In this document: positions 1 through 64,000 of the stretch, in pieces
How the letters are laid out: each line of letters begins with the position of its first letter
Position numbering within the stretch: position 1 is the stretch's first letter
Source: an uncultured Bacillota bacterium
GTDB taxonomy: Bacteria > Bacillota > DTU025 > MWDF01
Length of the DNA: 64,000 bases
Assembly: GCA_963823655.1 (NCBI GenBank)
Contig: CAWGMK010000007.1
Coordinates: 225,908 to 289,907, forward strand
Reading direction: 5' to 3'
The notes under the pieces: model-generated
What the model was told of the DNA's origin: nothing
Seen by the model: only the letters and a program-made list of their open reading frames with translations
Databases searched by the model: none
Translations under genes and position numbers: made by a program

Positions 1-322
1 CATGGAGCCATTCGGCGGACGGCATCAGCATATCCCTTTTATTGCCCTCTCTGACTGCTTGGCTGAAGGGAAGGAAGAACGATATAACGGTCTTGGCCTC
101 CGGCAGCCACCATTTTGGCTCCTTGAAGTGGCTTCCTATAATGGAAGGCTGCTTCAGCTGCTCGAAAAGGCAATCTTCGGCATCGCCGAACGCGAATATA
201 GGGTCTTCGAAGATCTTGACGCCCACCGCCTCGTCGGTGATAGCAATCTTCTCGGATATGTAGTTGCCCTCCTCGTCTCTGAGAAACTTTGAGGCGATAG
301 CGGCGAAATCGGCTCTATCCAT
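1..322 (-). CDS. epoxyqueuosine reductase (QueG)-like / 4Fe-4S protein, N-terminal part (runs off window)
   Basis: Not in the ORF track. Manual translation from ATG at 322: MDRADFAAIASKFLRDEEGNYISEKIAITDEAVGVKIFEDPIFAFGDAEDCLFEQLKQPSIIGSHFKEPKWWLPEAKTVISFFLPF...PSAEWLH. The P.WLP.AKTVISFFLPF and PS.EW motifs are typical of clostridial QueG-like proteins. Confidence 0.7.
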   Translation of the reverse strand, partial: MDRADFAAIASKFLRDEEGNYISEKIAITDEAVGVKIFEDPIFAFGDAEDCLFEQLKQPSIIGSHFKEPKWWLPEAKTVISFFLPFSQAVREGNKRDMLMPSAEWLH

Positions 323-526
323 GCTGTGGGCCCCCGATCATCATGTCATAAAAGGTGAATCGCTTCAGATACATATAGGCGGATCGCCTATATAGCTGTC
401 TTATAGTATTCCGCTCATCAAAATCCAGAACCTTCGAAACGGAGTGCTCCTATTACTAGGATAAAGGCCAATCCCGCACAGCGCCACTATATGTTGGGTT
501 CGGCATCGACGAGAAATATTGGTTAT

Positions 527-558
527 GAAAAGGCTTCCCCTTTCGAGGAAGCCTTTTT
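527..558. terminator. intrinsic terminator
   Basis: AAAAGGCTTCC-loop-GGAAGCCTTTTT hairpin just downstream of the M20 peptidase stop. Confidence 0.75.
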
Positions 559-582
559 GCGCTATGACTGTGGGATTATTCG

Positions 583-1923
583 CTACTTGCCGCCCAGAGG
601 CGCGGTTACGCCATCGACTCCGGCTACGGCGCAAATGGTCATGAAGCCCACTTGAAGGGCCTTCCATGCATCTTTGGGATTCCAGGTTTCGGCTGGAGCA
701 TGGTTTGCTGTGCTGCTTCCGCCGGCGCCAATGCATATCGAAGGATAGCCCTTGTAGACGGACCAGTTGATGTTGGTGCTGGACGCGCTGCTAAGAGACG
801 GCTTGTATCCGAACACCAGATTGCTCTGCCAGTGCGCCTGTATCAACTTGATGTTCTCGCTCTGCTCGCCAGCAGGCCTGTCGCCGACCGGCGTTATTTT
901 GACAGTAATCATGTTCTTGCCGTTCCAGTAACCCCAATGGTTGTTCTCCTCATCGGCGCCCAACTGCCACAGCGGCATGATGGTCTTTTCTATGGTAAGG
1001 AGATTGGCCATCAGGTTCGACCTCATGTCGAGCTGGAGCCTGCAATCGGCTGCGATGGAGTTAACAGAAGTGCCGCCTTCTGCCATTCCCACAGTGTAAG
1101 TGGTCTTCGCGCCGGCGGGGACGGCTACGTCCGCGACCTTGGCGATGGCCCTTCCTGCTGCGTGGATTGCGCTAGGCAGGCCGAACGCGCCGAAGCTGTG
1201 GCCGCCGGGCCCGATGAAGTCTATGAAGTATCTGTGGCTGCCGGTGCAAAGATAAGTAATCCTCTCAGGTCCGCCGCCTTCGAAGTCGATTACTGCGATT
1301 ACGCTCTTGCCTATCGGGTGGTTCTCATTAAGGAAAGCCTTCATACCTCTCAGGTCTCCTAGGCCCTCCTCGCCGACTGTCCCGACGAATACTATGTCAT
1401 ATACCGGCTTTATGCCGTTCTTAACGAAAGCCCTGATTATCGAAAGAACGCCGCCAAGCGCCGATGTATCGTCACCGATACCCGGGGCATGGATGGTCCC
1501 ATCCGGATCTTCAGTAAAGCCCTTGACGGTACCGGCTTCGAACACGGTGTCAAGATGGGCATCTACGAATACGACGGGGCCCTTTATCGTGCCGGGCAAT
1601 ATGCCCCAGCAGTTCCAGGACTTCTCGTCGATCGTAACGTCCGAAAGGCCTTCTTGCTTGAGAAGCGCCGCGTATGCCTTGGAGCGGACCTCCTCTTGGA
1701 ATGGCGGGGCTTCGATTACTACTAGGTCTTTTACGAACTTGATTCTCTGCTGATGGTCAGCTTCGAGGAACTTGACAGCTGCTGTCACCTTGGGATCTTT
1801 TGCCAGTTTGTCATAAACCGCCTTCACTTCAGGCGATACGACCGGATCGGCCGCGAATACTGCAGGCGCGCATAATGCCAGCAATACGACCGATGCCACT
1901 AGAAGATACAATAATCTCTTCAT
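583..1923 (-). CDS. secreted M20/M25/M40 family metallopeptidase
   Basis: AHLDTV, GIGDD and GEEGLG motifs plus C-terminal H(APAE). Signal peptide MKRLLYLL...AVFA. GGAGG RBS before ATG 1923. Confidence 0.9.
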   Translation of the reverse strand: MKRLLYLLVASVVLLALCAPAVFAADPVVSPEVKAVYDKLAKDPKVTAAVKFLEADHQQRIKFVKDLVVIEAPPFQEEVRSKAYAALLKQEGLSDVTIDEKSWNCWGILPGTIKGPVVFVDAHLDTVFEAGTVKGFTEDPDGTIHAPGIGDDTSALGGVLSIIRAFVKNGIKPVYDIVFVGTVGEEGLGDLRGMKAFLNENHPIGKSVIAVIDFEGGGPERITYLCTGSHRYFIDFIGPGGHSFGAFGLPSAIHAAGRAIAKVADVAVPAGAKTTYTVGMAEGGTSVNSIAADCRLQLDMRSNLMANLLTIEKTIMPLWQLGADEENNHWGYWNGKNMITVKITPVGDRPAGEQSENIKLIQAHWQSNLVFGYKPSLSSASSTNINWSVYKGYPSICIGAGGSSTANHAPAETWNPKDAWKALQVGFMTICAVAGVDGVTAPLGGK

Positions 1924-2128
1924 TGGCTTCCTCCCTTTCCTCAACTTTGCAGCCTTCGTGGCCGCCTATATATAGAATTACTTAAATCAATATCGAATCC
2001 TGCACTTAAAAGTGCCTAAAGAGAAATATTCATTGGTTTTTCTTTCATTCGGAATTGCAGGCAGTTTGATTGTATTTTGTATACATGCTTGCATATAGGC
2101 AATGTAAGTGGGGGAGGAGTATCTGAAT

Positions 2129-2162
2129 GAAAGAGCCCGGACCAATCGGCCCGGGCTCTTTA
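2129..2162. terminator. intrinsic terminator
   Basis: AAAGAGCCCGG...CCGGGCTCTTT hairpin downstream of the C69 gene. Confidence 0.75.
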
Positions 2163-2184
2163 GTTAGTTAGCAGAAAAGTCAGT

Positions 2185-4013
2185 TTAGTATGACTTGACT
2201 ACCCTTACTGTATCCTGTGTGGCGATCGTGGGTCCGCCTGCATATTTGGCGCTGAACCATATGTTCATCAGGCAGGGGGTGAGCGATCTGATATCCTTCG
2301 TGAGGACGGTGATCGTAAGGTCGGCAATGCCGTCCCCGTTTACATCGCCCACTACTGACTCGCGGGCCCTCGCCCATGAGGAAGGATTGCTGTAATCGGC
2401 GCCGAGTGCCGCGGTCTGCGTGTCAACCTTGGTTACATCCAGAGTCGAAGATCCGAACAGCACCGCTTTTACCGGCTCTTCGGTCTTCGTCAAGGTCTAT
2501 GGTCTCGTTTACTATGTCGACGCTTGCGCGAAGCAGCGTGTTATAAAGCTGCCTTGCACCGATCATGGCCCTCAAGGATGCGTCCCTTGTGTACGATGTG
2601 AGCATCGCAGCAGCCTTAGCCTTGTCAATCTTGCTCATCGCCATGGCCTGTGTTTCAAATGCCTTCTGGTTGGCGAACCACTCGTTCTGAAGGTTCGTCT
2701 TCCATTCTTTGACCAGCTTGGCATCGGTGGCGTAGTTGAAATTGACGAGTGTCTGCAAATCTATGAACGCCCACCACGCCCTCGAAGGATCGTAGCTGTA
2801 GTCGATCCGAAGCGGCGGAGAAGTGCGTAGCCTTTCCGAGCTCGGGATCTATGAAGGCATACTCCTCGATTATCGAGGTGATCCCTCCGTACCAAGGGGT
2901 GTATGGGCTTGTGCAGGGATGTCCGCTGGATCTCCACATTACCGTGAAGTCCGGATCCTGCCTGAACTGGATTGCATAGCTCTCCTGGGTGCTGGATGCA
3001 CAGAGCACCCTCATTGTCGTAAAGTGCAGATAGCCGTCCTTGTAGCCGTTGGTAAGATCATCAGCTGTACCCTCGTAATGATAGCTGAGGGCATTCATGA
3101 TGTCCTGGAGGCCGACTTTGCGAAGAGGCTTAACCGAGAAGGGCAGGTCTGAACCTGCAGGTATGTCCAAGCCGTGCAATATCTTGTGCGCATATCTGTG
3201 CCTGAAGGTGTTGCTTGCGGCATTGAAGCTTGATTCCTTCTGATAGGTCTTTGCGAAGTCGAAGTCGCTGTAATCGCCCTCTTTGGCCGGCTTGTACCAG
3301 CCCTTGGCGATCGCATAAGTTACGAGGCCCTTGGAATAAATGAAATTGGCCTTGTCGTTGAAGTCGATCTTCCTTGTGATGTAGTGGTTCGGGATTACCA
3401 TGACCTCATCGTCAGGTACCCTCTGGGCTACGAAGTTCTTGCCCATTGCGACCTGGCAGACCCAGCCCTCGTTCTTGTCGACGATCTGATAGGAACGGCC
3501 TGACGCGAAGTAACCGAAGGTCTCAACTAGCCAACCGGCCAGCTCAACGCCCTCGCGGGCGGTCCTGGCGCGCTCGCCTACGATCTTCCTGATTGCATAG
3601 CCCATGCCATTGTCGGTGAGCTCGGCAATCGCCGTCTCGACCTTGGAAGATGCGCAGCTGTCGCTAGCCACGGCCACGCCGTACTCGTTGTACATGAAGT
3701 CGCTGAAGGAAGCGCCCGGAAGCGCGGCCCTTGTCTCGCTCCAGAAGTAGCTGGCCGTCTCGGCGGCCTGCGGGATCCTTGCAGTGTTGTTTTCCAGCTG
3801 CAGCATCTCGCCCAGGGAATTGACCTTGTGATCCACCAGATAGATGGGCATTACGAGCCTGCCGCCGTTGTCCTCGTTGTGGCCAAGCAGGACCTCGCCG
3901 GTCGTAGAAGCTTTCTTACCGACGATGATGCTGGTGCAAGCTGATGCGCCCAGAGTCAGGGCAAGAACCAGGATGAAAGACACAAGAATCGCCAGAATGC
4001 TCTTGGACTTCAT
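2185..4013 (-). CDS. secreted C69 family dipeptidase (Ntn hydrolase) with extra C-terminal domain; two apparent single-base frameshifts (~2795, ~2494)
   Basis: Signal peptide followed by catalytic Cys in CTSIIVGKKAS...GHNED. ORFs 2655-4043, 2423-2758 and 2185-2493 join into one protein when one base is removed at each junction. AAGGAGG RBS before ATG 4013. Confidence 0.85.
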
Positions 4014-4165
4014 GTTCCCTACCTCCTTATATTTTCGGATCATTTCTTAACCAGGTTTTCCCTTCGCGTGGCCTCCGCTTCGAGGTCGGATATGAACCAG
4101 AATTTCAGGGGTTTCGCCCCGGGATAGGTTAGATTGGCGACCCACCAATCATAGAAATTGCAGGC

Positions 4166-4555
4166 TCACAGGTCGCCGGGGATTATCGGCGGCTGATAGA
4201 TCTCTAGCGAGGCTCTTGCCTCACCTGCCTGGAACGTGTAGATGTCCACGATCTTCCCCTTGGTCTGGAAGAGCTTCACGAACTCGTAGTCGAGGAATAT
4301 GATCTGTTCCTTGTAGGACCAGAGGACCAATCCCATGACCAGCTGGCTGAAGCTCTCCTTGTACTCCTTGTCGGGAAGCGTAGAGAGCCATTTCGTCGCG
4401 ATTTCCTTCTCCGGGGTGCTTAGTTTCTTGTATTCTGCCAGGGATGTTTCTGTTAGCTTCCAGTCTGAAGCCTGCGAATAACCTTCAAAGGAGAGGATAA
4501 GTGCAAGGATGAGCGCTAAAAGCAAGGACAACCTCTTCATGCTGTACCATTTCAC
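4166..4555 (-). CDS. hypothetical exported protein
   Basis: 129-aa ORF with signal peptide-like N-terminus and GGGGAGG RBS. True start may be ATG 4540. Confidence 0.65.
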   Translation of the reverse strand: MKWYSMKRLSLLLALILALILSFEGYSQASDWKLTETSLAEYKKLSTPEKEIATKWLSTLPDKEYKESFSQLVMGLVLWSYKEQIIFLDYEFVKLFQTKGKIVDIYTFQAGEARASLEIYQPPIIPGDL

Positions 4556-4985
4556 CTCCCCTCAGTCGGCTTTGCACCATTAGTTATTCAATAGGGCCGG
4601 CGGTTATCCTGTATGTTCACATTGCTCATTTTTCAGCACAATGAATATGGGTATAACTGAATTTACAGTGATATACCAAAAGGGGGAAAAGTGGGGAAAC
4701 CTGCGAGATTGCCATAAAGCTCGGAAAATCTGAGGGCAGACGCCGGCTTTCAATAGGGCTTTATAAACCATGCAAGCAAGGAATTCAGAAAACAGAAGGC
4801 AAAATACGATTTGAGGGCACGTATGGCAGATTGACATTCTTTGTTGCAGCTACTACATTTGCATTAAGCGAAATATCCGCCTGACTAGGTAATTCTTGAA
4901 TCTGGCATGCCCTCTCGAAATTCCAAATATCCCAAATCAATTTCGAACAGCAGAGATGTTCCAATCCTGTTAAGGAGGGAAAGAT

Positions 4986-6474
4986 ATGAAATCGAGATTT
5001 CTGGTCTGCATTTTAGCGCTTCGCCTTAGTTATGGGCCTCGCTTCCTTCGCATCCGCGATCGAACCTGCTTCGATAAGCGGGCCTGCCCACTTCGGGGTG
5101 AAACACTACCAAAACGATTATTTCGTTTTCACAATTAGCATACCCGACGACCTGCGCGCGATCGCAGAAAGCTCCGCTTCAAAAATCCCCCTGAAGATCC
5201 AGATAGACTACAAGATGGGGAATGGGGAGTGGCACCATACAAGCGAATGGGATACGGCCCAGTTCGGCATGTCAAACGCAATGGGTGTCAACTACATCAA
5301 GGACGAGACTTACATCTCTCAGGACAGGGCAAGCCTTTCAAATATGTTTAAGGCCGATGCCACTGCTCTTCAAGGGGTGAAGAATTCGGGTTGGGATTTC
5401 CCGGCGGAAAGGCTTTCATTCAGGGTGCGGTTTGTAGCAACGCTGGATGGGTATAAAACTTACACATATTCTGACTGGTCCGAGACTTTTATATACGCAA
5501 AAGACGTGGTTTCGAACCCTGATGAGCTGATAAAATACGCGCCAACCTTGACCACGGCCACGGTAGAGAAGAACACCGCCGGGATGCCCTTCCTCAGGGT
5601 AATGACCGACAGGATACCCGGGCCGGTGCAGGATCTAAACGCCATGACGGGGACCGGTGTGAACATGGAGGTATGGATGAGAAGGGCGGGCGAGAAGGAC
5701 TTCAAGCTGATCCACTCATCATACCTTTATGAGTTCATCCTTATCGGCGTAGATGACTACTTCGACAAAACCAAGCAGAACTACGAAGAGGAAGGCTATG
5801 AGATAAAGATCCGCTATGTTCTGAACGATCTGAGGAAATACCCTCAGGCCGGCCGCTCTGACATAATATACAGCCCGTTCTCGAACATATATTCACAGAA
5901 CATGCCGGCATGGAGCGGGGCTTCGAAGTGGGCGACCACAGAGCTGACTGAAGCTGATCAGCTTGGGCTCATCCCTGAAATCCTGAAGGGCGCGGACATG
6001 ACGAAGCCCATCACAAGGGAGGAGTTCGCAGAGCTTGCCGTGCTGCTTTACGAGAAGACTACAGGCCTGGCAAGCACCCCTATGGAGCCCAACCCATTCA
6101 TCGATACGGTGAATCCGCAGGTGCTTAAAGCTGCCAACCTCGGGATAACCAAGGGCACCTCACCTACGGAATTCTCGCCCGATGTGCTCATTAACCGCGA
6201 GCAATGCGCCACTATGCTGTTCAGGGCGCTCAAGGCTATGAAGCCCGAGGGCGATTACAGCATAGAAGGGGTCAAGGACTTCGCCGACCAGCTTGATATA
6301 TCGGGCTTCGCAGTCGAAGCCACTAAGTACATGTCCAAGATAGGCATAATACTGGGAGATGTGCAGGGCAGATTTATGCCTAAGGCAACGACAACGGCCC
6401 AGAAGGCATCGGGTTATGGAATGGCGACAAGGGAACAGGCGATAGCGATGTCGCTGAGATCCTACAAGAAGTAG
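4986..6474 (+). CDS. S-layer homology (SLH) domain surface protein; frameshift in signal peptide (~5020)
   Basis: Three C-terminal SLH-like repeats (ITREEFA, INREQCA, ATREQA). AAGGAGG RBS then ATG 4986 (MKSRFLVCILA), which joins the 5032 ORF after removing one base. Confidence 0.85.
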
Positions 6475-6492
6475 CCTATAAGGAATAAAATC

Positions 6493-6534
6493 AAGGTCCT
6501 CCTGTTAGCGGTCATCGCTTGCAGGGGGACCTTT
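6493..6534. terminator. terminator hairpin between convergent genes
   Basis: AAGGTCCTCCTG...CAGGGGGACCTT inverted repeat. Confidence 0.7.
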
Positions 6535-6540
6535 ACCTTG

Positions 6541-7611
6541 CTAATCGAGCCTGAGCTTCATTATCCCGTCCGGGCCGCAAAGGTAGGTGAAGCCTCCCTT
6601 GAAGATCAAGCGAGCCTCTTTCAAACCCCCGGCTATTGCGTAGAAAGCGGCGATCTTCAAATCGCTGTCCAGCGCAAGGATGCCATTGTGAACCGGGACC
6701 AAATAGCGCGAACCATCGAATACGGGCCTGCCTACGACTTTGACTGGCGAGGTGATGCTCCTTATTACCTTTCCGTCCTCCGTATCCAATGAAGTAATCA
6801 GGCTGCCTTCATCTTCAATTAACAATGCCATACCCGCAGGGCCGGGACATACGTATTCGGGATGATTGCCTTTAATACCCCATTCGTAGACGTATTTATC
6901 TCTTGTGTTCCAGAGAACGGTGCCGTAGAAATCGGCGACTACAAGGATTTTGTCTTCGCTTATCGGCTCGATGAGCCTGATATCGAAAGGCTCTACCGCC
7001 TTGAATTGGCCAACCGGATCCCCGTTTCTGATGTCGAACATATTGAAGATGTCTATCCCGTCGCCTACGTCCGGCCGGAAATAGAATCTTTCAAAGACCA
7101 CTATGCATTTATGATTTCCGAGGTTTACAAGGGACCAGGCCGGCCCCGTGAATGTGACGAATCAGCAATCTTCAGGAGCCTGATATTCCCAAGACAGGTC
7201 CCCTTCCTCGTCAAGTGCGAAAAGTCCGTGCTCCCAGCCGACATAGGCGTTGCCTTCAATGACGGCAAGCGCCGTAATGTCCCCGAACGACTCGAACTCC
7301 CAAATAGCCTCGCCGTCTTTGCCCAGCTTGACCAGCTTTTCTCCCGACGCCGCAAAAAGCGCTCCGTCCGAATCGGCAGCAAGATACTTCACTTCATCCT
7401 GCGCCGCCATTCCCATCTAATGCTTCCGTCATCGTTGAGCACGACGACGCGATTCCCAGCAGCAAGGGCAGGGTTTCCTCCCGGAAGCACAAGGAAAGGC
7501 CCGACGTCCTCAAAAGGGGCGGACCACTGAACATAACCGCTGCATGCGGCATAACCCGAGAAACATAAGAGCATGATAAGTTAGAAAGACAAATAACCAT
7601 CGTCTGTCCAT
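6541..7611 (-). CDS. exported PQQ-like beta-propeller protein; two frameshifts (~7580, ~7410) and one in-frame TGA (7162-7164, possible selenocysteine)
   Basis: Repeated 'L..DG...WE' blade motifs (NDDGSIRWEW, KDGEAIWEF, EEGDLSWEY, TEDGKVIRS). GAGGA RBS before ATG 7611. ORFs 7162-7416 and 6541-7101 are in the same frame, separated only by TGA. Confidence 0.7.
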
Positions 7612-7789
7612 GTTGTCCTCCAAGCACGTAAAGCCTCTTGAATATATAATAGTTCATGAATATAAACAAATGCCAACCGACCGGACCCATGCCCCTCAGA
7701 GTCCTAAAAAGGCCGCCATGAGGCCGATATCGGGCATATGGTGTAAAATTATCATATCCGTCAGAGCTTCAAGAATCGGAGGGATGCCT

Positions 7790-8806
7790 TTGCCAGAAAT
7801 CAAGGACAGTTCCGACAAGAAAAGGATCGCGGCAGCCTTGGAATTTCCGGGCTTTATGCGCTTCAAAGCTCTTCATGAGGGGCTTGCAGACTGCAGCATT
7901 TACGCAAGCTCTGCAAAAGATCCCATCTACGCTGCGCGTTTCAACTACAAGCTCTTTATTCAGCCGCCGTCCGGCAGGCGGGATGCGAGAACTGCAAAAG
8001 ACGCGGTGGACTTCATCGAATATGAGATCAGGTCCAAGCGAGGGACGGACTTCGACATCATGAGCATTTTCTGCCCCGATATAGCTTTCCTGAGGCTCAT
8101 GAAGGACGCATTAGGCCAGCAACAGCCAGCTTTCGAGTGGCGCGACCGCTACTCATTGAAGTCGGAGGAGCCTTATACCGACGCCCCCGTACCGATCGGC
8201 TATGAGCTGAGGGAAGTAAGCCAAGGGCTATTGGACGAAGGGCTGGGCAATACTGAGGAACTGAAGCAGGAGATGTGCTCCGAAAGGCCCTCTGTAGACG
8301 ATTTCCTGGCCAAAGGTTTCGGGATATGCGCTGTCAAAGGGCGCGAGCTTGCCGGCTGGTGCCTGTCCGAATACAACTGCTCGGCAGGTTGCGAGATAGG
8401 AATCGAAGTTCGCAACGAGCACAGGCATAAGGGCCTGGCTCTGGCCATGACATCTGCATTGATAAAGCTTGCACGCTCAAGAGGGTATGCGAAAATCGGC
8501 TGGGACTGCCACAGGCAGAACGCAGCGTCCTGGCATACCGCGATAAAAGCAGGCCTTTCAATAAGAGCGACATATCCCACTATATTCATCTGCAAGGACA
8601 AGGCGATGCAATACGGCGCCAACGGCAACATCGCCCTAAGAGACGGAGACGGGGATGCCGCCCTCGAGTGGTTCAGGAAGTCGGCCGCGACTGGCAAAGC
8701 CCCGTTCTGGGTATTCATAAATATGGCCCAGATACAGGCGCTTACCGGTGATATAAGGCTGGTCATGGAGGCATATGAAGGCTTGAAGACCGCCAGGATG
8801 GAATAA
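7790..8806 (+). CDS. GNAT family N-acetyltransferase with C-terminal TPR-like helices
   Basis: EIGIEV..EHRHKGLA and WDC...NAAS..TA.K.G GNAT motifs. C-terminal GN.....GD...A..WF TPR-like segment. GGAGG RBS before TTG 7790. Confidence 0.85.
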   Translation: MPEIKDSSDKKRIAAALEFPGFMRFKALHEGLADCSIYASSAKDPIYAARFNYKLFIQPPSGRRDARTAKDAVDFIEYEIRSKRGTDFDIMSIFCPDIAFLRLMKDALGQQQPAFEWRDRYSLKSEEPYTDAPVPIGYELREVSQGLLDEGLGNTEELKQEMCSERPSVDDFLAKGFGICAVKGRELAGWCLSEYNCSAGCEIGIEVRNEHRHKGLALAMTSALIKLARSRGYAKIGWDCHRQNAASWHTAIKAGLSIRATYPTIFICKDKAMQYGANGNIALRDGDGDAALEWFRKSAATGKAPFWVFINMAQIQALTGDIRLVMEAYEGLKTARME

Positions 8807-8925
8807 TCCGGCGTCTCAGCTTTCGTATATCAGTTTTCGTAGCCTTGAAGGACGATTGGCTCTTCCGGTAGAACATAACATCAATTGCCCACCATTCCCA
8901 CCCGAAAGGACGGAGCAGTTAAAGC

Positions 8926-10126
8926 ATGCGTTCAGAAATTGTATACATAATCGGAGGAAGGCTGGTCCTTCCGGACAGGATAGTGCCGGACGGCGGCCTA
9001 AGCATAAGATCCGGGATAATCGACGGCGTATTCATGCAGCCGAAATCTTCGCGCAGCATCCCCAAGACGGCAACTGTGATTGAAGCCGGCGGGGCATTCA
9101 TATCGCCCGGCTTCGTGGACTTGCACGTACACGGGGGCGGGGGCTCAGACCTTATGGACGGCAGGGCCAAGGCCGTCGAAACAATGCGTACGGCCCATGC
9201 CGCTGGCGGCACCACGGCCATGCTCCCTACCACGCTCACCAGCTCGGATGAGGATCTAACAGCTGCCTTGTATGCCTTCAGGGCAGCTAAAGCCAGCAAC
9301 CTTCCGGGACCAAGGTTGCTTGGAGTGCACCTGGAAGGCCCGTACCTGTCATTGGCGCAGGCCGGCGCGCAGGACCCGAGATTCCTTATGAGACCGAGGC
9401 CTTATCATTACATGAGGATACTGGAGGCCTTCCCCGAGATTAAAAGAGTCACCGTCGCCCCCGAGCTGCAAGGCGCGATTGAGCTTGCCAAAGAGCTAAC
9501 AAGAAGGGGCATATACGCCGCGATTGGCCACACCGACGCCACATACGACGAGATAAAGGATGCAATGGCTGCGGGATACACCCACATGACGCACCTTTAC
9601 TCTGCCATGTCCACGGTCAAAAGGGTGAGGGCGAGGAGGATCGCCGGCGCCGTTGAGGCGGCCCTGCTTTTAGACGGGCTAACCGCTGAAGTAATAGCGG
9701 ACGGCATGCACCTTCCCGAAGCCCTCCTGAAACTGGCCCTAAAATGCAAGGGGGCCGACAAGCTGGCCCTTGTGACGGACGCCATGAGGGCTGCCGGAAT
9801 GCCCGACGGGGAATACCCCCTTGGCAGCTCTGCCGGGGGCGTGAGCATGGTAGTGGATGAGGGCGTGGCATGGCTTAAGGACAGGAGCGCTTTTGCGGGT
9901 AGCGTATCCCTTATGAACAAGATGGTCGGCAACATGGTGAAAATCGCGGGGGCAAGCTGTGCCTGAGGCTGTGAGGATGGCATCCCTGACTCCATCTCGC
10001 ATGATCGGCATGGAAGCTCAGCTGGGAAGCATCGAGAAGGGCAAGATGGCGGACATCGTCCTTTTCGATGACGATTTTAAAGTCTTAAAGACGATAGTCG
10101 GGGGCAAGCCCGTTTATTCCCTCTAG
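8926..10126 (+). CDS. nagA: N-acetylglucosamine-6-phosphate deacetylase; frameshift ~9958
   Basis: PGFVDLHVHG, HLEGPY, GHTDA, THLYSAM, DGMH and VTDA motifs. C-terminus (PEAVRMASLTP...GKMADIV...GGKPVYSL*) continues in the +1 frame to TAG 10126. Confidence 0.9.
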
Positions 10127-10249
10127 AGAAAAGAAAGCCATGCTAATCGTGCCTTAATGATGTTTTGCGAAGCTTGGCGCCTTGAGGGCATGTGAGTCGG
10201 CAAGATCCGATATCGAAGTATGTAAAGATGCTTACAGGAGGCGAAGTGC

Positions 10250-11596
10250 ATGGGCAAGCCTGGCGGATACAATGAAAAAGGCGCTGTAGGCGGTTTTGCT
10301 TCGAAGGGCAGCGCCGGCGCCGGCGAACATGGCCTGTCAGACGGTGGTGTCGAGCGGCTCATCGACGACGCCATAAAAGCCGCGATGGCCAGCACTCCGG
10401 CAGTAGACATACATACCCATCTTTTCCCGCCCGGGCACAAGGACTTGCTGCTAAGAGGCATTGACGAGCTTCTTACTTACCATTACCTTCCCGTCGAGGC
10501 GCTCCGGTACAGGAAGATGGAGCCCCAGGCATTCTTCTCCATGAGCAAGGCAGAGCAGGCCGATGAGGTCTGGAGGACGCTGTTCGTCGAAAGGAGCCCG
10601 ATCAGCGAGGCTTGCCGCGGGGTAATAACCGTGCTCAAGGCGTTCGGGCTGGACACAGGGGCGAAGGATCTGGGAGAAGCCAGGGGCTTCTTCAATGGCC
10701 TTACCGCAGAAGAGCATGTGGGCTTGGTCTTCGAGAAGGCGAACATCGATTTTGCGGTGATGACCAACGATCCTTTCGACAAGCAGGAGACTTCCTGCTG
10801 GGGGCCCTCTTTCCTGTCCGACAGAAGGTTCAAATCGGCGCTCAGGGTCGACTATTTGGTGTCATCCCCCGAAAAAGCCCTTTTGAAGATGACAAAGGAA
10901 GGTTACAGCCCGGGAAGCGGAAGGGACAGCATCAGATACGGCGAAGTGCTGCGATTCCTTGACGGCTGCGCAGGCTATATCTCCCCTTTGTATGCGGCAG
11001 TTTCGCTTCCTCCGAGCTTCAACCTGGCGGACGGGTCGTTCGGATCCGAGATGCTGCAAAAGGCGATAATCCCTTTCTGCGAGAACAAAGGCCTGCCCCT
11101 CGCCCTCATGATAGGGGTGAAGAGGGGGGTAAACCCTGAGATGGAGCTGGGAGGCGACGGGATCGGATCTTTCGATGTCTCGGCCTTGGCCTCTATGTGC
11201 CGCGACTACCCTCGCATGAATTTTATGGTTACGCTGCTCTCAAGGGAGAACCAGCACGAGCTCTGCGTCGCCGCCAGGAAATTCCCGAATCTCACGCCAT
11301 TCGGCTGCTGGTGGTTCCTGAACAACCCCAGCCTGGTGAAAGAGATCACCAAGATGAGGCTCGAACTGCTTGGCCTCAGCTTCATCCCTCAACATTCGGA
11401 CGCGAGGGTGCTCGACCAGCTCATCTACAAATGGGATCATTCCAGGAAGGTCGTAGCCTCCGTTCTGTCGGAGAAATATAAGGACATGGCGAGAAGCGGC
11501 AGGCGAGTGGAGCCTTTTGAGATCAAGAGGGACTGGCTTGAGCTTATACACGGCAATGCCACGCGACTTTTCGGAATCGAGGAGGCTGGAAGTTGA
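10250..11596 (+). CDS. uxaC: uronate (glucuronate) isomerase, BH0493-like amidohydrolase family
   Basis: DIHTHL, LLTYHYL, MTNDPF, GCWWFLN and PQHSDARVLDQLIYKW motifs. Confidence 0.85.
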   Translation: MGKPGGYNEKGAVGGFASKGSAGAGEHGLSDGGVERLIDDAIKAAMASTPAVDIHTHLFPPGHKDLLLRGIDELLTYHYLPVEALRYRKMEPQAFFSMSKAEQADEVWRTLFVERSPISEACRGVITVLKAFGLDTGAKDLGEARGFFNGLTAEEHVGLVFEKANIDFAVMTNDPFDKQETSCWGPSFLSDRRFKSALRVDYLVSSPEKALLKMTKEGYSPGSGRDSIRYGEVLRFLDGCAGYISPLYAAVSLPPSFNLADGSFGSEMLQKAIIPFCENKGLPLALMIGVKRGVNPEMELGGDGIGSFDVSALASMCRDYPRMNFMVTLLSRENQHELCVAARKFPNLTPFGCWWFLNNPSLVKEITKMRLELLGLSFIPQHSDARVLDQLIYKWDHSRKVVASVLSEKYKDMARSGRRVEPFEIKRDWLELIHGNATRLFGIEEAGS

Positions 11597-12685
11597 ATCT
11601 GCAGTTCTCAGAGGACCCTTGTCTAGCGAAAAAGCTTGCTGGGCTAGCCCGGATAACGGAAGATAGCGAAAAGAGCGGAATCTGGCTGAAGCAGGGGAAG
11701 AACATCTCCTGGCTTCTGGGCGGGCCGTCCGCATGTGGGCCTTCTGGGCTCCGCGTCGGTCGCAAGCCTCATATTTGCCCAAGGCAAGCTGTATCTGCTT
11801 ACTGACAAAGTGGAAAGCGGCAGGCTACTGGCCGAAGAGTTCAGGCCATCCGGAGCAGAGCTCATCGAGTTCGAATGGTACAGGAAGTCTGAAGAGGCAG
11901 CTTCGGTCGAAAGGCTTTTCGGACCCGACCTTGCAACAGACGGCGAGCTGGAACCGCTCATCATGCCTTTAAGGGCGGCCCTGGACGAGAGGGAGCTGGC
12001 CACAATGCGCAAGCTTGGAAAAGCAGTAGCCGAGGCCGTCGAGGAGGGCTGCTTCAAGTGCGAGCCGGGCATGAGCGAGCACGAGATCGCAGGCCTTATG
12101 GCAGGGAAGGCGTTTTCTCTGGGAGTCGAGTGCAATGTTGTGCTGGCCGCAGCCGATGAGAGGATAAGCCTTTACAGGCATCCGATGCCCACTGGAAGGC
12201 GGCTTGAAAGGCTTGCGATGCTTTCCCTTGTGGGAAGGAAGGACGGGCTTTTCGCAGGCCTTACGAGATTTGTGCATTTCGGCGGCAAGGACGAGGGGCT
12301 GCTTTCAAAGCAGGCGATTCTAAACAGGATATTCGCGAGGCTGGTTTCCAGGACGAGGCCGGGGGCCGACCTCAAGGATGTATTTGCGGACCTCGCGGCG
12401 GACTACGAGGCGGAGGGCTACCGAGATGAGTGGAAGAGCCTCCACCAGGGAGGGCCGATCGGCTACAGCGCAAGGGAGCTCAAGGCGTCGCCCGGGCTGA
12501 GCTTTAAAGTAGAGCAGGGGCAGGCATATGCGTGGAACCCGACGCTTGCAGGCTTCAAAGTCGAGGATACGGTAATCATAGGTATGGCCTCCAATGAGAT
12601 CATAACGGCAACGGACAGGATACCGAAGATGGAAGTGGGCATGCCCGGTGCAGAGCTGGCTGTATCGGACATCCTTTACAGATGA
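11593..12685 (+). CDS. M24 (pita-bread/creatinase fold) family protein with atypical active site; frameshift ~11724
   Basis: N-terminal KNISWLLGG (ORF 11593) joins ORF 11735. YRHP, LTRF, HQGG..GY, WNPT and KVEDT motifs. Confidence 0.8.
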
Positions 12686-12727
12686 GCTTCTGAAGATAGG
12701 CAAGTAATCTCTCCGGAGGACATTCAA

Positions 12728-13837
12728 ATGGACAAGAACAGGATAAATAAGCTGTTGTCACTTATGCCGGGCCTTTCTGCAGAACGCCTAGCCATCTCCC
12801 CGGGGCCCAATCTGAAGTACCTGACGGGACTCGAAATAGAGCCCCATGAAAGGACCTTCATGATGGTGCTGGGAGGACCTCAGGAGATTTCTTTCGCCCT
12901 TCCCATGCTGGAGGAGGAGAAGGTAAAAGGAGCAACGGCGGGCAACAAGGCCGCCATATTCGCATACTCTGACCAGGATGGCCCTGTGGGCGCCGTGAAA
13001 GCCGCATTCGGATTTTCCGCGGCATCTGACAAAAAACGGCTTGCCATCGGTGCGGAGTTCCTTCATATGAGGCTGAAGGAGTATGAGCTGATAAAGCAGG
13101 CATTGGGGCCAATCGACACAGCAGACCTTGATTCCGCCATGATGGACATGCGTTCGGTGAAGGACTCCCAGGAGATTGCCCACCTGAAAAGGGCGGCCGA
13201 GATAGTAGACAGGGGGATAGAGGCAGCTAGGGACTCGATAAGGCCTGGCGTCAGCGAGAATTACGTAGCAGAGCAGATAGAAAAGGCCATGATGGCGGCA
13301 GGCGCCGATTCCGTGCCTTTCAACAGCGTCCTGTCCGGGCCAAACGCCGCCCTCCCGCACGGCAACACCTCAAGCAGAGTGATACTGGAGGGGGAACTTG
13401 TAATCTGCGACATAGGCGCCGGTTTCAAAGGCTACTTCGGGGACATTACAAGGACTATTGCAGCAGGGAAACCCTCCGATGGGCTGATAGCTGCCTACAT
13501 GGCTGTTTATAAGGCGAACAAGGCCGGCAGGGAAGCGGTAAAGCCGGGGATGAAGGCCGAGGAACTTGACGCAATCTGCAGGGAAGTGATAACGAAAGCC
13601 GGCTTCGGCAGCCTGTTCATACACAGAACGGGGCACGGCCTGGGTCTGGAAGTCCATGAGGAGCCATATATAGTTGCCGGAAACAGGAAAGCCCTTCTGC
13701 CCGGCATGGCATTTACCATCGAACCTGGAGTATATATTCCCGGCGTCGGCGGTATAAGGATCGAGGACGACGTAATCCTTACCGAAACGGGCGCCGAGAT
13801 AATAACAAGGCAGCCCAGGGAGCTTATGTTTGACTAA
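12728..13837 (+). CDS. Xaa-Pro dipeptidase / aminopeptidase P (M24B)
   Basis: PHG, CDIG, DITRT, HRTGHGLG..VHE, TIEPG and RIEDD: full metal-ligand set. Confidence 0.92.
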   Translation: MDKNRINKLLSLMPGLSAERLAISPGPNLKYLTGLEIEPHERTFMMVLGGPQEISFALPMLEEEKVKGATAGNKAAIFAYSDQDGPVGAVKAAFGFSAASDKKRLAIGAEFLHMRLKEYELIKQALGPIDTADLDSAMMDMRSVKDSQEIAHLKRAAEIVDRGIEAARDSIRPGVSENYVAEQIEKAMMAAGADSVPFNSVLSGPNAALPHGNTSSRVILEGELVICDIGAGFKGYFGDITRTIAAGKPSDGLIAAYMAVYKANKAGREAVKPGMKAEELDAICREVITKAGFGSLFIHRTGHGLGLEVHEEPYIVAGNRKALLPGMAFTIEPGVYIPGVGGIRIEDDVILTETGAEIITRQPRELMFD

Positions 13838-13886
13838 GCGCTAAAAGCGGCGATCTATAAGTGAAAATTGGTCATTTAGTTGGCCA

Positions 13887-13917
13887 AGGCGCCGGATCCT
13901 TTATGGGACCGGCGCCT
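13887..13917. terminator. hairpin between convergent genes
   Basis: AGGCGCCGG...CCGGCGCCT inverted repeat. Confidence 0.6.
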
Positions 13918-13940
13918 CATACTGCCGAGAATCCTTTCAT

Positions 13941-14939
13941 CTATAATCCTTGCTGGGACATGAACACGAATAGCTCCTCCGTTGTTGGTAGCGAAGGTAT
14001 TGCGCCTTTCTTCGTAGTGCAAATGGCGCCTACCGCGTTTGCCCGCTTAAGTATCTTGCGCCATCCTGCCTCGTCCAGGCCTTCGAGGAAATCTTTGAGG
14101 GCCAGCCCTCCTGCATCATCCAGGATTGAAGCGAGAAGTCCAGCTACGAAGCCGTCCCCGGCGCCGGTAGTATCGACTGGATCCACCCCGAAGCCGCCTT
14201 CAGATACTGTCAGCTCCTTGTAATAGAGCCTGCATCCCCGCTCGCCCATGGTGAGCACTATGGCACAGTCCGGTTTCGCGTGGCGCCTGAGACGGTTTAT
14301 TCCCGATTCCGGGGTCTCGGCCTCCGTAATCCTGATAAGTTCGTCCTCACCGATCTTGATAATGTCCGAGCGGCCCGCCGCGTCGAAGATGGTCTTCCTC
14401 GCATGTGCCATGTCAGGCCACAGGTCCGGCCTCAAGTTGGGATCAAAACATATCAAAGCCCCTGCAGAAGAGGCTTTGGCAATAGCTGCGTAGGTTGCGG
14501 ACCGGGACGGTTCGGATATCAGGGAGATAGAGCCGTGCTCGAAAACCCGGCAGCTCTCGAGCAGATCGGAATCGAGCTCCTGTTCGTGCAGAAGCATATC
14601 GGCGCTTGGATTCCTGTAGAAGGAGAAGCTGCGCTCGCCTTGAGGCCCCAAAGAGACGAAGGCGAGGGCCGTCCTGGCCCTGGAATTGTATACGACGCCC
14701 CTGATATCAACGCCGTTTTCCTCAAGCACGCCTGCAAGGTAATGCCCAAAGGGATCGTCCCCTACTTTTCCCGCGAAGGCTGCCCTGCGGCCCAGGCGCG
14801 ACAAGCCGACTGCGACATTTGCGGGCGCCCCTCCCGGGTTTTTAATAAATGCCGAAGCTTCGCTTACGTCCAGCCCCGGCTCGGATGCCACGAAGTCTAT
14901 AAGAAGCTCCCCCATGCATAGGACATCGATTTCCTTCAT
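13941..14939 (-). CDS. PfkB family carbohydrate kinase (fructokinase-like)
   Basis: GGAPANVA, FDPNLR and DTTGAGDGF signatures. Confidence 0.93.
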   Translation of the reverse strand: MKEIDVLCMGELLIDFVASEPGLDVSEASAFIKNPGGAPANVAVGLSRLGRRAAFAGKVGDDPFGHYLAGVLEENGVDIRGVVYNSRARTALAFVSLGPQGERSFSFYRNPSADMLLHEQELDSDLLESCRVFEHGSISLISEPSRSATYAAIAKASSAGALICFDPNLRPDLWPDMAHARKTIFDAAGRSDIIKIGEDELIRITEAETPESGINRLRRHAKPDCAIVLTMGERGCRLYYKELTVSEGGFGVDPVDTTGAGDGFVAGLLASILDDAGGLALKDFLEGLDEAGWRKILKRANAVGAICTTKKGAIPSLPTTEELFVFMSQQGL

Positions 14940-15129
14940 TCAGGCACCCCCATATCAAGCTATTGCGTGAGAAACATACAATATCTTTTCATTGTGTTTA
15001 TTTCGACGCTATTGCCCCCAACTCCTATAACAGGCCACTGCGGTAAAGGCAAAGTGCCTTCTCCTGGGTTATAATAACCTTGATAGAATTTGGTCCGCCT
15101 ATTTGCGCTTGTTCGGGCAATAGTCACTT

Positions 15130-15298
15130 ATGCAGGGGGATGCCGGCATCATTGAAAGAGCTGGGAGTGCCTGAAACTGCCCTGGACGGGCTTTCGGAGC
15201 ACGCCTTCAACCACAGAAGACAGGTGGACATGAACCCCAGGCAGCCGACAAAGGCCCAGATAAGGGAGCTGTTCCAGATGGGCTGGCAGGGCCGCTGA
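15130..15298 (+). pseudogene. C-terminal remnant of an iron-containing alcohol dehydrogenase
   Basis: GMPASLKELGV...NPRQPTKAQIRELF matches the Fe-ADH C-terminus, but the rest of the gene is absent. Confidence 0.65.
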
Positions 15299-15396
15299 GG
15301 TTCTTCGAGTATTTGGAATTTGGAAACAGGGAAATCGACGGCAACGGCGCTTAATGCAGACAAACGCCGAATCAGGTTGAGAAGGAGCAAAAGCAG

Positions 15397-16737
15397 ATGG
15401 ATGAGAAGACAAAGGAACTGATTTCCAAGGCTACGAAGCCCTCCGCCGACGCAATGAAGATGCACCCCTTTTACCGCGGCAAGATCGAGATTACTCCAAA
15501 GGCCGTAGTAAGGGATATGAGCGACTTTTCGATCTGGTACACCCCCGGAGTGGCTGCTCCCTGCAAGGCCATACAGGCGGACAGGGACCTCGCCTACGAA
15601 CACACCCTCAAATGGAATACGGTGGCCGTTGTGTCTGACGGCACGAGGGTCCTGGGCCTTGGTGACATCGGGCCCGAGGCAGGATTGCCCGTAATGGAGG
15701 GCAAAGCTATGCTTTTCAAATACCTCGGCGGTGTCGACGCATTCCCCATCTGCCTTGATACCAAGGACCCAGAGGAGATAATCAACGCCGTGAAATGGCT
15801 TCAGCCCTCTTTCGGCGGCATAAACCTGGAGGATTTCGAACAGCCCAAGTGCTTCTACCTGCTTGAAAGGCTAAGAGCCGAGTGCCGCATACCTGTTTGG
15901 CACGATGACCAGCAGGGCACGGCCGCAGTGACTGTGGCGGGCCTCGTAAACGCGCTGAAGCTTGTTGGCAAGAAGTTCTCGGAGGCGAAGATCGCCCTGG
16001 TAGGCGCAGGAGCTGCCAATATCTGCACGGCCCGAATGATAATGAAGGCTGGGGCGACGCCCGGCAACATCATCATGTGCGATACGAAGGGTACTTTGCA
16101 CAAGGGCCGCACCGAGCTGAAGGACAAGGCCAAGGAGAAGTGGGAGATCTGCGAGAAGACGAACGCAAAAGGCCTTGTGGGCGACGTAGCGGACGCAATG
16201 AGGGGCGCTGACGTGTTGGTTGCGCTTTCTCAGTCGGGCCCAGATGTCATTAAGAAAGAGTGGATACAGGGTATGGCGAAGGACGCCATAGTCTTCGTTT
16301 GCGCAAACCCGGTGCCCGAGATATGGCCGTGGATTGCCAAGGAGGCGGGCGCAAGGGTAGTAGCTACCGGCCGCTCCGACTTCCCCAACCAGGTCAACAA
16401 CTCTTTGGGCTTCCCCGCGATCTTCAGAGGGGCTCTTGACGTTAGGGCGACTGCCATAACGGATGAGATGTGCATAGCTGCCGCAATGGAGCTTGCCAAA
16501 TTCGCCGAGGAAAAGGGCCTGAGCGATGACTACATAATCCCTTCGATGGAGGAGTGGGAAGTCTATCCTCTAGAGGCGGCGGCAGTCGGCCTTAAGGCCA
16601 TCGAACAGGGCGTAGCCAAGCTAAAGCTCACGCGCGAGGAGCTCATCAAATCTGCCACCGAGCTTATATTAAGATCCAGGAAGGCTACAAAGCTTGCCAT
16701 GGACAACGGGATAATTGCGCCGGCCCCCGAGCTTTAG
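15397..16737 (+). CDS. NAD(P)-dependent malic enzyme
   Basis: YTPGVA, VMEGKA, NLEDF, HDDQQGT, GAGAA and [12 protein letters not shown] motifs. Confidence 0.95.
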
Positions 16738-16758
16738 GCCGATGAAAGGGGCATTCAG

Positions 16759-17607
16759 ATGATCAGGGAGATAGACGCAAGCCTCGTTACGAACGCTGTC
16801 GAGAAGCTTTGCGTAAGCGCCAACTGCAACCTGCCCGAATTGAACCTCAAGACCATAGAAAAGGCGATGGAGGGGGAGAAGTCCCCGCTAGGAAGGCAAA
16901 TATTGGGCAGACTGCTGGAAAACCACAGGCTAGCCCGCAGGGAGCAAGTTCCGGCATGCCAGGATACGGGCCTTGCCATAGTCATCGTCGAGATGGGCCA
17001 GGATGTCCACATCACTAACGGGGGCTTCGAGGCGGCAATAAACGAAGGCGTGCGGCGTGGCTACGAGAAGGGCTACCTGAGAAAATCCGCGGTGTTCGAC
17101 CCCCTTATCGACAGGAAGAACACCGGGGACAACACTCCGGCGATAATTCATACGAGTATAGTGCCCGGCAGCAGGCTAAAGATTACCGTGGCGCCGAAAG
17201 GCGGCGGGGCGGAGAACATGAGCGCGACTTTGATGCTAAAGCCGGCAGACGGTGCCGAGGGCGTAAAGAAGTTCGTGCTGGACACCGTGGAGAAGGCGGG
17301 GCCCAACGCCTGCCCTCCTTTAGTCGTGGGAATAGGGATCGGCGGAAGCTTCGACCTTGTGAACCTTTTGGCCAAGAAGGCGCTTATGAGGCCGATGGGA
17401 AGCCATAATGAGGACCCGCGGTATGCCGCGATGGAAGAAGAGCTGCTTGCCGCAATAAACAGGCTTGGCATAGGCCCGCAGGGCTTCGGCGGCACAACAA
17501 CTGCGCTTGCAGTCCACATCGAGACCTACGCATGCCACATAGCGAGCCTGCCAGTAGCCGTGAACCTTAACTGCCACGTATCGCCGCACGAGTCGGCAGA
17601 AATATAG
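16759..17607 (+). CDS. Fe-S hydro-lyase alpha subunit (class I fumarate hydratase / tartrate dehydratase alpha)
   Basis: CQDTG, KGGGAEN, NACPP, GIGPQGFGG and CH motifs. Next to malic enzyme. Confidence 0.92.
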   Translation: MIREIDASLVTNAVEKLCVSANCNLPELNLKTIEKAMEGEKSPLGRQILGRLLENHRLARREQVPACQDTGLAIVIVEMGQDVHITNGGFEAAINEGVRRGYEKGYLRKSAVFDPLIDRKNTGDNTPAIIHTSIVPGSRLKITVAPKGGGAENMSATLMLKPADGAEGVKKFVLDTVEKAGPNACPPLVVGIGIGGSFDLVNLLAKKALMRPMGSHNEDPRYAAMEEELLAAINRLGIGPQGFGGTTTALAVHIETYACHIASLPVAVNLNCHVSPHESAEI

Positions 17608-17612
17608 GGGGC

Positions 17613-18170
17613 ATGGGAATGATGAAGAGGATAAGCACCCCCCTGACAGATGAAACAATTGCGGATTTGAGGGCAGGCGACGACGTTCTGCTTTCAGGCT
17701 ACATCTACACTGCACGCGACGCTGCGCACAAGAGGCTGGTAGCATTGGCCAAAGAGGGCAAGGAGCTGCCTTTCGACATCAAAGGCGCGACGATATTCTA
17801 CGTCGGCCCGACCCCGCCTAAACCTGGCAGGGTGATAGGATCCTCAGGTCCTACCACTAGCGGAAGGATGGACGCTTACGCGCCTTTGCTGATGGAGCTT
17901 GGCGCAAACGGTATGATAGGCAAGGGCAAGCGGTCGAAAGATGTGAAGGCCGCGATGGCGAAGTACAAAGCCGTCTATTTCGCAGGCCTTGGCGGAGCAG
18001 GCGCACTTGCTTCAAACTGCGTTAAGTCGGCGGAGCTTGTGGCATACGAGGATCTCGGCACCGAGGCGATCAGAAAATTGTATGTCGAGGATTTCCCCCT
18101 TATCGTGGTCAACGACATATACGGCGGGGACGCATATGAAGAGGGAAGGGCCAAGTACGAGTCCAAGTAG
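17613..18170 (+). CDS. Fe-S hydro-lyase beta subunit (fumarate hydratase / tartrate dehydratase beta)
   Basis: TARDAAH, GPTTSGRMD, IGKG and DLGTEAI motifs. Confidence 0.92.
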   Translation: MGMMKRISTPLTDETIADLRAGDDVLLSGYIYTARDAAHKRLVALAKEGKELPFDIKGATIFYVGPTPPKPGRVIGSSGPTTSGRMDAYAPLLMELGANGMIGKGKRSKDVKAAMAKYKAVYFAGLGGAGALASNCVKSAELVAYEDLGTEAIRKLYVEDFPLIVVNDIYGGDAYEEGRAKYESK

Positions 18171-18192
18171 GCCTGAAGAGGGTTCAAATAGT

Positions 18193-18221
18193 GGTAAGGC
18201 AGCCGTTAAGGCTGCCTTACC
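18193..18221. terminator. hairpin between convergent genes
   Basis: Perfect 12-bp stem GGTAAGGCAGCC/GGCTGCCTTACC. Confidence 0.75.
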
Positions 18222-18246
18222 GATTCCATTGTCGGGATTTGTGAGT

Positions 18247-18453
18247 CTACTTCTTGTTGCACTCAGGGCAGCATCTCGCACAGCCGTCCACTTGCGGGAA
18301 TATCTTCTTTGCCGCCTTGAGGGCGTCTTTGCAGTTGTCAAAACTGCCGACTACCGCGCGATTGTTTACTCCGGGCATGCTGGAGCAATTCCAGTTGTGC
18401 ACCTCGTGCTCGCCCGTTTTCTGAGCAGTAACGGTTACATAGTATAACTCCAT
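18247..18453 (-). CDS. small Cys/His-rich hypothetical protein
   Basis: YYV...AQ..GEHEVH...C...C...DGC..CC.EC pattern resembling a family of ~70-aa proteins. RBS AAGGGGTG and a sigma-H-like promoter upstream. Confidence 0.75.
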   Translation of the reverse strand: MELYYVTVTAQKTGEHEVHNWNCSSMPGVNNRAVVGSFDNCKDALKAAKKIFPQVDGCARCCPECNKK

Positions 18454-18645
18454 TCAATCACCCCTTTCAGGCCGTTTTATCGAAAAATTGAAGGCTCCCC
18501 GCCTCAAAAAGACTATGGCGGATCGCATTATCTAATCACTAATTCAACCCTTAGAGCGGGAATCCTTCAATTTGGTGGCAGATTTGCGCGAGAAAATCGA
18601 ATTTGCGTAAATGATCGAGGATTATTTTGGGAGATAATACGTCAA

Positions 18646-19827
18646 TTAAGCCTTTATGGCCATCTCGATACGCTCCAGCCCCTCCTTTAAAAGAGCCCTG
18701 GGACAGGCGAAATTCAACCTCGCGAACCCATCGCCGGAGCTGCCGAATATGAAGCCCTGGTTCAGCGCAAGGCCTGCCCTATCCGCGAGTAGTTCCTTAA
18801 GGCCGTCCTTATCGAGGTTAAGTGCCCTGAAATCCAGCCAGGCGAGATATGTGCCCTCCGGTTTTCTGTAATGTATCTGGGGCAGCCTGGCCTTTAGGAA
18901 ATCTCCTATGAAATCGGCATTGCCCTCAAGATAGCTTAAGACCTGACCAAGCCACTCCTCACCTTGCGCATAGGCGGCGCCTGCTGCAGCTACTCCGAAG
19001 AAGTTGGGTTCGGATATGCCGTTTGATTCGAGCCTTCTCTCAAGGCGGGACCGCAGCTCGGGATCCTGCACGATGATGTTGGATACCTGCAGCCCTGCAA
19101 GGTTGAAAGTCTTGCTGGGGGCGGTGCAAGTAATGGAGCATGCGGCAAAATCCCCGGAGAGCTTTGCGAACGGGACATGCTTATGTCCTGAATAGATGAG
19201 GTCCGAATGGATCTCATCGGCTACGATGATCAGACCGTGCTTAACGCATATCTCGCCGAAGCGCGTAAGCTCGTCCTCCCTCCATACTCTTCCGACGGGG
19301 TTATGCGGGCTGCAGAGGAATATAACCTTGGCGTCCGGGTCAGACGCCTTTTGTTCCAGGTCTTCGAAATCCATCGAATAGTCCCCGTCAGCCCCCTCTA
19401 TCAGCTTGTTTTCGAGCACATGCCTTCCGTTGTTCTCTATCGAGTGGAAGAAGGGGTGATAGACAGGAGATTGAACGATTACCTTGTCGCCGGGCGAGGT
19501 GAACTCCTGGACGGCGGCATTGAGGGCGATTACCACGCCTGGGGAGAATACCAACCAGCCCTCCTCGACCTGCCAGCCGTGCCTTCTGAGGTTCCATTCC
19601 AGGAAAGCCCTCTTATAGCCTTCGGTCATGCAGCTGTAGCCGTAGACTCCGCAGCGGGCTTCCTCGATTACGGCATCGATTACGGGCTGCGGGCAGGGGA
19701 AGTCCATATCGGCAACCCAGAAGGGCAACAAGCCCTTCTTGCCGTTGATCTCATCCATGATCTCATCCGACCATTTTATAGAGCACGTGCCCCTCCTGTC
19801 AGGGACTTTGTCGAAATCGTATCGCAA
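18646..19827 (-). CDS. MalY/PatB family PLP-dependent C-S lyase (cystathionine beta-lyase)
   Basis: WVADMDF, CSPHNPVG, DEIHSD, SKTFN and RLNFAC motifs. Probable start TTG 19827 (MRYDFD). Confidence 0.93.
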   Translation of the reverse strand: MRYDFDKVPDRRGTCSIKWSDEIMDEINGKKGLLPFWVADMDFPCPQPVIDAVIEEARCGVYGYSCMTEGYKRAFLEWNLRRHGWQVEEGWLVFSPGVVIALNAAVQEFTSPGDKVIVQSPVYHPFFHSIENNGRHVLENKLIEGADGDYSMDFEDLEQKASDPDAKVIFLCSPHNPVGRVWREDELTRFGEICVKHGLIIVADEIHSDLIYSGHKHVPFAKLSGDFAACSITCTAPSKTFNLAGLQVSNIIVQDPELRSRLERRLESNGISEPNFFGVAAAGAAYAQGEEWLGQVLSYLEGNADFIGDFLKARLPQIHYRKPEGTYLAWLDFRALNLDKDGLKELLADRAGLALNQGFIFGSSGDGFARLNFACPRALLKEGLERIEMAIKA

Positions 19828-20021
19828 AACGCCACGCTCCCTTTGCTCAAAAATGCGTTGTTTCAAGCATACCATCTTCTGCTGTGTTCTTCAGTCCTGC
19901 ACCGGCAGGCTTGTCCTCAAAAAAATAGTTGCCCTGGACTGCTGAATCCTATTCACATCAAGAGCATTGCACGAGTAATATATTTCGTGCGTCAAGTTCT
20001 TTGCAGGAAGGCGGTCGGGTT

Positions 20022-21113
20022 ATGGAATCTGGCAGGATAGATGGCGAAATTGAGCTGAGGGCGTTTCTTGACGAGGGGATTAGGTCCCTTGCGTCAGACG
20101 CTTTGAAGATGGTGGCCAGGAAGCCGGGGCTTATCGTGGACTTCACGCGCATGTCCAGAGGGCTTGAGGCGCAGGAGGCAAAAAGGAAGGCACAGGCTTC
20201 AGGCGGACTGCATGTGCCGCCGTTCATGATCGCAAGCATTACTAAGATGTGCAATCTGGGCTGCGCCGGCTGCTACGCTGCGGTGAATGCCAAAAGCTGT
20301 CATGAGGAGCTTCCTTCCGGTACATGGGGAAAGTTCTTCTCTGAGGCTGAGGAGCTCGGGGTGTCTTTCATACTGCTTGCCGGCGGCGAGCCGCTGGAGC
20401 GCATGGAGATAATCGAAGAGGCCGCCTCGCACAAGTCCATAATTTTCCCCGTCTTCACCAACGGCTGCAAGATGGATGAGGAAAAGGCCCGCTTCTTCGC
20501 GAAGCACAGGAATTTGGTGCCTATCATAAGCATTGAAGGCGGCAGGGAGCTTACAGACGCAAGAAGAGGAGACGGCGTCTACGACAGGATAATGGGCTCC
20601 ATGAAGCTTCTAGCCGGGCAGGCCGTATTCTTCGGAGTCAGCATCACGGTGACTGCCGACAACATCCATGAGGCTGTTTCGGACAGCTTCATAGGGATGC
20701 TCCGTAAGAAGGGCGCGGGAGCATTTATTTATGTGGAGTATGTGCCGGCGGACGGCATAAGCATGGAGCTTGCGCCGGGGCCTAATGATAGGGAATATCT
20801 TGCCGAAAGAGTTTCGGTTCTCAAAAAGGAGCAGGGTGGCATACACATCTGTTTCCCCGGCGACGAGGAGGCCATGGGAGGATGCCTCGCCGCAGGTAGA
20901 GGGTTCGTACATATCAACCCGGCAGGTGGCGTGGAGCCCTGCCCGTTCTCGCCGGTCTCGGACAGCAGCATATCGAACCTGTCGCTCAAAGAGGCTCTGA
21001 AATCGCCCTTCCTTGCCGCATTAAGGTCTAGCGGGGCCATGGAGATCGAGCATCTGGGCGGCTGCGCGCTCTGGGATAAAAGGAAAGAAGTACAGGCCCT
21101 TCTGGGCAGATAG
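20022..21113 (+). CDS. radical SAM protein with SPASM/twitch-like C-terminus
   Basis: CNLGCAGC (CxxxCxxC), GGEP and GCLAAGRG...EPCPF motifs. Probable start ATG 20022. Confidence 0.9.
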   Translation: MESGRIDGEIELRAFLDEGIRSLASDALKMVARKPGLIVDFTRMSRGLEAQEAKRKAQASGGLHVPPFMIASITKMCNLGCAGCYAAVNAKSCHEELPSGTWGKFFSEAEELGVSFILLAGGEPLERMEIIEEAASHKSIIFPVFTNGCKMDEEKARFFAKHRNLVPIISIEGGRELTDARRGDGVYDRIMGSMKLLAGQAVFFGVSITVTADNIHEAVSDSFIGMLRKKGAGAFIYVEYVPADGISMELAPGPNDREYLAERVSVLKKEQGGIHICFPGDEEAMGGCLAAGRGFVHINPAGGVEPCPFSPVSDSSISNLSLKEALKSPFLAALRSSGAMEIEHLGGCALWDKRKEVQALLGR

Positions 21114-21370
21114 TCTCTATATTTCGCGAATCGTATTTTGACCGGCAGTAAAATGGCGGGTTGCCTCTGTTTGTCATGAATGCTAATCGCCAGGATTAGG
21201 CAACGATAATGCTGGGCTCCTGAACCAATGTACATAACAAAATGCACTTCATCTGAAGGATTAGTGGGTTCTGTGCTGAATACAGGGTTGCGATGCCTCT
21301 AATTGCATATTATGGCTAATTAGATAACAGATGGCAGTTCATTAATAGATGTAAAAGTGGGAGGAAACTC

Positions 21371-21892
21371 GTGAAAAGAGTACTACCTTGTTTGCTATTG
21401 CTTTTTTTAATGATCGGAATGGCAGGTTGTGCTAGTCAGATACCATGGTCCTTTTGTATAAATAGCCTCTACTACTCCGACTATATATCCCCATGGAAGG
21501 GCATCATTATTGAAAACCAACCTAATTGTAAGTGGATCACTGCTGATGTATCCATTACAAATCTCACTGAGAGCCCCAATATAATCCCCGATTGGCATTC
21601 ATGGTTCAGCCTGGTTGTGCTTGCAACAGATGGATGGGCGTATTCATACCCGGACAGCATCTTCCCGGAAGCGGAATACTGCATAAAAAGGAATGAGCCG
21701 ATACCGGCTCTGACTACGGTAAGAGGGGAGCTCTACTTCAGTGTGCCTGAAGAAATGATTTTTGTTTACGCCGTATCTATGGGAATACTAATGGGAGATG
21801 CCCAGTACGTAGAGCCCAATGCAGTACCCACGAGCGACATACCATTATTTTGGTTGGAAAACTTTGACCTGCAAGAGGAGGCCGAAATATGA
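21371..21892 (+). CDS. hypothetical lipoprotein (DUF4352-like Ig fold)
   Basis: Lipobox MAGC. V.ITN...G.LYF.VP pattern. GGGAGG RBS. Confidence 0.7.
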   Translation: MKRVLPCLLLLFLMIGMAGCASQIPWSFCINSLYYSDYISPWKGIIIENQPNCKWITADVSITNLTESPNIIPDWHSWFSLVVLATDGWAYSYPDSIFPEAEYCIKRNEPIPALTTVRGELYFSVPEEMIFVYAVSMGILMGDAQYVEPNAVPTSDIPLFWLENFDLQEEAEI

Positions 21893-22800
21893 AGAGGCTT
21901 GCCCGAGTTTTACTTGTTTTGGCTTTTGCGGTATTGATGCATGGCTGTTCAAGCGGGCTAAGTGATATTGAAATAGTGAGATTAGGCAGACCTATCCACC
22001 CGGGTGAAATCGATACCTTAACAGTTTTCGGCCTTAATCAGGCAGGCGCTACTAACCCGGTAGTTGCAGATTGGACATTAGAGGGAGAATGTGCGGTTTT
22101 GCTTAATAGCACAGGATATGCCGCAGACGTTTTGGCAGTAGAACCTGGCAGGTATAGAGTAACTGCTATAAAAGGAAACCTAACGGACGTTAAGGACTTC
22201 GATATCTATCTCCCTATCACGACAAGCATTTTCTGCGTCAATAAGAATCCCGAGAAAAGGCTGGAAATACAAGTAGGTTCATCCTGTGATATCCGCGCAT
22301 ATGGATTTGACCAATTCGGACGGGAGGCATGGTTAGACCTTGAGTGGAATGTAACCGAAGGACTTGGTGAGTTCACCGAGCTTGAAGACATAGTCTGCTA
22401 TAGCCGAGTTTCTTTTAAGGCTACTAAGGGAGGGATAGGGTGGATTACTGCTTCCGAGGGAGAAGCTAGCAATTCATTTATGGTAGTTGTCTCCCCATAT
22501 GAGCAAATTCCAACAGAATTCGTTATAACGCCTGCTTCTAGAGAAGTGAGGACTCCTGGTACCGCGCAGTTCTACGTCACCATGTATGACCAGATAGGAA
22601 AGTATATGGATATCGATAATATTACTTGGGAGCTCGTAGGCGACATTGGGCGTCTTTTCCCTTCTTCCGGCGGCGGCATTTCCATCTTATTTGTCGCCGA
22701 GAAGGAAGGCACCGGGACCTTGACTGCAAGCTATGGAGATTTCACGGCTACAGCGGTCATTAGCGTATCTGCTTCGGCGCCTTATTCCAAATCTCAATGA
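21889..22800 (+). CDS. lipoprotein with repeated Ig-like domains
   Basis: Lipobox MHGC. Repeated DQ.G...W...G.G.ITAS modules. ATGA overlap with the upstream gene. Confidence 0.75.
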   Translation: MKRLARVLLVLAFAVLMHGCSSGLSDIEIVRLGRPIHPGEIDTLTVFGLNQAGATNPVVADWTLEGECAVLLNSTGYAADVLAVEPGRYRVTAIKGNLTDVKDFDIYLPITTSIFCVNKNPEKRLEIQVGSSCDIRAYGFDQFGREAWLDLEWNVTEGLGEFTELEDIVCYSRVSFKATKGGIGWITASEGEASNSFMVVVSPYEQIPTEFVITPASREVRTPGTAQFYVTMYDQIGKYMDIDNITWELVGDIGRLFPSSGGGISILFVAEKEGTGTLTASYGDFTATAVISVSASAPYSKSQ

Positions 22801-23174
22801 ACCTGTTGGGGCGATGTGGTCCCGTTTTCTACTTGATGTGCTCATGCTGGCCACTGAATTAAGAAGCAGCTGCACTCGGCATATTATTCCCTGTACGAAC
22901 CGGGGGTGGGGTATACGTTAATGAGGGTTAGTTCAAAGATTTCCTTTTAGGGGCTAAGCAATGCACCAATATATACAAAGAGAGAAGATTAGGCAGGACG
23001 GAGCTTCCTAATACGTTACTAATGCCGCCAGTTAAGCTGGCGGTTTTCTTGATGGTCAACACATTTTTGATTTCAAGTCGGTAGAAAACACCCGATTTCA
23101 TTATATTGCTATCATACCTGCACCTTAAATGTTCTAGGCTTTGAGCTCGGACAACGTCCTAGACGATGCTTTTA

Positions 23175-23230
23175 TTAACACAAATGTCACATGGCGTTAA
23201 CATAGCCGTAACCTTCGCTAGGTAATATTG
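23175..23230 (+). promoter_or_regulatory. four-unit OmpR/PhoP-type direct-repeat box
   Basis: TTAACA, GTCACA, TTAACA and GTAACC start at 23175, 23186, 23197 and 23208 (exact 11-bp period), followed by a TAATAT -10-like hexamer. Confidence 0.65.
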
Positions 23231-23362
23231 GTGCAAACAGGACATTAGTAATAGATCGTGCCTGAGAATCTATGGTTCGGACAACAGATTGAACATAGCT
23301 CGAATCAAGGCTCTCATCCGTTCCTTGATTTGAATCCCTTTACAAAGAATTCGAGGTGAAAC

Positions 23363-25036
23363 ATGAAACAAGGCGTGAAGAATATCAGGTTTCTATCTAT
23401 AGCTGTTGCCGTTGCCCTGGCAATGAGCCTTGCCTTTACGGTAGTCGGAGCCGCCCGAGAGGCAAATGCCGGCAGCGCTTCGGAGCCGGAATATGTGACA
23501 AAGATCTTCGGTACGGATATCATCTCCATCGAGATCATCGCGGATGAAGCAGTATGGCAAGGCATGCTCGACAATGCCATAAACGAGCAATACATAATGG
23601 TCGACGTGGTTGTGAATGGGACGAAATTCCAAAATGTCGGCATCCGCCCGAAGGGCAACTCCAGCTTGACGCAGGTAGCGGCCTCTAACAGCGATCGATA
23701 TAGTTTCAGGCTGCAATTTGACGAATATGTTAAAGGCCAGACTTGCTTCGGACTTGATAGCTTCGTTATGAATAATATGCTCGGGGACAGCACCTACATG
23801 AAAGAGTATGTCTCTTATGAATTGATGAGCGAAATCGGCGTGGATGCACCATATTTCGGCTATGCAGACATAAAGGTAAACGGCGAGAAATGGGGCCTGT
23901 ACCTGGCAGTTGAGCGATACAGCAAAAGCTATGAACAGCGCGTTTTCGAAGATACGTCAGGCATGCTTTATAATGTAAAAATCTCGGGCATGAACGGAAA
24001 CGAGGGAGGCAATCTGCCGGGGCAGCTTCTAGGAAATGCCCCTGCCTTGCCGGATGGACAGAATGTCCCGGTAATGAAGCAAATTCCTCCAGGCATAGTC
24101 GGAAACCTAGACACCTCATCCCCGGCCGGGAGCACCTGGGCAAACTTCACACCCCCGGTTAATGCAGATGGAAGTGCATTTGTGCCGCAGATGCGCGGCG
24201 AAATAGGAGGAATGGACAGGAATTTCGGGGGTATAGGCGGACGTGGTAGCTCGGGCGGAAGCCTAGAGTACACGAATGACGATGTCGAAAGCTATAGAGC
24301 CATATTCGATAATGTGGTAGGCAAAGGAACGGATAGCGATTTTCAGAGGGTTGTACAAGCGCTAGAGGCGCTTTCCGAGGGCGAAGAACTAGAGAAGTAT
24401 TTCGACATTGACCAGATCCTGCGCTATCTGGCGGCGCATACCATTGTTGTGAATTTAGACAGCTACAGCTCAAGCATGGCGCAGAACTACTACATATATG
24501 AGCGAGAGGGCCAGATTACCATTCTGCCTTGGGATTACAACCTCGCCTGGGGCGGTTTTCAAAGCGGCAGCGCAACCTCAGTGGTGAACTTCCCGATTGA
24601 TACGCCGCTAAGCGGAGTTGAGATGGCAAGCAGGCCATTGATCGATAAGCTATTCGCAAATGAGGGGTATCTAGAGAAGTATCACAGCTATATGCAGCAG
24701 TTGATCGACGACTATTTTGCAAATGGCAAGTTCGAGGAGAAGATTAGCGCACTAGATGCCAGGATTTCGGATTACGTAAAGAATGACGCCACCGCGTTTT
24801 GCTCATATGAGGAGTACAAAAAAGCCATCTTGGCATTTAACATCCTTGGCGATCTTCGCGCCCAAAGCGTTCAGGGTCAGCTTGACGGCTCAATTCCTTC
24901 TACTACAGAAGCGCAGAATCAAAGCGCAGATAAGCTTATACCTGCAGGGAATCTAAAATTGTCCGACCTTGGTAGTATGATGGGTGGAAGAGTCGGCAAT
25001 AACACCAATTTTCCGGATGGAATGAAGCCAAGATAA
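23363..25036 (+). CDS. CotH kinase family exported protein
   Basis: GIRPKGNSS, Y.KEYVSY, GLYLAVE, NLDSY, NYYIY and PWDYN motifs. Gly/Pro-rich insertion. Signal peptide. Confidence 0.9.
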   Translation: MKQGVKNIRFLSIAVAVALAMSLAFTVVGAAREANAGSASEPEYVTKIFGTDIISIEIIADEAVWQGMLDNAINEQYIMVDVVVNGTKFQNVGIRPKGNSSLTQVAASNSDRYSFRLQFDEYVKGQTCFGLDSFVMNNMLGDSTYMKEYVSYELMSEIGVDAPYFGYADIKVNGEKWGLYLAVERYSKSYEQRVFEDTSGMLYNVKISGMNGNEGGNLPGQLLGNAPALPDGQNVPVMKQIPPGIVGNLDTSSPAGSTWANFTPPVNADGSAFVPQMRGEIGGMDRNFGGIGGRGSSGGSLEYTNDDVESYRAIFDNVVGKGTDSDFQRVVQALEALSEGEELEKYFDIDQILRYLAAHTIVVNLDSYSSSMAQNYYIYEREGQITILPWDYNLAWGGFQSGSATSVVNFPIDTPLSGVEMASRPLIDKLFANEGYLEKYHSYMQQLIDDYFANGKFEEKISALDARISDYVKNDATAFCSYEEYKKAILAFNILGDLRAQSVQGQLDGSIPSTTEAQNQSADKLIPAGNLKLSDLGSMMGGRVGNNTNFPDGMKPR

Positions 25037-25491
25037 GCTACTATCTTCGCAGTAAGATGGGATTGTGAAGTAGTTGGGGCCCACCTTTGGCATAATGAAG
25101 TCATTACCGCCAGTGTTTATTTGCTGGCGGTTTTGTCTTTGATTTTCGCCCTTAGTGGAACAATGGGTAACCTAAGTGCGGATGGGCAAAATATCGGCTG
25201 TTGGGTGGGAAAGTCGTTTTCGAGCAAGTGGCGGCAGTTCATTTCGTTTTGGGATTGGAACGCCGCCGGTACAGGTTTTGGCTAGGATCTTTGCTAGTCT
25301 TCAAAAACGCAATAGCAGTCGAAATACGATTAGCGTTCCGGCTCTAAGGGTAGTGTAAAGGCATACAAAAGCAATTCGAAGAATCAATTTTGCAGGAATT
25401 AGGAAAATTTGACAGAAGGATATTCCCAAGTAGTTGTTATCGGAACCGCAAACTAGCATGAAGGGTGGCGAGACGGATGTCGTTGCATGCG

Positions 25492-27114
25492 ATGAAGGTC
25501 ATTAGAAACGCAGCAATATTGATCCTAGCAACGATTATATTAACCGCTGGCTGTTCATCGAAACCTTATCAAATATCAGGGACTATAACAGGGACAGATG
25601 TTGAGGATGTTGAGGTTCACGTCTTCGGTACCGCAACATTTGTATTAAGCGACGCAGACGGAGAATTTGCGATTGGAAATCTTGTAGGAACGAAGAAGAT
25701 CGTGCCTCAGAAAGAAGGGTATGAATTCACTCCATCGGAGAGGACGGTAAATGGCCCGTCGACGACTATCGACTTCTTATGCTCCGAGGTTGAAGAGACA
25801 TATAACGTCTCAGGCACAATCACCGGGGCTGGAATAAGCGGTGTGACGCTGACTGTGCTTGGGAAAGGGATAACTACTACCTCGGATGCAGGTGGTCATT
25901 ACTCCCTGTTAGGACTTGCGGACGAAAATACTATTATTCCTTCTAAACCAGGTTATACGTATACGCCCACCCAAAGAGTCGTAACTGGGGCCACTACATC
26001 TGCCGATTTCGTGGGAACTGAGGCTGGTGGCGGCTCCTCAATTATTATGATAACTGGCGGTGACGGGCATACTCTAGCAATTGATGAGGATGGAACGCTT
26101 CTGTCTACCGGGTATAACAGCAGTGGGCAGCTTGGGAACGATTCTGACGAAGACACCAACGAACCAGTTGTCGTATCTGGAATAACCTTTGCCTCGGATA
26201 TTGCCGCTGGTGAGGTGCACAGCGCTGCAATAGTCAACGGGCACCTATACACATGGGGAAATGATACCAGCGGGCAGCTCGGTATTGGAGGCATTGGAGC
26301 AGAAGTTTGGGTGCCAGCTGAAGTAACGGGGATTACAGATGCGGTTTTCGTAGATGTTGCTTGCGGTTCGGATCATACGATTGCATTGACCGATGATGGA
26401 GAGGTCTACACTTGGGGAGATAATGACTATAGCCAACTTGGCAGGGCAGTAGATGAATCTCACCCATCTAATCTTCCTGGCGTAGTAAATCTGGCGAGTT
26501 TTCTGCCGGATGTTCCAATAGGGGTGTATGCAGGAGATGCGCTTTGCCTTGTCCTAATGGATGATGGAGGCATGGTAGGATGGGGGGCAAACTACTATGG
26601 AGAGCTAGGATTGGGGCCGGGTCAGCCAAACATTATAGCGACTCCGAGGGCAGTCCTTATCTCTGATGTTGAAGAAGTATCAACGGGGTATTATCACACA
26701 ATTGTCCGCAAAAGCAACGGTGAGCTGTTTATATGGGGCTATAACTGGGATGGCCAGATTGGTGACGGGACAAATATTGACTGTCCCACACCAAAACACC
26801 TGTCTGGTTTCGACAACGCGCTGAGCTTCTTGGCTGCAGGACTATCCTCATTTGTGGTGAATAGCTCAGGCGAAGTATATGCTTGGGGTAATAATTCCAG
26901 CAGCTATCTGGGTACAGGAGAATCCTCTACCAAGATTTACTCCCCTACGCAGGTGCAAAACCTTGCTGACATAGAAGTGATCTATGGAGGGTATGATTAC
27001 ACATTCGCATTCGAGACTGACGGGACTATGTGGGGATGGGGGAACAACGGCGATGGCCAGCTAGGTGACACGACATGGACCTCAAGACCGCTTCCGGTCC
27101 AGATCACTTGGTAG
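25492..27114 (+). CDS. lipoprotein with two Ig/carboxypeptidase-regulatory-like domains and RCC1/BLIP-II repeats
   Basis: Lipobox LTAGC. Duplicated Y.ISGTITG...P.K.GY.F/YTP domain. About 7 repeats of HT.A....G..Y.WG.N..GQLG. Confidence 0.88.
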   Translation: MKVIRNAAILILATIILTAGCSSKPYQISGTITGTDVEDVEVHVFGTATFVLSDADGEFAIGNLVGTKKIVPQKEGYEFTPSERTVNGPSTTIDFLCSEVEETYNVSGTITGAGISGVTLTVLGKGITTTSDAGGHYSLLGLADENTIIPSKPGYTYTPTQRVVTGATTSADFVGTEAGGGSSIIMITGGDGHTLAIDEDGTLLSTGYNSSGQLGNDSDEDTNEPVVVSGITFASDIAAGEVHSAAIVNGHLYTWGNDTSGQLGIGGIGAEVWVPAEVTGITDAVFVDVACGSDHTIALTDDGEVYTWGDNDYSQLGRAVDESHPSNLPGVVNLASFLPDVPIGVYAGDALCLVLMDDGGMVGWGANYYGELGLGPGQPNIIATPRAVLISDVEEVSTGYYHTIVRKSNGELFIWGYNWDGQIGDGTNIDCPTPKHLSGFDNALSFLAAGLSSFVVNSSGEVYAWGNNSSSYLGTGESSTKIYSPTQVQNLADIEVIYGGYDYTFAFETDGTMWGWGNNGDGQLGDTTWTSRPLPVQITW

Positions 27115-27539
27115 CCCAATAATTGCAGAAGATCAAACTGTCCGAAATATGAGGAGCTCCACTAGGGATTGCTAACACTATGCATACCGGCGGAGCTTCT
27201 CTTGTGCTCAAATGGAAAGTAGACGGGATGAACGCGAAATCCCCGTTCATCTAGTAGAACTCAAAAGAAATTGTTATTCTGGTTCCTGCACAATTAGGGT
27301 TATAATCCGCCAGTATGCTGGCGGATTTGTTCTAATTCGTTGGCGGTAAAAAACAGGCTTAGCATTCTCGAACAACATGTGCCAAAGCGTAGGGATTGAG
27401 AGATTTCCTATGGCTCACGTAAAGCATGTGGAATCTCCCGCATGACTGATGGCATTTTAATAAGGTATAACTCGAACATTGCCAAAACCCCCTTGTAACC
27501 AATTTAAATGGTAGTTACTCAGATACGACTTCCTATTGC

Positions 27540-27850
27540 ATCCAAGAGAATACCTACAAATGGCTGCGTCTGTTCATTCGGGAAACCGTCTAAGAACTGC
27601 TCACATGCGGTTGCTCCATGTACGCTCATCCTAAGAACGCTTAGACGCACTCCTTTATTGCTGACAGATGAATCGAATTTGGTTCTTGTCAGCTGATGGA
27701 GAGGAGTTCGCAGCTTTTATCAAGCCACTCTTCCATTTCGCTGAAAGTTACGACATAATCCATCGCTTTTTTGCTCTCATTTTCTTTTTTCTTGTGATCG
27801 CAAGGTGAGATGAAGACAGTTTGCAGCATGTTCCGTACCTATCTTTTGCT
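27540..27850 (-). pseudogene. degraded fragment of an [FeFe]-hydrogenase-like (H-cluster domain) gene
   Basis: Manual translation gives KDRYGTCCK/TVFISPCDHKKKENESKKAMDYVVTFSEMEEWLDK, like the VFI.PC..KK.E...DYV.TF.E motif, interrupted by a frameshift and a stop. Confidence 0.55.
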
Positions 27851-27901
27851 TTTCTCTCATGTAAATCACTAAAGCCAAAGTGGCCGATATTTATCATGCA
27901 A

Positions 27902-27956
27902 AATAGTTGACATTGGAAACCATAAAGGTTTTAATAATAGTTGACTATGGAAACCA
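27902..27956 (+). promoter_or_regulatory. sigma-A promoter with duplicated MarR-type operator
   Basis: Direct repeat AATAGTTGAC(AT/TA)TGGAAACCA at 27902 and 27936, each an imperfect palindrome. The first contains TTGACA. Confidence 0.75.
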
Positions 27957-27979
27957 ATTAACAAGGAAGGAGGTATCCT

Positions 27980-28432
27980 GTGAACAAGAAAATAGCAAAC
28001 ATATATGACCTTATCCAAGAACTATCATGGTATTTCGGAAATCAAGGGTTCAGCGGAAAGTGCTGTGGAAACCTCTCCTTGGTTGAATTTACGGCCCTAA
28101 AACACCTAAGCATAAAGAATATAGCCTCTGTACAGGAAATTGGGGTCTCTTTGAATATCTCAAAAAGCGGTGCGAGCAAGATAATCGATCGTCTTGAAGC
28201 TGACGGTCTTGTCCTGCGTGAGAAGTCCACCGTCGACGGGCGTGTATGTTGCGTAGCCATTACTAAAGAAGGGGTAAACATGGCATCAAAAATAACTGAT
28301 ACTTACTCTTCTTATGTAAATGAGGCGCTTAGGGATTTGGAACCAGTATCAATAGAAAATATCGAAAGCTCTTTGGCTATTCTAACTGATTCAATACGCA
28401 AAAAAGGTTTCATTAAACCAACGGCAATGTGA
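27980..28432 (+). CDS. MarR family transcriptional regulator with Cys motifs
   Basis: Winged HTH (ISKSGASKIIDRLE..GLV.R...DGR). CC pairs at KCCG and RVCC. Confidence 0.9.
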   Translation: MNKKIANIYDLIQELSWYFGNQGFSGKCCGNLSLVEFTALKHLSIKNIASVQEIGVSLNISKSGASKIIDRLEADGLVLREKSTVDGRVCCVAITKEGVNMASKITDTYSSYVNEALRDLEPVSIENIESSLAILTDSIRKKGFIKPTAM

Positions 28433-28448
28433 AGGAGAAAGCGAAGCA

Positions 28449-29339
28449 GTGAATACTTTTATTGAGACAGTTAAGTACTTCTTCTACATTTTGGCTGAAT
28501 TAACTGTGCTGTTTTTAGGAATCAGCACGGTAGTGGCTTTGGTGCTCATGTATTTGCCTCAAAAGAAGCTTAAGGGTTGGATGTCGGGGAAAGGGCTCAT
28601 AGGTAACTTGGTCGGGGCGGCAATAGGGGCGGTTACGCCTTTTTGTGCTTGCTCTACCATTCCCTTGACCTTAGGATTTCTCGAAATGGGGATCCCATTT
28701 GGGGCCGTAATGTCATTTGTTATCTCATCGCCTTTGCTAAATCCAATAATTCTAACAATGATTGTGGCATTGATGGACTTAAAATCGGCCATTGTATATT
28801 TCCTGGTTACCTTCATCGGCGCCATAGTTTTCGGAATTGTCCTTGAAAAGATTGGTGGCGCCAAGCTTATTAAAAATGTGCGAATAAAGTCGGGCGGCCA
28901 CGAGGATGATGTGGATCTACCTTCGGCTTTCTTAATCAGATTGAAAATGGCCTTTATTAAGGCTTGGGGGGACTATAGGGGCGTACTGGTATTCCTTCTA
29001 ATCGGAGTTGGGGTGGGGGCATTTATCTATGGTTACCTGCCTCAGGATTTTGTGCTGAGGTATGCCGGTCCAGATAACCCATTTGCCATTCCTATCGCTG
29101 CGGCAATCGGAGTTCCACTTTACATCCGGGCAGAGACAGCCATACCTATCGGAGTGGCTCTCATGGAAAAAGGAATGAGCGTTGGAGCCGTAATCGCACT
29201 AATAATCGGCGGCGCTGGAATGGCCATACCAGAGATGAGCATGTTGGCCAGTATATTCAAGAATAAACTGGTTGCGGCCATTGTAGGAGCAGTATTCTTT
29301 ACAGCCGTAATTGGCGGCTACATCTTCAATATGATTTAG
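28449..29339 (+). CDS. ArsP/DUF318 family permease
   Basis: TPFCACSTIP, SPLLNP, GVPLY and GAGMAIPE motifs. Multiple TM helices. Confidence 0.9.
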   Translation: MNTFIETVKYFFYILAELTVLFLGISTVVALVLMYLPQKKLKGWMSGKGLIGNLVGAAIGAVTPFCACSTIPLTLGFLEMGIPFGAVMSFVISSPLLNPIILTMIVALMDLKSAIVYFLVTFIGAIVFGIVLEKIGGAKLIKNVRIKSGGHEDDVDLPSAFLIRLKMAFIKAWGDYRGVLVFLLIGVGVGAFIYGYLPQDFVLRYAGPDNPFAIPIAAAIGVPLYIRAETAIPIGVALMEKGMSVGAVIALIIGGAGMAIPEMSMLASIFKNKLVAAIVGAVFFTAVIGGYIFNMI

Positions 29340-29348
29340 GAGGAAAAG

Positions 29349-29522
29349 ATGATGGATGAAAAAAAGGGGTTCTTAGGCGGTCTTTTAGGAAGCAAAAAGG
29401 CAAAGAAGAGTCCTTGCTCATGCGGATGTATGGTGCTTGAGGAAATTCCCAGTAAAGATGCTGAAAAGAAAGATGAAAAAGAGCCCTCAGAAAATGAGAA
29501 GGGCTCTTGTTGCAAGCAATAA
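29349..29522 (+). CDS. 57-aa Cys-rich small protein
   Basis: Below ORF-track cutoff. AGGAGG RBS then MMDEKKGFLGGLLGSKKAKKSPCSCGCMVLEEIP...KGSCCKQ*. Confidence 0.7.
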   Translation: MMDEKKGFLGGLLGSKKAKKSPCSCGCMVLEEIPSKDAEKKDEKEPSENEKGSCCKQ

Positions 29523-29660
29523 GTAACTGGCCGCTTCTTCTCTCCTAGAGTCAATGCGATAACTACAAAATGGGCATAACCGAAGCACAAGGGACTTTGA
29601 AACAGATCCCAATGTAGTCACAACAAATCTCGGCTTACCTAAAGAGAATCGGGGTTCAAA

Positions 29661-30629
29661 ATGGAGAATATTTTAGAAATCAAAGGACTCCAAGTAATAT
29701 ATTCTAGCAACCAAGAGATAGTGAAAGCGGTCAACGGTATAAACCTATCTCTTGCAAAGGGCAGAACTCTTGGAATAGTAGGTGAAACTGGCGCGGGAAA
29801 AACAACAACCGCGTTAAGCATTATGAAAATTCTGCCCGAGCTGACCGGTAAAATCACCGGCGGCTCTATCATTTTCAATGGGAAGGATCTCACCGATGTT
29901 TCGGAAGCGGAGATGCGCCTGATTAGGGGCGGGATGATATCCATGATATTCCAGGATCCCATGACAAGCCTTAATCCTGTGCTAACGGTCGGAGATCAAA
30001 TCGCTGAAGCCATAGCTCTTCATAAAAACTTGGATTCCAAAGGCGTTCAAAAGCGGGTGTCAGAAATTCTAGAGTTAGTTGGCATACCTGCTTCGAGGAA
30101 GAATGAATATCCGCACCAATTCAGCGGCGGAATGAAGCAGAGAGTAGTAATTGCAATAGCCCTTGCTTGTGATCCGATGCTTCTTCTAGCAGATGAGCCG
30201 ACTACTGCACTTGATGTGACTATCCAAGCTCAAATAATCGAGATGATGGAAGGGCTTAAGCGTAAGCTAAATACGTCAATTATCCTGATCACTCATGACC
30301 TTGGCATCGTTGCCGAATTTTGTGATTACGTAGCAATAATGTATGCAGGCGAAATCATCGAAATTGGCACCGCCAGGGACATATATGAATCTGATAAACA
30401 CCATCCTTACACAATAGGCCTTTTCAATTCAGTACCCAACCTTGAGGTAGAAACAGAGAGGCTTAATCCTATAGACGGGCTTATGCCCGATCCGACGAAT
30501 TTGCCCGAAGGCTGCAAGTTTCATCCTCGTTGCCCCAAATGCATGGAAATATGCAAAGTTGAGATGCCGAATGAATTTGCGCTGGACGGGCATATAATCA
30601 AGTGCCACCTTTATGTAAATAAAACATAG
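29661..30629 (+). CDS. dipeptide/oligopeptide ABC ATPase (DppD/OppD)
   Basis: GETGAGKT, FSGGMKQR, DEPTTALD and C-terminal GC.FHPRC. Confidence 0.93.
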   Translation: MENILEIKGLQVIYSSNQEIVKAVNGINLSLAKGRTLGIVGETGAGKTTTALSIMKILPELTGKITGGSIIFNGKDLTDVSEAEMRLIRGGMISMIFQDPMTSLNPVLTVGDQIAEAIALHKNLDSKGVQKRVSEILELVGIPASRKNEYPHQFSGGMKQRVVIAIALACDPMLLLADEPTTALDVTIQAQIIEMMEGLKRKLNTSIILITHDLGIVAEFCDYVAIMYAGEIIEIGTARDIYESDKHHPYTIGLFNSVPNLEVETERLNPIDGLMPDPTNLPEGCKFHPRCPKCMEICKVEMPNEFALDGHIIKCHLYVNKT

Positions 30630-30637
30630 GATGATGA

Positions 30638-31606
30638 ATGATGAATGAAGCTCTTATCGAAGCCAGAAATCTAAAGAAGTTCTTCCAGGTCAATTCCGGG
30701 AACCTTCATGCAGTAGACGATATTAGTTTCACAATAAGAAGAGGTGAGACATTAGGCGTCGTCGGTGAATCGGGTTGCGGAAAATCGACGCTAGGAAGAG
30801 TCATTCTAAGGCTGCTCGGTGCAACCTCTGGCGAAGTGCTATTCGAAGGAGAGGACATCCTTAAATATAGTCTCAGAGAAATGAGAAGCATGCGGACAAA
30901 GATGCAGATAATCTTCCAAGACCCGTATGCGTCCCTTAACCCGAGAATGACAGTCCGGGAGATAATCGCTCAACCCTTAAGGGTGAATAAAGTGTGCCAT
31001 AGCAGGACCGAACTAGATAAAAGAGTCACCAAACTAATGGATACGGTTGGACTGGCACAGAGGTTAGAGTTCGCCTATCCGCATGAGCTTGACGGCGGCA
31101 GAAGACAGAGAATCGGTATCGCCAGGGCTTTGGCGCTTAATCCTGAGTTCATAGTATGCGATGAGCCCGTATCTGCGTTGGACGTAAGCATCCAAGCCCA
31201 GATACTCAACCTTATGATGGATATTCAGGACGGAATGGGGCTCACCTACATGTTCATCACCCATAACTTGGCTGTAGTGAAGCATATTTCGGACGAAATA
31301 TTGGTAATGTATCTGGGTCAATGCGTTGAGAAGGCCCCTACAAAGGAACTTTTCAGTAACCCCCTTCACCCTTATACAAGAGCCCTTCTTGATGCAGTGC
31401 CCACTCCAACAATCAAGAGCGCACAAGTAAAAAGGAAGATCATCAAGGGCGAGATTACGTCTCCGATTAATCCGCCTGAAGGTTGCAGATTTGCTCCTAG
31501 ATGCCCGAATGCAAGAGCGGAATGCATTGGTAGCAGGATACCCCTAATCGAAGTTTCGAAAAACCACTTTCTCCAATGCAATCTAGATTGTCGAAAGTTG
31601 ATATAG
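30638..31606 (+). CDS. dipeptide/oligopeptide ABC ATPase (DppF/OppF)
   Basis: GESGCGKS, signature variant LDGGRRQR and DEPVSALD. Confidence 0.93.
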   Translation: MMNEALIEARNLKKFFQVNSGNLHAVDDISFTIRRGETLGVVGESGCGKSTLGRVILRLLGATSGEVLFEGEDILKYSLREMRSMRTKMQIIFQDPYASLNPRMTVREIIAQPLRVNKVCHSRTELDKRVTKLMDTVGLAQRLEFAYPHELDGGRRQRIGIARALALNPEFIVCDEPVSALDVSIQAQILNLMMDIQDGMGLTYMFITHNLAVVKHISDEILVMYLGQCVEKAPTKELFSNPLHPYTRALLDAVPTPTIKSAQVKRKIIKGEITSPINPPEGCRFAPRCPNARAECIGSRIPLIEVSKNHFLQCNLDCRKLI

Positions 31607-31679
31607 CGACAAATATATCCCAGATCACGAGCAAATGCAGGATTAGCAAACCAATCTATTAATAGGAGGGAGATCAGGC

Positions 31680-33182
31680 ATGAAGAAGGTAAATCTGAGT
31701 TTCATTCTTGTAGCTGCACTTATCCTAGTGGCGCTCAGCGGATTTACTATGAAAGCGGACGCTGCCAAAGAAAGCGTAACCATGGCCATCCCCACAACTG
31801 ACCTGCAAACCTTGGATCCACACAGCAGCAATATGATTGTAGACAGGGTCGTGCGCGCGAACATTTTCGACTGCCTTATGTACTATCAGAACGGGAAGTT
31901 CGAAAATGTGCTCATAGAGGGCTACGAGCTCTCCAAAGATGGCCTGAACTACACTTTCCATTTAAAGAAGGGAGTCAAGTTCCATAATGGAGAGGAACTG
32001 ACTTCAGCCGACATAGTCTATTCAATGGAAAGAGCCAAGAAATCAACGGTTATGGCCACGTTCACGCAGCTGATCACGAAGGTGACGCCAAAAGATAAAT
32101 ACACAGCAATAATCACCCTGGAAAAGCCTTATGTGCCTTTCCTTTTGTCGGTTGCATCCAACGTAGCGATCATGAATGAGAAGGCAGTATTGGCGCATGG
32201 AGATAAATTCAACAGGAACCCAGTCGGAACAGGTCCCTACAAGTTCGTAAGATGGAACGCAGGGGAGAAGATAATACTTGAGAGTTTCGATGGCTGGCAT
32301 GGTGGAACCGCGCCAATTAAAACGGCCACGTTCATTTTCCTCAACGACCCGAACTCAGCTCTAATGGCGACGGAGACAGGTGAAATAGACCTGACTTTCA
32401 CTCTTCCTCAAATAGCGGTTTCAAGTATAGAGAAGGCCGGGAAACTATCCCTGGTAAAAGCCCCCACAATTTCGAGCGGCTTTTTGGTATTCAACCTTGA
32501 GAAATATCCTTTCAACGATAAGAACTTTAGGCTAGCAATGGCATACGCTGTTGATAAGCAGGAAATCGTCGATGTAGCGCTTGAGGGGATCGGTATAGTA
32601 TCCAAGGGCCTTTGGGATGAAAGGGCGGGCGGATATGCCGGCGTCTATAAGCCGGTAGAGAAGGATCTAGCAAAAGCCAAGGAATATCTTGCGAAATCCA
32701 GCTACAAGGGTGAGGAGCTAAACTTCCTCATTGGCTACGAATATTACAGGAAGGTAGCCGTTTTGGTTCAAGAGCAATTCAGGAAAATTGGCATCAACTC
32801 TAAAGTATCGATGATGGAATCCAACTCCTATATAGCCGAACTGAGAAAAGGGAACTACGATATCTCCACAGTAGGAATGAACATGGAATTGGATGTAGAC
32901 TTCTGGGCAAATGCGCTTCATTCAAAGGGTATAGGCGGCTTTAACTTCGCCAGAATGAATATCCCCGAAGTTGATAAGGCCTTTGACGAGGGTAAATCCA
33001 TCCTCGATCCGGAAAAGCGTAAAGCAGCTTATTCAGTAATAGAAAAAGTCCTTTATGAAGATGCATGCATAATCCCCCATTACTTCTCGGTTCAGCCATG
33101 TGCTTTCAATAAGAACCTGGAAGTATCCAGGTTTATGTCTATCGGTTACGCCAAAGTAATTGATATGAAGTGGAAGAAGTAA
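31680..33182 (+). CDS. family 5 peptide ABC substrate-binding protein
   Basis: LDP, F.LKKGVKFHNG and PVGTGPYKF motifs. Signal peptide. Confidence 0.93.
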   Translation: MKKVNLSFILVAALILVALSGFTMKADAAKESVTMAIPTTDLQTLDPHSSNMIVDRVVRANIFDCLMYYQNGKFENVLIEGYELSKDGLNYTFHLKKGVKFHNGEELTSADIVYSMERAKKSTVMATFTQLITKVTPKDKYTAIITLEKPYVPFLLSVASNVAIMNEKAVLAHGDKFNRNPVGTGPYKFVRWNAGEKIILESFDGWHGGTAPIKTATFIFLNDPNSALMATETGEIDLTFTLPQIAVSSIEKAGKLSLVKAPTISSGFLVFNLEKYPFNDKNFRLAMAYAVDKQEIVDVALEGIGIVSKGLWDERAGGYAGVYKPVEKDLAKAKEYLAKSSYKGEELNFLIGYEYYRKVAVLVQEQFRKIGINSKVSMMESNSYIAELRKGNYDISTVGMNMELDVDFWANALHSKGIGGFNFARMNIPEVDKAFDEGKSILDPEKRKAAYSVIEKVLYEDACIIPHYFSVQPCAFNKNLEVSRFMSIGYAKVIDMKWKK

Positions 33183-33200
33183 CTCAATAACCAAATCACA

Positions 33201-33230
33201 GTCGGCGAAGCCAATATCGGCTTCGCCGAC
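33201..33230 (+). terminator. hairpin after the SBP gene (terminator or mRNA stabiliser)
   Basis: GTCGGCGAAGCC/GGCTTCGCCGAC perfect stem. Confidence 0.65.
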
Positions 33231-33280
33231 AGCTAACATTGATTACATTTTAAAGAAAATCCCTCAAAGGAGCTCTCCGC

Positions 33281-34231
33281 ATGATTAGGTACGTATTTAA
33301 GAGAATGATGCTGCTTATCCCTGTCCTGCTGGGGGTATCGTTTATTGTTTTTACCATAATGTCTTTCACACCAGGGGATCCGGCTTCAGTCATCCTCGGA
33401 ACAACGGCCACTAAGGAGGACATACAAAAGCTTAATGAGGAGTTAGGCTACTATCGTCCATTCTTGGTCAGATATGCAAGCTTCGTGCTTGGTGCGGTAC
33501 AGGGGGATTTTGGCAATTCCTATAGGTCGGGCAACCCGGTGTTCGGGGAGATATTCTCCAGGTTCCCTACAACGTTAAAGCTTGCAGTAGGGGCAATTCT
33601 GCTTGCTATATTGGTAGGAGCACCTTTAGGTATCATCTCTGCTGTCCGACAATACTCCTGGATCGACATATCCGGAACAGTAATCGCGATGTTCATGGCA
33701 GCTGTCCCACAGTTTTGGTTGGGTCTAATGGGAATATTGATATTCTCAGTGAAGCTCGGCTGGCTTCCTTCCATCGGTCTTTCATCAATTAAGCATTACA
33801 TATTACCTATCATGGCTTTGTCGCTTTCCACTGCGGCGAGCATCATAAGGCTCACCAGGTCTGCCATGCTTGAGATCATCAGGCTGGACTATATACGGAC
33901 CGCACGTGCAAAAGGTGCTTCTGAACGGACGATAATCATAAAGCACGCATTCAGGAATGCACTTCTTCCTATTGTTACGGTTATAGGAATCAACTTTGGT
34001 TTACTTCTGGGAGGCGCAGTGCTGATAGAGTCCGTATTTGGCATTCCGGGGGTCGGGAGCCTGACTATTACGTCGATAAGAATGAAGGATATACCTCAGA
34101 CTACTGCTTCAGTTCTCTTCCTTGCCTTTATTTACATCGTTATGATGTTGATTGTAGATATTCTGTATGCCTACATCGATCCGAGGATCAAAGCGAAGTA
34201 CCTTATCAAGAAGGTGAAAGCAAATGGCTAA
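33281..34231 (+). CDS. peptide ABC permease (DppB/OppB)
   Basis: PGDP, GDFG.S, DYIRTARAKG and DPRI motifs. Confidence 0.93.
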   Translation: MIRYVFKRMMLLIPVLLGVSFIVFTIMSFTPGDPASVILGTTATKEDIQKLNEELGYYRPFLVRYASFVLGAVQGDFGNSYRSGNPVFGEIFSRFPTTLKLAVGAILLAILVGAPLGIISAVRQYSWIDISGTVIAMFMAAVPQFWLGLMGILIFSVKLGWLPSIGLSSIKHYILPIMALSLSTAASIIRLTRSAMLEIIRLDYIRTARAKGASERTIIIKHAFRNALLPIVTVIGINFGLLLGGAVLIESVFGIPGVGSLTITSIRMKDIPQTTASVLFLAFIYIVMMLIVDILYAYIDPRIKAKYLIKKVKANG

Positions 34232-35096
34232 AGAAACAAAGCCCAGAAAGAAGAGCGGCTTTGCTGAGGTATGGAGGAGGTATAAAAAGAGCAAGCTGGC
34301 AATGCTCGGCCTCATAATTCTATGCATCATATTATTTTTTGCAGCCTTCGCTAATCTAATTGCTGACTATGAAGAAAAGGCTATAAACCAAAATACATCC
34401 ATAAGGCTCCAATCATCCTCCCTTGAACATTGGTTTGGTACTGATGAATATGGAAGGGATATTTTCGCAAGGATAATTTATGGTGCAAGAAACTCCTTCA
34501 TACTTGCATTTACTGCAACTTCTCTGGCCCTTCTGATTTCCTGCATAATTGGCTCGATTGCGGCTTATTATGGTGGCTTGATCGACAATGTAATTATGAG
34601 GATACTGGATATGTTCATGGGAATCCCACTTCTTCTGTTAGCTATTTCAATCTCGGCTTCTTTAGGACCGGGAATGAGGAATTTGATATTAGCAGTCACG
34701 ATGGCCCAAATACCGGGTTTCACGAGGGTAACGAGATCAGCTATCCTTAACATCGTCGGAATGGAATATATCGAGGCTGCCAGATCATATGGTTCTTCAG
34801 ATGCCAGTATAATTGCATTCCACATATTACCCAATGCTTTCGGCCTGATAATCGTACAGGCTACAATGTCTTTGGCCAGCACCATACTGACAATTGCGTC
34901 CCTGAGTTATATCGGCATGGGCATGCAACCCCCTGCACCAGAACTGGGCGCTATGCTCTCAGATGGCAAGGAGTTCATGAGGTATTACCCTTCGCTGGTA
35001 GTTTTTCCGGGGCTTATGATAGCAATCAGCGCTTTGTCATTGAACCTTGTAGGCGATGGTTTAAGGGATGCACTTGATCCAAGACTGAGGAATTAA
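34224..35096 (+). CDS. peptide ABC permease (DppC/OppC)
   Basis: HWFGTDEYGRD, EYIEAA and GDGLRDALDPR motifs. Confidence 0.93.
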   Translation: MAKETKPRKKSGFAEVWRRYKKSKLAMLGLIILCIILFFAAFANLIADYEEKAINQNTSIRLQSSSLEHWFGTDEYGRDIFARIIYGARNSFILAFTATSLALLISCIIGSIAAYYGGLIDNVIMRILDMFMGIPLLLLAISISASLGPGMRNLILAVTMAQIPGFTRVTRSAILNIVGMEYIEAARSYGSSDASIIAFHILPNAFGLIIVQATMSLASTILTIASLSYIGMGMQPPAPELGAMLSDGKEFMRYYPSLVVFPGLMIAISALSLNLVGDGLRDALDPRLRN

Positions 35097-35147
35097 ACCA
35101 CGCATGATTCAATTAAGCATAGTTACTGGAAGCGTTTTTCGGGGAGG

Positions 35148-36338
35148 ATGACTATGTCATTAGTTGCAAGGGCTTTTGAGATCGAACCAGAGATGGTGGC
35201 TATCCGCCGTAAGATACATGAGTATCCCGAACTGAGTTTCTGTGAACATGGGACGACGGAACTGGTAGAAAGAGAGCTTCAAAGGTATGGAATCGAAACC
35301 ATAAGGAATGGCAATGAAACCGGCATGGTTGGATTGCTAAAAGGAAATAATGAAGGCAAGAACATTTGTATACGATGTGATATTGATGCTCTTCCTATGA
35401 CAGAGGACACAGGACTGCCCTTCTCGTCTCGAAATGAAAAGGCATGCCATTCCTGTGGACACGATATTCATACAACAATAGTGTTGGCCTGCGCCCGGTT
35501 AATGAGTGAAAGGCGCAAAGATATAAATGGCAGTGTAAAATTCATATTTCAGCCTGCGGAGGAGATATCTAAAGGCGCGGTAAGCATGATTAAAAACGGC
35601 GCAATGGAAAACCCTAAGGTGGATGCCATTGTGGGCGTTCATACATGGCCGGAACTTTCGGTCGGATCAATAGGTGTACGCCGAGGGGTAATGTTCGCAT
35701 CATCAGACTGTTTTAAGATTACTATAAGCGGCAAAGGGGGACATGCAGCACATCCGCATAAATGCGTTGATTTAGTAGTGGTAGCTGGATATATGATTAC
35801 TCAATTGCAGACAATCGTTTCTCGCGAAGTACCGGCTTACGATTTTGCTGTCGTTACAGTTGGGAAAATGACCGCAGGAACAAAAGAGAATATCATTCCA
35901 AGTGAGGTAGTGCTTGAGGGAACAATAAGGACGCTTAACCCGGAAACCCGATCTAAGGTTCATGCAAGTCTTAGGAGAATAGCTATCCATACGGCTGAAG
36001 GCCTAAACGCGAAAGCAGATGTAGAGATTTTTGTTGGCGGCTTACCAACTGTATGTGATGACGGCATAATCGATATTGTGAGTAAAGCTACGACAAGATT
36101 GCTTGGAGCAGACAAGTTGGTCCAACTTCCTTATCCATCTATGGGAACTGAGGATTTCTCTGAATACCTAAATTTCGCTCCTGGTGCCATGATACGCATA
36201 GGAACAGCTAATGAGCTTCCTGAGTCAAGATATGCGCTTCACAGCCCGAAGATCGTTTTCGACGAAAAGGCTATAACATCAGGGGCAATAGCATTGTGTG
36301 GAACCATACTCGAATTCTTGGGTTCAGATTTTTCTTGA
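35148..36338 (+). CDS. M20D amidohydrolase (HipO/AbgB-like)
   Basis: HEYPELS, RCDIDAL, HSCGHD, FQPAEE, GGHAAHPH, EDF and LHS motifs. Confidence 0.92.
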   Translation: MTMSLVARAFEIEPEMVAIRRKIHEYPELSFCEHGTTELVERELQRYGIETIRNGNETGMVGLLKGNNEGKNICIRCDIDALPMTEDTGLPFSSRNEKACHSCGHDIHTTIVLACARLMSERRKDINGSVKFIFQPAEEISKGAVSMIKNGAMENPKVDAIVGVHTWPELSVGSIGVRRGVMFASSDCFKITISGKGGHAAHPHKCVDLVVVAGYMITQLQTIVSREVPAYDFAVVTVGKMTAGTKENIIPSEVVLEGTIRTLNPETRSKVHASLRRIAIHTAEGLNAKADVEIFVGGLPTVCDDGIIDIVSKATTRLLGADKLVQLPYPSMGTEDFSEYLNFAPGAMIRIGTANELPESRYALHSPKIVFDEKAITSGAIALCGTILEFLGSDFS

Positions 36339-36382
36339 ATATTATTTGATCTTGGCAATACCGTGTTTAGGGAGGCACATCA

Positions 36383-36832
36383 ATGAAAAAGTTAAAAATT
36401 GAGTGGAAGCACCTTGATGTTAACGGTGAGACCTGCAATCGTTGCTATGACACGGGTGAGAATTCTAATCAGGAAGTTAAAAGATTAAACAGAGCCTTGC
36501 AGCCGCAGGGAATTGAGGTGGAGTGGTCCGAGACCATACTTGATGGCACCCAGGTACCTCAATCTAACACTATACTTTTCAATGGAGTTCCTATTGAAGA
36601 AATTCTGGTCATCCAAGTGTCAGAGAATTATTGTGATTCTTGCACGGCTTTGCTGGGGGCAGAGACTTATTGTCGGACAATAATGTTTGAAGGTAATGAG
36701 TACGAAGATATTCCGGCGAAAGCCATTCGTCAGGCAGCACTGAAGATTTTGGGAGTTGAAGAGACAGCCAAAAAAACGTCAGAAAGTTCCGGGTGTGGCT
36801 GTAATTGCAGTAACGGTTGCTCTAATAACTGA
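36383..36832 (+). CDS. DUF2703-like metal-binding protein
   Basis: TC.RC..TG, SN.I.FNG..IE, C.SC...CR and Cys-rich tail GCGCNCSNGC. Confidence 0.8.
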   Translation: MKKLKIEWKHLDVNGETCNRCYDTGENSNQEVKRLNRALQPQGIEVEWSETILDGTQVPQSNTILFNGVPIEEILVIQVSENYCDSCTALLGAETYCRTIMFEGNEYEDIPAKAIRQAALKILGVEETAKKTSESSGCGCNCSNGCSNN

Positions 36833-36915
36833 TTCTTTAACGGCGACTTGATTTCCTAGAAGATGCCAAGAAGAGATCTAGGATGCACATTAAAAACACT
36901 ATAGCCGCCTAAACG

Positions 36916-36949
36916 CAGGCAGGCTGCCGTTTGAGTGGCAGCCTGCCTG
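36916..36949. terminator. hairpin between convergent genes
   Basis: CAGGCAGGCTGCC/GGCAGCCTGCCTG stem. Confidence 0.7.
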
Positions 36950-37132
36950 AGTCTTATATCTTGGTTGGTATCATCGTTGCCAAACCGTAAGCTGTGGATT
37001 AATGAAGCCAGCTTGCACTTTGAATATCATTCATTCCCCAATTTGTGTCCATCAGAGGGGAATACACAAGAGATTTCTACACACTCTCGGTAAAACACAT
37101 GTCATTTTCACATATCAGTAGACGCATTTCGA

Positions 37133-37477
37133 TCAATTATCATAAGTACCGCCACTATTCTCGTTGTTCAAGGCTCCTGACATATCGATAAGAAGTATCT
37201 TTACAAGCGAAGTGCATATCGGCCGATGCCTTACACCTTTCGGGACTATCAACAGATCCCCCGGCTTGAGCTGTACTGCTCCATCATCAAATTCCAGAGC
37301 GAAGTTTCCTTCAAGCACGTAAAAAGCCTCATCTGATTTCTCATGGACGTGAAATTCAAGTGTCCTGTCGGCAACTTTTACGACGTTTAGCATCTGGCCA
37401 TTAATCTTGCCAACTTCCTTATATTCGTACAGCTCTCCACTATTCACAGCATCGGTTAAATTTACTTTTTGCTGCAT
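37133..37477 (-). CDS. cupin domain protein
   Basis: FHVH..SDE.FYVLEG and VPKGVRHRP motifs. Confidence 0.9.
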   Translation of the reverse strand: MQQKVNLTDAVNSGELYEYKEVGKINGQMLNVVKVADRTLEFHVHEKSDEAFYVLEGNFALEFDDGAVQLKPGDLLIVPKGVRHRPICTSLVKILLIDMSGALNNENSGGTYDN

Positions 37478-37666
37478 ATCCCAACTCTCCTTTCAATAGG
37501 CAGTTTCTACAAATGAAACAGGTATGACATTTTCCCGGAAACAAGCACTAAATCTGTGCTGGGCAACTAGCAATTTTACTCCCTGGCGAGAAGCATTCAG
37601 TCAAGCAGACATATAAGCCTTCAGCAATATTGAAGGTGAATGCCGAAGGGCATCACTGATTTTCGA

Positions 37667-38986
37667 TCAGACCGCTTTATCAGAGATCATATCAGGAAGT
37701 TCATCCTCGACATTGCGCAAGTGTGAATAGGAAAAGGCAATGACTGTAGCTATTAATACTAGAACACCCAGCAAGATGAGAATCAATCCGATTCCCCGTC
37801 CGGGGCCTACGCCGATCACCTTCCCGACGCTGCCAGCCAGCCTACCACCTTCGACCAATAGGGGGTTGAAAACCTTGTCTGCAAGCGGTCCGGCAATCAA
37901 GTAGGACAGAGGTATCGATGAGAAGCTCAGCACTCTCCTATACGAAAATACTCTCCCTTGGATATCTGGTGCAGTCTTCCGTTGCCAAATCACTTGGTTA
38001 CATGACCGTAAAATAGGTGAAGCGAAGAACGCAAGGAATTCCCCGATGCCCAGGATGTAAACATTTGTAGTAGACCCAACAATGAAAAGCGAAATGACCT
38101 GAACGAGTTTTGCCACATATATGCCGGCCATCTTCCTTTTCGGTCCGCCCCATACGCTCATCAATATGCTCCCTGATAGGTAGCCCAAACCCGCGACTGA
38201 AGTCAAAATACCAAGCACCGGCGTTGTTGAAAAACTAAGTATCAGTGGCGCGAATAACACACCTGCTATGCTGCTAAGAAAGTTGTCCGTTGCGAAAAAT
38301 ATGAGTATTGCGAGCAGCCCCTTGCGCACTCGGATATATCCCCAGCCATAAAACGCTTCCCTGAGGAGCGAACCTTTCCCTTTTTGCCCCTCAGCAGTTC
38401 TTTCGGGTTTTGGGACGCTGACAAGGAGGAGCGTGACAAATGCGAAAAGGAAAGTCGCCAGATCAATTATCATAATGCCTTGAATTAGTATGATTCCTAC
38501 GAGCAGGCTTGCCATCACGGGAGCCAGTATCTGGGCTACCCCTTCTGCTACCTGCACCATGCCATTTGCCCTGTCAAGCTGCCTTTTTGGCACTAATAGG
38601 GTCATAGCAGCGGAATATGCCGGCCATTGGAATGCGGCAAATGATGCACTAATTGCCAATAGCACGTAAAGATGCCAGATCTCCAGTCTTTCACTGGAAA
38701 TCAAGATGAAGATGGTCAGAGTGCAAACCGCTGCTCCGACATCGCTGAACAACATTGCTTTTCGCCGATCCCAGCGGTCAACCAGAGCGCCGGCGATCGG
38801 GCCTATAAAAATGGCAGGCAAGATGGTGAACAACTGGACCAGAGCGAATTTTGTCGCAGAACCTGTCTCCAAAAACACCCAGACACCAAGGGCAAAGCCC
38901 GTCAGCCCGGAACCGACTAGCGAGACAAGCTGCCCGAACCATATGAATAGGAATGCGCTGAAACCTTCAATATGTTTCCTTTCTAT
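37667..38986 (-). CDS. MFS transporter (DHA3/macrolide efflux-like)
   Basis: GALVDRWDRR motif A and FQWPA. The frame is open upstream of GTG 38878 through the conserved FIWFGQLVS helix to ATA 38986, behind GAGGGGG. Confidence 0.85.
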   Translation of the reverse strand: MERKHIEGFSAFLFIWFGQLVSLVGSGLTGFALGVWVFLETGSATKFALVQLFTILPAIFIGPIAGALVDRWDRRKAMLFSDVGAAVCTLTIFILISSERLEIWHLYVLLAISASFAAFQWPAYSAAMTLLVPKRQLDRANGMVQVAEGVAQILAPVMASLLVGIILIQGIMIIDLATFLFAFVTLLLVSVPKPERTAEGQKGKGSLLREAFYGWGYIRVRKGLLAILIFFATDNFLSSIAGVLFAPLILSFSTTPVLGILTSVAGLGYLSGSILMSVWGGPKRKMAGIYVAKLVQVISLFIVGSTTNVYILGIGEFLAFFASPILRSCNQVIWQRKTAPDIQGRVFSYRRVLSFSSIPLSYLIAGPLADKVFNPLLVEGGRLAGSVGKVIGVGPGRGIGLILILLGVLVLIATVIAFSYSHLRNVEDELPDMISDKAV

Positions 38987-39420
38987 GATTGCACCCCCTC
39001 ACATATAGGCATAGTGCAGGGTATAGCTACAGCCTGTTCTGGACACCATATAAAAGAAGGCAATTATATATCAAAACCGAGGACATTGATAGTGACTCTC
39101 GGGATTGAAATGATCTAATACCAGGTTTCGATTTGCCTTCATTAAGATGTACCAAGGAATATCGCAGGGTTAGACTGCCTAGCCAAGCGGTGATTATGTT
39201 GTCAAGCGGGTATTACAAGAAAATTGGCCAACAATTATTGAATGATCGAGCAGATGTAAAGGTAGCAGTGGATTACATGAACTTAGTGGGCGTGAAGATA
39301 GGGCTGGAAACCGTCAGTAGGCCGATATGCTCCCCCTTAGGACAGTCACTTCGCTTCACTGTCAACTCTTAGGAGGAGCATATCACATGTGCTACTCGGG
39401 CTCTCATTGTTCTATTTAGA

Positions 39421-40074
39421 TTAAACTCTTGCCTTCTTGACCTCGTTTATGAATTTCGCGGCGTGCTCAGCTAGTTCGTCCCATAAGCCGCCCTCTATCA
39501 TCTTCCTGTCGGTTAGCGAGGTGCCCGCACCTACGAAGCAAGCGCCGGCTTTAATGTATGCTCCGACATTGTCCAGGGTGATGCCGCCCGTAGGCGTCAT
39601 CCTGATCTGGGGGAAAGGACCAGCCATATCCTTGAAGAATTCCGGGCCAAGCTTAGTGGCGGGGAACACCTTCACTGCATCCGCCCCACCCTCCCAGGCT
39701 GTAAGAATCTCGGTGGGTGTGAAGGCTCCAGGGATGACAACCTTGGAATACCTCTTGGACATAGATATTATCTCCTGCTTGAAGACGGGGGATACGATGA
39801 AGTCGGCGCCCGCCAGTATGCAAAGGCGCGCAGTCTCCTCGTCCAATATCGTCCCTGCGCCTAAAAGCACCTTGCCCTTAAGCTTCTGGCCTACTTCTTT
39901 GATAACATCAATTGCGCCCGGCACGGTCATGGTTACTTCTATGGCTTTCACTCCACCGCGCTCAATGGCGGTAATCACATTGAGAAGTTCGGAAGGGTCC
40001 TTTGCTCTAATGACCGCGACTACTCCTGTTTCTACTACCAGTTTGAGATTGTCCTCCCTTTGCATTGACGACAA
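39421..40074 (-). CDS. eda: KDPG/KHG aldolase
   Basis: VAVIRA, IEVT, GAGT, FIVSP, TPTE, KVFPA and PTGG motifs. Confidence 0.93.
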   Translation of the reverse strand: MSSMQREDNLKLVVETGVVAVIRAKDPSELLNVITAIERGGVKAIEVTMTVPGAIDVIKEVGQKLKGKVLLGAGTILDEETARLCILAGADFIVSPVFKQEIISMSKRYSKVVIPGAFTPTEILTAWEGGADAVKVFPATKLGPEFFKDMAGPFPQIRMTPTGGITLDNVGAYIKAGACFVGAGTSLTDRKMIEGGLWDELAEHAAKFINEVKKARV

Positions 40075-40260
40075 TTAGTGCACCTCCTGCAAATGGCGCG
40101 GGTTTTCGTCTTCCGGACCGCCAGCCAACATGGCCCGCGCGAAATATTTCTTGAAAATCTCTTCCACAAAGAAGGATTCTTCTACACGAATGGAGAAAAT
40201 CCTCTTCATAGAAATAAAAAATAGCGATAATTTTCACAATCCTCGGAGGGACATGAATTT

Positions 40261-41370
40261 ATGCGAATAGACTCTATTGAACTCATACACGTCAGGATAC
40301 CATTGAAGGAGCCTTTCAGGATATCCACGGCTGAAGTATCCGAGAAAGACGCGATCCTTTGCATATTGGAATCGGGCGGCAAGACTGGGGTGGGCGAATG
40401 CTCCCCCATGTCGGGCAGCTTCTACAACGATGAGACGCCTGAAAGCTCGATAGCAGCCCTTAAGGACACGCTTGTGCCGGCTCTGCTCGCGGACGATCTA
40501 TCTAGTCCCGAGGATTTCTCACGAACCGCCTCTCATATCGAAGGCAACATGTTCGCCAAGGCGGGCCTCGAGATGGGGCTGTGGGACCTCTTCGGCAGGC
40601 TCTCGGACCGACCGATATATGAGATGCTCGGTTCGTCGTCCGAGGGAGTGCAGTCTGGCCTTGCAGTCGGCATATATGACAATGTAGAGGCCCTTCTGGA
40701 CAGGATTGAAAAGCATTTGCTGGATGGCTATGTGCGCGTCAAAGTGAAGATCAAGCCCGGCTGGGACGCCGAGCCCCTCCAGGCGATAAGGAAGAAGTTC
40801 AAGGGCATTGACCTGATGGTCGACGCCAACGCCTCCTATGCCATGGAGCATGCCGCAGACCTGAAGAGGCTCGATTCTTTCGGCCTCATGATGATTGAGC
40901 AGCCGTTCGCCCAGGACGCTCTTGAGGACTCGGCAAGGCTCCAATCAATGATCAGCACCCCCATATGCATCGACGAGAGCGCCGATTCGATGGGTTCGGT
41001 CGAGCGCGCAATCAAGCTTAAGGCCTGCAGCATCGTCAACATCAAGCTCCAAAGGGTAGGCGGCTTCGGCCCCGCCCTCAAGATGCACAACTACTGCGCC
41101 TCCAAAGGCATACCCGTCTGGTGCGGCTATATGCCGGAGCTGGGTATATCTACTGCCGGAGGCCTTCACATATCCGGCCTTCCTGGCTATTTGTACCCGG
41201 GCGATCTGGAGCCGAGCCTCAGATGGTTTACGGATGACATTACGACAGAGCCCATATCAATGTACCAGCCCGGCTACATAGAAGTGCCAAATGGCCCGGG
41301 CCTTGGAATTGGCCTGGACATGGACAAAGTAAGCAAATACGAAGTCTGGCGAGAGAAGTTCGCAAGATGA
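40261..41370 (+). CDS. o-succinylbenzoate synthase / N-acylamino acid racemase (enolase superfamily)
   Basis: KVKIK, DAN, IEQP, DES, NIK and PGD motifs. No other men genes nearby. Confidence 0.88.
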   Translation: MRIDSIELIHVRIPLKEPFRISTAEVSEKDAILCILESGGKTGVGECSPMSGSFYNDETPESSIAALKDTLVPALLADDLSSPEDFSRTASHIEGNMFAKAGLEMGLWDLFGRLSDRPIYEMLGSSSEGVQSGLAVGIYDNVEALLDRIEKHLLDGYVRVKVKIKPGWDAEPLQAIRKKFKGIDLMVDANASYAMEHAADLKRLDSFGLMMIEQPFAQDALEDSARLQSMISTPICIDESADSMGSVERAIKLKACSIVNIKLQRVGGFGPALKMHNYCASKGIPVWCGYMPELGISTAGGLHISGLPGYLYPGDLEPSLRWFTDDITTEPISMYQPGYIEVPNGPGLGIGLDMDKVSKYEVWREKFAR

Positions 41371-41374
41371 GGAG

Positions 41375-42385
41375 GTGCCTTATATGCCCGCGAGCATAAG
41401 GCAGGCTTTCAGAAACAAGGCATTCGGCAGGGTGTTCCCGGCCGTCCCGATCCCGTGGACTGCGGATGGCAGGATGCACGAGGCGGCGCAGGAGAAGTAC
41501 GTCGAGTACCTAACGGCATCAGGCGTGGGGGGAGCTGCCGTTTGGGCACATACGGGTAGGGGCCTTCACATCCCCTGGTCCGAGAAGATTAAGGTCATGA
41601 AGTCCTGGAGGCAGGGCTTTTCTGACGGAAGGCTATTGATAGCAGGCGTAGGCGCACTGCCCGACAGAAGCCTTTCGGACGCCGCTATGAAGGCCAAGTT
41701 CATGGAGGAGACCAGGAACATGGCAGAAGACGCCGTCTCATGCGGCGCCGACGCCTTCCTTGTTTATGCGCCTATTGCATGGCGCGACGCTCCCGACCAG
41801 GACGAAAAAGTGCTGGAATATCACAAGATGCTCTCCGAATACGGCAAACCGCTGGTGCTCTTCTACCTCTATAAGGAGGCGGGCGGCATAAGCTACAACT
41901 TCGAGCTTCTAAAGCAGTTGCTCGCCCTTCCGCAGGCTGCTGCGATAAAAATCGCCACCCTCGACTCGGTAACAACTTTCCAGGACGTGGCCGCGATCAT
42001 AAAGGCGGAACAGCCGGACCTCACCCTCATAACAGGCGAGGACCGTATGGTGGGCTACACCTATATGATGGGCGCGAAAGCGGCCTTGATTGGAATGGGT
42101 GCGGCTTGCACAAAGCCCCAGGTCTCCATGGCTAACGCCTGGTTCTCGGCGGATCACGCCAAATTCCTGCACGCAAGCGCGAAAGTGGATGCCTTCTCCG
42201 AGGTCACCTTCGCAAAGCCCCTGGACCGCTACATAATTCGCATGCTCTGGTCGCTCGTCGCCGAAGGCATCATACCTGAGGAGGCTGCCAACGACTGCAT
42301 GGGGCTCCAGCTGGACAGAAGCGAGATAGCCCTTATAAAGTCCACGATCGAGAACTTAGGCTGGATGGACTGGTCAGACAGATGA
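41375..42385 (+). CDS. DHDPS/NAL family class I aldolase-like protein
   Basis: TIM barrel pattern with AHTGRG in place of GTTGE, FYLY Tyr, Schiff-base Lys in AIKIAT and TGED. Confidence 0.8.
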   Translation: MPYMPASIRQAFRNKAFGRVFPAVPIPWTADGRMHEAAQEKYVEYLTASGVGGAAVWAHTGRGLHIPWSEKIKVMKSWRQGFSDGRLLIAGVGALPDRSLSDAAMKAKFMEETRNMAEDAVSCGADAFLVYAPIAWRDAPDQDEKVLEYHKMLSEYGKPLVLFYLYKEAGGISYNFELLKQLLALPQAAAIKIATLDSVTTFQDVAAIIKAEQPDLTLITGEDRMVGYTYMMGAKAALIGMGAACTKPQVSMANAWFSADHAKFLHASAKVDAFSEVTFAKPLDRYIIRMLWSLVAEGIIPEEAANDCMGLQLDRSEIALIKSTIENLGWMDWSDR

Positions 42386-43413
42386 GATTCGGCCTTGCCG
42401 GCTTCTCGCACTTCCATGCCCACTCCATGATCCAGGGGATGATGGAAAGGCATGATGTAGAAGTCGTCGCGGTGTCGGAGGCCGATGATGCGCTGTTTGC
42501 CCAACAGGCAAGCGGCTATAAGCTTAAAAGGTACAAAAGCGCCCTGGAAATGGCCGAACAGGAGAAGCTGGATGCTGTGGGCCTTGTAGAAAGGCCGGAC
42601 GAAAGATTTAAGACAGCCGTTGAGCTTCTTGCGAAGGGCGTACATGTGCTCATCGACAAGCCGGCGGCGGTAGAAGAAGAAGCGCTCGGCAAGCTAATGA
42701 ATGCGGCTGTCGCAGGCCCGGGGAAACTTTTCCCTTACTTCACAGTCCGGTACGAGAGGCCGGTTGCCAGGGCGATCGAGCTTATCAAGGCGGGCAAGAT
42801 CGGCAGCATAAGCTCCTTTACCAGCCTTAGGCCTCACAAGCTGCTCAAAGGCATAAGGCCGAACTGGTTCTGGGATATGGCGGGGGGAGTCGCGGTAGAT
42901 CTAGGGATACATGATATAGACATCTACAGGCTCGCCTGCGGCTTGGGCCCAGAAGAACAAGTTGATGCCTTCGGCGCCGCGGGCAACTTCAAGAAGGCCG
43001 GGACGCCGAGTTTTTCTGACAGCGCGCAGTTCATGTTGAGGCCCCTAACAGGGCCATCGGGCTCGTTCCTTGCGGACTGGCTGACTCCGTCGGCGGACCC
43101 GAGGCACGGGGACTGCGCTTATTTCATAGCGGGCACAAAAGGGAGAATTGAGGTAAGGAGCACCGGAGGTATCCCGGGCGAGGGGGAGGCCCTCGTGCTG
43201 GCCCTTGAGGATGAAACTCCGCGCATCATATTGGACGGGCCGGATTCTCCATCCGATATATTCGAGGATTTCGTGAAGACTGCCCACGGAGGGCAAGCCG
43301 GCCCCGGTTGGATAGACCTGGCGGCGGCAAACGGCATAGCAATTGTCGCGGCGAAGGCCTGTTCGGGCGGCAAGGTGGAAAGATACCCCGGCACGAGCCG
43401 GGCATGGAGGTAG
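42382..43413 (+). CDS. Gfo/Idh/MocA oxidoreductase
   Basis: HVLIDKP and GG...DLGIHDID motifs. Confidence 0.88.
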   Translation: MRFGLAGFSHFHAHSMIQGMMERHDVEVVAVSEADDALFAQQASGYKLKRYKSALEMAEQEKLDAVGLVERPDERFKTAVELLAKGVHVLIDKPAAVEEEALGKLMNAAVAGPGKLFPYFTVRYERPVARAIELIKAGKIGSISSFTSLRPHKLLKGIRPNWFWDMAGGVAVDLGIHDIDIYRLACGLGPEEQVDAFGAAGNFKKAGTPSFSDSAQFMLRPLTGPSGSFLADWLTPSADPRHGDCAYFIAGTKGRIEVRSTGGIPGEGEALVLALEDETPRIILDGPDSPSDIFEDFVKTAHGGQAGPGWIDLAAANGIAIVAAKACSGGKVERYPGTSRAWR

Positions 43414-43416
43414 GAT

Positions 43417-44313
43417 ATGTCTTCATACGGCATAATCCACGACGGGGCCAACGGAGAGGAAAGGAGCCGGCAGCTGGCAGGCGGCCTGGTTACCCTGTCG
43501 TCTCTTCTTGGCTCGCTGAGAAATGCCGAGAAAAGGGCGGCCGAGTACATACTCTCGAACACCAACGAGGTCATGTACCTGTCTATAACCGACCTTGCGG
43601 AGAAGAGCGGGACGAGCGAGGCTACAGTGTCGCGCCTGTGCCGCAGGCTTGGTTACAAAGGCTATCAGGAGATGAAGATATCGGCAGCCATGTCGGTCAT
43701 TCCCGAAAGGAAGCAGCTTGATGAGACGGCCAGCGAGTCCGACGATGTGCACACAATCTGTTCCAAGGTGTTTGGCGCGAGCATAAGGGGCTTGAACGAA
43801 ACCCTGTCCATACTAGACCAGGCGCAGCTGGAGGTGGCGGCCAAAGAGCTGTCCGAGGCGAGCAAGATAGAGTTCTACGGCAATGGGGGCTCTGCGGCAG
43901 TAGCCAAGGACGCCCAGCACAAATTCGTAAAGACCGGCATACCGACTGTCTATTACGAGGACGCGCACATGCAGCTGATGTCCTCCTCTTTGATGAAAAA
44001 GGGCGATGTGCTCGTCGCGATATCCTATTCAGGCAGCAACAAGGACATATTGGAGGCCATGAAGGTGGCCAAGGCGGCAGGAGCCTTCGTCATCCTTATT
44101 ACCGGCTTCGCAAAGTGCCCGCTTGCGAAAGTGGCGGACGTGACGCTGTGGGTCTCGGCAGGAGAGACATTCAAAAGCAAATCTTCAAGGTCCAGGATAG
44201 CACAGCTGTGCCTTCTGGACGCCCTGTATGTCGCCGTTATGCTCAAGCTTGGCGGCGGCGGCCTGGAGAGCCTCAGGAAGACCAGGGATGCGGTGGCAAG
44301 GAAGAGATTCTGA
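43417..44313 (+). CDS. MurR/RpiR family transcriptional regulator
   Basis: SEATVSRLCRRLGYKGY HTH plus SIS domain (G.GGS, ISYSG). Confidence 0.93.
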   Translation: MSSYGIIHDGANGEERSRQLAGGLVTLSSLLGSLRNAEKRAAEYILSNTNEVMYLSITDLAEKSGTSEATVSRLCRRLGYKGYQEMKISAAMSVIPERKQLDETASESDDVHTICSKVFGASIRGLNETLSILDQAQLEVAAKELSEASKIEFYGNGGSAAVAKDAQHKFVKTGIPTVYYEDAHMQLMSSSLMKKGDVLVAISYSGSNKDILEAMKVAKAAGAFVILITGFAKCPLAKVADVTLWVSAGETFKSKSSRSRIAQLCLLDALYVAVMLKLGGGGLESLRKTRDAVARKRF

Positions 44314-44332
44314 TGATGGAAGTGATTTTCTG

Positions 44333-45301
44333 ATGACGGAAGTATTGGTTTCCTCGACGTCATTCATGACCGGCTGCGGCAGGGCGTTGAAGATGCTAAA
44401 GGATAAGGGGTACGCGATCAGGACGAACCCCTCCGGCAAACCCATGGAGGCGGACGCGCTTAAAGCCGCTCTTGTTGGCTGCGACGGAGTGATCGCGGGG
44501 CTGGACAAATATGACGGGGGAACAATAAGGCAGTCGGAGGGCCTGAAGGTAATCTCCAGGTATGGCGTGGGCGTTGACAATGTGGACCTTAAAGCCGCGA
44601 CAGAGTGCAAAATACCGGTGGCCGTAACGCCTGGAGCCAACACCGAAGCCGTCGCCGACCTGGCATTTGCGCTCATGATGGCAACGGCGAGGAGCTTAGT
44701 CAAGGCGGACTCCCTGACCAGGGCGGGCGGCTGGCCCAAGATCTTCGGCAGCTCCGTTTGGGGCAAGTGCGTAGGTGTGGTCGGCACCGGTGCCATTGGC
44801 AGGGCATTCGCAAGAAGGCTTACGGGCTTTTCCGCGAGGATAATGCTGTTCGACGTCAAAGAGGATGCCGATTTTGCGAAAAGCGTCAACGGAGAATATG
44901 TGACACTGGAGAGACTGCTTGGCGATGCCGACTTCGTGTCCGTACATGTACCTCTCAACGCCGCGACCAGGGGAATGATAGGCAAGATGCAGCTGGCGAG
45001 CATGAAGAGCACCTCCTACCTTATAAACACCGCAAGGGGCGGCATAGTAGATGAGGAGGCCCTTGCCGACGCGCTGGAAGAGGGAGTAATCGCGGGGGCG
45101 GGAATCGACGTCTACATGCATGAGCCGCCCGCAGGCTCGAGGCTGGCACTGTCGGACAAGGTGGTCATGACACCTCACATGGGCTCCTATACCAGGGAAT
45201 CCGTCGAGATGATGGGCATGATGGCGGCCGAGAACCTCATAGACGCGCTTGAGGGGAGAAAGCCGAAGTATTTGGCAAACCCGGAGGTCTACACTAAGTA
45301 A
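44333..45301 (+). CDS. D-isomer 2-hydroxyacid dehydrogenase (phosphoglycerate dehydrogenase-like)
   Basis: RYGVGVDNVD, GTGAIG, NTARGGIVDE, EPP and TPHMG motifs. Start ATG 44333. Confidence 0.92.
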   Translation: MTEVLVSSTSFMTGCGRALKMLKDKGYAIRTNPSGKPMEADALKAALVGCDGVIAGLDKYDGGTIRQSEGLKVISRYGVGVDNVDLKAATECKIPVAVTPGANTEAVADLAFALMMATARSLVKADSLTRAGGWPKIFGSSVWGKCVGVVGTGAIGRAFARRLTGFSARIMLFDVKEDADFAKSVNGEYVTLERLLGDADFVSVHVPLNAATRGMIGKMQLASMKSTSYLINTARGGIVDEEALADALEEGVIAGAGIDVYMHEPPAGSRLALSDKVVMTPHMGSYTRESVEMMGMMAAENLIDALEGRKPKYLANPEVYTK

Positions 45302-45316
45302 CAAGGAGGGCTGGAT

Positions 45317-46381
45317 TTGGGAAAAGTTAGAGTCGGCATAGTCGGATCGCGTTTTGCGGCAGGGCTTCACGCCAGGGCATATGCAAGATGCCAGGGCGCG
45401 GAAGTGGTCGCAGTGGCGGCGCCCGATAATCTCAATGAGTTCGCTGACGAGTATTCCATACCTAAGAGGTATTTGGATTACAAACAGATGCTCGCCCAGG
45501 AGCATCTGGACCTGGTAAGCATCTGCGTCCCGAACTTCCTGCATTACCCCGTTGCTATGGACTGTGCGGAGGCCGGCGTGAACGCGATCAGCGAGAAGCC
45601 GCTTGCCACGAAGCTTGAGCACGGAGTGGCAATGGTCGAGAAGTTCAAGCAGAAGGGCCTGAAGCTGTTCTACGCCGAGGACTGGCTGTTCGCGCCCGCC
45701 ATCAAAAGGGCATTGCAGATAATAAAGGAGGGCGCGATAGGCGAGGTGTACTTCATCAAGGCGAAGGAGACACATAACGGCTCGCACTCGCCGTTCGCCT
45801 CGAAGCTGTCAACTTGCGGCGGAGGTTCCATGATCCACCTGGCAGTGCACCCGGCCGCCTTCATTGCGATGGTTGCGGGCTCTAAGCCTTGCGAAGTCAT
45901 GGCAATGAACACAGAGGGGCTCGACAAGAACTTCGTCCATAAGAACTTCGAGGGCGAAGATTGGGGAGCCTCCCTGGTCAAGTTCGAAAACGGCGTGAGG
46001 GCCATCATTGAGGGCAACTACATTACGCTAGGCGGCATGGACGACAGGATAGAAGTCTACGGTTCGAAGGGAAATCTGCACATAAACCTCACTCAAGGCT
46101 CGCCTTTGCAAGTCTACAGCAGCGCGGGCTACTCCTATGTAGTTGAGAAGGCCGACATGTCCGTCGGCTGGACCAGGCCCGCTGTTGACGAGGATGCGGG
46201 CTTAGGCTACGTAGATGAGATCAACGCTTTCGTAAAGGCAGTGGCAGAGGGCCTGCCGGCGCCCGATGGCGGAAGCGGAGCGGACGGTCTTGCGGCGCTT
46301 TCGATAATACTGGCGTCATATGAATCCGCAAGGCTCGGCAAATCGGTCAATCCACAAGTATTATTGAAGGAGCTGATGTAA
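45317..46381 (+). CDS. Gfo/Idh/MocA oxidoreductase
   Basis: GIVGS, PNFLH, EKP and GGG...HLAVH motifs. Confidence 0.9.
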   Translation: MGKVRVGIVGSRFAAGLHARAYARCQGAEVVAVAAPDNLNEFADEYSIPKRYLDYKQMLAQEHLDLVSICVPNFLHYPVAMDCAEAGVNAISEKPLATKLEHGVAMVEKFKQKGLKLFYAEDWLFAPAIKRALQIIKEGAIGEVYFIKAKETHNGSHSPFASKLSTCGGGSMIHLAVHPAAFIAMVAGSKPCEVMAMNTEGLDKNFVHKNFEGEDWGASLVKFENGVRAIIEGNYITLGGMDDRIEVYGSKGNLHINLTQGSPLQVYSSAGYSYVVEKADMSVGWTRPAVDEDAGLGYVDEINAFVKAVAEGLPAPDGGSGADGLAALSIILASYESARLGKSVNPQVLLKELM

Positions 46382-47563
46382 ATGAGCGCACCAAAGATTA
46401 AGTTCGCAGGCCTTGAACTGAAGAACCCCTTCGTAATAGCATCCGGTCCCGTCTCCTCGTCCTTAAGGAAGGTAAAAAGATGCGAGGAATTTGGAGCAGC
46501 CGGCGTCTCCTTGAAGCTTACTCTTCAGAAGCAGCCCTGGAAGGCGCAGCTGAGGATGTACTCGATTCCCGGCGAGGTCAGCATAGTATGCCACGACAAG
46601 AGGCTCGACGAGGACGAGGGCATAGAGCTAATCAGCCAGTGCCGCCAGGAGACGGACCTTGTCATATTCGCCAACATGGGCCACATCGGAGAGGACATCG
46701 AAGGCTGGCAGAGGCTGGCCAGGGAGCTTGAGAAGGCGGGGGCCCACGCCCTGGAACTCAACCTCATATGCCCCAACCTGACATTCTCGCAGAAGCGCAT
46801 GGGACAGGCAGTAAGTTCATCGTACGGAGCAGCCGCGGGCCAGAATCCCGAGGCATGCTACAAGATAGTCAAAGCCCTTAAAGAGGCAGTCAAGATTCCG
46901 ATAATACCCAAGCTAACACCCAACGTCAGCAATATCGCGGACACCGCTCAGGCCTGCGAAGACGCTGGCGCGGACGGCCTTTGCCTGGCCGGCGGCCAGT
47001 CATCGCTGCCGAGAGTAGATATCGAGCACGGCGGCAAGCCCCTGTATCCGCTACTTGACGGTGCGTCTTTCGGAAGCCTGGGCGGGCCGGTCGCCCTCAC
47101 CCAGTCGTTCGCACTTGTCGCCCAGGCGGCAAGGGCCGTGAAGATCCCGATCATCGGAGGAGGCGGCCTTGCGACATGGCAGGACGGCGTCAACTTCATG
47201 ATGTGGGGCTCGACCCTGGTAACCGCCTGCACAGAGCCCATGTGGAGGGGCTTTGGCGTAATAAGGGACATCGTGGACGGCATGGAGAAGTTCCGCGTAG
47301 GCCACGGTTATGCCAGCTATCAGGACATGACGGGCCTTGCGTTGCCCTACCTCAAGATAAGCAAGGAACTAAAACCCGACCAGGCAGTCGCAATAATTGA
47401 CCACGATGCGTGCATCAACTGCATGAACTGCGTGGAGCTCGGCCACTGCGACGCCATCACCGAGAAGAACGGCTCTCCCGTCGTGGACGAGTCCCAGTGC
47501 GTAGGATGTGCCATCTGCGTCGAGGTATGCCCGGTGAAGTGCATCTCGATGAAGAGGCAGTAG
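46382..47563 (+). CDS. dihydropyrimidine dehydrogenase PreA-like FMN protein with 2x[4Fe-4S] C-terminal domain
   Basis: KNPF..ASGP, ELNLICPN, KLTPN, IIGGGG, CINCMNC...C and CVGCAICVEVCP motifs. Confidence 0.85.
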   Translation: MSAPKIKFAGLELKNPFVIASGPVSSSLRKVKRCEEFGAAGVSLKLTLQKQPWKAQLRMYSIPGEVSIVCHDKRLDEDEGIELISQCRQETDLVIFANMGHIGEDIEGWQRLARELEKAGAHALELNLICPNLTFSQKRMGQAVSSSYGAAAGQNPEACYKIVKALKEAVKIPIIPKLTPNVSNIADTAQACEDAGADGLCLAGGQSSLPRVDIEHGGKPLYPLLDGASFGSLGGPVALTQSFALVAQAARAVKIPIIGGGGLATWQDGVNFMMWGSTLVTACTEPMWRGFGVIRDIVDGMEKFRVGHGYASYQDMTGLALPYLKISKELKPDQAVAIIDHDACINCMNCVELGHCDAITEKNGSPVVDESQCVGCAICVEVCPVKCISMKRQ

Positions 47564-47628
47564 GGCAAGAGGACAAGCTTGCCTCAAGCAGCCTGAAAGG
47601 GGCGGAAGCCCTTAAGGAGGACCCTAGC

Positions 47629-48357
47629 ATGCTTAATTACAGGAACAGCTACCTCGATGTCGAGAAGGCCAAACCGGAGATCGCGCTGTTTTCCATAGGC
47701 GCCATAGAGCAGCACACTGCCGTCCTGCCGCTGGGCACGGACACGATGATAATCGATGAGATCGCGGACAGGGTTGGCCGGAAGCTTGGGGCGTATGTAG
47801 TCCCGACGATACCGTTCGGCACCAGTTACGAGCACCGGGGCTTCCCGGGCACCGTATACATCAGGCCCGACACCCTGTACAAGATGATCAAGGAGATGAT
47901 CACATCCTGCTATGACGCCGGCATAATGAAGGCGGCGGTCATGCTGGGGCACGGTGGCTTGTGGATGGTCAAGCCAGCCATAAGGGATTTGAACTTCGAA
48001 AGGCCGGACGGGACTGCGATCTGGCTTTGCCCCTTCGACAAGGCGGCAACGCTTCTAAGAGGAACAATAGATACGATTGACAAGGAGATCCATGCGGGAG
48101 AGTTCGAGACATCTGCCATCATGGCGATAGACCCAACGGCCGTGAACATGCAGTATGCAAGGGATTTCGAGCCCGATGCCGGGCGCGAGTACCTCGACTA
48201 CGTCCCCATGAAGGCTATCAGCCCCGAAGGGACCTGGGGCTGCCAGACGTCCTCCACGCCCGAAAAGGGTGAGAAGGCCCTGGGGATTCTTACCGAGGCG
48301 ACGGCGCACTATATAAAATCGACGTTCGCGAAACTTGATAGCATCAAAAACAAATAA
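47629..48357 (+). CDS. creatininase / creatinine amidohydrolase family protein
   Basis: EQH...LPLGTD, EH.GFPGT, GHGG and HAGEFETS motifs. AAGGAGG RBS before ATG 47629. Confidence 0.88.
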   Translation: MLNYRNSYLDVEKAKPEIALFSIGAIEQHTAVLPLGTDTMIIDEIADRVGRKLGAYVVPTIPFGTSYEHRGFPGTVYIRPDTLYKMIKEMITSCYDAGIMKAAVMLGHGGLWMVKPAIRDLNFERPDGTAIWLCPFDKAATLLRGTIDTIDKEIHAGEFETSAIMAIDPTAVNMQYARDFEPDAGREYLDYVPMKAISPEGTWGCQTSSTPEKGEKALGILTEATAHYIKSTFAKLDSIKNK

Positions 48358-48368
48358 GGAGGGGTAGA

Positions 48369-49539
48369 ATGAGAAGGGCAATTACCGTTCTGGCGTGCAT
48401 CGCGCTATTAGTGTCGGTCGGGATTAACACGTATGCTGCTCCCGAGCCGATAGTCATCGGTTTCATAACGGCTCTTACTGGCGGGACCAGCCTCTGGGGC
48501 AACCAGGAGCGCAACGGCGCGGTATTGGCAGCTGAGGAGATCAACGCCAAGGGCGGCATCCTCGGAAGGCCGATCAAGCTGATCGTCTACGACCACAAGG
48601 GCCAGCCCGCAGAGGGCGTTTCCGCATACCGCAGGCTCGTTGACGAAGACAAGGCCGTCGTAATCGGCGGAACCCACTTCAGCAACATAAGCCTCGCGAT
48701 AGCACCCGTAGCCGAGCAGAAGAAGGTACCGATCATAGGGCAGGCAATAGAGCCCAAGGTCACGGTGCCCGAGCCCGGCAAAGTTAACATGTACACCTTC
48801 CTTGCTCAGCCCTCATCGGCGCAGCAGGGCCAGATGATGGCGAGGTTCGCCTTCGAGAACCTGGGCGCCAAGAGCGCGGCATGCCTCAGTCGACAAGTCG
48901 AATTCCTATTCGACGTCGCAGGCCGAAGCCTTCAGGGACTACTTCGTATTCAGGGGCGGCACCGTAACCAACTACATCGAGTACGCGGCCGGAACCGTTG
49001 ACTACAAGGCGTTCCTGACCCAGATCAAGCCCAAGAACCCTGAAGTAGTGTATCTGCCCCAGTACGCCCAAGCAGGCGGCTTGCAGGTGAAACAGGCCAT
49101 AGAGCTCGGCATCAAGGCCAAGTTCATCGGCTCCAACAGCCTCTCGGACCAGAACTACATCGACGCATGCGGCGGCATAGTCAACGCCGCGGGCACATAC
49201 CACTTGTTCAACGTCAACTTCGCCGATGCGAAATTCGCCCCGTTCCACAAGGCATATGAGGCGAAGTACGGCGAAAAGGTCCAGACATACCACGCGGTGT
49301 TCGGCTACGACGACCTCTACCTAATCGCCAAGGCAATAGAGATCGCGGGCAAGGCTGAGCCCGAGGCAATAAGGACCGCACTCGAGAACCTGAAGAACAT
49401 ACCGATACTGGCAGGCGACGGGCTATTCACCATGAACCCCGCGACCCACCAGCCGGTAAATATGCCATCGTTGGTATTCGTATGGAACCAGGACAGCACC
49501 AGAAGCCCGTTAAGGTTCATCTACCCCGGCGAAAAGTAA
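48369..49539 (+). CDS. HAAT (LivJ-like) ABC substrate-binding protein; frameshift ~48888
   Basis: ALTG, EEINAKGGILGR and GYD motifs. ORFs 48369 and 49048 join after removing one base. Confidence 0.85.
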
Positions 49540-49558
49540 ATCAAGGAGGCGCGGAAGA

Positions 49559-50716
49559 ATGAGGAGAGCACTTATCATCATCGCAGCGGTCGTTGCCATT
49601 GCGTCGCTGAGCGTTGGCGGCGTATTCGGCGCCGACCCGATACTCATCGGTGAGATCGCAGCCCTTACAGGCGCTACCTCACAGCAGGGCCTGCAGGAGA
49701 GAAACGGCTGCATACTGGCAGTTGAGGAGATCAATGCCGCAGGAGGCCTTCTGGGAAGGCAGATCAAGCTCGTAACCTATGACTTCAAGGGCCTGCCGGC
49801 TGAGGGCGTCTCCGTGTATCGCCAGCTCGTGCAGGAAGGCGCGAAAGTCATAATCGGGACCAACTTCTCCAATGTCAACCTGGCAATCGCCCCGGTCGCC
49901 GAGCAGCTCAAGATACCCGTGGTATCAAACGCAATCGAGCCAAAGGTGACCATACCGGCAGCCGGCCAGATCAACAAGTATCACTTCCTCACGCAGCCCA
50001 GCGCCATCGAGCAGGGCGCAGTTGTAGCCCGTTTCGCCCTTGAGGGCCTCAAGCTGAAGACGGCAGCCTGCCTGGTCAACAACGGCAACTCGTTTGCCAC
50101 CTCCCAGGCCGAAGCCTTCAGGGACTACTTCAATGCCCATGGCGGCAAGGTAGTCGAGTACATCGACTACGCGACCGGCCTTCTGGACTTCAAGGCCCTT
50201 CTTACAAGGATCAAGGCATCCAACCCTGATTGCATTTACCTCGGCCAGTACGCCCAGGAGTCTGGCCTGCAGGTCAAACAGGCAAGGGAGCTTGGAATCA
50301 AGTCCACCATAGTAGGCAACAACACGCTCAGCACACCGGTGTTCATCGAGACCGCCGGCGGCGCGTCCGTAGTCGAGGGCTCTTACTACGTAGTAGGCGT
50401 CAACATGGCAGAAGCCAGACAGGTCGCCTTCAACGAGAAGTACACCAAGAGGTTCGGCGAGCCGATAATCACGACCAACGTCCAGTTCGGCTACGACAAT
50501 ATGTACATAATCGCAGACGCCATCAAGAGGGCTGGCTCGGCTGAGCCTGAGGCGATACGGACGGCGCTCGAGACCACCACAAAGGTGAAGATACTGCAGG
50601 GCGACGGCAGCATAACGCTCGATCCCAAGACCCACAGGCCGGACAATATGCCGCTGTGGATATTCAAATGGGAAAATGGCAAGACCGTACCGCAGAAACT
50701 GTATTATCCTTATTGA
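49559..50716 (+). CDS. HAAT (LivJ-like) ABC substrate-binding protein, paralogue of the previous gene
   Basis: EEINAAGGLLGR and the same architecture. Confidence 0.9.
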   Translation: MRRALIIIAAVVAIASLSVGGVFGADPILIGEIAALTGATSQQGLQERNGCILAVEEINAAGGLLGRQIKLVTYDFKGLPAEGVSVYRQLVQEGAKVIIGTNFSNVNLAIAPVAEQLKIPVVSNAIEPKVTIPAAGQINKYHFLTQPSAIEQGAVVARFALEGLKLKTAACLVNNGNSFATSQAEAFRDYFNAHGGKVVEYIDYATGLLDFKALLTRIKASNPDCIYLGQYAQESGLQVKQARELGIKSTIVGNNTLSTPVFIETAGGASVVEGSYYVVGVNMAEARQVAFNEKYTKRFGEPIITTNVQFGYDNMYIIADAIKRAGSAEPEAIRTALETTTKVKILQGDGSITLDPKTHRPDNMPLWIFKWENGKTVPQKLYYPY

Positions 50717-50740
50717 TTAGAATAGGTTAGAAGCCTGTAG

Positions 50741-50769
50741 GGGCGCGGGAGGCTTAACCTTCCGCGCCC
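50741..50769 (+). terminator. hairpin after the SBP genes
   Basis: GGGCGCGG(G)AGG...CCTTCCGCGCCC stem. Confidence 0.6.
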
Positions 50770-50835
50770 ACAAAAAGCCCGGAGGGAACAACGGGCACGA
50801 CCTCGCTACCAAAGCCTTGCCATCCGGCGTTAGGA

Positions 50836-51717
50836 GTGCTTGAAGTGCTCATACAGCAGATCATAAACGGAATATCGGTGGGGTCCATGTACGCCATGCT
50901 GGCAGTTGGATTCTCGCTCGTCTACAACATACTGGGTATTGCGAATTTCTCCCACGGGGCGATGATGGCCCTTGGGACCTATTTCTGTTACTGGATAGTG
51001 TTATACATCGGAGTGCCGGTGCCGGTGGCAATAGTCGGCGCCATCGCGCTTGCGGGGATCAGCTCCATGTTCGTGGAGAAGTTCACCCTGAGGGTACTGA
51101 GGAAGAGAAACCAAAGCTCCATCTACTTCTTCATAGCCTCGCTCACGATATTCAACCTCGTCACAGCCGTGCTCATCTACATCTCCAGAGGCAATATCGT
51201 GTCCTATCCGAAGGCATTCCTCACCGGCACGATTAACTTCGGGAATATCTACATCCCGTGGATAGATATCGGGATGCTTGTTATAGCCCTCGCCTGCCTG
51301 GGGGCATTGTCGTACATCCTATTCAAGACCAGGTTCGGGCTCGCCGTAAGGGCCAGCTCTTACAACCTCAGGGCCGCGGCGCTCATGGGGATGAACATCG
51401 ACGTGGTGATCGGAGGGGTGTTCCTGGTATCGGGGGCACTGGCCGGGGTCACCGGAGCTCTTCTGGGTGTGAAATATGCCGTGTACGCGAAAATCGGCGA
51501 CTTCGTCTACAAGGCCCTGTTCGCCTGCGTTGTGGGTGGCCTTGGGAGCCTTACGGGGGCGGTCCTGGGAGGCATACTCATCGGCCTTATGGAGACTTTC
51601 GTCAGCGCATACATAAGCTCGGCGGTAAGCCCTGCTATTACATTCGCGTTCCTGGTCGCGCTGCTTCTAATCAGGCCTCAGGGCCTGAGCGGCAAGACCA
51701 CGGACGAGAAGATATAG
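50836..51717 (+). CDS. HAAT ABC permease (LivH-like)
   Basis: QQIINGI..G..Y, NFSHG, GGLGS and RPQGL motifs. Confidence 0.92.
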   Translation: MLEVLIQQIINGISVGSMYAMLAVGFSLVYNILGIANFSHGAMMALGTYFCYWIVLYIGVPVPVAIVGAIALAGISSMFVEKFTLRVLRKRNQSSIYFFIASLTIFNLVTAVLIYISRGNIVSYPKAFLTGTINFGNIYIPWIDIGMLVIALACLGALSYILFKTRFGLAVRASSYNLRAAALMGMNIDVVIGGVFLVSGALAGVTGALLGVKYAVYAKIGDFVYKALFACVVGGLGSLTGAVLGGILIGLMETFVSAYISSAVSPAITFAFLVALLLIRPQGLSGKTTDEKI

Positions 51718-51735
51718 GAAGCCTGGTGATGAGAA

Positions 51736-52587
51736 ATGTCATTTTATGAGGGCGTACTGATATTAACAGGCATAGTAGTGATAGTGACCCAGGGGGTCTT
51801 CGTGCTGACGGGCCTCACCGGGCTCTTCTCGCTGGGCCAGGCTGCCTTCGTAGCCGTGGGGGCGTATGCCGCGGGCATAGCCAACATGAGATTCGGATTC
51901 GGCTTCCTGCCGGCGATACTCGTCGGTGTAGTCGCTAGCCTGCTTGCGAGCTTTTTAGTCGGGGCTCCGAGCCTGAGGCTAAAGAAGACTTACTTCTCGC
52001 TGGCGACGATAGCCTTCGGCTACGGCGTGGAATTGATAATCACGGTATCCTCCTGGACGGGAGGCTCCATCGGACTAATCGGGGTCCCCAACATCACCAG
52101 GTTCTGGCATGTCGCGGTAGCCTCGGTGATCGTCATCTGGCTGGTCAGGAACTTCAAGCTTTCCAGATACGGCAGGGCATGCGTCTCTGTGAACACCGAC
52201 GAGACGGCGGCGCAGGTTTACGGCGTGAACTCGTTCTGGGCAAAGCAGATAGCGTTCTCCCTTGCGGCGTGCATAGCAGGCCTTGCAGGAGGGCTCTTCT
52301 CCTTCTACCTAGGCTACCTGTCGCCCGACATGTTCGGAATAGCGCTTTCCACCGAATATTTGATAATGGTCTTCTTCGGAGGGCTCAAGAGCCAGACGGG
52401 AGCGGTGCTTGGAGCCGTGATCCTGACGGCTTTGATGGAAGCTTTGAGGACGGCAGCGGAATGGCGCATCATAATCTACTGCCTGGTGATCCTGATTACA
52501 ATCCTTTTCAGGCCTTCGGGCGTATTCGGCAAGTGGGAGCTTTCGCTTCCCAGGCTTAGGAAGCAGGGAGGTGAGCGCAATGCCTAA
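51736..52587 (+). CDS. HAAT ABC permease (LivM-like)
   Basis: SLGQAAF, LRLK..YF..AT and S.YGR motifs. Confidence 0.92.
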   Translation: MSFYEGVLILTGIVVIVTQGVFVLTGLTGLFSLGQAAFVAVGAYAAGIANMRFGFGFLPAILVGVVASLLASFLVGAPSLRLKKTYFSLATIAFGYGVELIITVSSWTGGSIGLIGVPNITRFWHVAVASVIVIWLVRNFKLSRYGRACVSVNTDETAAQVYGVNSFWAKQIAFSLAACIAGLAGGLFSFYLGYLSPDMFGIALSTEYLIMVFFGGLKSQTGAVLGAVILTALMEALRTAAEWRIIIYCLVILITILFRPSGVFGKWELSLPRLRKQGGERNA

Positions 52588-53356
52588 TACGATGCCAAGC
52601 GTGCTTGTAATATCGGGAGTGGGCAAGTCCTTCGGAGGCCTAAGGGCCGTAGATTCGCTTTCCATAGAGCTTAAACAGGGCGAGATACTGGGGCTAATCG
52701 GACCTAACGGGGCGGGCAAGACTACGGTGCTCAATCTGATCAGCCGAGTCACATTCTGCGACAACGGCAGCATCACCTTGGAGGGGCATGACGTTGGAAG
52801 GTGCAAGCCGTACGAGGTCTCGGACTTCGGCCTGGCCAGGACCTTCCAGGAGATACACCTCTTCCAGGGCATGAGCGTCATGGACAACATGAAGGCGGCA
52901 TGCCACCTGTCTGGCAGGTACAGCCTGATAGATGCAATCCTTAATACACCGAAAAAGCAGAAGGTCGAAAGGCGCATCAGCGAATCGTGCATGCAGATGC
53001 TCAGCTTCTTCGGCCTGGAAGCCGACGTCAACAAGGACGCGAAGTCTCTGCCATACGGAAGGCAGAAGCTCCTTGAGATAGCAAAAGCGCTGGTCACCGA
53101 CCCAAAAGTGCTTCTTCTGGACGAGCCTGCGGCAGGTTTGAACGATGAGGAGACCAAGCAGCTGCTGTCACTGGTGAAAAAGGCCAAGGAGCGCTTCGAT
53201 CTGAGCATAATAGTAATCGAGCACACGATGGACTTCATCGCGAACATCTCCGACAGGATAGTCGTGATGAACTTCGGAAGCAAACTTTGCGAGGGCACAT
53301 GGGATGAGGTCAGGTGCAACCCCGACGTCCTGAAGTGCTACCTGGGGGAGGACTGA
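52580..53356 (+). CDS. HAAT ABC ATPase (LivG-like)
   Basis: GPNGAGKTT, LPYG, LLDEPAAG and IEH motifs. Confidence 0.93.
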   Translation: MPNTMPSVLVISGVGKSFGGLRAVDSLSIELKQGEILGLIGPNGAGKTTVLNLISRVTFCDNGSITLEGHDVGRCKPYEVSDFGLARTFQEIHLFQGMSVMDNMKAACHLSGRYSLIDAILNTPKKQKVERRISESCMQMLSFFGLEADVNKDAKSLPYGRQKLLEIAKALVTDPKVLLLDEPAAGLNDEETKQLLSLVKKAKERFDLSIIVIEHTMDFIANISDRIVVMNFGSKLCEGTWDEVRCNPDVLKCYLGED

Positions 53357-53358
53357 GC

Positions 53359-54078
53359 ATGCTGGAACTTAAGGATGTAAATGTAAGCTACGGCGCGGTC
53401 CGCGCCCTAACAGGCGTCAGCATAAAAGTGGAGGAGGGCACCATTGTAACGCTCATCGGGGCCAACGGCGCCGGCAAGAGCAGCCTTCTTAACGCAGTAT
53501 CAGGCGTCATCCCTTTCAAGGGTGAGATCTCATGGAAGGGCAAGAAGCTGCCGCCTCTTCCTTCGGAAATCGTGAAGGCCGGTATCGTGCAGGTGCCCGA
53601 GGGAAGGCAGATCTTCTCCAACCTTTCGGTGTATGAGAACCTGCTTGCGGGCGCTTACCTGAGATGGGAGAAGGTCAGGATTGCCGCAAACCTAGAGAGG
53701 GTCTACAAGCTTTTCCCCAGGCTCAACGAGAGGAAAGCGCAGTCTGCAGGCACGCTTTCAGGGGGCGAGCGACAGATGCTCGCAATTGGCAGAGGGCTTA
53801 TGAGCGAGCCGCACTTGCTTCTGATAGACGAGCCCTCGCTCGGTCTTTCACCGCTTCTTACCGCCGAGGTGCTGAACCTCATCGTGGAAGTGAACAAGCA
53901 GGGTGTCACGGTTCTCTTAGTCGAGCAGAACGCGAGGAAGTCGCTGGGCATAGCCCACAGGGGTTATGTGCTGCAAAACGGCAAAGTGGTAATGGAGGGC
54001 ACCGGCAGGCAGCTGCTCGATGACCCGTCGGTCCAGGAGGCTTACCTCGGGGTGTCCACGAAGGACTGCCCTATCTGA
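53359..54078 (+). CDS. HAAT ABC ATPase (LivF-like)
   Basis: GANGAGKS, PEGR, LSGGERQ, DEPS and EQN motifs. Confidence 0.93.
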   Translation: MLELKDVNVSYGAVRALTGVSIKVEEGTIVTLIGANGAGKSSLLNAVSGVIPFKGEISWKGKKLPPLPSEIVKAGIVQVPEGRQIFSNLSVYENLLAGAYLRWEKVRIAANLERVYKLFPRLNERKAQSAGTLSGGERQMLAIGRGLMSEPHLLLIDEPSLGLSPLLTAEVLNLIVEVNKQGVTVLLVEQNARKSLGIAHRGYVLQNGKVVMEGTGRQLLDDPSVQEAYLGVSTKDCPI

Positions 54079-54095
54079 TCTAAGGAGGACGAAAA

Positions 54096-54867
54096 ATGGC
54101 TTTGATGAGGCAATTTGCGGTGGACAAGCTACAAGTCCTGGTACATGACACGAGGAAGGAAAGCGGAATCGCCGCAGCCGAGATGGCCGTGAAGGCGATA
54201 CTTGACGCAGTGTCCAGAAAGGGCGAGGCGAATGTCATATTCGCGGCAGCCCCATCGCAGGACGACCTGTTGGCGGCGCTTCTTACCGACAAGAGGATAC
54301 CCTGGAGGAAGGTCAACGCCTTCCACCTTGACGAATACCATACCCTTCCCAACGGCGCGCCCCAGAGGTTCGACGTGTTCCTCAAGAAGAAGATATGGGA
54401 TGCAGTCATGCCCGGTAGCATATTCCCCGTAGTGCCCGAGGACGGAATGAAGGCGGCCGACATCGAGAAGAGGTACAAGAAGCTGATGGAAGGGCATATG
54501 CCCGACCTTGCGCTTGTGGGCGTCGGGGAGAATGGCCACCTGGCCTTCGTGGATCCGCCTTTTGCAGACTTCGAGGACAAGGCGACGATCAGGGAAGTAG
54601 TGCTCGATGAGGTGTGCCGCAACCAGCAGGTGAACGACGGCGCCTTCCCCAAGATTCGAGGACGTGCCCAAGACTGCCGTCACCATGACCATACCGACGA
54701 TCATGAGAGCCAAAACCATAGTTGCCATAGTGCCCGGGCCCAGGAAAGCGGAGGCCGTAAAGAACATGCTGAAAGGGCCGATAGTGACCGCTTGCCCCGC
54801 ATCTGTTCTTAGAAGGCATGCGGACTGCGCCCTGTTCCTTGATTCTGCTTCTGCCGGCAAGCTCTAA
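54096..54867 (+). CDS. glucosamine-6-phosphate deaminase-like (NagB/6PGL fold); frameshift ~54655
   Basis: AAAPSQ, FHLDEY, GVGENGHLAF and QQVNDG motifs. C-terminal VPG..KA.AV...CPAS.L..H lies in the +1 frame. Confidence 0.85.
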
Positions 54868-54906
54868 GGTTAGGGGCGGCTTCAGGCCGCAAGGAGGCGA
54901 GCGTAT

Positions 54907-55632
54907 TTGAGAAAGTATAGGATACTGCTGCTTGCGTCTGCGCTTCTGCTTTTCCCGGTAACGCTCAATTTCATGTCTCCGTATGTCTCCTTGCAGGGGG
55001 CGATCGAGGGGATAATTTCCGGAAGCCTCATCCTCTTCGGGCTGATGTTCCTATTCGCGCCGCTTTTGGGCAGGCTATGGTGCGGCTGGCTGTGCCCAGG
55101 AGGCGCCGTGCAGGATCTTGTGGCGCCGGTTAACGGCAGGAAGCCGAGAAGGTTCATCTCCCTTACGAAGTACTTCATCTGGATCATATGGTTCGGGGCG
55201 ATCGTGGTCCTTCTGATCAGATCGGGCGGGCCTTTTAAGCTGGCTCCGCTGTACATGACGGAGAATTACGTCTCGGTGGACGAGCCGTTCAAGTTCATCA
55301 CTTACTACGGCGTAGTCTTGATATTGCTCGTAGTTGCCCTTCTGGTGGGAAGAAGGGGCGCGTGCCACACGATCTGCTGGATGGCCCCGTTCATGGTTTG
55401 GGGGATGCTGGCAGGCGACGTGGTCAAGATACCGTCCCTGCACATTGCGCACAAGCAGGAGGCTTGCACTAGTTGCGGGGAATGCAAGAAGACATGCCCT
55501 ATGAGCCTTGACCCCGTGCGGTCCGCAAAGGCGGGCAAGCCACCGTTCGGGTGCATCAACTGCGGGGAGTGCGTCGGCACCTGCAGCAAGGGAGCCCTCT
55601 CGTTCAAGTTCGGGGTAAGGAAAGTAAAGTAA
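54907..55632 (+). CDS. membrane 4Fe-4S polyferredoxin (NapH/MauN-like)
   Basis: TM helices, GR.WCGWLCP, C...CW, CTSCGECKKTCP and CINCGECVGTC motifs. Confidence 0.85.
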   Translation: MRKYRILLLASALLLFPVTLNFMSPYVSLQGAIEGIISGSLILFGLMFLFAPLLGRLWCGWLCPGGAVQDLVAPVNGRKPRRFISLTKYFIWIIWFGAIVVLLIRSGGPFKLAPLYMTENYVSVDEPFKFITYYGVVLILLVVALLVGRRGACHTICWMAPFMVWGMLAGDVVKIPSLHIAHKQEACTSCGECKKTCPMSLDPVRSAKAGKPPFGCINCGECVGTCSKGALSFKFGVRKVK

Positions 55633-55648
55633 AAAGGGTTAGATATGA

Positions 55649-55681
55649 TAAAAAGAAGGCCTGTTAAAAGGCCTTCTTTTT
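55649..55681. terminator. bidirectional intrinsic terminator
   Basis: AAAAAGAAGGCC...GGCCTTCTTTTT hairpin. Confidence 0.8.
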
Positions 55682-55705
55682 AATTGCCCCGGGAGTTGGC
55701 CCAGG

Positions 55706-56128
55706 TTAGATCATTCCGAAGCCCTTCATCACATCTATGATCTCATTTTCATCCATGAAGCCTTCTATCATGTCTAGCTTCGTGCCGGCGGCGTCGAAGT
55801 AGACAAGCGTCGGGATTACGGAGATGCGGTACTGTGCGGCCACCTTCGGGTACTTGTATACGTCTATCTTGATGAACTTCGCCTGGCCTTCAAGCTTGTC
55901 CGCCAGGGACACAAGGACCGGGTCTATGAGCTTGCAGGCATCACAGTCATCGGAGCCGAGCTTCACGACGTAGGGAAGGCCTGCGGTCGAGGCTGCGGTG
56001 ATATCTTCAGGAGTGCCGTCAGGAAGGGCTAGCCCTGCGGATTTCGGCTCAATTAAAAGTCCCGCCACGACTATCGTCGCCACAAGCAGAAGCGCTATTG
56101 CCAGAAGGATCAGGGTCGATTTCTTCAT
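55706..56128 (-). CDS. membrane-anchored thioredoxin family protein
   Basis: CDAC (CxxC), IPT cis-Pro motif and N-terminal hydrophobic anchor. Confidence 0.88.
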   Translation of the reverse strand: MKKSTLILLAIALLLVATIVVAGLLIEPKSAGLALPDGTPEDITAASTAGLPYVVKLGSDDCDACKLIDPVLVSLADKLEGQAKFIKIDVYKYPKVAAQYRISVIPTLVYFDAAGTKLDMIEGFMDENEIIDVMKGFGMI

Positions 56129-56141
56129 TGTTTACAGCTCC

Positions 56142-56832
56142 TTAAATAAGCAATATAAGGGAAGTCACTGCCATCCATGCGCCTATTGCCGTGATGGCGA
56201 TGCCCAACACCACTGTGAGGATCCTTGCCGCCTTTGTGAAGCCGGAATTTCCCAGGGCAGACGGGATTAAACCCGCGGCTATCCCTGCGACTAACACAGG
56301 GGCCCAGTGACCCAGGGCATAGGCCGTCGTGAGCAATATCCCCCTCGCCCCCTGTGCAGATGAGGAGGCAAGCGCAAGAACGGCAATTAGCACCGGTGTT
56401 GCGCAGGGCGCAGATATTGTGGCGGTCACTATGCCGAGGATGAATGCGCCGACCACGCCGGTCCCTCTTTCTACTTTCGGTGAGAAGGACGGCATGGGGA
56501 TCTTGATTAGCCCTATGATGTTCAGGCCCATCAGGAACACTATCAGCCCCAGTATGGCCTCTGAATAGCGGACCTGAGAACAGAAAACCAAGGCCCTGGG
56601 CAATTACGCCAAAGGCTACGAATGTCACGGTCAGGCCGAGGAAGAAGGATACGGTCGATGCGATAGCTTTGCCCCTATCCTTGGAGGCCCCAACAAAGCC
56701 TACGATCAGGACAATTGCTGTCATAGTGCAAGGGGAAAGGGACGATATAAGGCCTGCAAGAAATGCCGCTACATATCCGAAAATGGGCTGGGCTATTGCA
56801 TCCGCCAGGACGCTAGCCAGATTATCTAACAT
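56142..56832 (-). CDS. ccdA: cytochrome c biogenesis / disulfide transport protein CcdA; frameshift ~56560
   Basis: SSLSPC and APCATP motifs split over two frames that join after removing one base. Confidence 0.82.
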
Positions 56833-57088
56833 AATTTGCCGCCTTTGCCCTCGATGCTTAGTCCGGGTTGTTGCCCAGGCATTTAAAAGCCTCAATACGA
56901 GCATTATATTGTACTTGGGGTGCGAGGTATATACCCCGGTGAAAAGAACAGGGCACAGTCAAATGTAAAAGCTCATCTTTGCTGGATCAGATTTGTTCCC
57001 GCACCTTATTCATTAAGGCGCAGGATTGTGTTTTTCGAAGCGTGGAAGACCAAATTTCCATGCAGTCCGCCCGGTTGGCCTTATGCAT

Positions 57089-58741
57089 TTATTGGGACAT
57101 CAGTTCCACAATTACCGTTTCGAGAAGCATCGGCATCGCATCGAAGGAATAGCTCTTGGACACCCTCTCGGTGGGCTTGTGCGCATCGCGGCCGAAGGGC
57201 CCAATGTTTACGACGGGCATCGAAAGCCCCTTTATCGCCGCGACCGGCAACTCATACCTTTTCCCCCAGGCTGGCATATTCTTCTTCAGCGAGTCTATTG
57301 CGCCTTCTTCCGAGGGCAATCTGCAATAGCTTATATCGAGTATGTAAGGATAGAATTTCCTCATTACAATGTCGTATCCGAAGGCCTGACTGCCTTTTTG
57401 AATAGCGCTCTCGACGGCTTTTATAAGGCCTTTCTCCTTGTCGTCCGCGCCATTTACATATATGTGCGGATAGTAGGGAGGGGAGTAGTAAAGGATGACC
57501 TTCGGGCTTTGGTCCTGCAAGTGCCTGTGCACTTCTCGAACCAGCTCCAAAGAGTAGTCCCTCGGGTCTGCGATTTCCCTCCCGGCTCCTGCATCGAAGG
57601 ATTGGAGCACATCATCGAGGCCGTCGCCCAGCTCCCGGCGCACTTGGCCAAGAAGCCCCTCATACGTCATGACAGTGGGCCTCCAGTCCAGCTTGCCTTC
57701 AGGAAAGCCCGAAAGCGCCTGGTGCTTCCCGTAACGCAGGGACAGCTCTTCAAGGCCTTTGGAAAAGGCCGCCTTCGCCTCTTTTGCCAGCTTCTCGATA
57801 ACTATGTCCGGAGTGCTGGTAAGGGTGGAGTAGTTGAAATACAGAGAGGATCCGGCAGATGTCTGCACGGAATATTCATCCCTCAGGTCTTGCATCCTAA
57901 GGCTTACCGGAGGTTGGGTGACCTCGCCGTCCGCAACATCGCAAAGAACCGGGTTCATGTCTATTCGCGACATGAGCCAGGAGGCTATGAAATTGGCGTC
58001 CAGCCCCTTGAAGGACTCTCCGACATGTGACTGCTCGGCGTGCACGTAAAACGACGGCAACAGCTTTCCTACGGTCCCAAGATACACGTATTTCTTATCG
58101 TCCCCGTCATGCCTGCCTGTCATGTAATCGGTGGCTATCGCGGCAAGGTAAGTCCATCCTTTTTCGCGCGAGAGGGAGTCAAGCGCTTCAACTCCCGCTA
58201 GCATGCCGGTCGAGCCGCCCTCCTCATCTGGAAGGAAGGCGAAAACCAGGTTCGCCCCGAGCGTCCCGGTCGCAGGCGCCATCTTCTCCAGAAGTAGGAT
58301 CAGGGCCGCTACGCCCGTTTTCATATCGAATATGCCGCGCCCGAATATCCAGTCGCCGGAGGCAAGGTCCTCTGCCGCTTCGCCATCCAGGCCAGAGCGG
58401 CTATAAGTTTCATGCAGGGCCTCGGGGTCTGTAGCAATATCAACATTTCCGGCAAAGTCCGATATCCCTACGGTATCTGTGTGTCCCATGCACAGAATCG
58501 CCTTTGGTGACGGTATATCCGGCTCAAGCCAGGCAATTACGCACTTTCTGCCCAGAGGGTCCGATGGAACTGGTGACAAGAAGAGGTTTTTTGGGTTGCG
58601 CAAGAAATATCCGTTCGCCGAAAGCCTTCGGAATATCCAATCGGAGATAGCAACTTCGCCGATCGTCCCTACTATGCTTTTTATGCTTGTAAGTTCTATC
58701 GCAAGGTCTCGTATCCTGTCGCCTGAAATCTCCATCCTCAA
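57089..58741 (-). CDS. M20 family protein, RocB (arginine utilisation)-like
   Basis: GHTDTVG, GRG..DMK.G, PDEE, GTVGKLLP, YPYI.D.S and NIGPFGRDAHK.TER motifs. Confidence 0.85.
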   Translation of the reverse strand: MRMEISGDRIRDLAIELTSIKSIVGTIGEVAISDWIFRRLSANGYFLRNPKNLFLSPVPSDPLGRKCVIAWLEPDIPSPKAILCMGHTDTVGISDFAGNVDIATDPEALHETYSRSGLDGEAAEDLASGDWIFGRGIFDMKTGVAALILLLEKMAPATGTLGANLVFAFLPDEEGGSTGMLAGVEALDSLSREKGWTYLAAIATDYMTGRHDGDDKKYVYLGTVGKLLPSFYVHAEQSHVGESFKGLDANFIASWLMSRIDMNPVLCDVADGEVTQPPVSLRMQDLRDEYSVQTSAGSSLYFNYSTLTSTPDIVIEKLAKEAKAAFSKGLEELSLRYGKHQALSGFPEGKLDWRPTVMTYEGLLGQVRRELGDGLDDVLQSFDAGAGREIADPRDYSLELVREVHRHLQDQSPKVILYYSPPYYPHIYVNGADDKEKGLIKAVESAIQKGSQAFGYDIVMRKFYPYILDISYCRLPSEEGAIDSLKKNMPAWGKRYELPVAAIKGLSMPVVNIGPFGRDAHKPTERVSKSYSFDAMPMLLETVIVELMSQ

Positions 58742-58921
58742 CCTCCAAAACCTTTTTCCTGCCTAACCACTAATTTATGCGTTTTCGCATAATCGTTCAA
58801 GAATTTGTTAAAGACGTGAAGGATTCTGGGCGCATATCGGTGAAATGTAACTGCATATTGTATGCAATACAGATATTTCAGCGATTAATGGGATATAAAC
58901 GCTTTTCACCCCTTCTATAAC

Positions 58922-58951
58922 TTGACATTCAAATAGACGCGTGTATATAAT
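58922..58951 (+). promoter_or_regulatory. sigma-A promoter of the liv operon
   Basis: TTGACA-18 nt-TATAAT. Confidence 0.7.
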
Positions 58952-59115
58952 TCTAACAATTTTACAGCTTCAACTCGTTTGAACAATAAACTTGGACGAG
59001 CGTCGGAAATGGGTAGCATAGAAGTTGTATAATATCTGCAAGCAATTCAATCTATGCAATTCACAGTGAATGCACAATCAAAAGAACCAAGAAAAATAAA
59101 GGAGGGCTAGTACAC

Positions 59116-60240
59116 ATGTTCAGGAAAGTGACATTGTTCGCCGTACTTTTGAGCCTGGTTATCGTAATGGGCTCATTCGCGGCAGAAGATGTAAGAATCG
59201 GTCTGGTTACACCGCTAAGCGGTGACGTGGCGACATTCGGCGAATCAACAAGGAATGCAGCAATCATGTGGGCTGACGAGGTCAACGCCAAGGGCGGACT
59301 GCTCGGAGGCAAAGTTGTCCTGTCAATAGAGGACGACCGCAACCTGCCTTCCGAGACTGCCAACGCAGTATCCAAGCTGATCAATCAGAACAAGGTTGTT
59401 GCAATCGTCGGATCAGTTGCATCCAAGTGCACACTCGCCGGAGCCCCCATTGCTCAGGCAGCGAAAGTACCGATGATTTCACCCACTTCCACAAATGAAG
59501 CCGTCACCAAAGTCGGCGACTATATCTTCCGCGCCTGCTTCATCGACCCGTTCCAGGGCACGGTAATGGCGAAGTTCGCCTACACCGTCCTTAAGGCGAA
59601 GACCGCAGCCATGATGTTCGACCTGGGCAATGACTACACCAAGGGCCTGGCGGAGAACTTCAAGAAGGGCTTCGAAGCCCTTGGCGGCAAGATCGTAGCA
59701 TCCGAGACCTACGGCGTGAATGAGTCGGACTTCTCCGGCCAGCTCACCCGCATTAAGAGCGCCAAGCCCGACGTATTGTTCCTGCCCGACTACTACAACT
59801 CGGTCGGCCTGCAGGCAAGGCAAGCAAGGCAGCTCGGCATAACCGCAACCTTCCTGGGCGGCGACGGATGGGACTCGGCAGAGCTAGTACCCATCGCCGG
59901 CTCAGCAATTGAGGGCGGCATGTTCAGCAACCACTATGCGCCCGGCAGCAAAGAGCCCGTCGCTGACGCATTCTACAAGAACTACCTGAAGCGCTTCGGC
60001 TCGGCGCCTGACGCGCTCGCAGCCCTTGCCTATGACGCTTGCCTCGTAGTCGGCAACGCCATAACCAAGGCCGGCAGCCTGAACAGCACCGCGATCCGTA
60101 ACGCCATGGCAGCCACGAAGGATCTCACCGGCGTGTCCGGCGTGCTTACCTTCGATGCAAGCCGCAACCCGATAAAGAGCGCCGTCATCCTCGAAGTCAA
60201 GGGCGGCAAGTTCGTATATAGGGATACAGTAAACCCGTAA
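59116..60240 (+). CDS. branched-chain amino acid ABC substrate-binding protein (LivJ/K)
   Basis: PLSG, FRACFIDPFQG, LGGDGWD and ALAYDA motifs. Confidence 0.93.
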   Translation: MFRKVTLFAVLLSLVIVMGSFAAEDVRIGLVTPLSGDVATFGESTRNAAIMWADEVNAKGGLLGGKVVLSIEDDRNLPSETANAVSKLINQNKVVAIVGSVASKCTLAGAPIAQAAKVPMISPTSTNEAVTKVGDYIFRACFIDPFQGTVMAKFAYTVLKAKTAAMMFDLGNDYTKGLAENFKKGFEALGGKIVASETYGVNESDFSGQLTRIKSAKPDVLFLPDYYNSVGLQARQARQLGITATFLGGDGWDSAELVPIAGSAIEGGMFSNHYAPGSKEPVADAFYKNYLKRFGSAPDALAALAYDACLVVGNAITKAGSLNSTAIRNAMAATKDLTGVSGVLTFDASRNPIKSAVILEVKGGKFVYRDTVNP

Positions 60241-60267
60241 ACAGAGCCTAAAACAATCGCACGCTTA

Positions 60268-60306
60268 GGCCGGCGGCGCGGGAGTTGCCCGCTCCGCCGG
60301 CTTCTT
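60268..60306 (+). terminator. hairpin after the SBP gene
   Basis: GCCGGCGG(C)GCGGG...CCCGC(T)CCGCCGGC followed by TTCTT. Confidence 0.65.
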
Positions 60307-60599
60307 GCAGGGATAAGGACCAAAGTCAGTGTGCATCCTATGCGTTGGCAAGAGGTTGCGACAAGAAAACTTTCACCGATCGGGCGTCTTTCTAGTAGTA
60401 TGTACCTAAGGGCGTCTTAAGGCCCCGGCAAGCATTGCCGCCGGGCAAATCGGATTAAAAAGCTAAGATCGAGCGTATGATGGCTATTGCAGATAATGCG
60501 AGGCCGTCAGTGCCTCCTTAGAATAGGCGGATAACCGATATCGTTAGAATATTTCTACAAATGCTGCGCGGGTCGCGCAAGGAACAGGGGTGATACCCT

Positions 60600-61490
60600 T
60601 TGGGGACTAATCTGCCGGTACTAATACAGCAACTTGTAAACGGCCTGGCGCTGGGAAGCGTATACTCCCTGATAGCACTGGGCTACACTATGGTCTACGG
60701 CATCGTCCGGCTCATCAACTTCGCCCACGGCGACATATTTATGATCGGCGCCTACTATGGCTATTACCTTATCAGAAACTTCAAAATCCCATTTATAGCG
60801 GCGATGCCGCTGGCCATGCTGCTTGCAGCCCTCACAGGCATGATAATCGAGAAGCTGGCCTATAAGCCCCTTAGGAAGGCGCCCAGGATTGCAGCGCTTA
60901 TCACAGCCATAGGCGTGTCGCTGCTTCTTCAGAATTTGGGTTTGAAGCTCTTCCAGGCGCGCCCGAAGCCATTCCCTGAGATTATGGCGATCAAGATCTG
61001 GGATATCGGCGGCGTCATCATCTCCAACATGCAAATAGTAATGTTGGGGACATCCGTCATGCTAATGGTGCTGCTTAGCCTGGTGGTCTACAAGACCAAG
61101 ATCGGCAAGGCGATGCGTGCGGTCTCCTTCGATAAGGACGCTGCAAGGTTGATGGGAATAGACGTCGACACGATAATCAGCGTTACATTCGGGCTCGGCT
61201 CGGCTCTGGCTGCCGCAGCAGGAATTCTGGTCGGTTTCTATTACAACAGGATAATGCCGACCATGGGCACGATGTACGGCCTTAAGGCCTTCGTCGCGGC
61301 AGTCGTCGGCGGCATCGGCATCATCCCCGGCGCAATGGCCGGAGGCATGTTGATGGGACTTTCCGAGGTAATGGTAATCGGTGCCGGATGGTCCACGGTG
61401 AAAGACGCTATAGCCTTCGTAATCCTGATCATAATCCTGTTGGTCAAGCCGTCAGGTCTGTTCGGCAAGGCCGGAAGGGAGAAGGTGTAG
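60600..61490 (+). CDS. livH: branched-chain amino acid ABC permease
   Basis: QQLVNGL.LG..Y.LIALGYTMVYG, NFAHG and KAFVAAVVGG motifs. Confidence 0.92.
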   Translation: MGTNLPVLIQQLVNGLALGSVYSLIALGYTMVYGIVRLINFAHGDIFMIGAYYGYYLIRNFKIPFIAAMPLAMLLAALTGMIIEKLAYKPLRKAPRIAALITAIGVSLLLQNLGLKLFQARPKPFPEIMAIKIWDIGGVIISNMQIVMLGTSVMLMVLLSLVVYKTKIGKAMRAVSFDKDAARLMGIDVDTIISVTFGLGSALAAAAGILVGFYYNRIMPTMGTMYGLKAFVAAVVGGIGIIPGAMAGGMLMGLSEVMVIGAGWSTVKDAIAFVILIIILLVKPSGLFGKAGREKV

Positions 61491-61493
61491 GAC

Positions 61494-63275
61494 ATGGCTG
61501 TAGCTAAAGATTTGCTTAAAGGCTTTGTATCCAGGCTGGACAGGAAGCGCGTACTAAGGAGCTCGCTTCTTCTTCTGTCCACCTTGCTGCTTTACTTCGC
61601 AATACAGTATCTTAGCAACATCGGCTTTATAAACGCCTATTACATGCAGATACTAAACTGGGTCGGCATTAACATGATAATGGGCGTAAGCCTTAACCTG
61701 ATAAACGGGATCACCGGCCAGTTCTCGCTGGGTCATGCGGGGTTCATGGCGATAGGCGCTTATGTATCCGCATATCTTACCAAGATGCAAGGATTGCCGT
61801 TCTCATTAGCCCTTCTCATGGGAGGCCTGATGGCGGGCTTCGGCGGGCTTATAGTAGGCGTGCCCACACTGAGGCTCAAAGGCGATTACCTTGCGATTGC
61901 GACTCTGGGCTTCGGCGAAATCATCAGGGTCATCATAATCAACCTTGAAGTGGTGGGAGGGCCCAGGGGCATCCCCGGCATCCCGCAGTACACCACATTC
62001 CTTTGGGTGTTCGCCATGGTGGTGTTCACAATCTTCTTCATATCCAACCTCGGCAATTCCAGGCACGGCCGAGCCCTCATCGCAATTAGGGAGGATGAGA
62101 CGGCGGCCGATACCATGGGAATTGACACGACCAAGTTCAAGATAACCGCTTTCGTGATAGGGTCGATGTTCGCAGGTCTTGCAGGAGGCCTTTACGCCCA
62201 CCGCCTTACCTACATAGACCCCAGCCAGTTCGACTTCATGAAATCCATAGAATCCCTTGTCATCATAGTATTGGGCGGCCTTGGCAGCATCACGGGCGCG
62301 GTGATCGCAGCAGTCGTGGTCACTTTCCTGCCGGAGCTTCTAAGAGGCGTTGCCGAATACCGGATGATAATATATTCGCTTATGCTCATCCTCATAATGC
62401 TGTTCAGGCAGAAGGGATTGCTGGGCACCAAGGAGTTCAGCTTCGAGATGCTTGGCCTAGGGGATAAACGGCACAAAGCTGGAGATGAGAAGTCCAAGGG
62501 CGAAGCGCCTCCCGTGCTGGAGACGAAGAAGCTGACGAAGCTGTTCGGCGGCGTCCAGGCGGCTAAGGACTTCGAGATAACTCTCAAACAGGGCGAGCTG
62601 GTCGGCCTTATCGGGCCCAACGGCGCGGGCAAGACAACAGTGTTCAACCTGCTGACCGGGCTTGCGGAACCTACATCCGGGCATATCTGGTTCAACGGCG
62701 AGCGCATAGACGGAAAGCTGCCTTATGAGATTACTTCCATGGGCATTGCCAGGACATTCCAGAACATCAGACTTTTCAATAACCTGACAGTGCTGGAGAA
62801 TGTAAAGACGGCATTCCACAGCAAGCACACTTACTCGATGTTCGACGCCATAACAAGGCTAGGCTCCTACAGGCGCACTGAGGAGGCGGTCGTCGACAAG
62901 TCGATGAGGCTATTGGCCCTCTTCGGACTGGACGGCAAGGCATATGAGATAGCAAGCTCACTTCCCTACGGAATGCAAAGAAGGCTGGAGATCGCAAGAG
63001 CGCTCGCGACCGGCCCGAAACTGCTTCTTCTGGATGAGCCGGCAGCAGGCATGAACCCGCAGGAGACGAAGGACCTGCAGGAGCTCATTTACTGGCTCAG
63101 GGATCGCTTCGGGCTCACCATACTGCTGATCGAGCACGACATGAGCCTGGTCATGAACCTCTGCGAGAGGATTGTGGTCCTCGACTACGGCGAAACGATA
63201 GCCGAGGGCAAACCAGACGAGATCAGGCACAACAAGCGCGTAATCGAGGCCTATCTCGGAGAGGAGGCGTGCTAG
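61494..63275 (+). CDS. fused LivM permease-LivG ATPase
   Basis: N-terminal GQFSLGHAGF and LRLKGDYLAIATL. C-terminal GPNGAGKTT, LPYG and DEPAAG, all in one ORF. Confidence 0.88.
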   Translation: MAVAKDLLKGFVSRLDRKRVLRSSLLLLSTLLLYFAIQYLSNIGFINAYYMQILNWVGINMIMGVSLNLINGITGQFSLGHAGFMAIGAYVSAYLTKMQGLPFSLALLMGGLMAGFGGLIVGVPTLRLKGDYLAIATLGFGEIIRVIIINLEVVGGPRGIPGIPQYTTFLWVFAMVVFTIFFISNLGNSRHGRALIAIREDETAADTMGIDTTKFKITAFVIGSMFAGLAGGLYAHRLTYIDPSQFDFMKSIESLVIIVLGGLGSITGAVIAAVVVTFLPELLRGVAEYRMIIYSLMLILIMLFRQKGLLGTKEFSFEMLGLGDKRHKAGDEKSKGEAPPVLETKKLTKLFGGVQAAKDFEITLKQGELVGLIGPNGAGKTTVFNLLTGLAEPTSGHIWFNGERIDGKLPYEITSMGIARTFQNIRLFNNLTVLENVKTAFHSKHTYSMFDAITRLGSYRRTEEAVVDKSMRLLALFGLDGKAYEIASSLPYGMQRRLEIARALATGPKLLLLDEPAAGMNPQETKDLQELIYWLRDRFGLTILLIEHDMSLVMNLCERIVVLDYGETIAEGKPDEIRHNKRVIEAYLGEEAC

Positions 63276-64000
63276 ATGCAGATGCTTAAGGTAGAGAACC
63301 TCAACGTTCATTACGGAGCAATCCACGCTATCAAGGGCGTCTCCTTCGACGTCGCAAAAGGCGAGATAGTGACGCTTATCGGTGCCAACGGCGCAGGCAA
63401 GAGCACGATACTTAGAGCCGTCTCCGGGCTCGTAAAGCCTTCCGGCGGCAGCATCACCTATACGAGGGAAGAGGGGCAGGAACCCAAGGACCTTACCAAG
63501 ATACCCGCCCACAAGCTCGTAAACTTCGGGATTTCGCATGTTCCCGAAGGAAGGCGCATCTTCGCGAACCTTTCCGTTGCCGACAACCTTGAGTTGGGTG
63601 CATATCACAGGAAGGACAAGGCGGGAATCGCCGAGGACACCGACTGGGTATTTACGCTGTTTCCGCGCCTTAAGGAACGCAAGAGGCAGGTAGCGGGCAC
63701 CCTGTCCGGCGGCGAACAGCAGATGCTTGCCACCGCAAGGGGGCTTATGTCCAGGCCTGACCTTCTGCTTATGGATGAGCCTTCTATGGGCCTGGCACCG
63801 ATACTGGTGCGCGAGATATTCGACACCGTCGCGCTCATAAACAAAAGAGGCGTGACGATACTCATAGTCGAGCAGAACGCAAATATGGCATTATCGCTGG
63901 CAAACAGGGCGTTCGTGCTTGAAGTGGGAAGCATAGTACTGCAGGGAAGCTCAGCAGAGCTTTCATGCAACGAGAAGGTCAAGGAGGCCTACCTCGGAGG
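63276..64000 (+). CDS. livF: branched-chain amino acid ABC ATPase (3' end just outside window)
   Basis: ATG 63276 starts MQMLKVENLNVHYG, with GANGAGKST, PEGR, LSGGEQQM, DEPS and EAYLG at the window end. Confidence 0.9.
   Translation, partial: MQMLKVENLNVHYGAIHAIKGVSFDVAKGEIVTLIGANGAGKSTILRAVSGLVKPSGGSITYTREEGQEPKDLTKIPAHKLVNFGISHVPEGRRIFANLSVADNLELGAYHRKDKAGIAEDTDWVFTLFPRLKERKRQVAGTLSGGEQQMLATARGLMSRPDLLLMDEPSMGLAPILVREIFDTVALINKRGVTILIVEQNANMALSLANRAFVLEVGSIVLQGSSAELSCNEKVKEAYLG

Follow-up and report, generated by a model that had tools for sequence, protein, structure and literature searches.

Bacterial genes that carry a SECIS element inside the open reading frame, of which Escherichia coli fdhF is the prototype, have a UGA followed at a prescribed distance by a small GC-rich stem-loop whose loop begins with an early G and then a U. 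The bSECIS model describes a loop of 3-9 nt, a stem of 4-16 bp, a G in the first two loop positions, a distance of 16-37 nt from the UGA and a minimum free energy (MFE) of -7.5 kcal/mol or lower (PMC13188914). A 2026 review recognizes 119 prokaryotic selenoprotein families and subfamilies. Among those characterized, the majority adopt a thioredoxin-like fold, and Cys/Sec pairs led to the discovery of nearly all families. It has been stated in print that all known selenoproteins have a Cys-containing homologue, and the deep-Sep authors point out that families without one escape pipelines built on Cys/Sec pairs. Selenocysteine (Sec, U) directly follows Cys in the SaoL MerB-like lyase, HgcA, MbdU, a CopZ-like 2Fe-2S protein and KCU-star, and many thiol oxidoreductases have the C-x-x-U spacing (PMC13188914, Table 1). 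According to the available part of a preprint, the MerB-like family is also truncated at its C-U motif in databases (bioRxiv 10.1101/2022.07.06.499078).

Here we describe a gene in a stretch of 64,000 nucleotides from an uncultured, anaerobic Bacillota bacterium (the window). Like the in-frame SECIS genes, it has a UGA, a GC-rich stem-loop of this kind at the prescribed distance and selA, selB, selC and selD in the host genome, and it shares its Cys-Sec spacing with the C-U selenoproteins and, in other family members, with the C-x-x-U ones. Its full-length fold resembles BamB, PQQ_2 (PF13360) and the PQQ-like repeats of the designer propellers Cake, Tako, Scone and Bagel, with TM scores of about 0.7-0.8. 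We consider it very likely that the gene encodes a member of an uncatalogued selenoprotein family, confined to one genus, of exported eight-bladed propellers in which UGA is translated as Sec.

Gene layout and reading frame

The gene is a copy of the C-U clade of the family and occupies positions 6541..7611 on the minus strand. Direct reading places a GGAGG ribosome-binding site at 7617..7621, 5 nt ahead of the ATG start codon (7609..7611), and a TAG stop codon at 6541..6543. Translation from this start begins with MDRRWLFVFL, which makes up signal-peptide n- and h-regions, and the starts of the homologues, MRKQVIIIALAALILLSCF and similar, resemble it. Around the TGA (7162..7164) the frame reads WEYQAPEDC - TGA - FVTFTGPAWSLVNLG. 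The Cys codon TGC (7165..7167), partner of the Sec, belongs to a column (C149) that is invariant in the family. Past the TGA the frame stays open for 206 codons up to the TAG, in line with the roughly 200 estimated in the first-pass annotation. Upstream, the gene is broken, so that in this assembly it lies in three frame pieces, with positions 68-358 of the family HMM profile matched in one frame and 14-71 in another.

The propeller blades that had been noticed on both sides of the TGA are borne out: Pfam PQQ_2 matches the readthrough product at 32.9 bits (cut-off 27.6) and each flank separately at 19.7 and 16.3 bits, both below the cut-off. Proteins of the family are about 345-375 residues long and begin with a signal peptide; each gene has a single conserved in-frame UGA, placed in a Cys-Sec or Cys-x-x-Sec motif.

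Conservation of the in-frame UGA

The family was surveyed as 30 match rows from 7 genomes, the host's own and six congeners, each congener having 2-4 family loci. Exactly one TGA is present in 25 rows and two in 1 row, and the 4 rows without any are short pieces not reaching across the column. At all 25 loci read, a count that leaves out G004:C10 (flagged as having one TGA), the TGA stands in C-U or C-x-x-U followed by ..GP[VA][RW].., with similarity on both sides, as a selenoprotein reading had predicted. None of the homologues read from DNA has TGG, CGA or GGA at this position, and five metagenome loci matched by a pattern permitting either TGA or TGG have TGA in every case. The column is shared by homologues as distant as 22-25% identity and is never TAA or TAG. 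Because every homologue read has TGA in the same column, the codon is ancestral.

The sequence downstream of the codon is under strong purifying selection. dN/dS over the first 40 codons past the TGA is 0.00-0.16 in nine pairs, compared with 0.08-0.21 over the 100 codons before it, and the codons directly behind the TGA (FPT / IP.) are conserved. An ordinary nonsense mutation in a dead propeller gene would fit the two frame breaks of the window copy and the broken state of several sister copies in the same genome, but such a lesion is expected to be private to one copy, whereas this one is ancestral, is found in every homologue read, is never replaced by another stop codon and is followed by codons with the low dN/dS given above. 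At the family level this explanation is refuted, and for the gene itself we regard it as scarcely credible. The TGA is not a lesion and is almost certainly read as selenocysteine in the window gene. The tree of the family covers 22 rows, with the G001_C36 row left out.

The SECIS-type hairpin

The first-pass annotation had pointed to a hairpin 14 nt past the TGA, at 7147-7131, with a G-initial loop about 20 nt from the codon, and these positions are correct. A 14-nt spacer (7148-7161) is followed by the stem arm GGGGCC (7142-7147), the loop GGCCT (7137-7141) and the second arm GGTCCC (7131-7136), all on the minus strand; since a 6-nt arm follows the 14-nt spacer, the loop begins 20 nt past the TGA. 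The resulting hairpin, a 6-bp stem with the 5-nt loop GGCCU in the RNA (7131..7147), encodes G-P-A-W-S, predicted to be the innermost strand of blade 4.

Conservation and covariation of the hairpin, which had been proposed as a check, are both seen across the family. In an alignment of 22 sequences, pairing is kept in 131 of the 132 pair cells. Pair 30-46 is GC in 12, AU in 4, UA in 3, GU in 2 and UU in 1, and pair 33-43 is GU in 15, AU in 6 and GC in 1. The covariation score was reached by none of 500 shuffles. Codon usage at the hairpin is constrained as well: every one of the 22 sequences uses GGR for the Gly of the stem (44% of 788 other Gly codons in family genes), and the Ser codon is TCC in 19 of 19 (18% of 484 other Ser codons), while third positions in the loop are free to vary. 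The bSECIS model is satisfied by all 22 sequences, with a loop of 5 nt (NGUNN), a stem of 6 bp, a G at the second loop position and a distance of 20 nt, and the 45 nt that follow the UGA have an MFE between -10.4 and -19.4. A covariance model of the hairpin finds exactly one site per family locus, including three loci outside its training set, and in the 64-kb window the TGA-associated hairpin is its sole site.

Folding of single sequences gives a different picture. In the window, the 48 nt from the TGA have a folding energy of -13.9 kcal/mol (z = -0.18), which is matched by 76 of 200 shuffles; the hairpin regions of six homologues have z values from -1.01 to +0.53, and in two of these six the MFE fold is a different structure. 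The proposal that the hairpin acts as a signal thus holds on comparative evidence, but in its single-sequence form it does no better than chance. A search of 6400-7800 against Rfam at E up to 10 returned no family, only a chance lncRNA match. A de novo selenoprotein scan of the host's own genome, which looked for a TGA flanked by open frame together with a hairpin that complies with the model, yielded 157 candidates, most of them GC-rich noise.

The locus differs from known in-frame SECIS genes in that its hairpin is a bare 6-bp stem and its codons (G-P-V-R/W-S in the family) form a conserved beta-strand; the protein is also unrelated to the formate dehydrogenase encoded by fdhF. The same 17 bases encode an RNA signal and a protein strand.

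Selenocysteine machinery and genetic code

The genome has the machinery that a selenoprotein needs: selA, selB, selD and tRNA-Sec were all found. The SelA match scores 414 bits, the tRNA-SeC has the anticodon TCA, and the SelD gene itself carries one TGA. SelB is above the cut-off in all seven genomes of the genus. Among other selenoproteins, no GrdA, GrdB or Sec-type FdhA was found in the host's own genome, and SelD is the only one seen.

Several observations speak against decoding of the TGA as Trp, Gly or Cys, whether by a variant code or by near-cognate readthrough. TGA terminates 9 of 21 family frames (TAG 8, TAA 4), while the internal codon is always TGA. Because it terminates so many family genes, the code is standard, and rpoB and rpoC are open, with no TGA or other stop inside. 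Complete Sec machinery in 7 of 7 genomes and the SelB-type features of the hairpin also speak against an ordinary amino acid. What favours it is a W at the Sec column in two database proteins, P0006 and P0154 (JGI/IMG), encoded on contigs of 1,839 and 1,176 bases. In anonymous mode gene callers can choose code 4 on short contigs. A W on contigs of 1.2-1.8 kb fits that behaviour, and it is probably the product of such a gene call in both proteins. A search of metagenome contigs with a pattern from P0006 gave 59 pattern matches with no relative among them, and the DNA of P0006 and P0154 was not found. We judge decoding as an ordinary amino acid highly unlikely, and selenocysteine is the reading that we retain.

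Fold of the readthrough product

Structure prediction for the protein gives a pLDDT of 90.1 and a pTM of 0.85, with 31 strands between residues 27 and 356 and a low-confidence N-terminal helix at 2-16. Structural matches span the full length and are to eight-bladed propellers: Tako8 (TM 0.72-0.81) and BamB (about 0.70 over 360-379 columns). In this high-confidence model the halves before and after the UGA fold together as a single eight-bladed propeller. The N-terminal three blades strongly match the 40-residue PQQ-like repeat that underlies Cake, Tako, Scone and Bagel. PQQ_2 is above its cut-off of 27.6 bits in four of five family members tested (L011 33.5, L018 42.1, L022 29.1 and L023 35.3) and just under it in the fifth (L024, 25.9).

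The family does not consist of BamB orthologues, the best score against TIGR03300 / NF008351 being 34.8 bits at a cut-off of 285.2, with no match in four of five members. Nor does it belong with the PQQ-dependent dehydrogenases: no Pfam quinoprotein family was matched, and a marginal PDB match to ADH-IIG (E 3.1e-5) has no stretch that passes alone. The BamB and PQQ-repeat proteins seen differ from the family in having neither the C-U loop nor its C-terminal half, and Sec is not recorded for the BamB / PQQ_2 fold in the 2026 catalogue.

In the model the C-U or C-x-x-U pair lies in a long loop that would lead from the outer strand of blade 3 to the innermost strand of blade 4. Blade-connecting loops of this type border the central channel in propeller enzymes. 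Gene order was compared at 17 loci and is conserved within each clade separately; these loci have no neighbour common to all clades, lack a thioredoxin, Dsb or cytochrome partner and offer no lead to the function.

Since gene callers see two adjacent ORFs here and a propeller can in principle be assembled from parts, we considered whether translation truly stops at the TGA and the halves are separate proteins, the second one made after a restart. However, there is no conserved start codon or ribosome-binding site after the TGA. The called starts of the C-terminal halves are inconsistent among records (MGPVW.., MPKAPGPV.., VEYAGPV.. and MRPGPV..), in agreement with the earlier impression that a ribosome-binding site and a clear restart are lacking. 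Moreover, the codons right behind the TGA are conserved and under selection, the internal stop is invariant whereas terminal stops vary, and the C-terminal half is without a signal peptide of its own. Blade 4 and the closure of the ring would, in the model, require both halves. A split propeller is therefore very improbable, and we take the readthrough product to be one protein.

Homologues and database records

In NCBI records the two halves are adjacent "hypothetical protein" entries, and all seven N-terminal database fragments retrieved terminate at ..C or ..CDT. A homologue search with the family alignment that permitted shorter lengths returned only two N-terminal fragments. No NCBIfam model for the family was matched, and the models of the catalogued C-U and C-x-x-U selenoproteins are likewise unmatched. 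Those proteins have entirely different folds. They also have Cys-containing homologues, whereas none was found for the propeller family: not in 61 relatives or 401 genomes of the phylum, not in 5.8 billion clusters searched twice by words, and not among the best 150 matches when 1.84 billion representatives were searched with a profile. An exported beta-propeller family with no detectable Cys homologue is of the kind that pipelines relying on Cys/Sec pairs are unable to detect. The 2026 catalogue of 119 families makes no mention of a propeller selenoprotein family or fold, as the first-pass annotation had surmised.

State of the window copy

Within the window gene, the reading shifts to a second frame near 7578-7582 and returns at 7406/7407; both breaks are upstream of the TGA and fall within the first 70 codons. 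Comparison of contigs shows that the first break (7578..7582, minus strand) has one surplus base relative to related strains, the contig of run X1 being without one base at 7578 and that of run X4 without one at 7581. Deleting one base there fuses MDRRWLFVFL with LIMLLCFSGYAACSG. At the second break (7406..7407, minus strand) one base is missing relative to a related strain: the run X1 contig has an extra base behind 7406, which fuses GSIRWEW with AQDEVKYLAAD. The first-pass annotation had contrasted the TGA with the lesions of the window, which it described as single-base indels. It was right to set the TGA apart but did not mention the two upstream breaks of the gene itself.

Whether these breaks are assembly errors in an intact gene or signs of recent decay, so that a true selenoprotein family would here be represented by a decaying pseudogene, is evenly balanced. 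Decay is suggested by the break density, 2 in 1.07 kb as against about 3 in about 22 kb of essential genes, and by the broken state of five of the seven family loci in this assembly, while none is broken in the congeners. The window copy alone also deviates at three near-invariant columns (V158A, G173F and T201P). The loop U is among these changes: base 3 of the hairpin loop is U in 21 of 22 sequences and C only here. On the other side, the assembly clearly has indel errors, as seen in the split genes selB (broken by the loss of one base), aroA, valS and one more aminoacyl-tRNA synthetase gene; precisely at both break sites related strains have the frame intact, and the hairpin of the window copy still satisfies the SECIS model. 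ORF lengths compared with a congener show mild shortening over the 7 contigs covered. No RNA run is listed for the stretch, and at most 0.19 of its sampled words occur in any one run.

Proposed mechanism and significance

When a ribosome reaches the UGA, SelB carrying Sec-tRNA(Sec) would dock on the hairpin and selenocysteine would be inserted. The full-length protein would then be exported via the Sec translocon and fold outside the cytoplasm. There the C-U or C-x-x-U pair most likely forms either a reversible selenenylsulfide or a thiolate/selenolate pair that binds soft metals, acting on an extracytoplasmic substrate. Redox chemistry has about an even chance of being the role of the pair; binding of metal(loid) or sulfur species is a less probable role, and some other function is less probable still.

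We suggest tentatively, as a possibility that we ourselves regard as doubtful, that the genus may maintain its Sec machinery mainly for exported eight-bladed propellers of a Sec-only family born within the lineage. If so, this would be the first propeller-fold selenoenzyme and the first selenoprotein family without a Cys-containing counterpart anywhere. Its vicinal Cys-Sec pair (or C-x-x-U) would form a centre at the propeller mouth and act there on an external substrate, for example polysulfide/S0, a soft metal(loid) or a peroxide, and its SECIS would have been built from codons for the innermost strand of blade 4. The family would add an extracytoplasmic propeller scaffold to the known settings of Sec. 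Every public record seen divides the gene into two "hypothetical proteins", so that these genomes from anaerobic digesters are misannotated at 2-4 loci each.

Gene structure and surroundings

The propeller gene runs on the minus strand from an ATG at 7609-7611, preceded by a GGAGG ribosome-binding site at 7617-7621, to a TAG at 6541-6543. Reading of the sequence places the codon pair TGC-TGA at 7167-7162 and, 14 bases 3' of the TGA, the hairpin GGGGCC-GGCCU-GGUCCC at 7147-7131, exactly as the first-pass annotation had described it. Beyond the TGA the frame continues for 206 codons, close to the 200 first estimated. Propeller-like sequence had been seen on both sides of this codon, and the read-through product scores 32.9 bits against Pfam PQQ_2 (cut-off 27.6); each half alone is a weak match. 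Two changes of frame fall among the first 70 codons of this copy, one near 7578-7582 and the other at 7406/7407.

Head-to-head with the propeller gene is a plus-strand GNAT acetyltransferase (PF12746, E 2.5e-20, residues 153-324) at 7610-8806, whose true start is probably further downstream than 7610. A 480-residue plus-strand ORF (5032-6474) has no Pfam match at E 1e-5; judged by eye, its C-terminal third resembles cell-wall-binding (SLH-like) repeats.

Conservation of the in-frame TGA

Among the window's own genome and 60 relatives, homologues are confined to the genus, occurring in the own genome and all six congeners. Exactly one TGA is present in 25 of 30 match rows and two in one; the four rows with none are short pieces that do not reach the TGA column. 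The site was read in 22 loci and three more, and all 25 encode either Cys-Sec (PEDC-U-FPT..GPV[RW]S) or Cys-x-x-Sec (EECDT-U, TGCDT-U, YDC[AS]T-U, EECDF-U). Both the Cys and TGA columns are invariant in a 17-row alignment with identity to the first row as low as 23%. A DNA pattern permitting TGA or TGG found TGA in five of five metagenome contigs from other samples. Terminal stops vary among the 21 family genes for which they were printed (TGA 9, TAG 8, TAA 4) and rpoB and rpoC are free of stops within the gene; TGA therefore serves these genomes as a normal stop codon. Among the family's codons, the internal one alone is fixed as TGA. The TGA is a character of the family and not a lesion.

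None of the 25 loci encodes Trp, Arg or Gly at this column, residues that the first-pass annotation expected in homologues if the TGA were not selenocysteine, but two full-length database proteins, P0006 and its cluster mate P0154, have W there (PEDCWFPTLTGPVRS). The JGI/IMG contigs that encode them measure 1,839 and 1,176 bases, and this DNA is absent from the contig collection scanned. Gene callers may choose a TGA=Trp model for short contigs, and we think that this produced the W; a genuine TGG is possible.

The hairpin as a probable SECIS element

Taken singly, the hairpin is thermodynamically unremarkable: the window sequence folds with z = -0.18 (76 of 200 shuffles fold equally well), and z lies between -1.01 and +0.53 in six homologues, two of which have another structure as their minimum-energy fold. 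In a gap-free alignment of 22 sequences, 131 of 132 pair cells are kept across the six stem pairs. The outer pair alternates between GC (12), AU (4), UA (3), GU (2) and UU (1), and a second between GU (15), AU (6) and GC (1). The covariation score is matched by 0 of 500 shuffles, and pairing falls to 61-73% when the partner strand is slid by one column. Since the stem overlaps the conserved codons G-P-V-R/W-S, amino-acid conservation is a confounder, which the synonymous sites answer. All 22 of 22 sequences use GGG or GGA for the stem Gly, the only Gly codons able to pair with the U across the stem; elsewhere in the family genes GGR accounts for 44% of 788 Gly codons. The stem Ser is always encoded by TCC (19 of 19), a codon that has an 18% share among 484 other Ser codons. 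The third position of the Pro codon in the loop is free (T 11, G 9, C 2). The conserved TGA and covarying hairpin to which the annotation had looked for support are both borne out.

In every constraint the hairpin agrees with the bacterial SECIS model set out in the legend of Fig. 2 of a 2026 review (PMC13188914): the 6-bp stem closes a loop of 5 nt whose second and third bases are G and U, the loop lies 20 nt from the UGA, and the minimum free energy over the 45 nt after the UGA is -10.4 to -19.4 kcal/mol. Across 159,841 bases, a covariance model built from the alignment picks out a single site at each family locus, three loci outside the model included, and only the reported hairpin in the whole 64-kb window; the selD locus gives no match.

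Outside the seven family loci of the own genome (G000), the signature TGA-N15-GGRCC.G...GGYYC matches once, at G000:C13:311126 on the plus strand, where a stop follows four codons on and the family HMM is silent; this match is probably due to chance. The strongest GC-rich hairpin candidates of a de novo scan lie mostly within C10:14000-110000 and C6:1-10000 and 385000-397000, which suggests that these segments are richer in G+C and may be islands or contaminants; the contamination rating of the genome is 3.77%.

Selenocysteine machinery

The own genome carries a sel cluster on contig C6, with tRNA-SeC (anticodon TCA), selA, selB and a selD that has one in-frame TGA of its own, the full set of genes that the annotation had proposed to look for. 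selB exceeds its curated cut-off in all seven genus genomes, and the six congeners have it in one uninterrupted frame. Sec-type FdhA was not found in the own genome; GrdA and GrdB were also unmatched, weak blanks as the same searches matched no control genome either. SelD is the sole classical selenoprotein seen there. Given these blanks, the propeller family may rank among the chief users of this genome's Sec machinery.

Translation across the TGA and predicted fold

In nine pairs of close homologues, dN/dS is lower downstream of the TGA (0.00-0.16 over the first 40 codons) than upstream (0.08-0.21 over the preceding 100). No start codon is conserved 3' of the TGA and database gene calls begin at varied, arbitrary places, in agreement with the lack of a clear restart noted at first.

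The AlphaFold2 model of a full-length member (mean pLDDT 90.1, pTM 0.85) has 31 strands over residues 27 to 356 and a low-confidence N-terminal helix, the predicted signal peptide. Foldseek aligns it full-length to the eight-bladed propellers Tako8 (TM 0.72-0.81) and Cake8 (0.69/0.77), and to BamB at a TM of about 0.70 over 360-379 columns. As modelled, the halves on either side of the TGA make one domain. The C-U pair (residues 149-150) sits in a loop (144-153) that joins strand 139-143 (...LLWEY) to the long strand 154-165. By the register of the 40-residue repeat, this loop leads from a blade's outer strand to the innermost strand of the blade that follows, a strand partly encoded by the hairpin codons; from general propeller architecture, the loop would border the central channel.

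State of the window copy

A related strain, whose contigs are about 93% identical to the window (81 differences and 5 gaps over 6610-7750), has one base fewer at 7578 (7581 in a second run) and one base more behind 7406, and each change restores the frame. Assembly error and gene decay are about evenly balanced as explanations of the broken frame. The assembly, in 13 contigs, splits other genes: selB (L039; G000:C6:102231-104116, outside the window) is in two frames through a one-base deletion near 102950 (...GQRAAL / NVSGANKDEIERG...), and valS (G000:C6:207594-210159), a second aminoacyl-tRNA synthetase gene (G000:C13:226474-229189) and aroA (L054:4602-5782) are each in two open frames, pointing to scattered single-base indel errors; rpoB and rpoC are intact. 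In favour of decay, five of the genome's seven family loci are broken, and their lesion density, roughly ten in 7.5 kb, far exceeds that of essential genes, at roughly three per 22 kb; in the congeners all family loci are unbroken. The window copy alone also deviates at the near-invariant columns V158A, G173F and T201P, the first being a U-to-C change in the hairpin loop (1 of 22 sequences). Whether through error or decay, the TGA and hairpin are ancestral to the gene.

Database relatives and the search for a cysteine form

Searched with a profile, 1.84 billion representatives yielded 27,336 matches. Among the best 150, 130 are long multi-repeat proteins (655-7,935 residues) matched in the N-terminal repeat region only, 12 are C-terminal fragments and seven are N-terminal fragments (149-152 residues), all seven terminating at ...C or ...CDT. 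In NCBI the halves are adjacent 'hypothetical protein [Bacillota bacterium]' entries, one record being named 'Firmicutes bacterium ADurb.Bin153' (unclassified Bacillota), and no NCBIfam model matches. The family appears restricted to Bacillota.

The annotation had not recognized the fold among described selenoproteins. In PMC13188914, which catalogues 119 families and subfamilies, the words propeller, PQQ, WD40 and repeat are absent and BamB occurs only within an author name. No mention of such a protein was met in the deep-Sep paper or Haft's 2022 preprint, though the supplementary tables of these three papers could list one. A full-text literature search found no paper joining selenocysteine with a PQQ propeller and UGA, and broader literature searches brought up no relevant work.

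A Cys form was not found in 61 related genomes, in 401 genomes across the phylum (a profile of the motif and C-terminal half matched the genus and, weakly and partially, one sequence outside the motif), in word-based searches of 5.8 billion clusters, an insensitive method, or among the best 150 of the 27,336 profile matches re-scored with a C-terminal profile. The family thus apparently lacks Cys homologues, whereas published work describes Cys-containing homologues for all known selenoproteins. A Cys homologue is a standard criterion for a selenoprotein, and its apparent absence is a weakness of the case; if true, it is also the family's most unusual feature.

Possible function

Apart from structural Gly, Trp and Pro, the Cys and Sec are the sole invariant residues. 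The spacing is C-U or C-x-x-U depending on the paralogue clade, and each clade keeps its own syntenic position across species; the gene neighbourhoods compared have no neighbour common to the clades and no redox partner. Next downstream of the EECDT-U clade gene, and in the same orientation, four of four species encode a conserved, exported product of about 330 residues without Pfam family (L051:8643-9701, about 20 nt away; L070:4371-5552; L071:6064-7161; L072:2752-3813), a possible partner. Another clade adjoins a small lipoprotein with no Pfam match. In Table 1 of PMC13188914, C-x-x-U marks thiol oxidoreductases, a spacing shared by part of the family, and C-U is listed for metal or organometal proteins (SaoL, HgcA, MbdU and a CopZ-like protein). 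By analogy with these precedents, we favor an extracytoplasmic selenenylsulfide redox centre or a soft-metal/chalcogen binding site.

The TGA column, covarying hairpin, sel genes, selection after the TGA and one-domain fold uphold the initial proposal of a candidate selenoprotein, and support a new family of selenoproteins with canonical recoding, made unusual by its fold, by its export and by the Cys homologues that it apparently lacks.

Follow-up and report, generated by a model that had tools for sequence, protein, structure and literature searches.

Which compound is degraded by a tightly packed run of catabolic genes whose products recall amino-acid, cyclic-amide and sugar-acid chemistry at once? 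The question is raised by one locus of the window, the 64,000-nucleotide stretch of DNA analysed here, which comes from an uncultured wastewater bacterium of the Clostridia (Bacillota). A sequence-only reading had described the locus as a single 16-gene operon that breaks down a sugar-nitrogen conjugate and feeds a keto-deoxy acid to Eda. The ORF listing and the Pfam and NCBIfam searches confirmed 16 co-directional plus-strand genes, the divergent eda and the named families within 39421..55632; the gene order had to be amended, and two frames were found to be broken by 1-nt insertions. The features are arranged as follows:

39421..40074, minus strand: eda, KHG/KDPG aldolase (PF01081 149 bits; TIGR01182 183.5 bits, cut-off 156)
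40168..40240, no strand: conserved stretch between eda and the NSAR gene (alignment of four congeners)
40261..41370, plus strand: enolase-superfamily NSAR/OSBS (N-succinyl / N-acylamino acid racemase; TIGR01928 264.9 bits, cut-off 200.65)
41375..42385, plus strand: divergent DHDPS/NAL-family enzyme (PF00701 55.6 bits)
42382..43413, plus strand: Gfo/Idh/MocA oxidoreductase 1 (Gfo1, module A; Pfam)
43417..44313, plus strand: RpiR/MurR-family regulator (HTH_6 plus SIS)
44333..45301, plus strand: D-isomer-specific 2-hydroxyacid dehydrogenase (2HADH), glyoxylate / 2-ketoaldonate reductase-like (PF02826 186.9 bits)
45317..46381, plus strand: Gfo/Idh/MocA oxidoreductase 2 (Gfo2, module B; Pfam, NCBIfam)
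46382..47563, plus strand: PreA-like DHODH/DPD-fold flavoenzyme with a C-terminal 2x[4Fe-4S] domain (DHO_dh 89.4 bits; NF006183 225 bits, cut-off 335)
47629..48357, plus strand: creatininase-family metal amidohydrolase (PF02633 175.6 bits)
48369..49539, plus strand: SBP1, Liv-type (Peripla_BP_6) binding protein, frame broken (Pfam)
49559..50716, plus strand: SBP2, Liv-type binding protein, SBP1 paralogue (PF13458 216 bits)
50836..54078, plus strand: LivH, LivM, LivG, LivF, HAAT-family ABC permeases and ATPases (Pfam, NCBIfam)
54096..54867, plus strand: NagB-like deaminase/isomerase, frame broken (Pfam, NCBIfam)
54907..55632, plus strand: NapH-like membrane polyferredoxin (Pfam, NCBIfam)

The short gaps and overlaps described before measure -43 to +19 nt, except for 119 nt 5' of LivH and ~40 nt 5' of NapH, and the Gfo2 stop abuts the PreA-like start. 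Three starts were placed inside the listed ORFs or features: 44333 is the likely true start of 2HADH, whose ORF opens at 44228; 47629, preceded by AAGGAGG, is likely that of the creatininase gene, later than its ORF opening; and the DHDPS-like protein probably starts at the ATG at 41384. The stretch between eda and the NSAR gene is nearly invariant and holds a short imperfect inverted repeat (40190-40200 / 40230-40240), which makes it a candidate operator or promoter.

The SBP1 frame is split by an insertion at 48888 and the NagB-like frame by one at ~54651, after which the C-terminus runs on in another frame to 54867. Near-identical DNA occurs in metagenome contigs from wastewater and sediment. 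Among contigs 90-99% alike, none that covers either site has the extra base; these contigs come from two runs (X1, X3) for 48888 and from four runs for ~54651. Other, unrelated genes of the same assembly are split likewise (NagA, the FGGY gene on contig C6, and IolN). The absence of the insertions from close relatives, together with these similar splits, points to assembly indels in both frames. The remaining 14 of the 16 operon genes are intact and tightly packed.

Comparison with other genomes, which the sequence-only reading had proposed as a check, showed that the operon is real and conserved. The cluster is syntenic in three congeners and two further genomes of the class: it is whole in G004, followed to the contig end in G006, present as parts on short contigs in G002, and complete and rearranged in G013. 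The RpiR gene is kept in these four and in G007. Gfo1 follows the DHDPS-like gene in the same five genomes, and lies ~2.4 kb downstream of it in G315, with NagA between. Eda, the sole match in its genome (a single tblastn match, G000), is also divergent in G004, G006 and G002, and lies within the operon in G013 and in the Bipolaricaulota locus L128. The polyferredoxin had been counted as part of the cluster and does not belong to its conserved core: although contigs of close relatives bridge the NagB-like gene to the NapH-like gene, the G004, G006 and G013 loci have no counterpart, so that it is co-directional yet not a conserved member.

The same comparison showed that the operon joins two separable, widespread enzyme sets. 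Module A consists of the NSAR-family enolase, the DHDPS/NAL-like enzyme and Gfo1; module B consists of the Liv-type importer, Gfo2, the PreA-like and NagB-like enzymes and the creatininase(s), with 2HADH and Eda. In G315 a single contig carries both modules; in G007 each is on a contig of its own. Module B recurs in MAGs of Chloroflexota, Bipolaricaulota, Bathyarchaeota and Aerophobetes. Among 16 PreA-like loci outside the class, a Gfo2-like gene is present in 10 and adjoins the PreA-like gene in nine of these; NagB-like genes are found in 9/16, eda in 4/16, and creatininase and SDR genes in 3/16 each, and LivHMGF follows Gfo2-PreA-SBP in L116, L117 and L125. Thus, the claim of one degradative operon holds for its conservation, whereas its unity gives way to a fusion of two modules rather than one indivisible pathway.

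The module A enolase scores ~265-270 bits against the solved NAAAR/NSAR structures 1SJA, 1R0M and 2ZC8 and, judged by these matches, is a bona fide NSAR/OSBS family member. MenB and MenD are absent from the genome, and a family member in such a genome gives the N-acyl-amino-acid signal of the operon. The DHDPS-like enzyme is distant from both dapA (49 bits, cut-off 206) and NanA (35.7 bits, cut-off 281); it has 1275 homologues at E<=1e-20, and its subfamily carries an invariant Lys189 and the motifs HTGRG and TGEDR. A Foldseek search with its structure model (pLDDT 93.2) ranked N-acetylneuraminate lyases first. However, VIA-align placed YagE, NAL, DapA and HOGA1 in a tie (Z 32.9-34.2), and the fold thus does not favour a sialate-type lyase. 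Across 78 DHDPS-like loci outside the genus, a DHODH-fold protein (U2) is present in 72 and adjacent in 71, with NSAR-like genes in 37/78, M20 in 14/78 and NagB-like genes in 12/78; in the lineage of the window the PreA-like enzyme takes the place of U2. M20 and GNAT genes lie beside NSAR in sister clusters.

In module B, the best NCBIfam match of 2HADH is glyoxylate reductase (250.9 bits, below cut-off). The PreA-like enzyme retains the NLICPN cysteine and the KLTPN motif. The operon contains no PreT-type partner, and PF14691 matches only elsewhere in the genome. Alignment of the creatininase-family enzyme showed the motifs EQH, GTD, GHGG and HAGExETS, and its matches to MftE (96.5 bits), creatininase (77.1 bits) and IolN (NF041098, ~62-64 bits) are all below cut-offs; tandem copies occur in G004, G006, L121 and L128. 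The motifs FHLDEY and GIGENGHLAF.DPP of the NagB-like protein are of the NagB type. Alignments to amino-acid-binding structures showed a non-canonical SBP2 pocket (SNAIEP, GNNT), and both SBP1 and SBP2 are without the residues common to amino-acid-binding Liv-type proteins. The readings of the SBP and NagB motifs depend on the residue roles that we take to apply; on these roles, neither binding protein is predicted to have an amino-acid-type pocket. The assignment of a HAAT importer for amino acids or amides is retained for the transporter family, Liv-type SBPs with LivHMGF, whereas the missing residues count against an amino-acid cargo.

In relatives, module B extends into a hexonate tail. 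The SDR found there is identified as D-mannonate oxidoreductase (NF006132, 368 and 354 bits against a cut-off of 281), and a LarA-like protein, which at 636 bits exceeds the NF052594 cut-off of 500, is a putative hexonate epimerase; the sugar kinase genes are gluconokinase-like FGGY or KDG-kinase-like, and genes for 6-phosphogluconate dehydrogenase (6PGDH) and IclR regulators accompany them. Sister clusters use many different importer types. NagA occurs in G315 (TIGR00221, 273 bits, cut-off 226) and a NagC-like ROK gene in L117.

The operon probably digests a nitrogen-bearing sugar acid. Its NagB-type motifs, with the NagA of G315 and the NagC-like ROK of L117, favour an amino sugar, and in our preferred reading, to which we give a probability of about 0.4, the operon serves to take up and break down an N-acylated amino-sugar acid, either a sialic-acid-like one or one of the N-acetylhexosaminate / -uronate type. 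The substrate class and each chemical step are ones that we infer. After uptake, the NSAR-type enzyme would epimerise C2 or dehydrate the substrate, the creatininase-type hydrolase would remove the N-acyl group, and NagB-type deamination/isomerisation would yield a keto acid. Redox tailoring would fall to Gfo1, Gfo2, 2HADH and the PreA-like enzyme; like DHODH and DPD, the last would probably reduce or form a C=C bond beside a carbonyl or carboxylate. Pyruvate would then be released through aldol cleavage by the DHDPS-like enzyme and Eda. To our knowledge, no amino-sugar-acid pathway includes a DHODH/PreA-fold enzyme, which leaves Gfo2 and the PreA-like enzyme, the most conserved pair, without an assigned reaction, and we know of no HAAT transporter that carries N-acylated amino-sugar acids. 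Also counted against the preferred reading are the absence of a kinase from the operon, the split state of the FGGY gene on contig C6, the failure of the genome search to find UxuA or Edd, the module B of G007 without a creatininase orthologue (best creatininase match E 5.6e-6), and the separability of the modules, which could therefore serve two substrates.

Comparisons with known systems showed partial likenesses, and a literature search found no characterised pathway with this combination, in agreement with the sequence-only reading. Sialic acid (nan) clusters comprise the NanA lyase, NanK/ROK, NagA, NagB, an RpiR-type NanR and a Gfo-type NanOx. The operon shares with them a DHDPS/NAL-family enzyme, a NagB-type enzyme, an RpiR regulator and Gfo/Idh/MocA oxidoreductases, and its sister clusters share NagA and ROK genes. 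However, its lyase is far from NanA, the genome has no NanE, and nan clusters have no counterpart to the NSAR enolase, the PreA-like or U2 flavoenzyme, the creatininase, the HAAT importer or the hexonate tail. Geobacillus converts D- to L-amino acids by an NSAR / succinyltransferase / M20 desuccinylase route; the enolase family is the same, and M20 and GNAT recur in the sister clusters, but the operon is without an acyltransferase or M20 gene and sets its enolase among sugar-type enzymes. The relatives' oxidoreductase, epimerase, gluconokinase-like or KDG-kinase-like gene, 6PGDH, Eda and IclR regulators resemble the hexuronate/hexonate routes (UxuB, KduD, KdgK, Eda, GntK, Gnd), whereas for UxuA, UxaC-type and Edd functions there was either no match or none within the cluster. 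The oxidative chitin / GlcNAc1A pathway runs through OngIT, OngB, OngC, OngD and KdgK (PMC9537276). There, an N-acetyl amino-sugar acid is handled as an N-acyl amino acid: it loses its acetyl and amino groups to give a 2-keto-3-deoxy acid, and the route ends at a KDPG aldolase. All protein families differ, however (D-aminoacylase, PLP deaminase, RidA and an SSS transporter), with none of the enolase, DHDPS-like, Gfo, DHODH-fold or creatininase enzymes (PMC9537276).

Degradation of a free or sugar-linked N-heterocycle (nucleoside-like or ureide-like) would have the PreA-like enzyme reduce a uracil- or orotate-like ring, a creatininase pair open the cyclic amide, the NSAR-type enzyme racemise an N-carbamoyl or N-acyl amino acid, and Gfo, NagB-like and Eda take the sugar part. 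Reductive pyrimidine catabolism uses PreT/PreA with dihydropyrimidinase, and the operon matches it in the DHODH-fold FMN domain, the 2x[4Fe-4S] tail, the catalytic Cys and KLTPN motifs and an adjoining amide hydrolase gene. Among solved structures, dihydropyrimidine dehydrogenase and DHODH B come closest to the PreA-like enzyme, creatininase genes stand in tandem alongside the PreA-like gene in G004, G006, Chloroflexia and Bipolaricaulota, and a Bipolaricaulota cluster has an NMT1/THI5-type binding protein. This reading is nevertheless unlikely: the enzyme falls below the PreA cut-off (225 vs 335), no PreT is adjacent, the conserved neighbour is Gfo/Idh/MocA, the hydrolase is of the creatininase and not the dihydropyrimidinase type, and Gfo2 and PreA-like occur without creatininase in G007, L116 and L117. 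It also gives no role to the NagB-type motifs, NagA/ROK or the sister clusters' mannonate and hexonate enzymes, and no natural compound is an evident candidate. A Thermotoga-type inositol route (IolG, IolM, IolN, IolO) for a cyclitol or aminocyclitol would let the Gfo enzymes form a diketone and a creatininase-family enzyme, acting like IolN, open the ring to a 5-keto-hexonate, from which reductase, epimerase and kinase steps would lead to 6-phosphogluconate or KDPG. IolN belongs to the creatininase family, Gfo2 matches iolG (119.5 bits, below cut-off), sister clusters encode an IolM-like Zn-ADH and an IolO-like TIM-barrel protein, and the compounds that the tail handles are of the 5-keto and hexonate kind. 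However, the genome encodes its true IolN away from the operon (C12:160973-161893, 530 bits, cut-off 245, vs ~62-64 bits for the operon enzyme), and the NagB-type motifs, NSAR and PreA-like enzyme have no role, making this reading very improbable.

Two further readings involve amino acids. A glycated amino acid of the Amadori, Heyns or opine type, which we hold to be quite unlikely, would be oxidised at its polyol or sugar part by the Gfo enzymes and split at the C2-N bond by the NagB-like protein as a deglycase; NSAR and the DHDPS-like enzyme would process the amino-acid part, and Eda would receive the sugar part. Three features suit this reading: the HAAT importer and NSAR are of the amino-acid type and stand among sugar-type parts, a sensor kinase with an amino-acid-type SBP_bac_3 domain precedes module A in G007, and the merger behind one importer may suggest a two-part substrate. 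However, the cluster has neither a kinase nor a SIS-type deglycase of the Frl/Fra/Gfr kind, the binding proteins argue against amino acids, and the PreA-like enzyme and creatininase are left idle. Equally doubtful are peptidoglycan fragments, for which the creatininase would cleave muramoyl or peptide amides, the NSAR-type enzyme would interconvert the D and L forms of N-acyl-D-amino acids or dipeptides, and the DHDPS-like, DHODH-fold and Gfo1 enzymes would form a reverse diaminopimelate pathway to pyruvate and aspartate semialdehyde, with NagB-like and RpiR serving the amino sugar and 2HADH D-lactate. DHDPS-like, DHODH-fold, NSAR-like and M20 proteins, which form compact clusters in amino-acid-fermenting Clostridia, recall DapA, DapB, DapF and DapE; M20, M24 and C69 peptidases are abundant in the window, and MurR is an RpiR-family regulator. 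But Paenibacillus clusters, which lack both NSAR and M20, combine the DHDPS-like/U2 pair with a sugar importer of the CUT1 kind and with Gfo and xylose-isomerase-like enzymes, alignment reads no Arg at what is presumably the substrate-binding Arg position of DapA, and the scheme does not account for Eda or for the tail of mannonate, hexonate and 6PGDH enzymes. A decaying remnant, or chance neighbours from two unrelated pathways, might be read from the two frameshifts and from the separate contigs of G007, yet the indel evidence, the 14 intact genes and the co-occurrence of both modules in the genus, G013 and G315 make this highly improbable.

Overall, the sequence-only reading is partly supported. 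Its broad notion of a sugar-nitrogen compound that ends at Eda fits the NagB-type motifs, the NagA and ROK/NagC-like genes of sister clusters and the hexonate/KDG tail of relatives, whereas the Amadori/opine, nucleoside and N-acyl amino-sugar acid variants that it listed are not told apart. On the preferred reading, the locus, in which two evolutionary modules have been joined, would be a catabolic operon that an RpiR-type regulator controls and that its substrate induces. Module B would import a nitrogen-bearing sugar derivative and convert it to keto- or deoxy-hexonates, and module A would handle the N-acyl-alpha-amino-carboxylate and 2-keto-3-deoxy-acid stages.

The genome carrying the operon comprises 2.3 Mb in 13 contigs and is 97% complete; its relatives carry the label 'uncultured Clostridia bacterium'. 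ORF listing together with Pfam and NCBIfam assignments confirmed the 16 co-directional genes and the divergent eda described by the sequence-only reading, with named families.

40261-55632, + strand, 16-gene operon
39421-40074, - strand, eda, divergent from the operon

Along the + strand the operon encodes an NSAR/OSBS enolase, a DHDPS-like enzyme, a first Gfo/Idh/MocA enzyme (Gfo1), RpiR, a D-2-hydroxyacid dehydrogenase (2HADH), a second Gfo/Idh/MocA enzyme (Gfo2), a PreA-like enzyme, a creatininase, two Liv-type binding proteins (SBP1 and SBP2), LivH, LivM, LivG, LivF, a NagB-like enzyme and a NapH-like polyferredoxin. Most junctions between these genes overlap or leave gaps of at most 19 nt, and the G+C content of the operon is 0.57 vs. 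0.545 for the genome. The 2HADH gene most likely starts at 44333, and the creatininase gene most likely starts at 47629, with AAGGAGG upstream. Promoter and terminator scans gave no signal above that of shuffled sequences.

The reading frames of two operon genes are interrupted. SBP1 has one extra base at 48888 relative to two congeners, and the NagB-like gene has an extra base near 54651, with its C-terminus continuing to 54867 in another frame. Both sites were compared with contigs 90-99% alike from four public runs of two studies (X1-X3 from wastewater and X4 from sediment), which were the best matches, no run containing half of the query words; two RNA runs matched at word shares of 0.06-0.08. 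In these contigs, which belong to other strains, the base at 48888 is absent from every covering contig (X1 and X3), and that at 54651 is absent in all four runs. Unrelated genes of the same assembly are each split similarly by a frame break or stop, namely those of an FGGY kinase (contig C6, 23436-24903), NagA (window 8926-10108) and IolN (contig C12, 160973-161893). Thus, the simplest reading is that both breaks are probably indel errors of the assembly, although the compared contigs are those of other strains.

Three other parts of the window were noted. Directly upstream of eda lies a low-G+C island (21000-39000; 0.458 vs. 0.545 for the genome) with genes for CotH kinase-like and RCC1-repeat proteins, MarR, an ArsP-type permease, an Opp-type ABC system, an M20 peptidase, a DUF2703 protein, a cupin and an MFS transporter, which may be acquired DNA. 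At 59116-63275 there is a second HAAT system, in which a LivM-type permease and a LivG-type ATPase are fused into a protein of 593 aa (61494-63275). The stretch at 7610-14939, which may be a further amino-sugar or peptide cluster, encodes a GNAT acetyltransferase, NagA, a 448-aa protein unmatched in Pfam and two M24 peptidase-like proteins, with a PfkB kinase gene running in the opposite direction.

The first enzyme of the operon belongs to the NSAR/OSBS subfamily (TIGR01928, 264.9 bits vs. a cut-off of 200.65) and scores about 265-270 bits against NAAAR/NSAR structures. MenB (TIGR01929) and MenD (TIGR00173) of the menaquinone pathway were not found in the 97% complete genome, so that a role as racemase, or another role, is more likely than OSBS activity. 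The DHDPS-like enzyme is a TIM-barrel member of the DHDPS/NAL class I aldolase family (PF00701, 55.6 bits vs. 22.1), and its Lys189, invariant in all 18 aligned sequences, is inferred to be the Schiff-base Lys. It scores 49 bits against dapA (cut-off 206) and 35.7 bits against NanA (cut-off 281). Searches with its AlphaFold model (pLDDT 93.2) ranked N-acetylneuraminate lyases first in Foldseek, and VIA-align placed YagE, NAL, DapA and HOGA1 in a tie, with Z of 27-34 to family members; structure comparison thus assigned the enzyme to no functional subgroup.

The PreA-like assignment held with respect to the DHODH fold and the catalytic-motif Cys of NLICPN, with KLTPN also retained, but not at the level of the PreA equivalog, for which the score is 225 bits (NF006183, cut-off 335). 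No PreT partner adjoins the gene, and PF14691 genes occur in the genome only at 217.8 kb of contig C6 and 116 kb of contig C13. The binding proteins match Peripla_BP_6 at the family level. Five amino-acid-binding structures have in common two sites, (S/T)PxAT(N/Q/G)(P/D) and G/D-(E/D)-G, presumably the residues holding the alpha-amino and alpha-carboxyl groups. At these sites both proteins differ from a LivJ/LivK-like amino-acid pocket, SBP2 having SNAIEP and GNNT and SBP1 having QAIEP and GSNS. The broken NagB-like copy of the window scores 40 bits (cut-off 237), and its Bipolaricaulota orthologue scores 141-148 bits, below the cut-offs. All eight NagB-like sequences keep FHLDEY and GIGENGHLAF.DPP, which we take to be the signature of the NagB type, DEY with GxGxxGH..F.(E/D)P, rather than of the lactonase type (Pgl-type, DER). 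Eda scores above its cut-off (TIGR01182, 183.5 bits vs. 156). Searches of the genome for UxuA, Edd and NanE gave no hit; two altronate-dehydratase-like genes are present.

The creatininase matches its family (PF02633, 175.6 bits vs. 31.3) and contains EQH, GTD, GHGG and HAGExETS, presumably the metal-site motifs. Its scores are below the cut-offs for creatininase proper (77.1 bits vs. 235), MftE (96.5 vs. 172) and IolN (64 vs. 245). Identity with IolN was rejected because a bona fide 3-dehydro-scyllo-inosose hydrolase IolN (530 bits vs. 245) is encoded on contig C12 (L133, 160973-161893), which also indicates that another part of the genome encodes a Thermotoga-type inositol route. Only one creatininase copy is present in the window; tandem pairs occur in Bipolaricaulota (L128, 4074-5514), Chloroflexia (L121, 17146-18658) and congeners (L013, 8871-10519). 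The second copy of the Bipolaricaulota pair lacks HAGE, and the second copies of both this and the Chloroflexia pair have an insertion of ~10 aa. These sequence features hint that the pair may form a heteromer with one degenerate subunit.

Mapping of 25 window proteins on the contigs of relatives by tblastn showed that the cluster, as the sequence-only reading required, is syntenic in other genomes. One congener (G004) has the whole cluster with the divergent eda, and in another (G006) the cluster can be followed as far as the contig reaches; in both, SBP1 is intact and the creatininase genes form a tandem pair. In a genome of the same class (G013), NSAR, DHDPS-like, Gfo1, Gfo2, PreA-like, creatininase, SBP1, SBP2, LivHMGF, RpiR, 2HADH and eda genes follow in one direction. 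The polyferredoxin gene, counted earlier as part of the operon, is its co-directional last gene in the window but is not a conserved member, having no match in these three loci. In a search of 41 relatives, creatininase matches at E<=1e-99 were found, besides the window's genome, only in G013 and three congeners (G002, G004 and G006). The PreA-like enzyme is present at E<=1e-60 in 6 of 21 class genomes, including 3 of the 6 other genomes of the genus; of the 401 genomes sampled from the phylum, 8 have it at E<=1e-100.

The cluster is followed on its 3' side by an SDR and an FGGY kinase in G004, and by an SDR, a LarA-like gene and 6PGDH in G013. NCBIfam identifies, above cut-off, the SDR as a D-mannonate oxidoreductase and the LarA-like protein as a putative hexonate epimerase. 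The corresponding genes of the window's genome sit behind a LacI gene on contig C6, in a separate sugar-acid cluster (L107, 15447-27674) in which LacI, the D-mannonate oxidoreductase-type SDR, FGGY, the Ni-dependent putative hexonate epimerase and 6PGDH share one direction; a divergent arm has a Gfo/Idh/MocA gene, TctCBA and two xylose-isomerase-like TIM-barrel genes. Portions of this cluster are fused to the studied operon in G004 and G013.

The operon can be described as two modules, module A with the NSAR enolase, the DHDPS-like enzyme and Gfo1, and module B with the Liv-type importer, Gfo2, the PreA-like and NagB-like enzymes and creatininase, accompanied by 2HADH and Eda. In another genome of the class (G007), one contig has LarA-like, FGGY and Zn-ADH genes, then RpiR, 2HADH, Gfo2, PreA-like, SBP1 and SBP2, with no creatininase on this contig, and a second contig has NSAR, DHDPS-like and Gfo1 behind a SBP_bac_3-domain sensor kinase and a sigma-54 activator. 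In genome G315 a single contig combines the two modules and also has NagA, ROK, LarA-like, Zn-ADH and NagB-like genes as well as another copy of the PreA-like gene. This contig (L027/L125, JBLNBQ010000006.1) has a G+C content of 0.67 and proteins 53-62% identical to those of the window; its record says Chitinophagales, a doubtful label because the genome is placed in the window's phylum.

An alignment-based scan for PreA-like enzymes gave 21 loci, of which 16 are distant after removal of four class loci and the G315 locus. Gfo2-like genes are present in 10 of these 16, adjoining the PreA-like gene in 9 of the 10, NagB-like genes in nine and eda in four; creatininase, the mannonate-oxidoreductase-type SDR and a HAAT system each occur in three. 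By Pfam, the Bipolaricaulota locus has IclR, an NMT1-type ABC system, two creatininases, NagB-like, Gfo2, PreA-like, 2HADH, eda, SDR, 2HADH and FGGY; the Chloroflexia locus has NagB-like, a KDG-kinase-like PfkB, eda, IclR, PreA-like, Gfo, an SBP_bac_5 ABC system, creatininase(s) and SDR; and the Bathyarchaeota locus has NagB-like, Ldh_2, Zn-ADH, PreA-like, Gfo and a xylose-isomerase-like TIM barrel. Uncultured Clostridia as well as Chloroflexota, Bipolaricaulota and Bathyarchaeota have the set of adjoining Gfo and PreA-like genes with a NagB-like gene.

The DHDPS-like enzyme has 1275 homologues at E<=1e-20, for which 80 loci were kept, 78 of them outside the genus. A protein of 420-436 aa (U2), with a weak DHO_dh match and a predicted fold like that of DHODH and dihydrouracil dehydrogenase, occurs in 72 of the 78 loci from many phyla and adjoins the DHDPS-like gene in 71, indicating that a DHODH-fold protein accompanies the DHDPS-like enzyme in almost all cases. 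An NSAR-like enolase is present in 37/78 loci, U1 in 22/78, an M20 peptidase in 14/78 and a NagB-like gene in 12/78. U1 (440 aa, no Pfam match) was rejected as an enzyme and resembles a transcription regulator. No U2 was found at the loci of the window's lineage, and a PreA-like gene is present in just one of the 78, a locus without U2; the PreA-like enzyme may stand in the place of U2 in the window's lineage. The variant with U2 also occurs in cultured species of Paenibacillus and Clostridium, which makes the question testable at the bench; cultured carriers are Paenibacillus timonensis, P. barengoltzii, P. macerans, Clostridium malenominatum and Wansuia hejianensis.

The NSAR-type racemase, the amide hydrolase, the NagB-type enzyme, the sugar dehydrogenases, the NAL/DHDPS-type enzyme, RpiR, the hexonate/KDG tail, and NagA and ROK in sister clusters together make an N-acylated amino-sugar acid the best fit. 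We give a probability of roughly 0.4 to the reading that the operon breaks down such a compound, an account outside which the Gfo2/PreA-like pair stands. A more specific proposal, that the operon and its relatives form an undescribed anaerobic route for nonulosonic acids (pseudaminic/legionaminic-type di-N-acyl) or similar envelope or EPS amino-sugar acids, appears improbable. Under this proposal, the NAL-like lyase would act with the DHODH-fold flavoenzyme, the creatininase pair would strip the N-acyl groups, Gfo-type oxidation would precede removal of the amine by the NagB-like enzyme, and the PreA-type Fe-S flavoenzyme would reduce a sugar-derived enone, a reaction that, to our knowledge, is not known for this family. 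Nonulosonic-type acids are reported from wastewater-sludge EPS in the accessible part of one study (10.1101/2020.11.02.365007), and a literature search gave no catabolic pathway for such acids.

For the N-acylated amino-sugar acid, the Ong pathway for GlcNAc1A, as far as its report was available (PMC9537276), proceeds by the same logic, although its proteins are unrelated. Rejected as a counterpart was the 'fin' neighbourhood of anaerobic riboflavin metabolism, since its gene set differs, comprising RibF, a class I aldolase, ADH, ALDH and glycine-reductase-like genes in the available part of its description (PMC13492142). In agreement with the earlier statement that no such pathway was known to be characterised, no pathway with the operon's gene set was found in the main texts searched, and no characterised member was found for either the DHDPS-like/DHODH-fold or the Gfo/PreA-like/NagB-like partnership. 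Once identified, the substrate would define a further catabolic pathway in organisms dominant in wastewater sludge and sediments, and a DHODH-fold enzyme would gain a first function outside pyrimidine metabolism.
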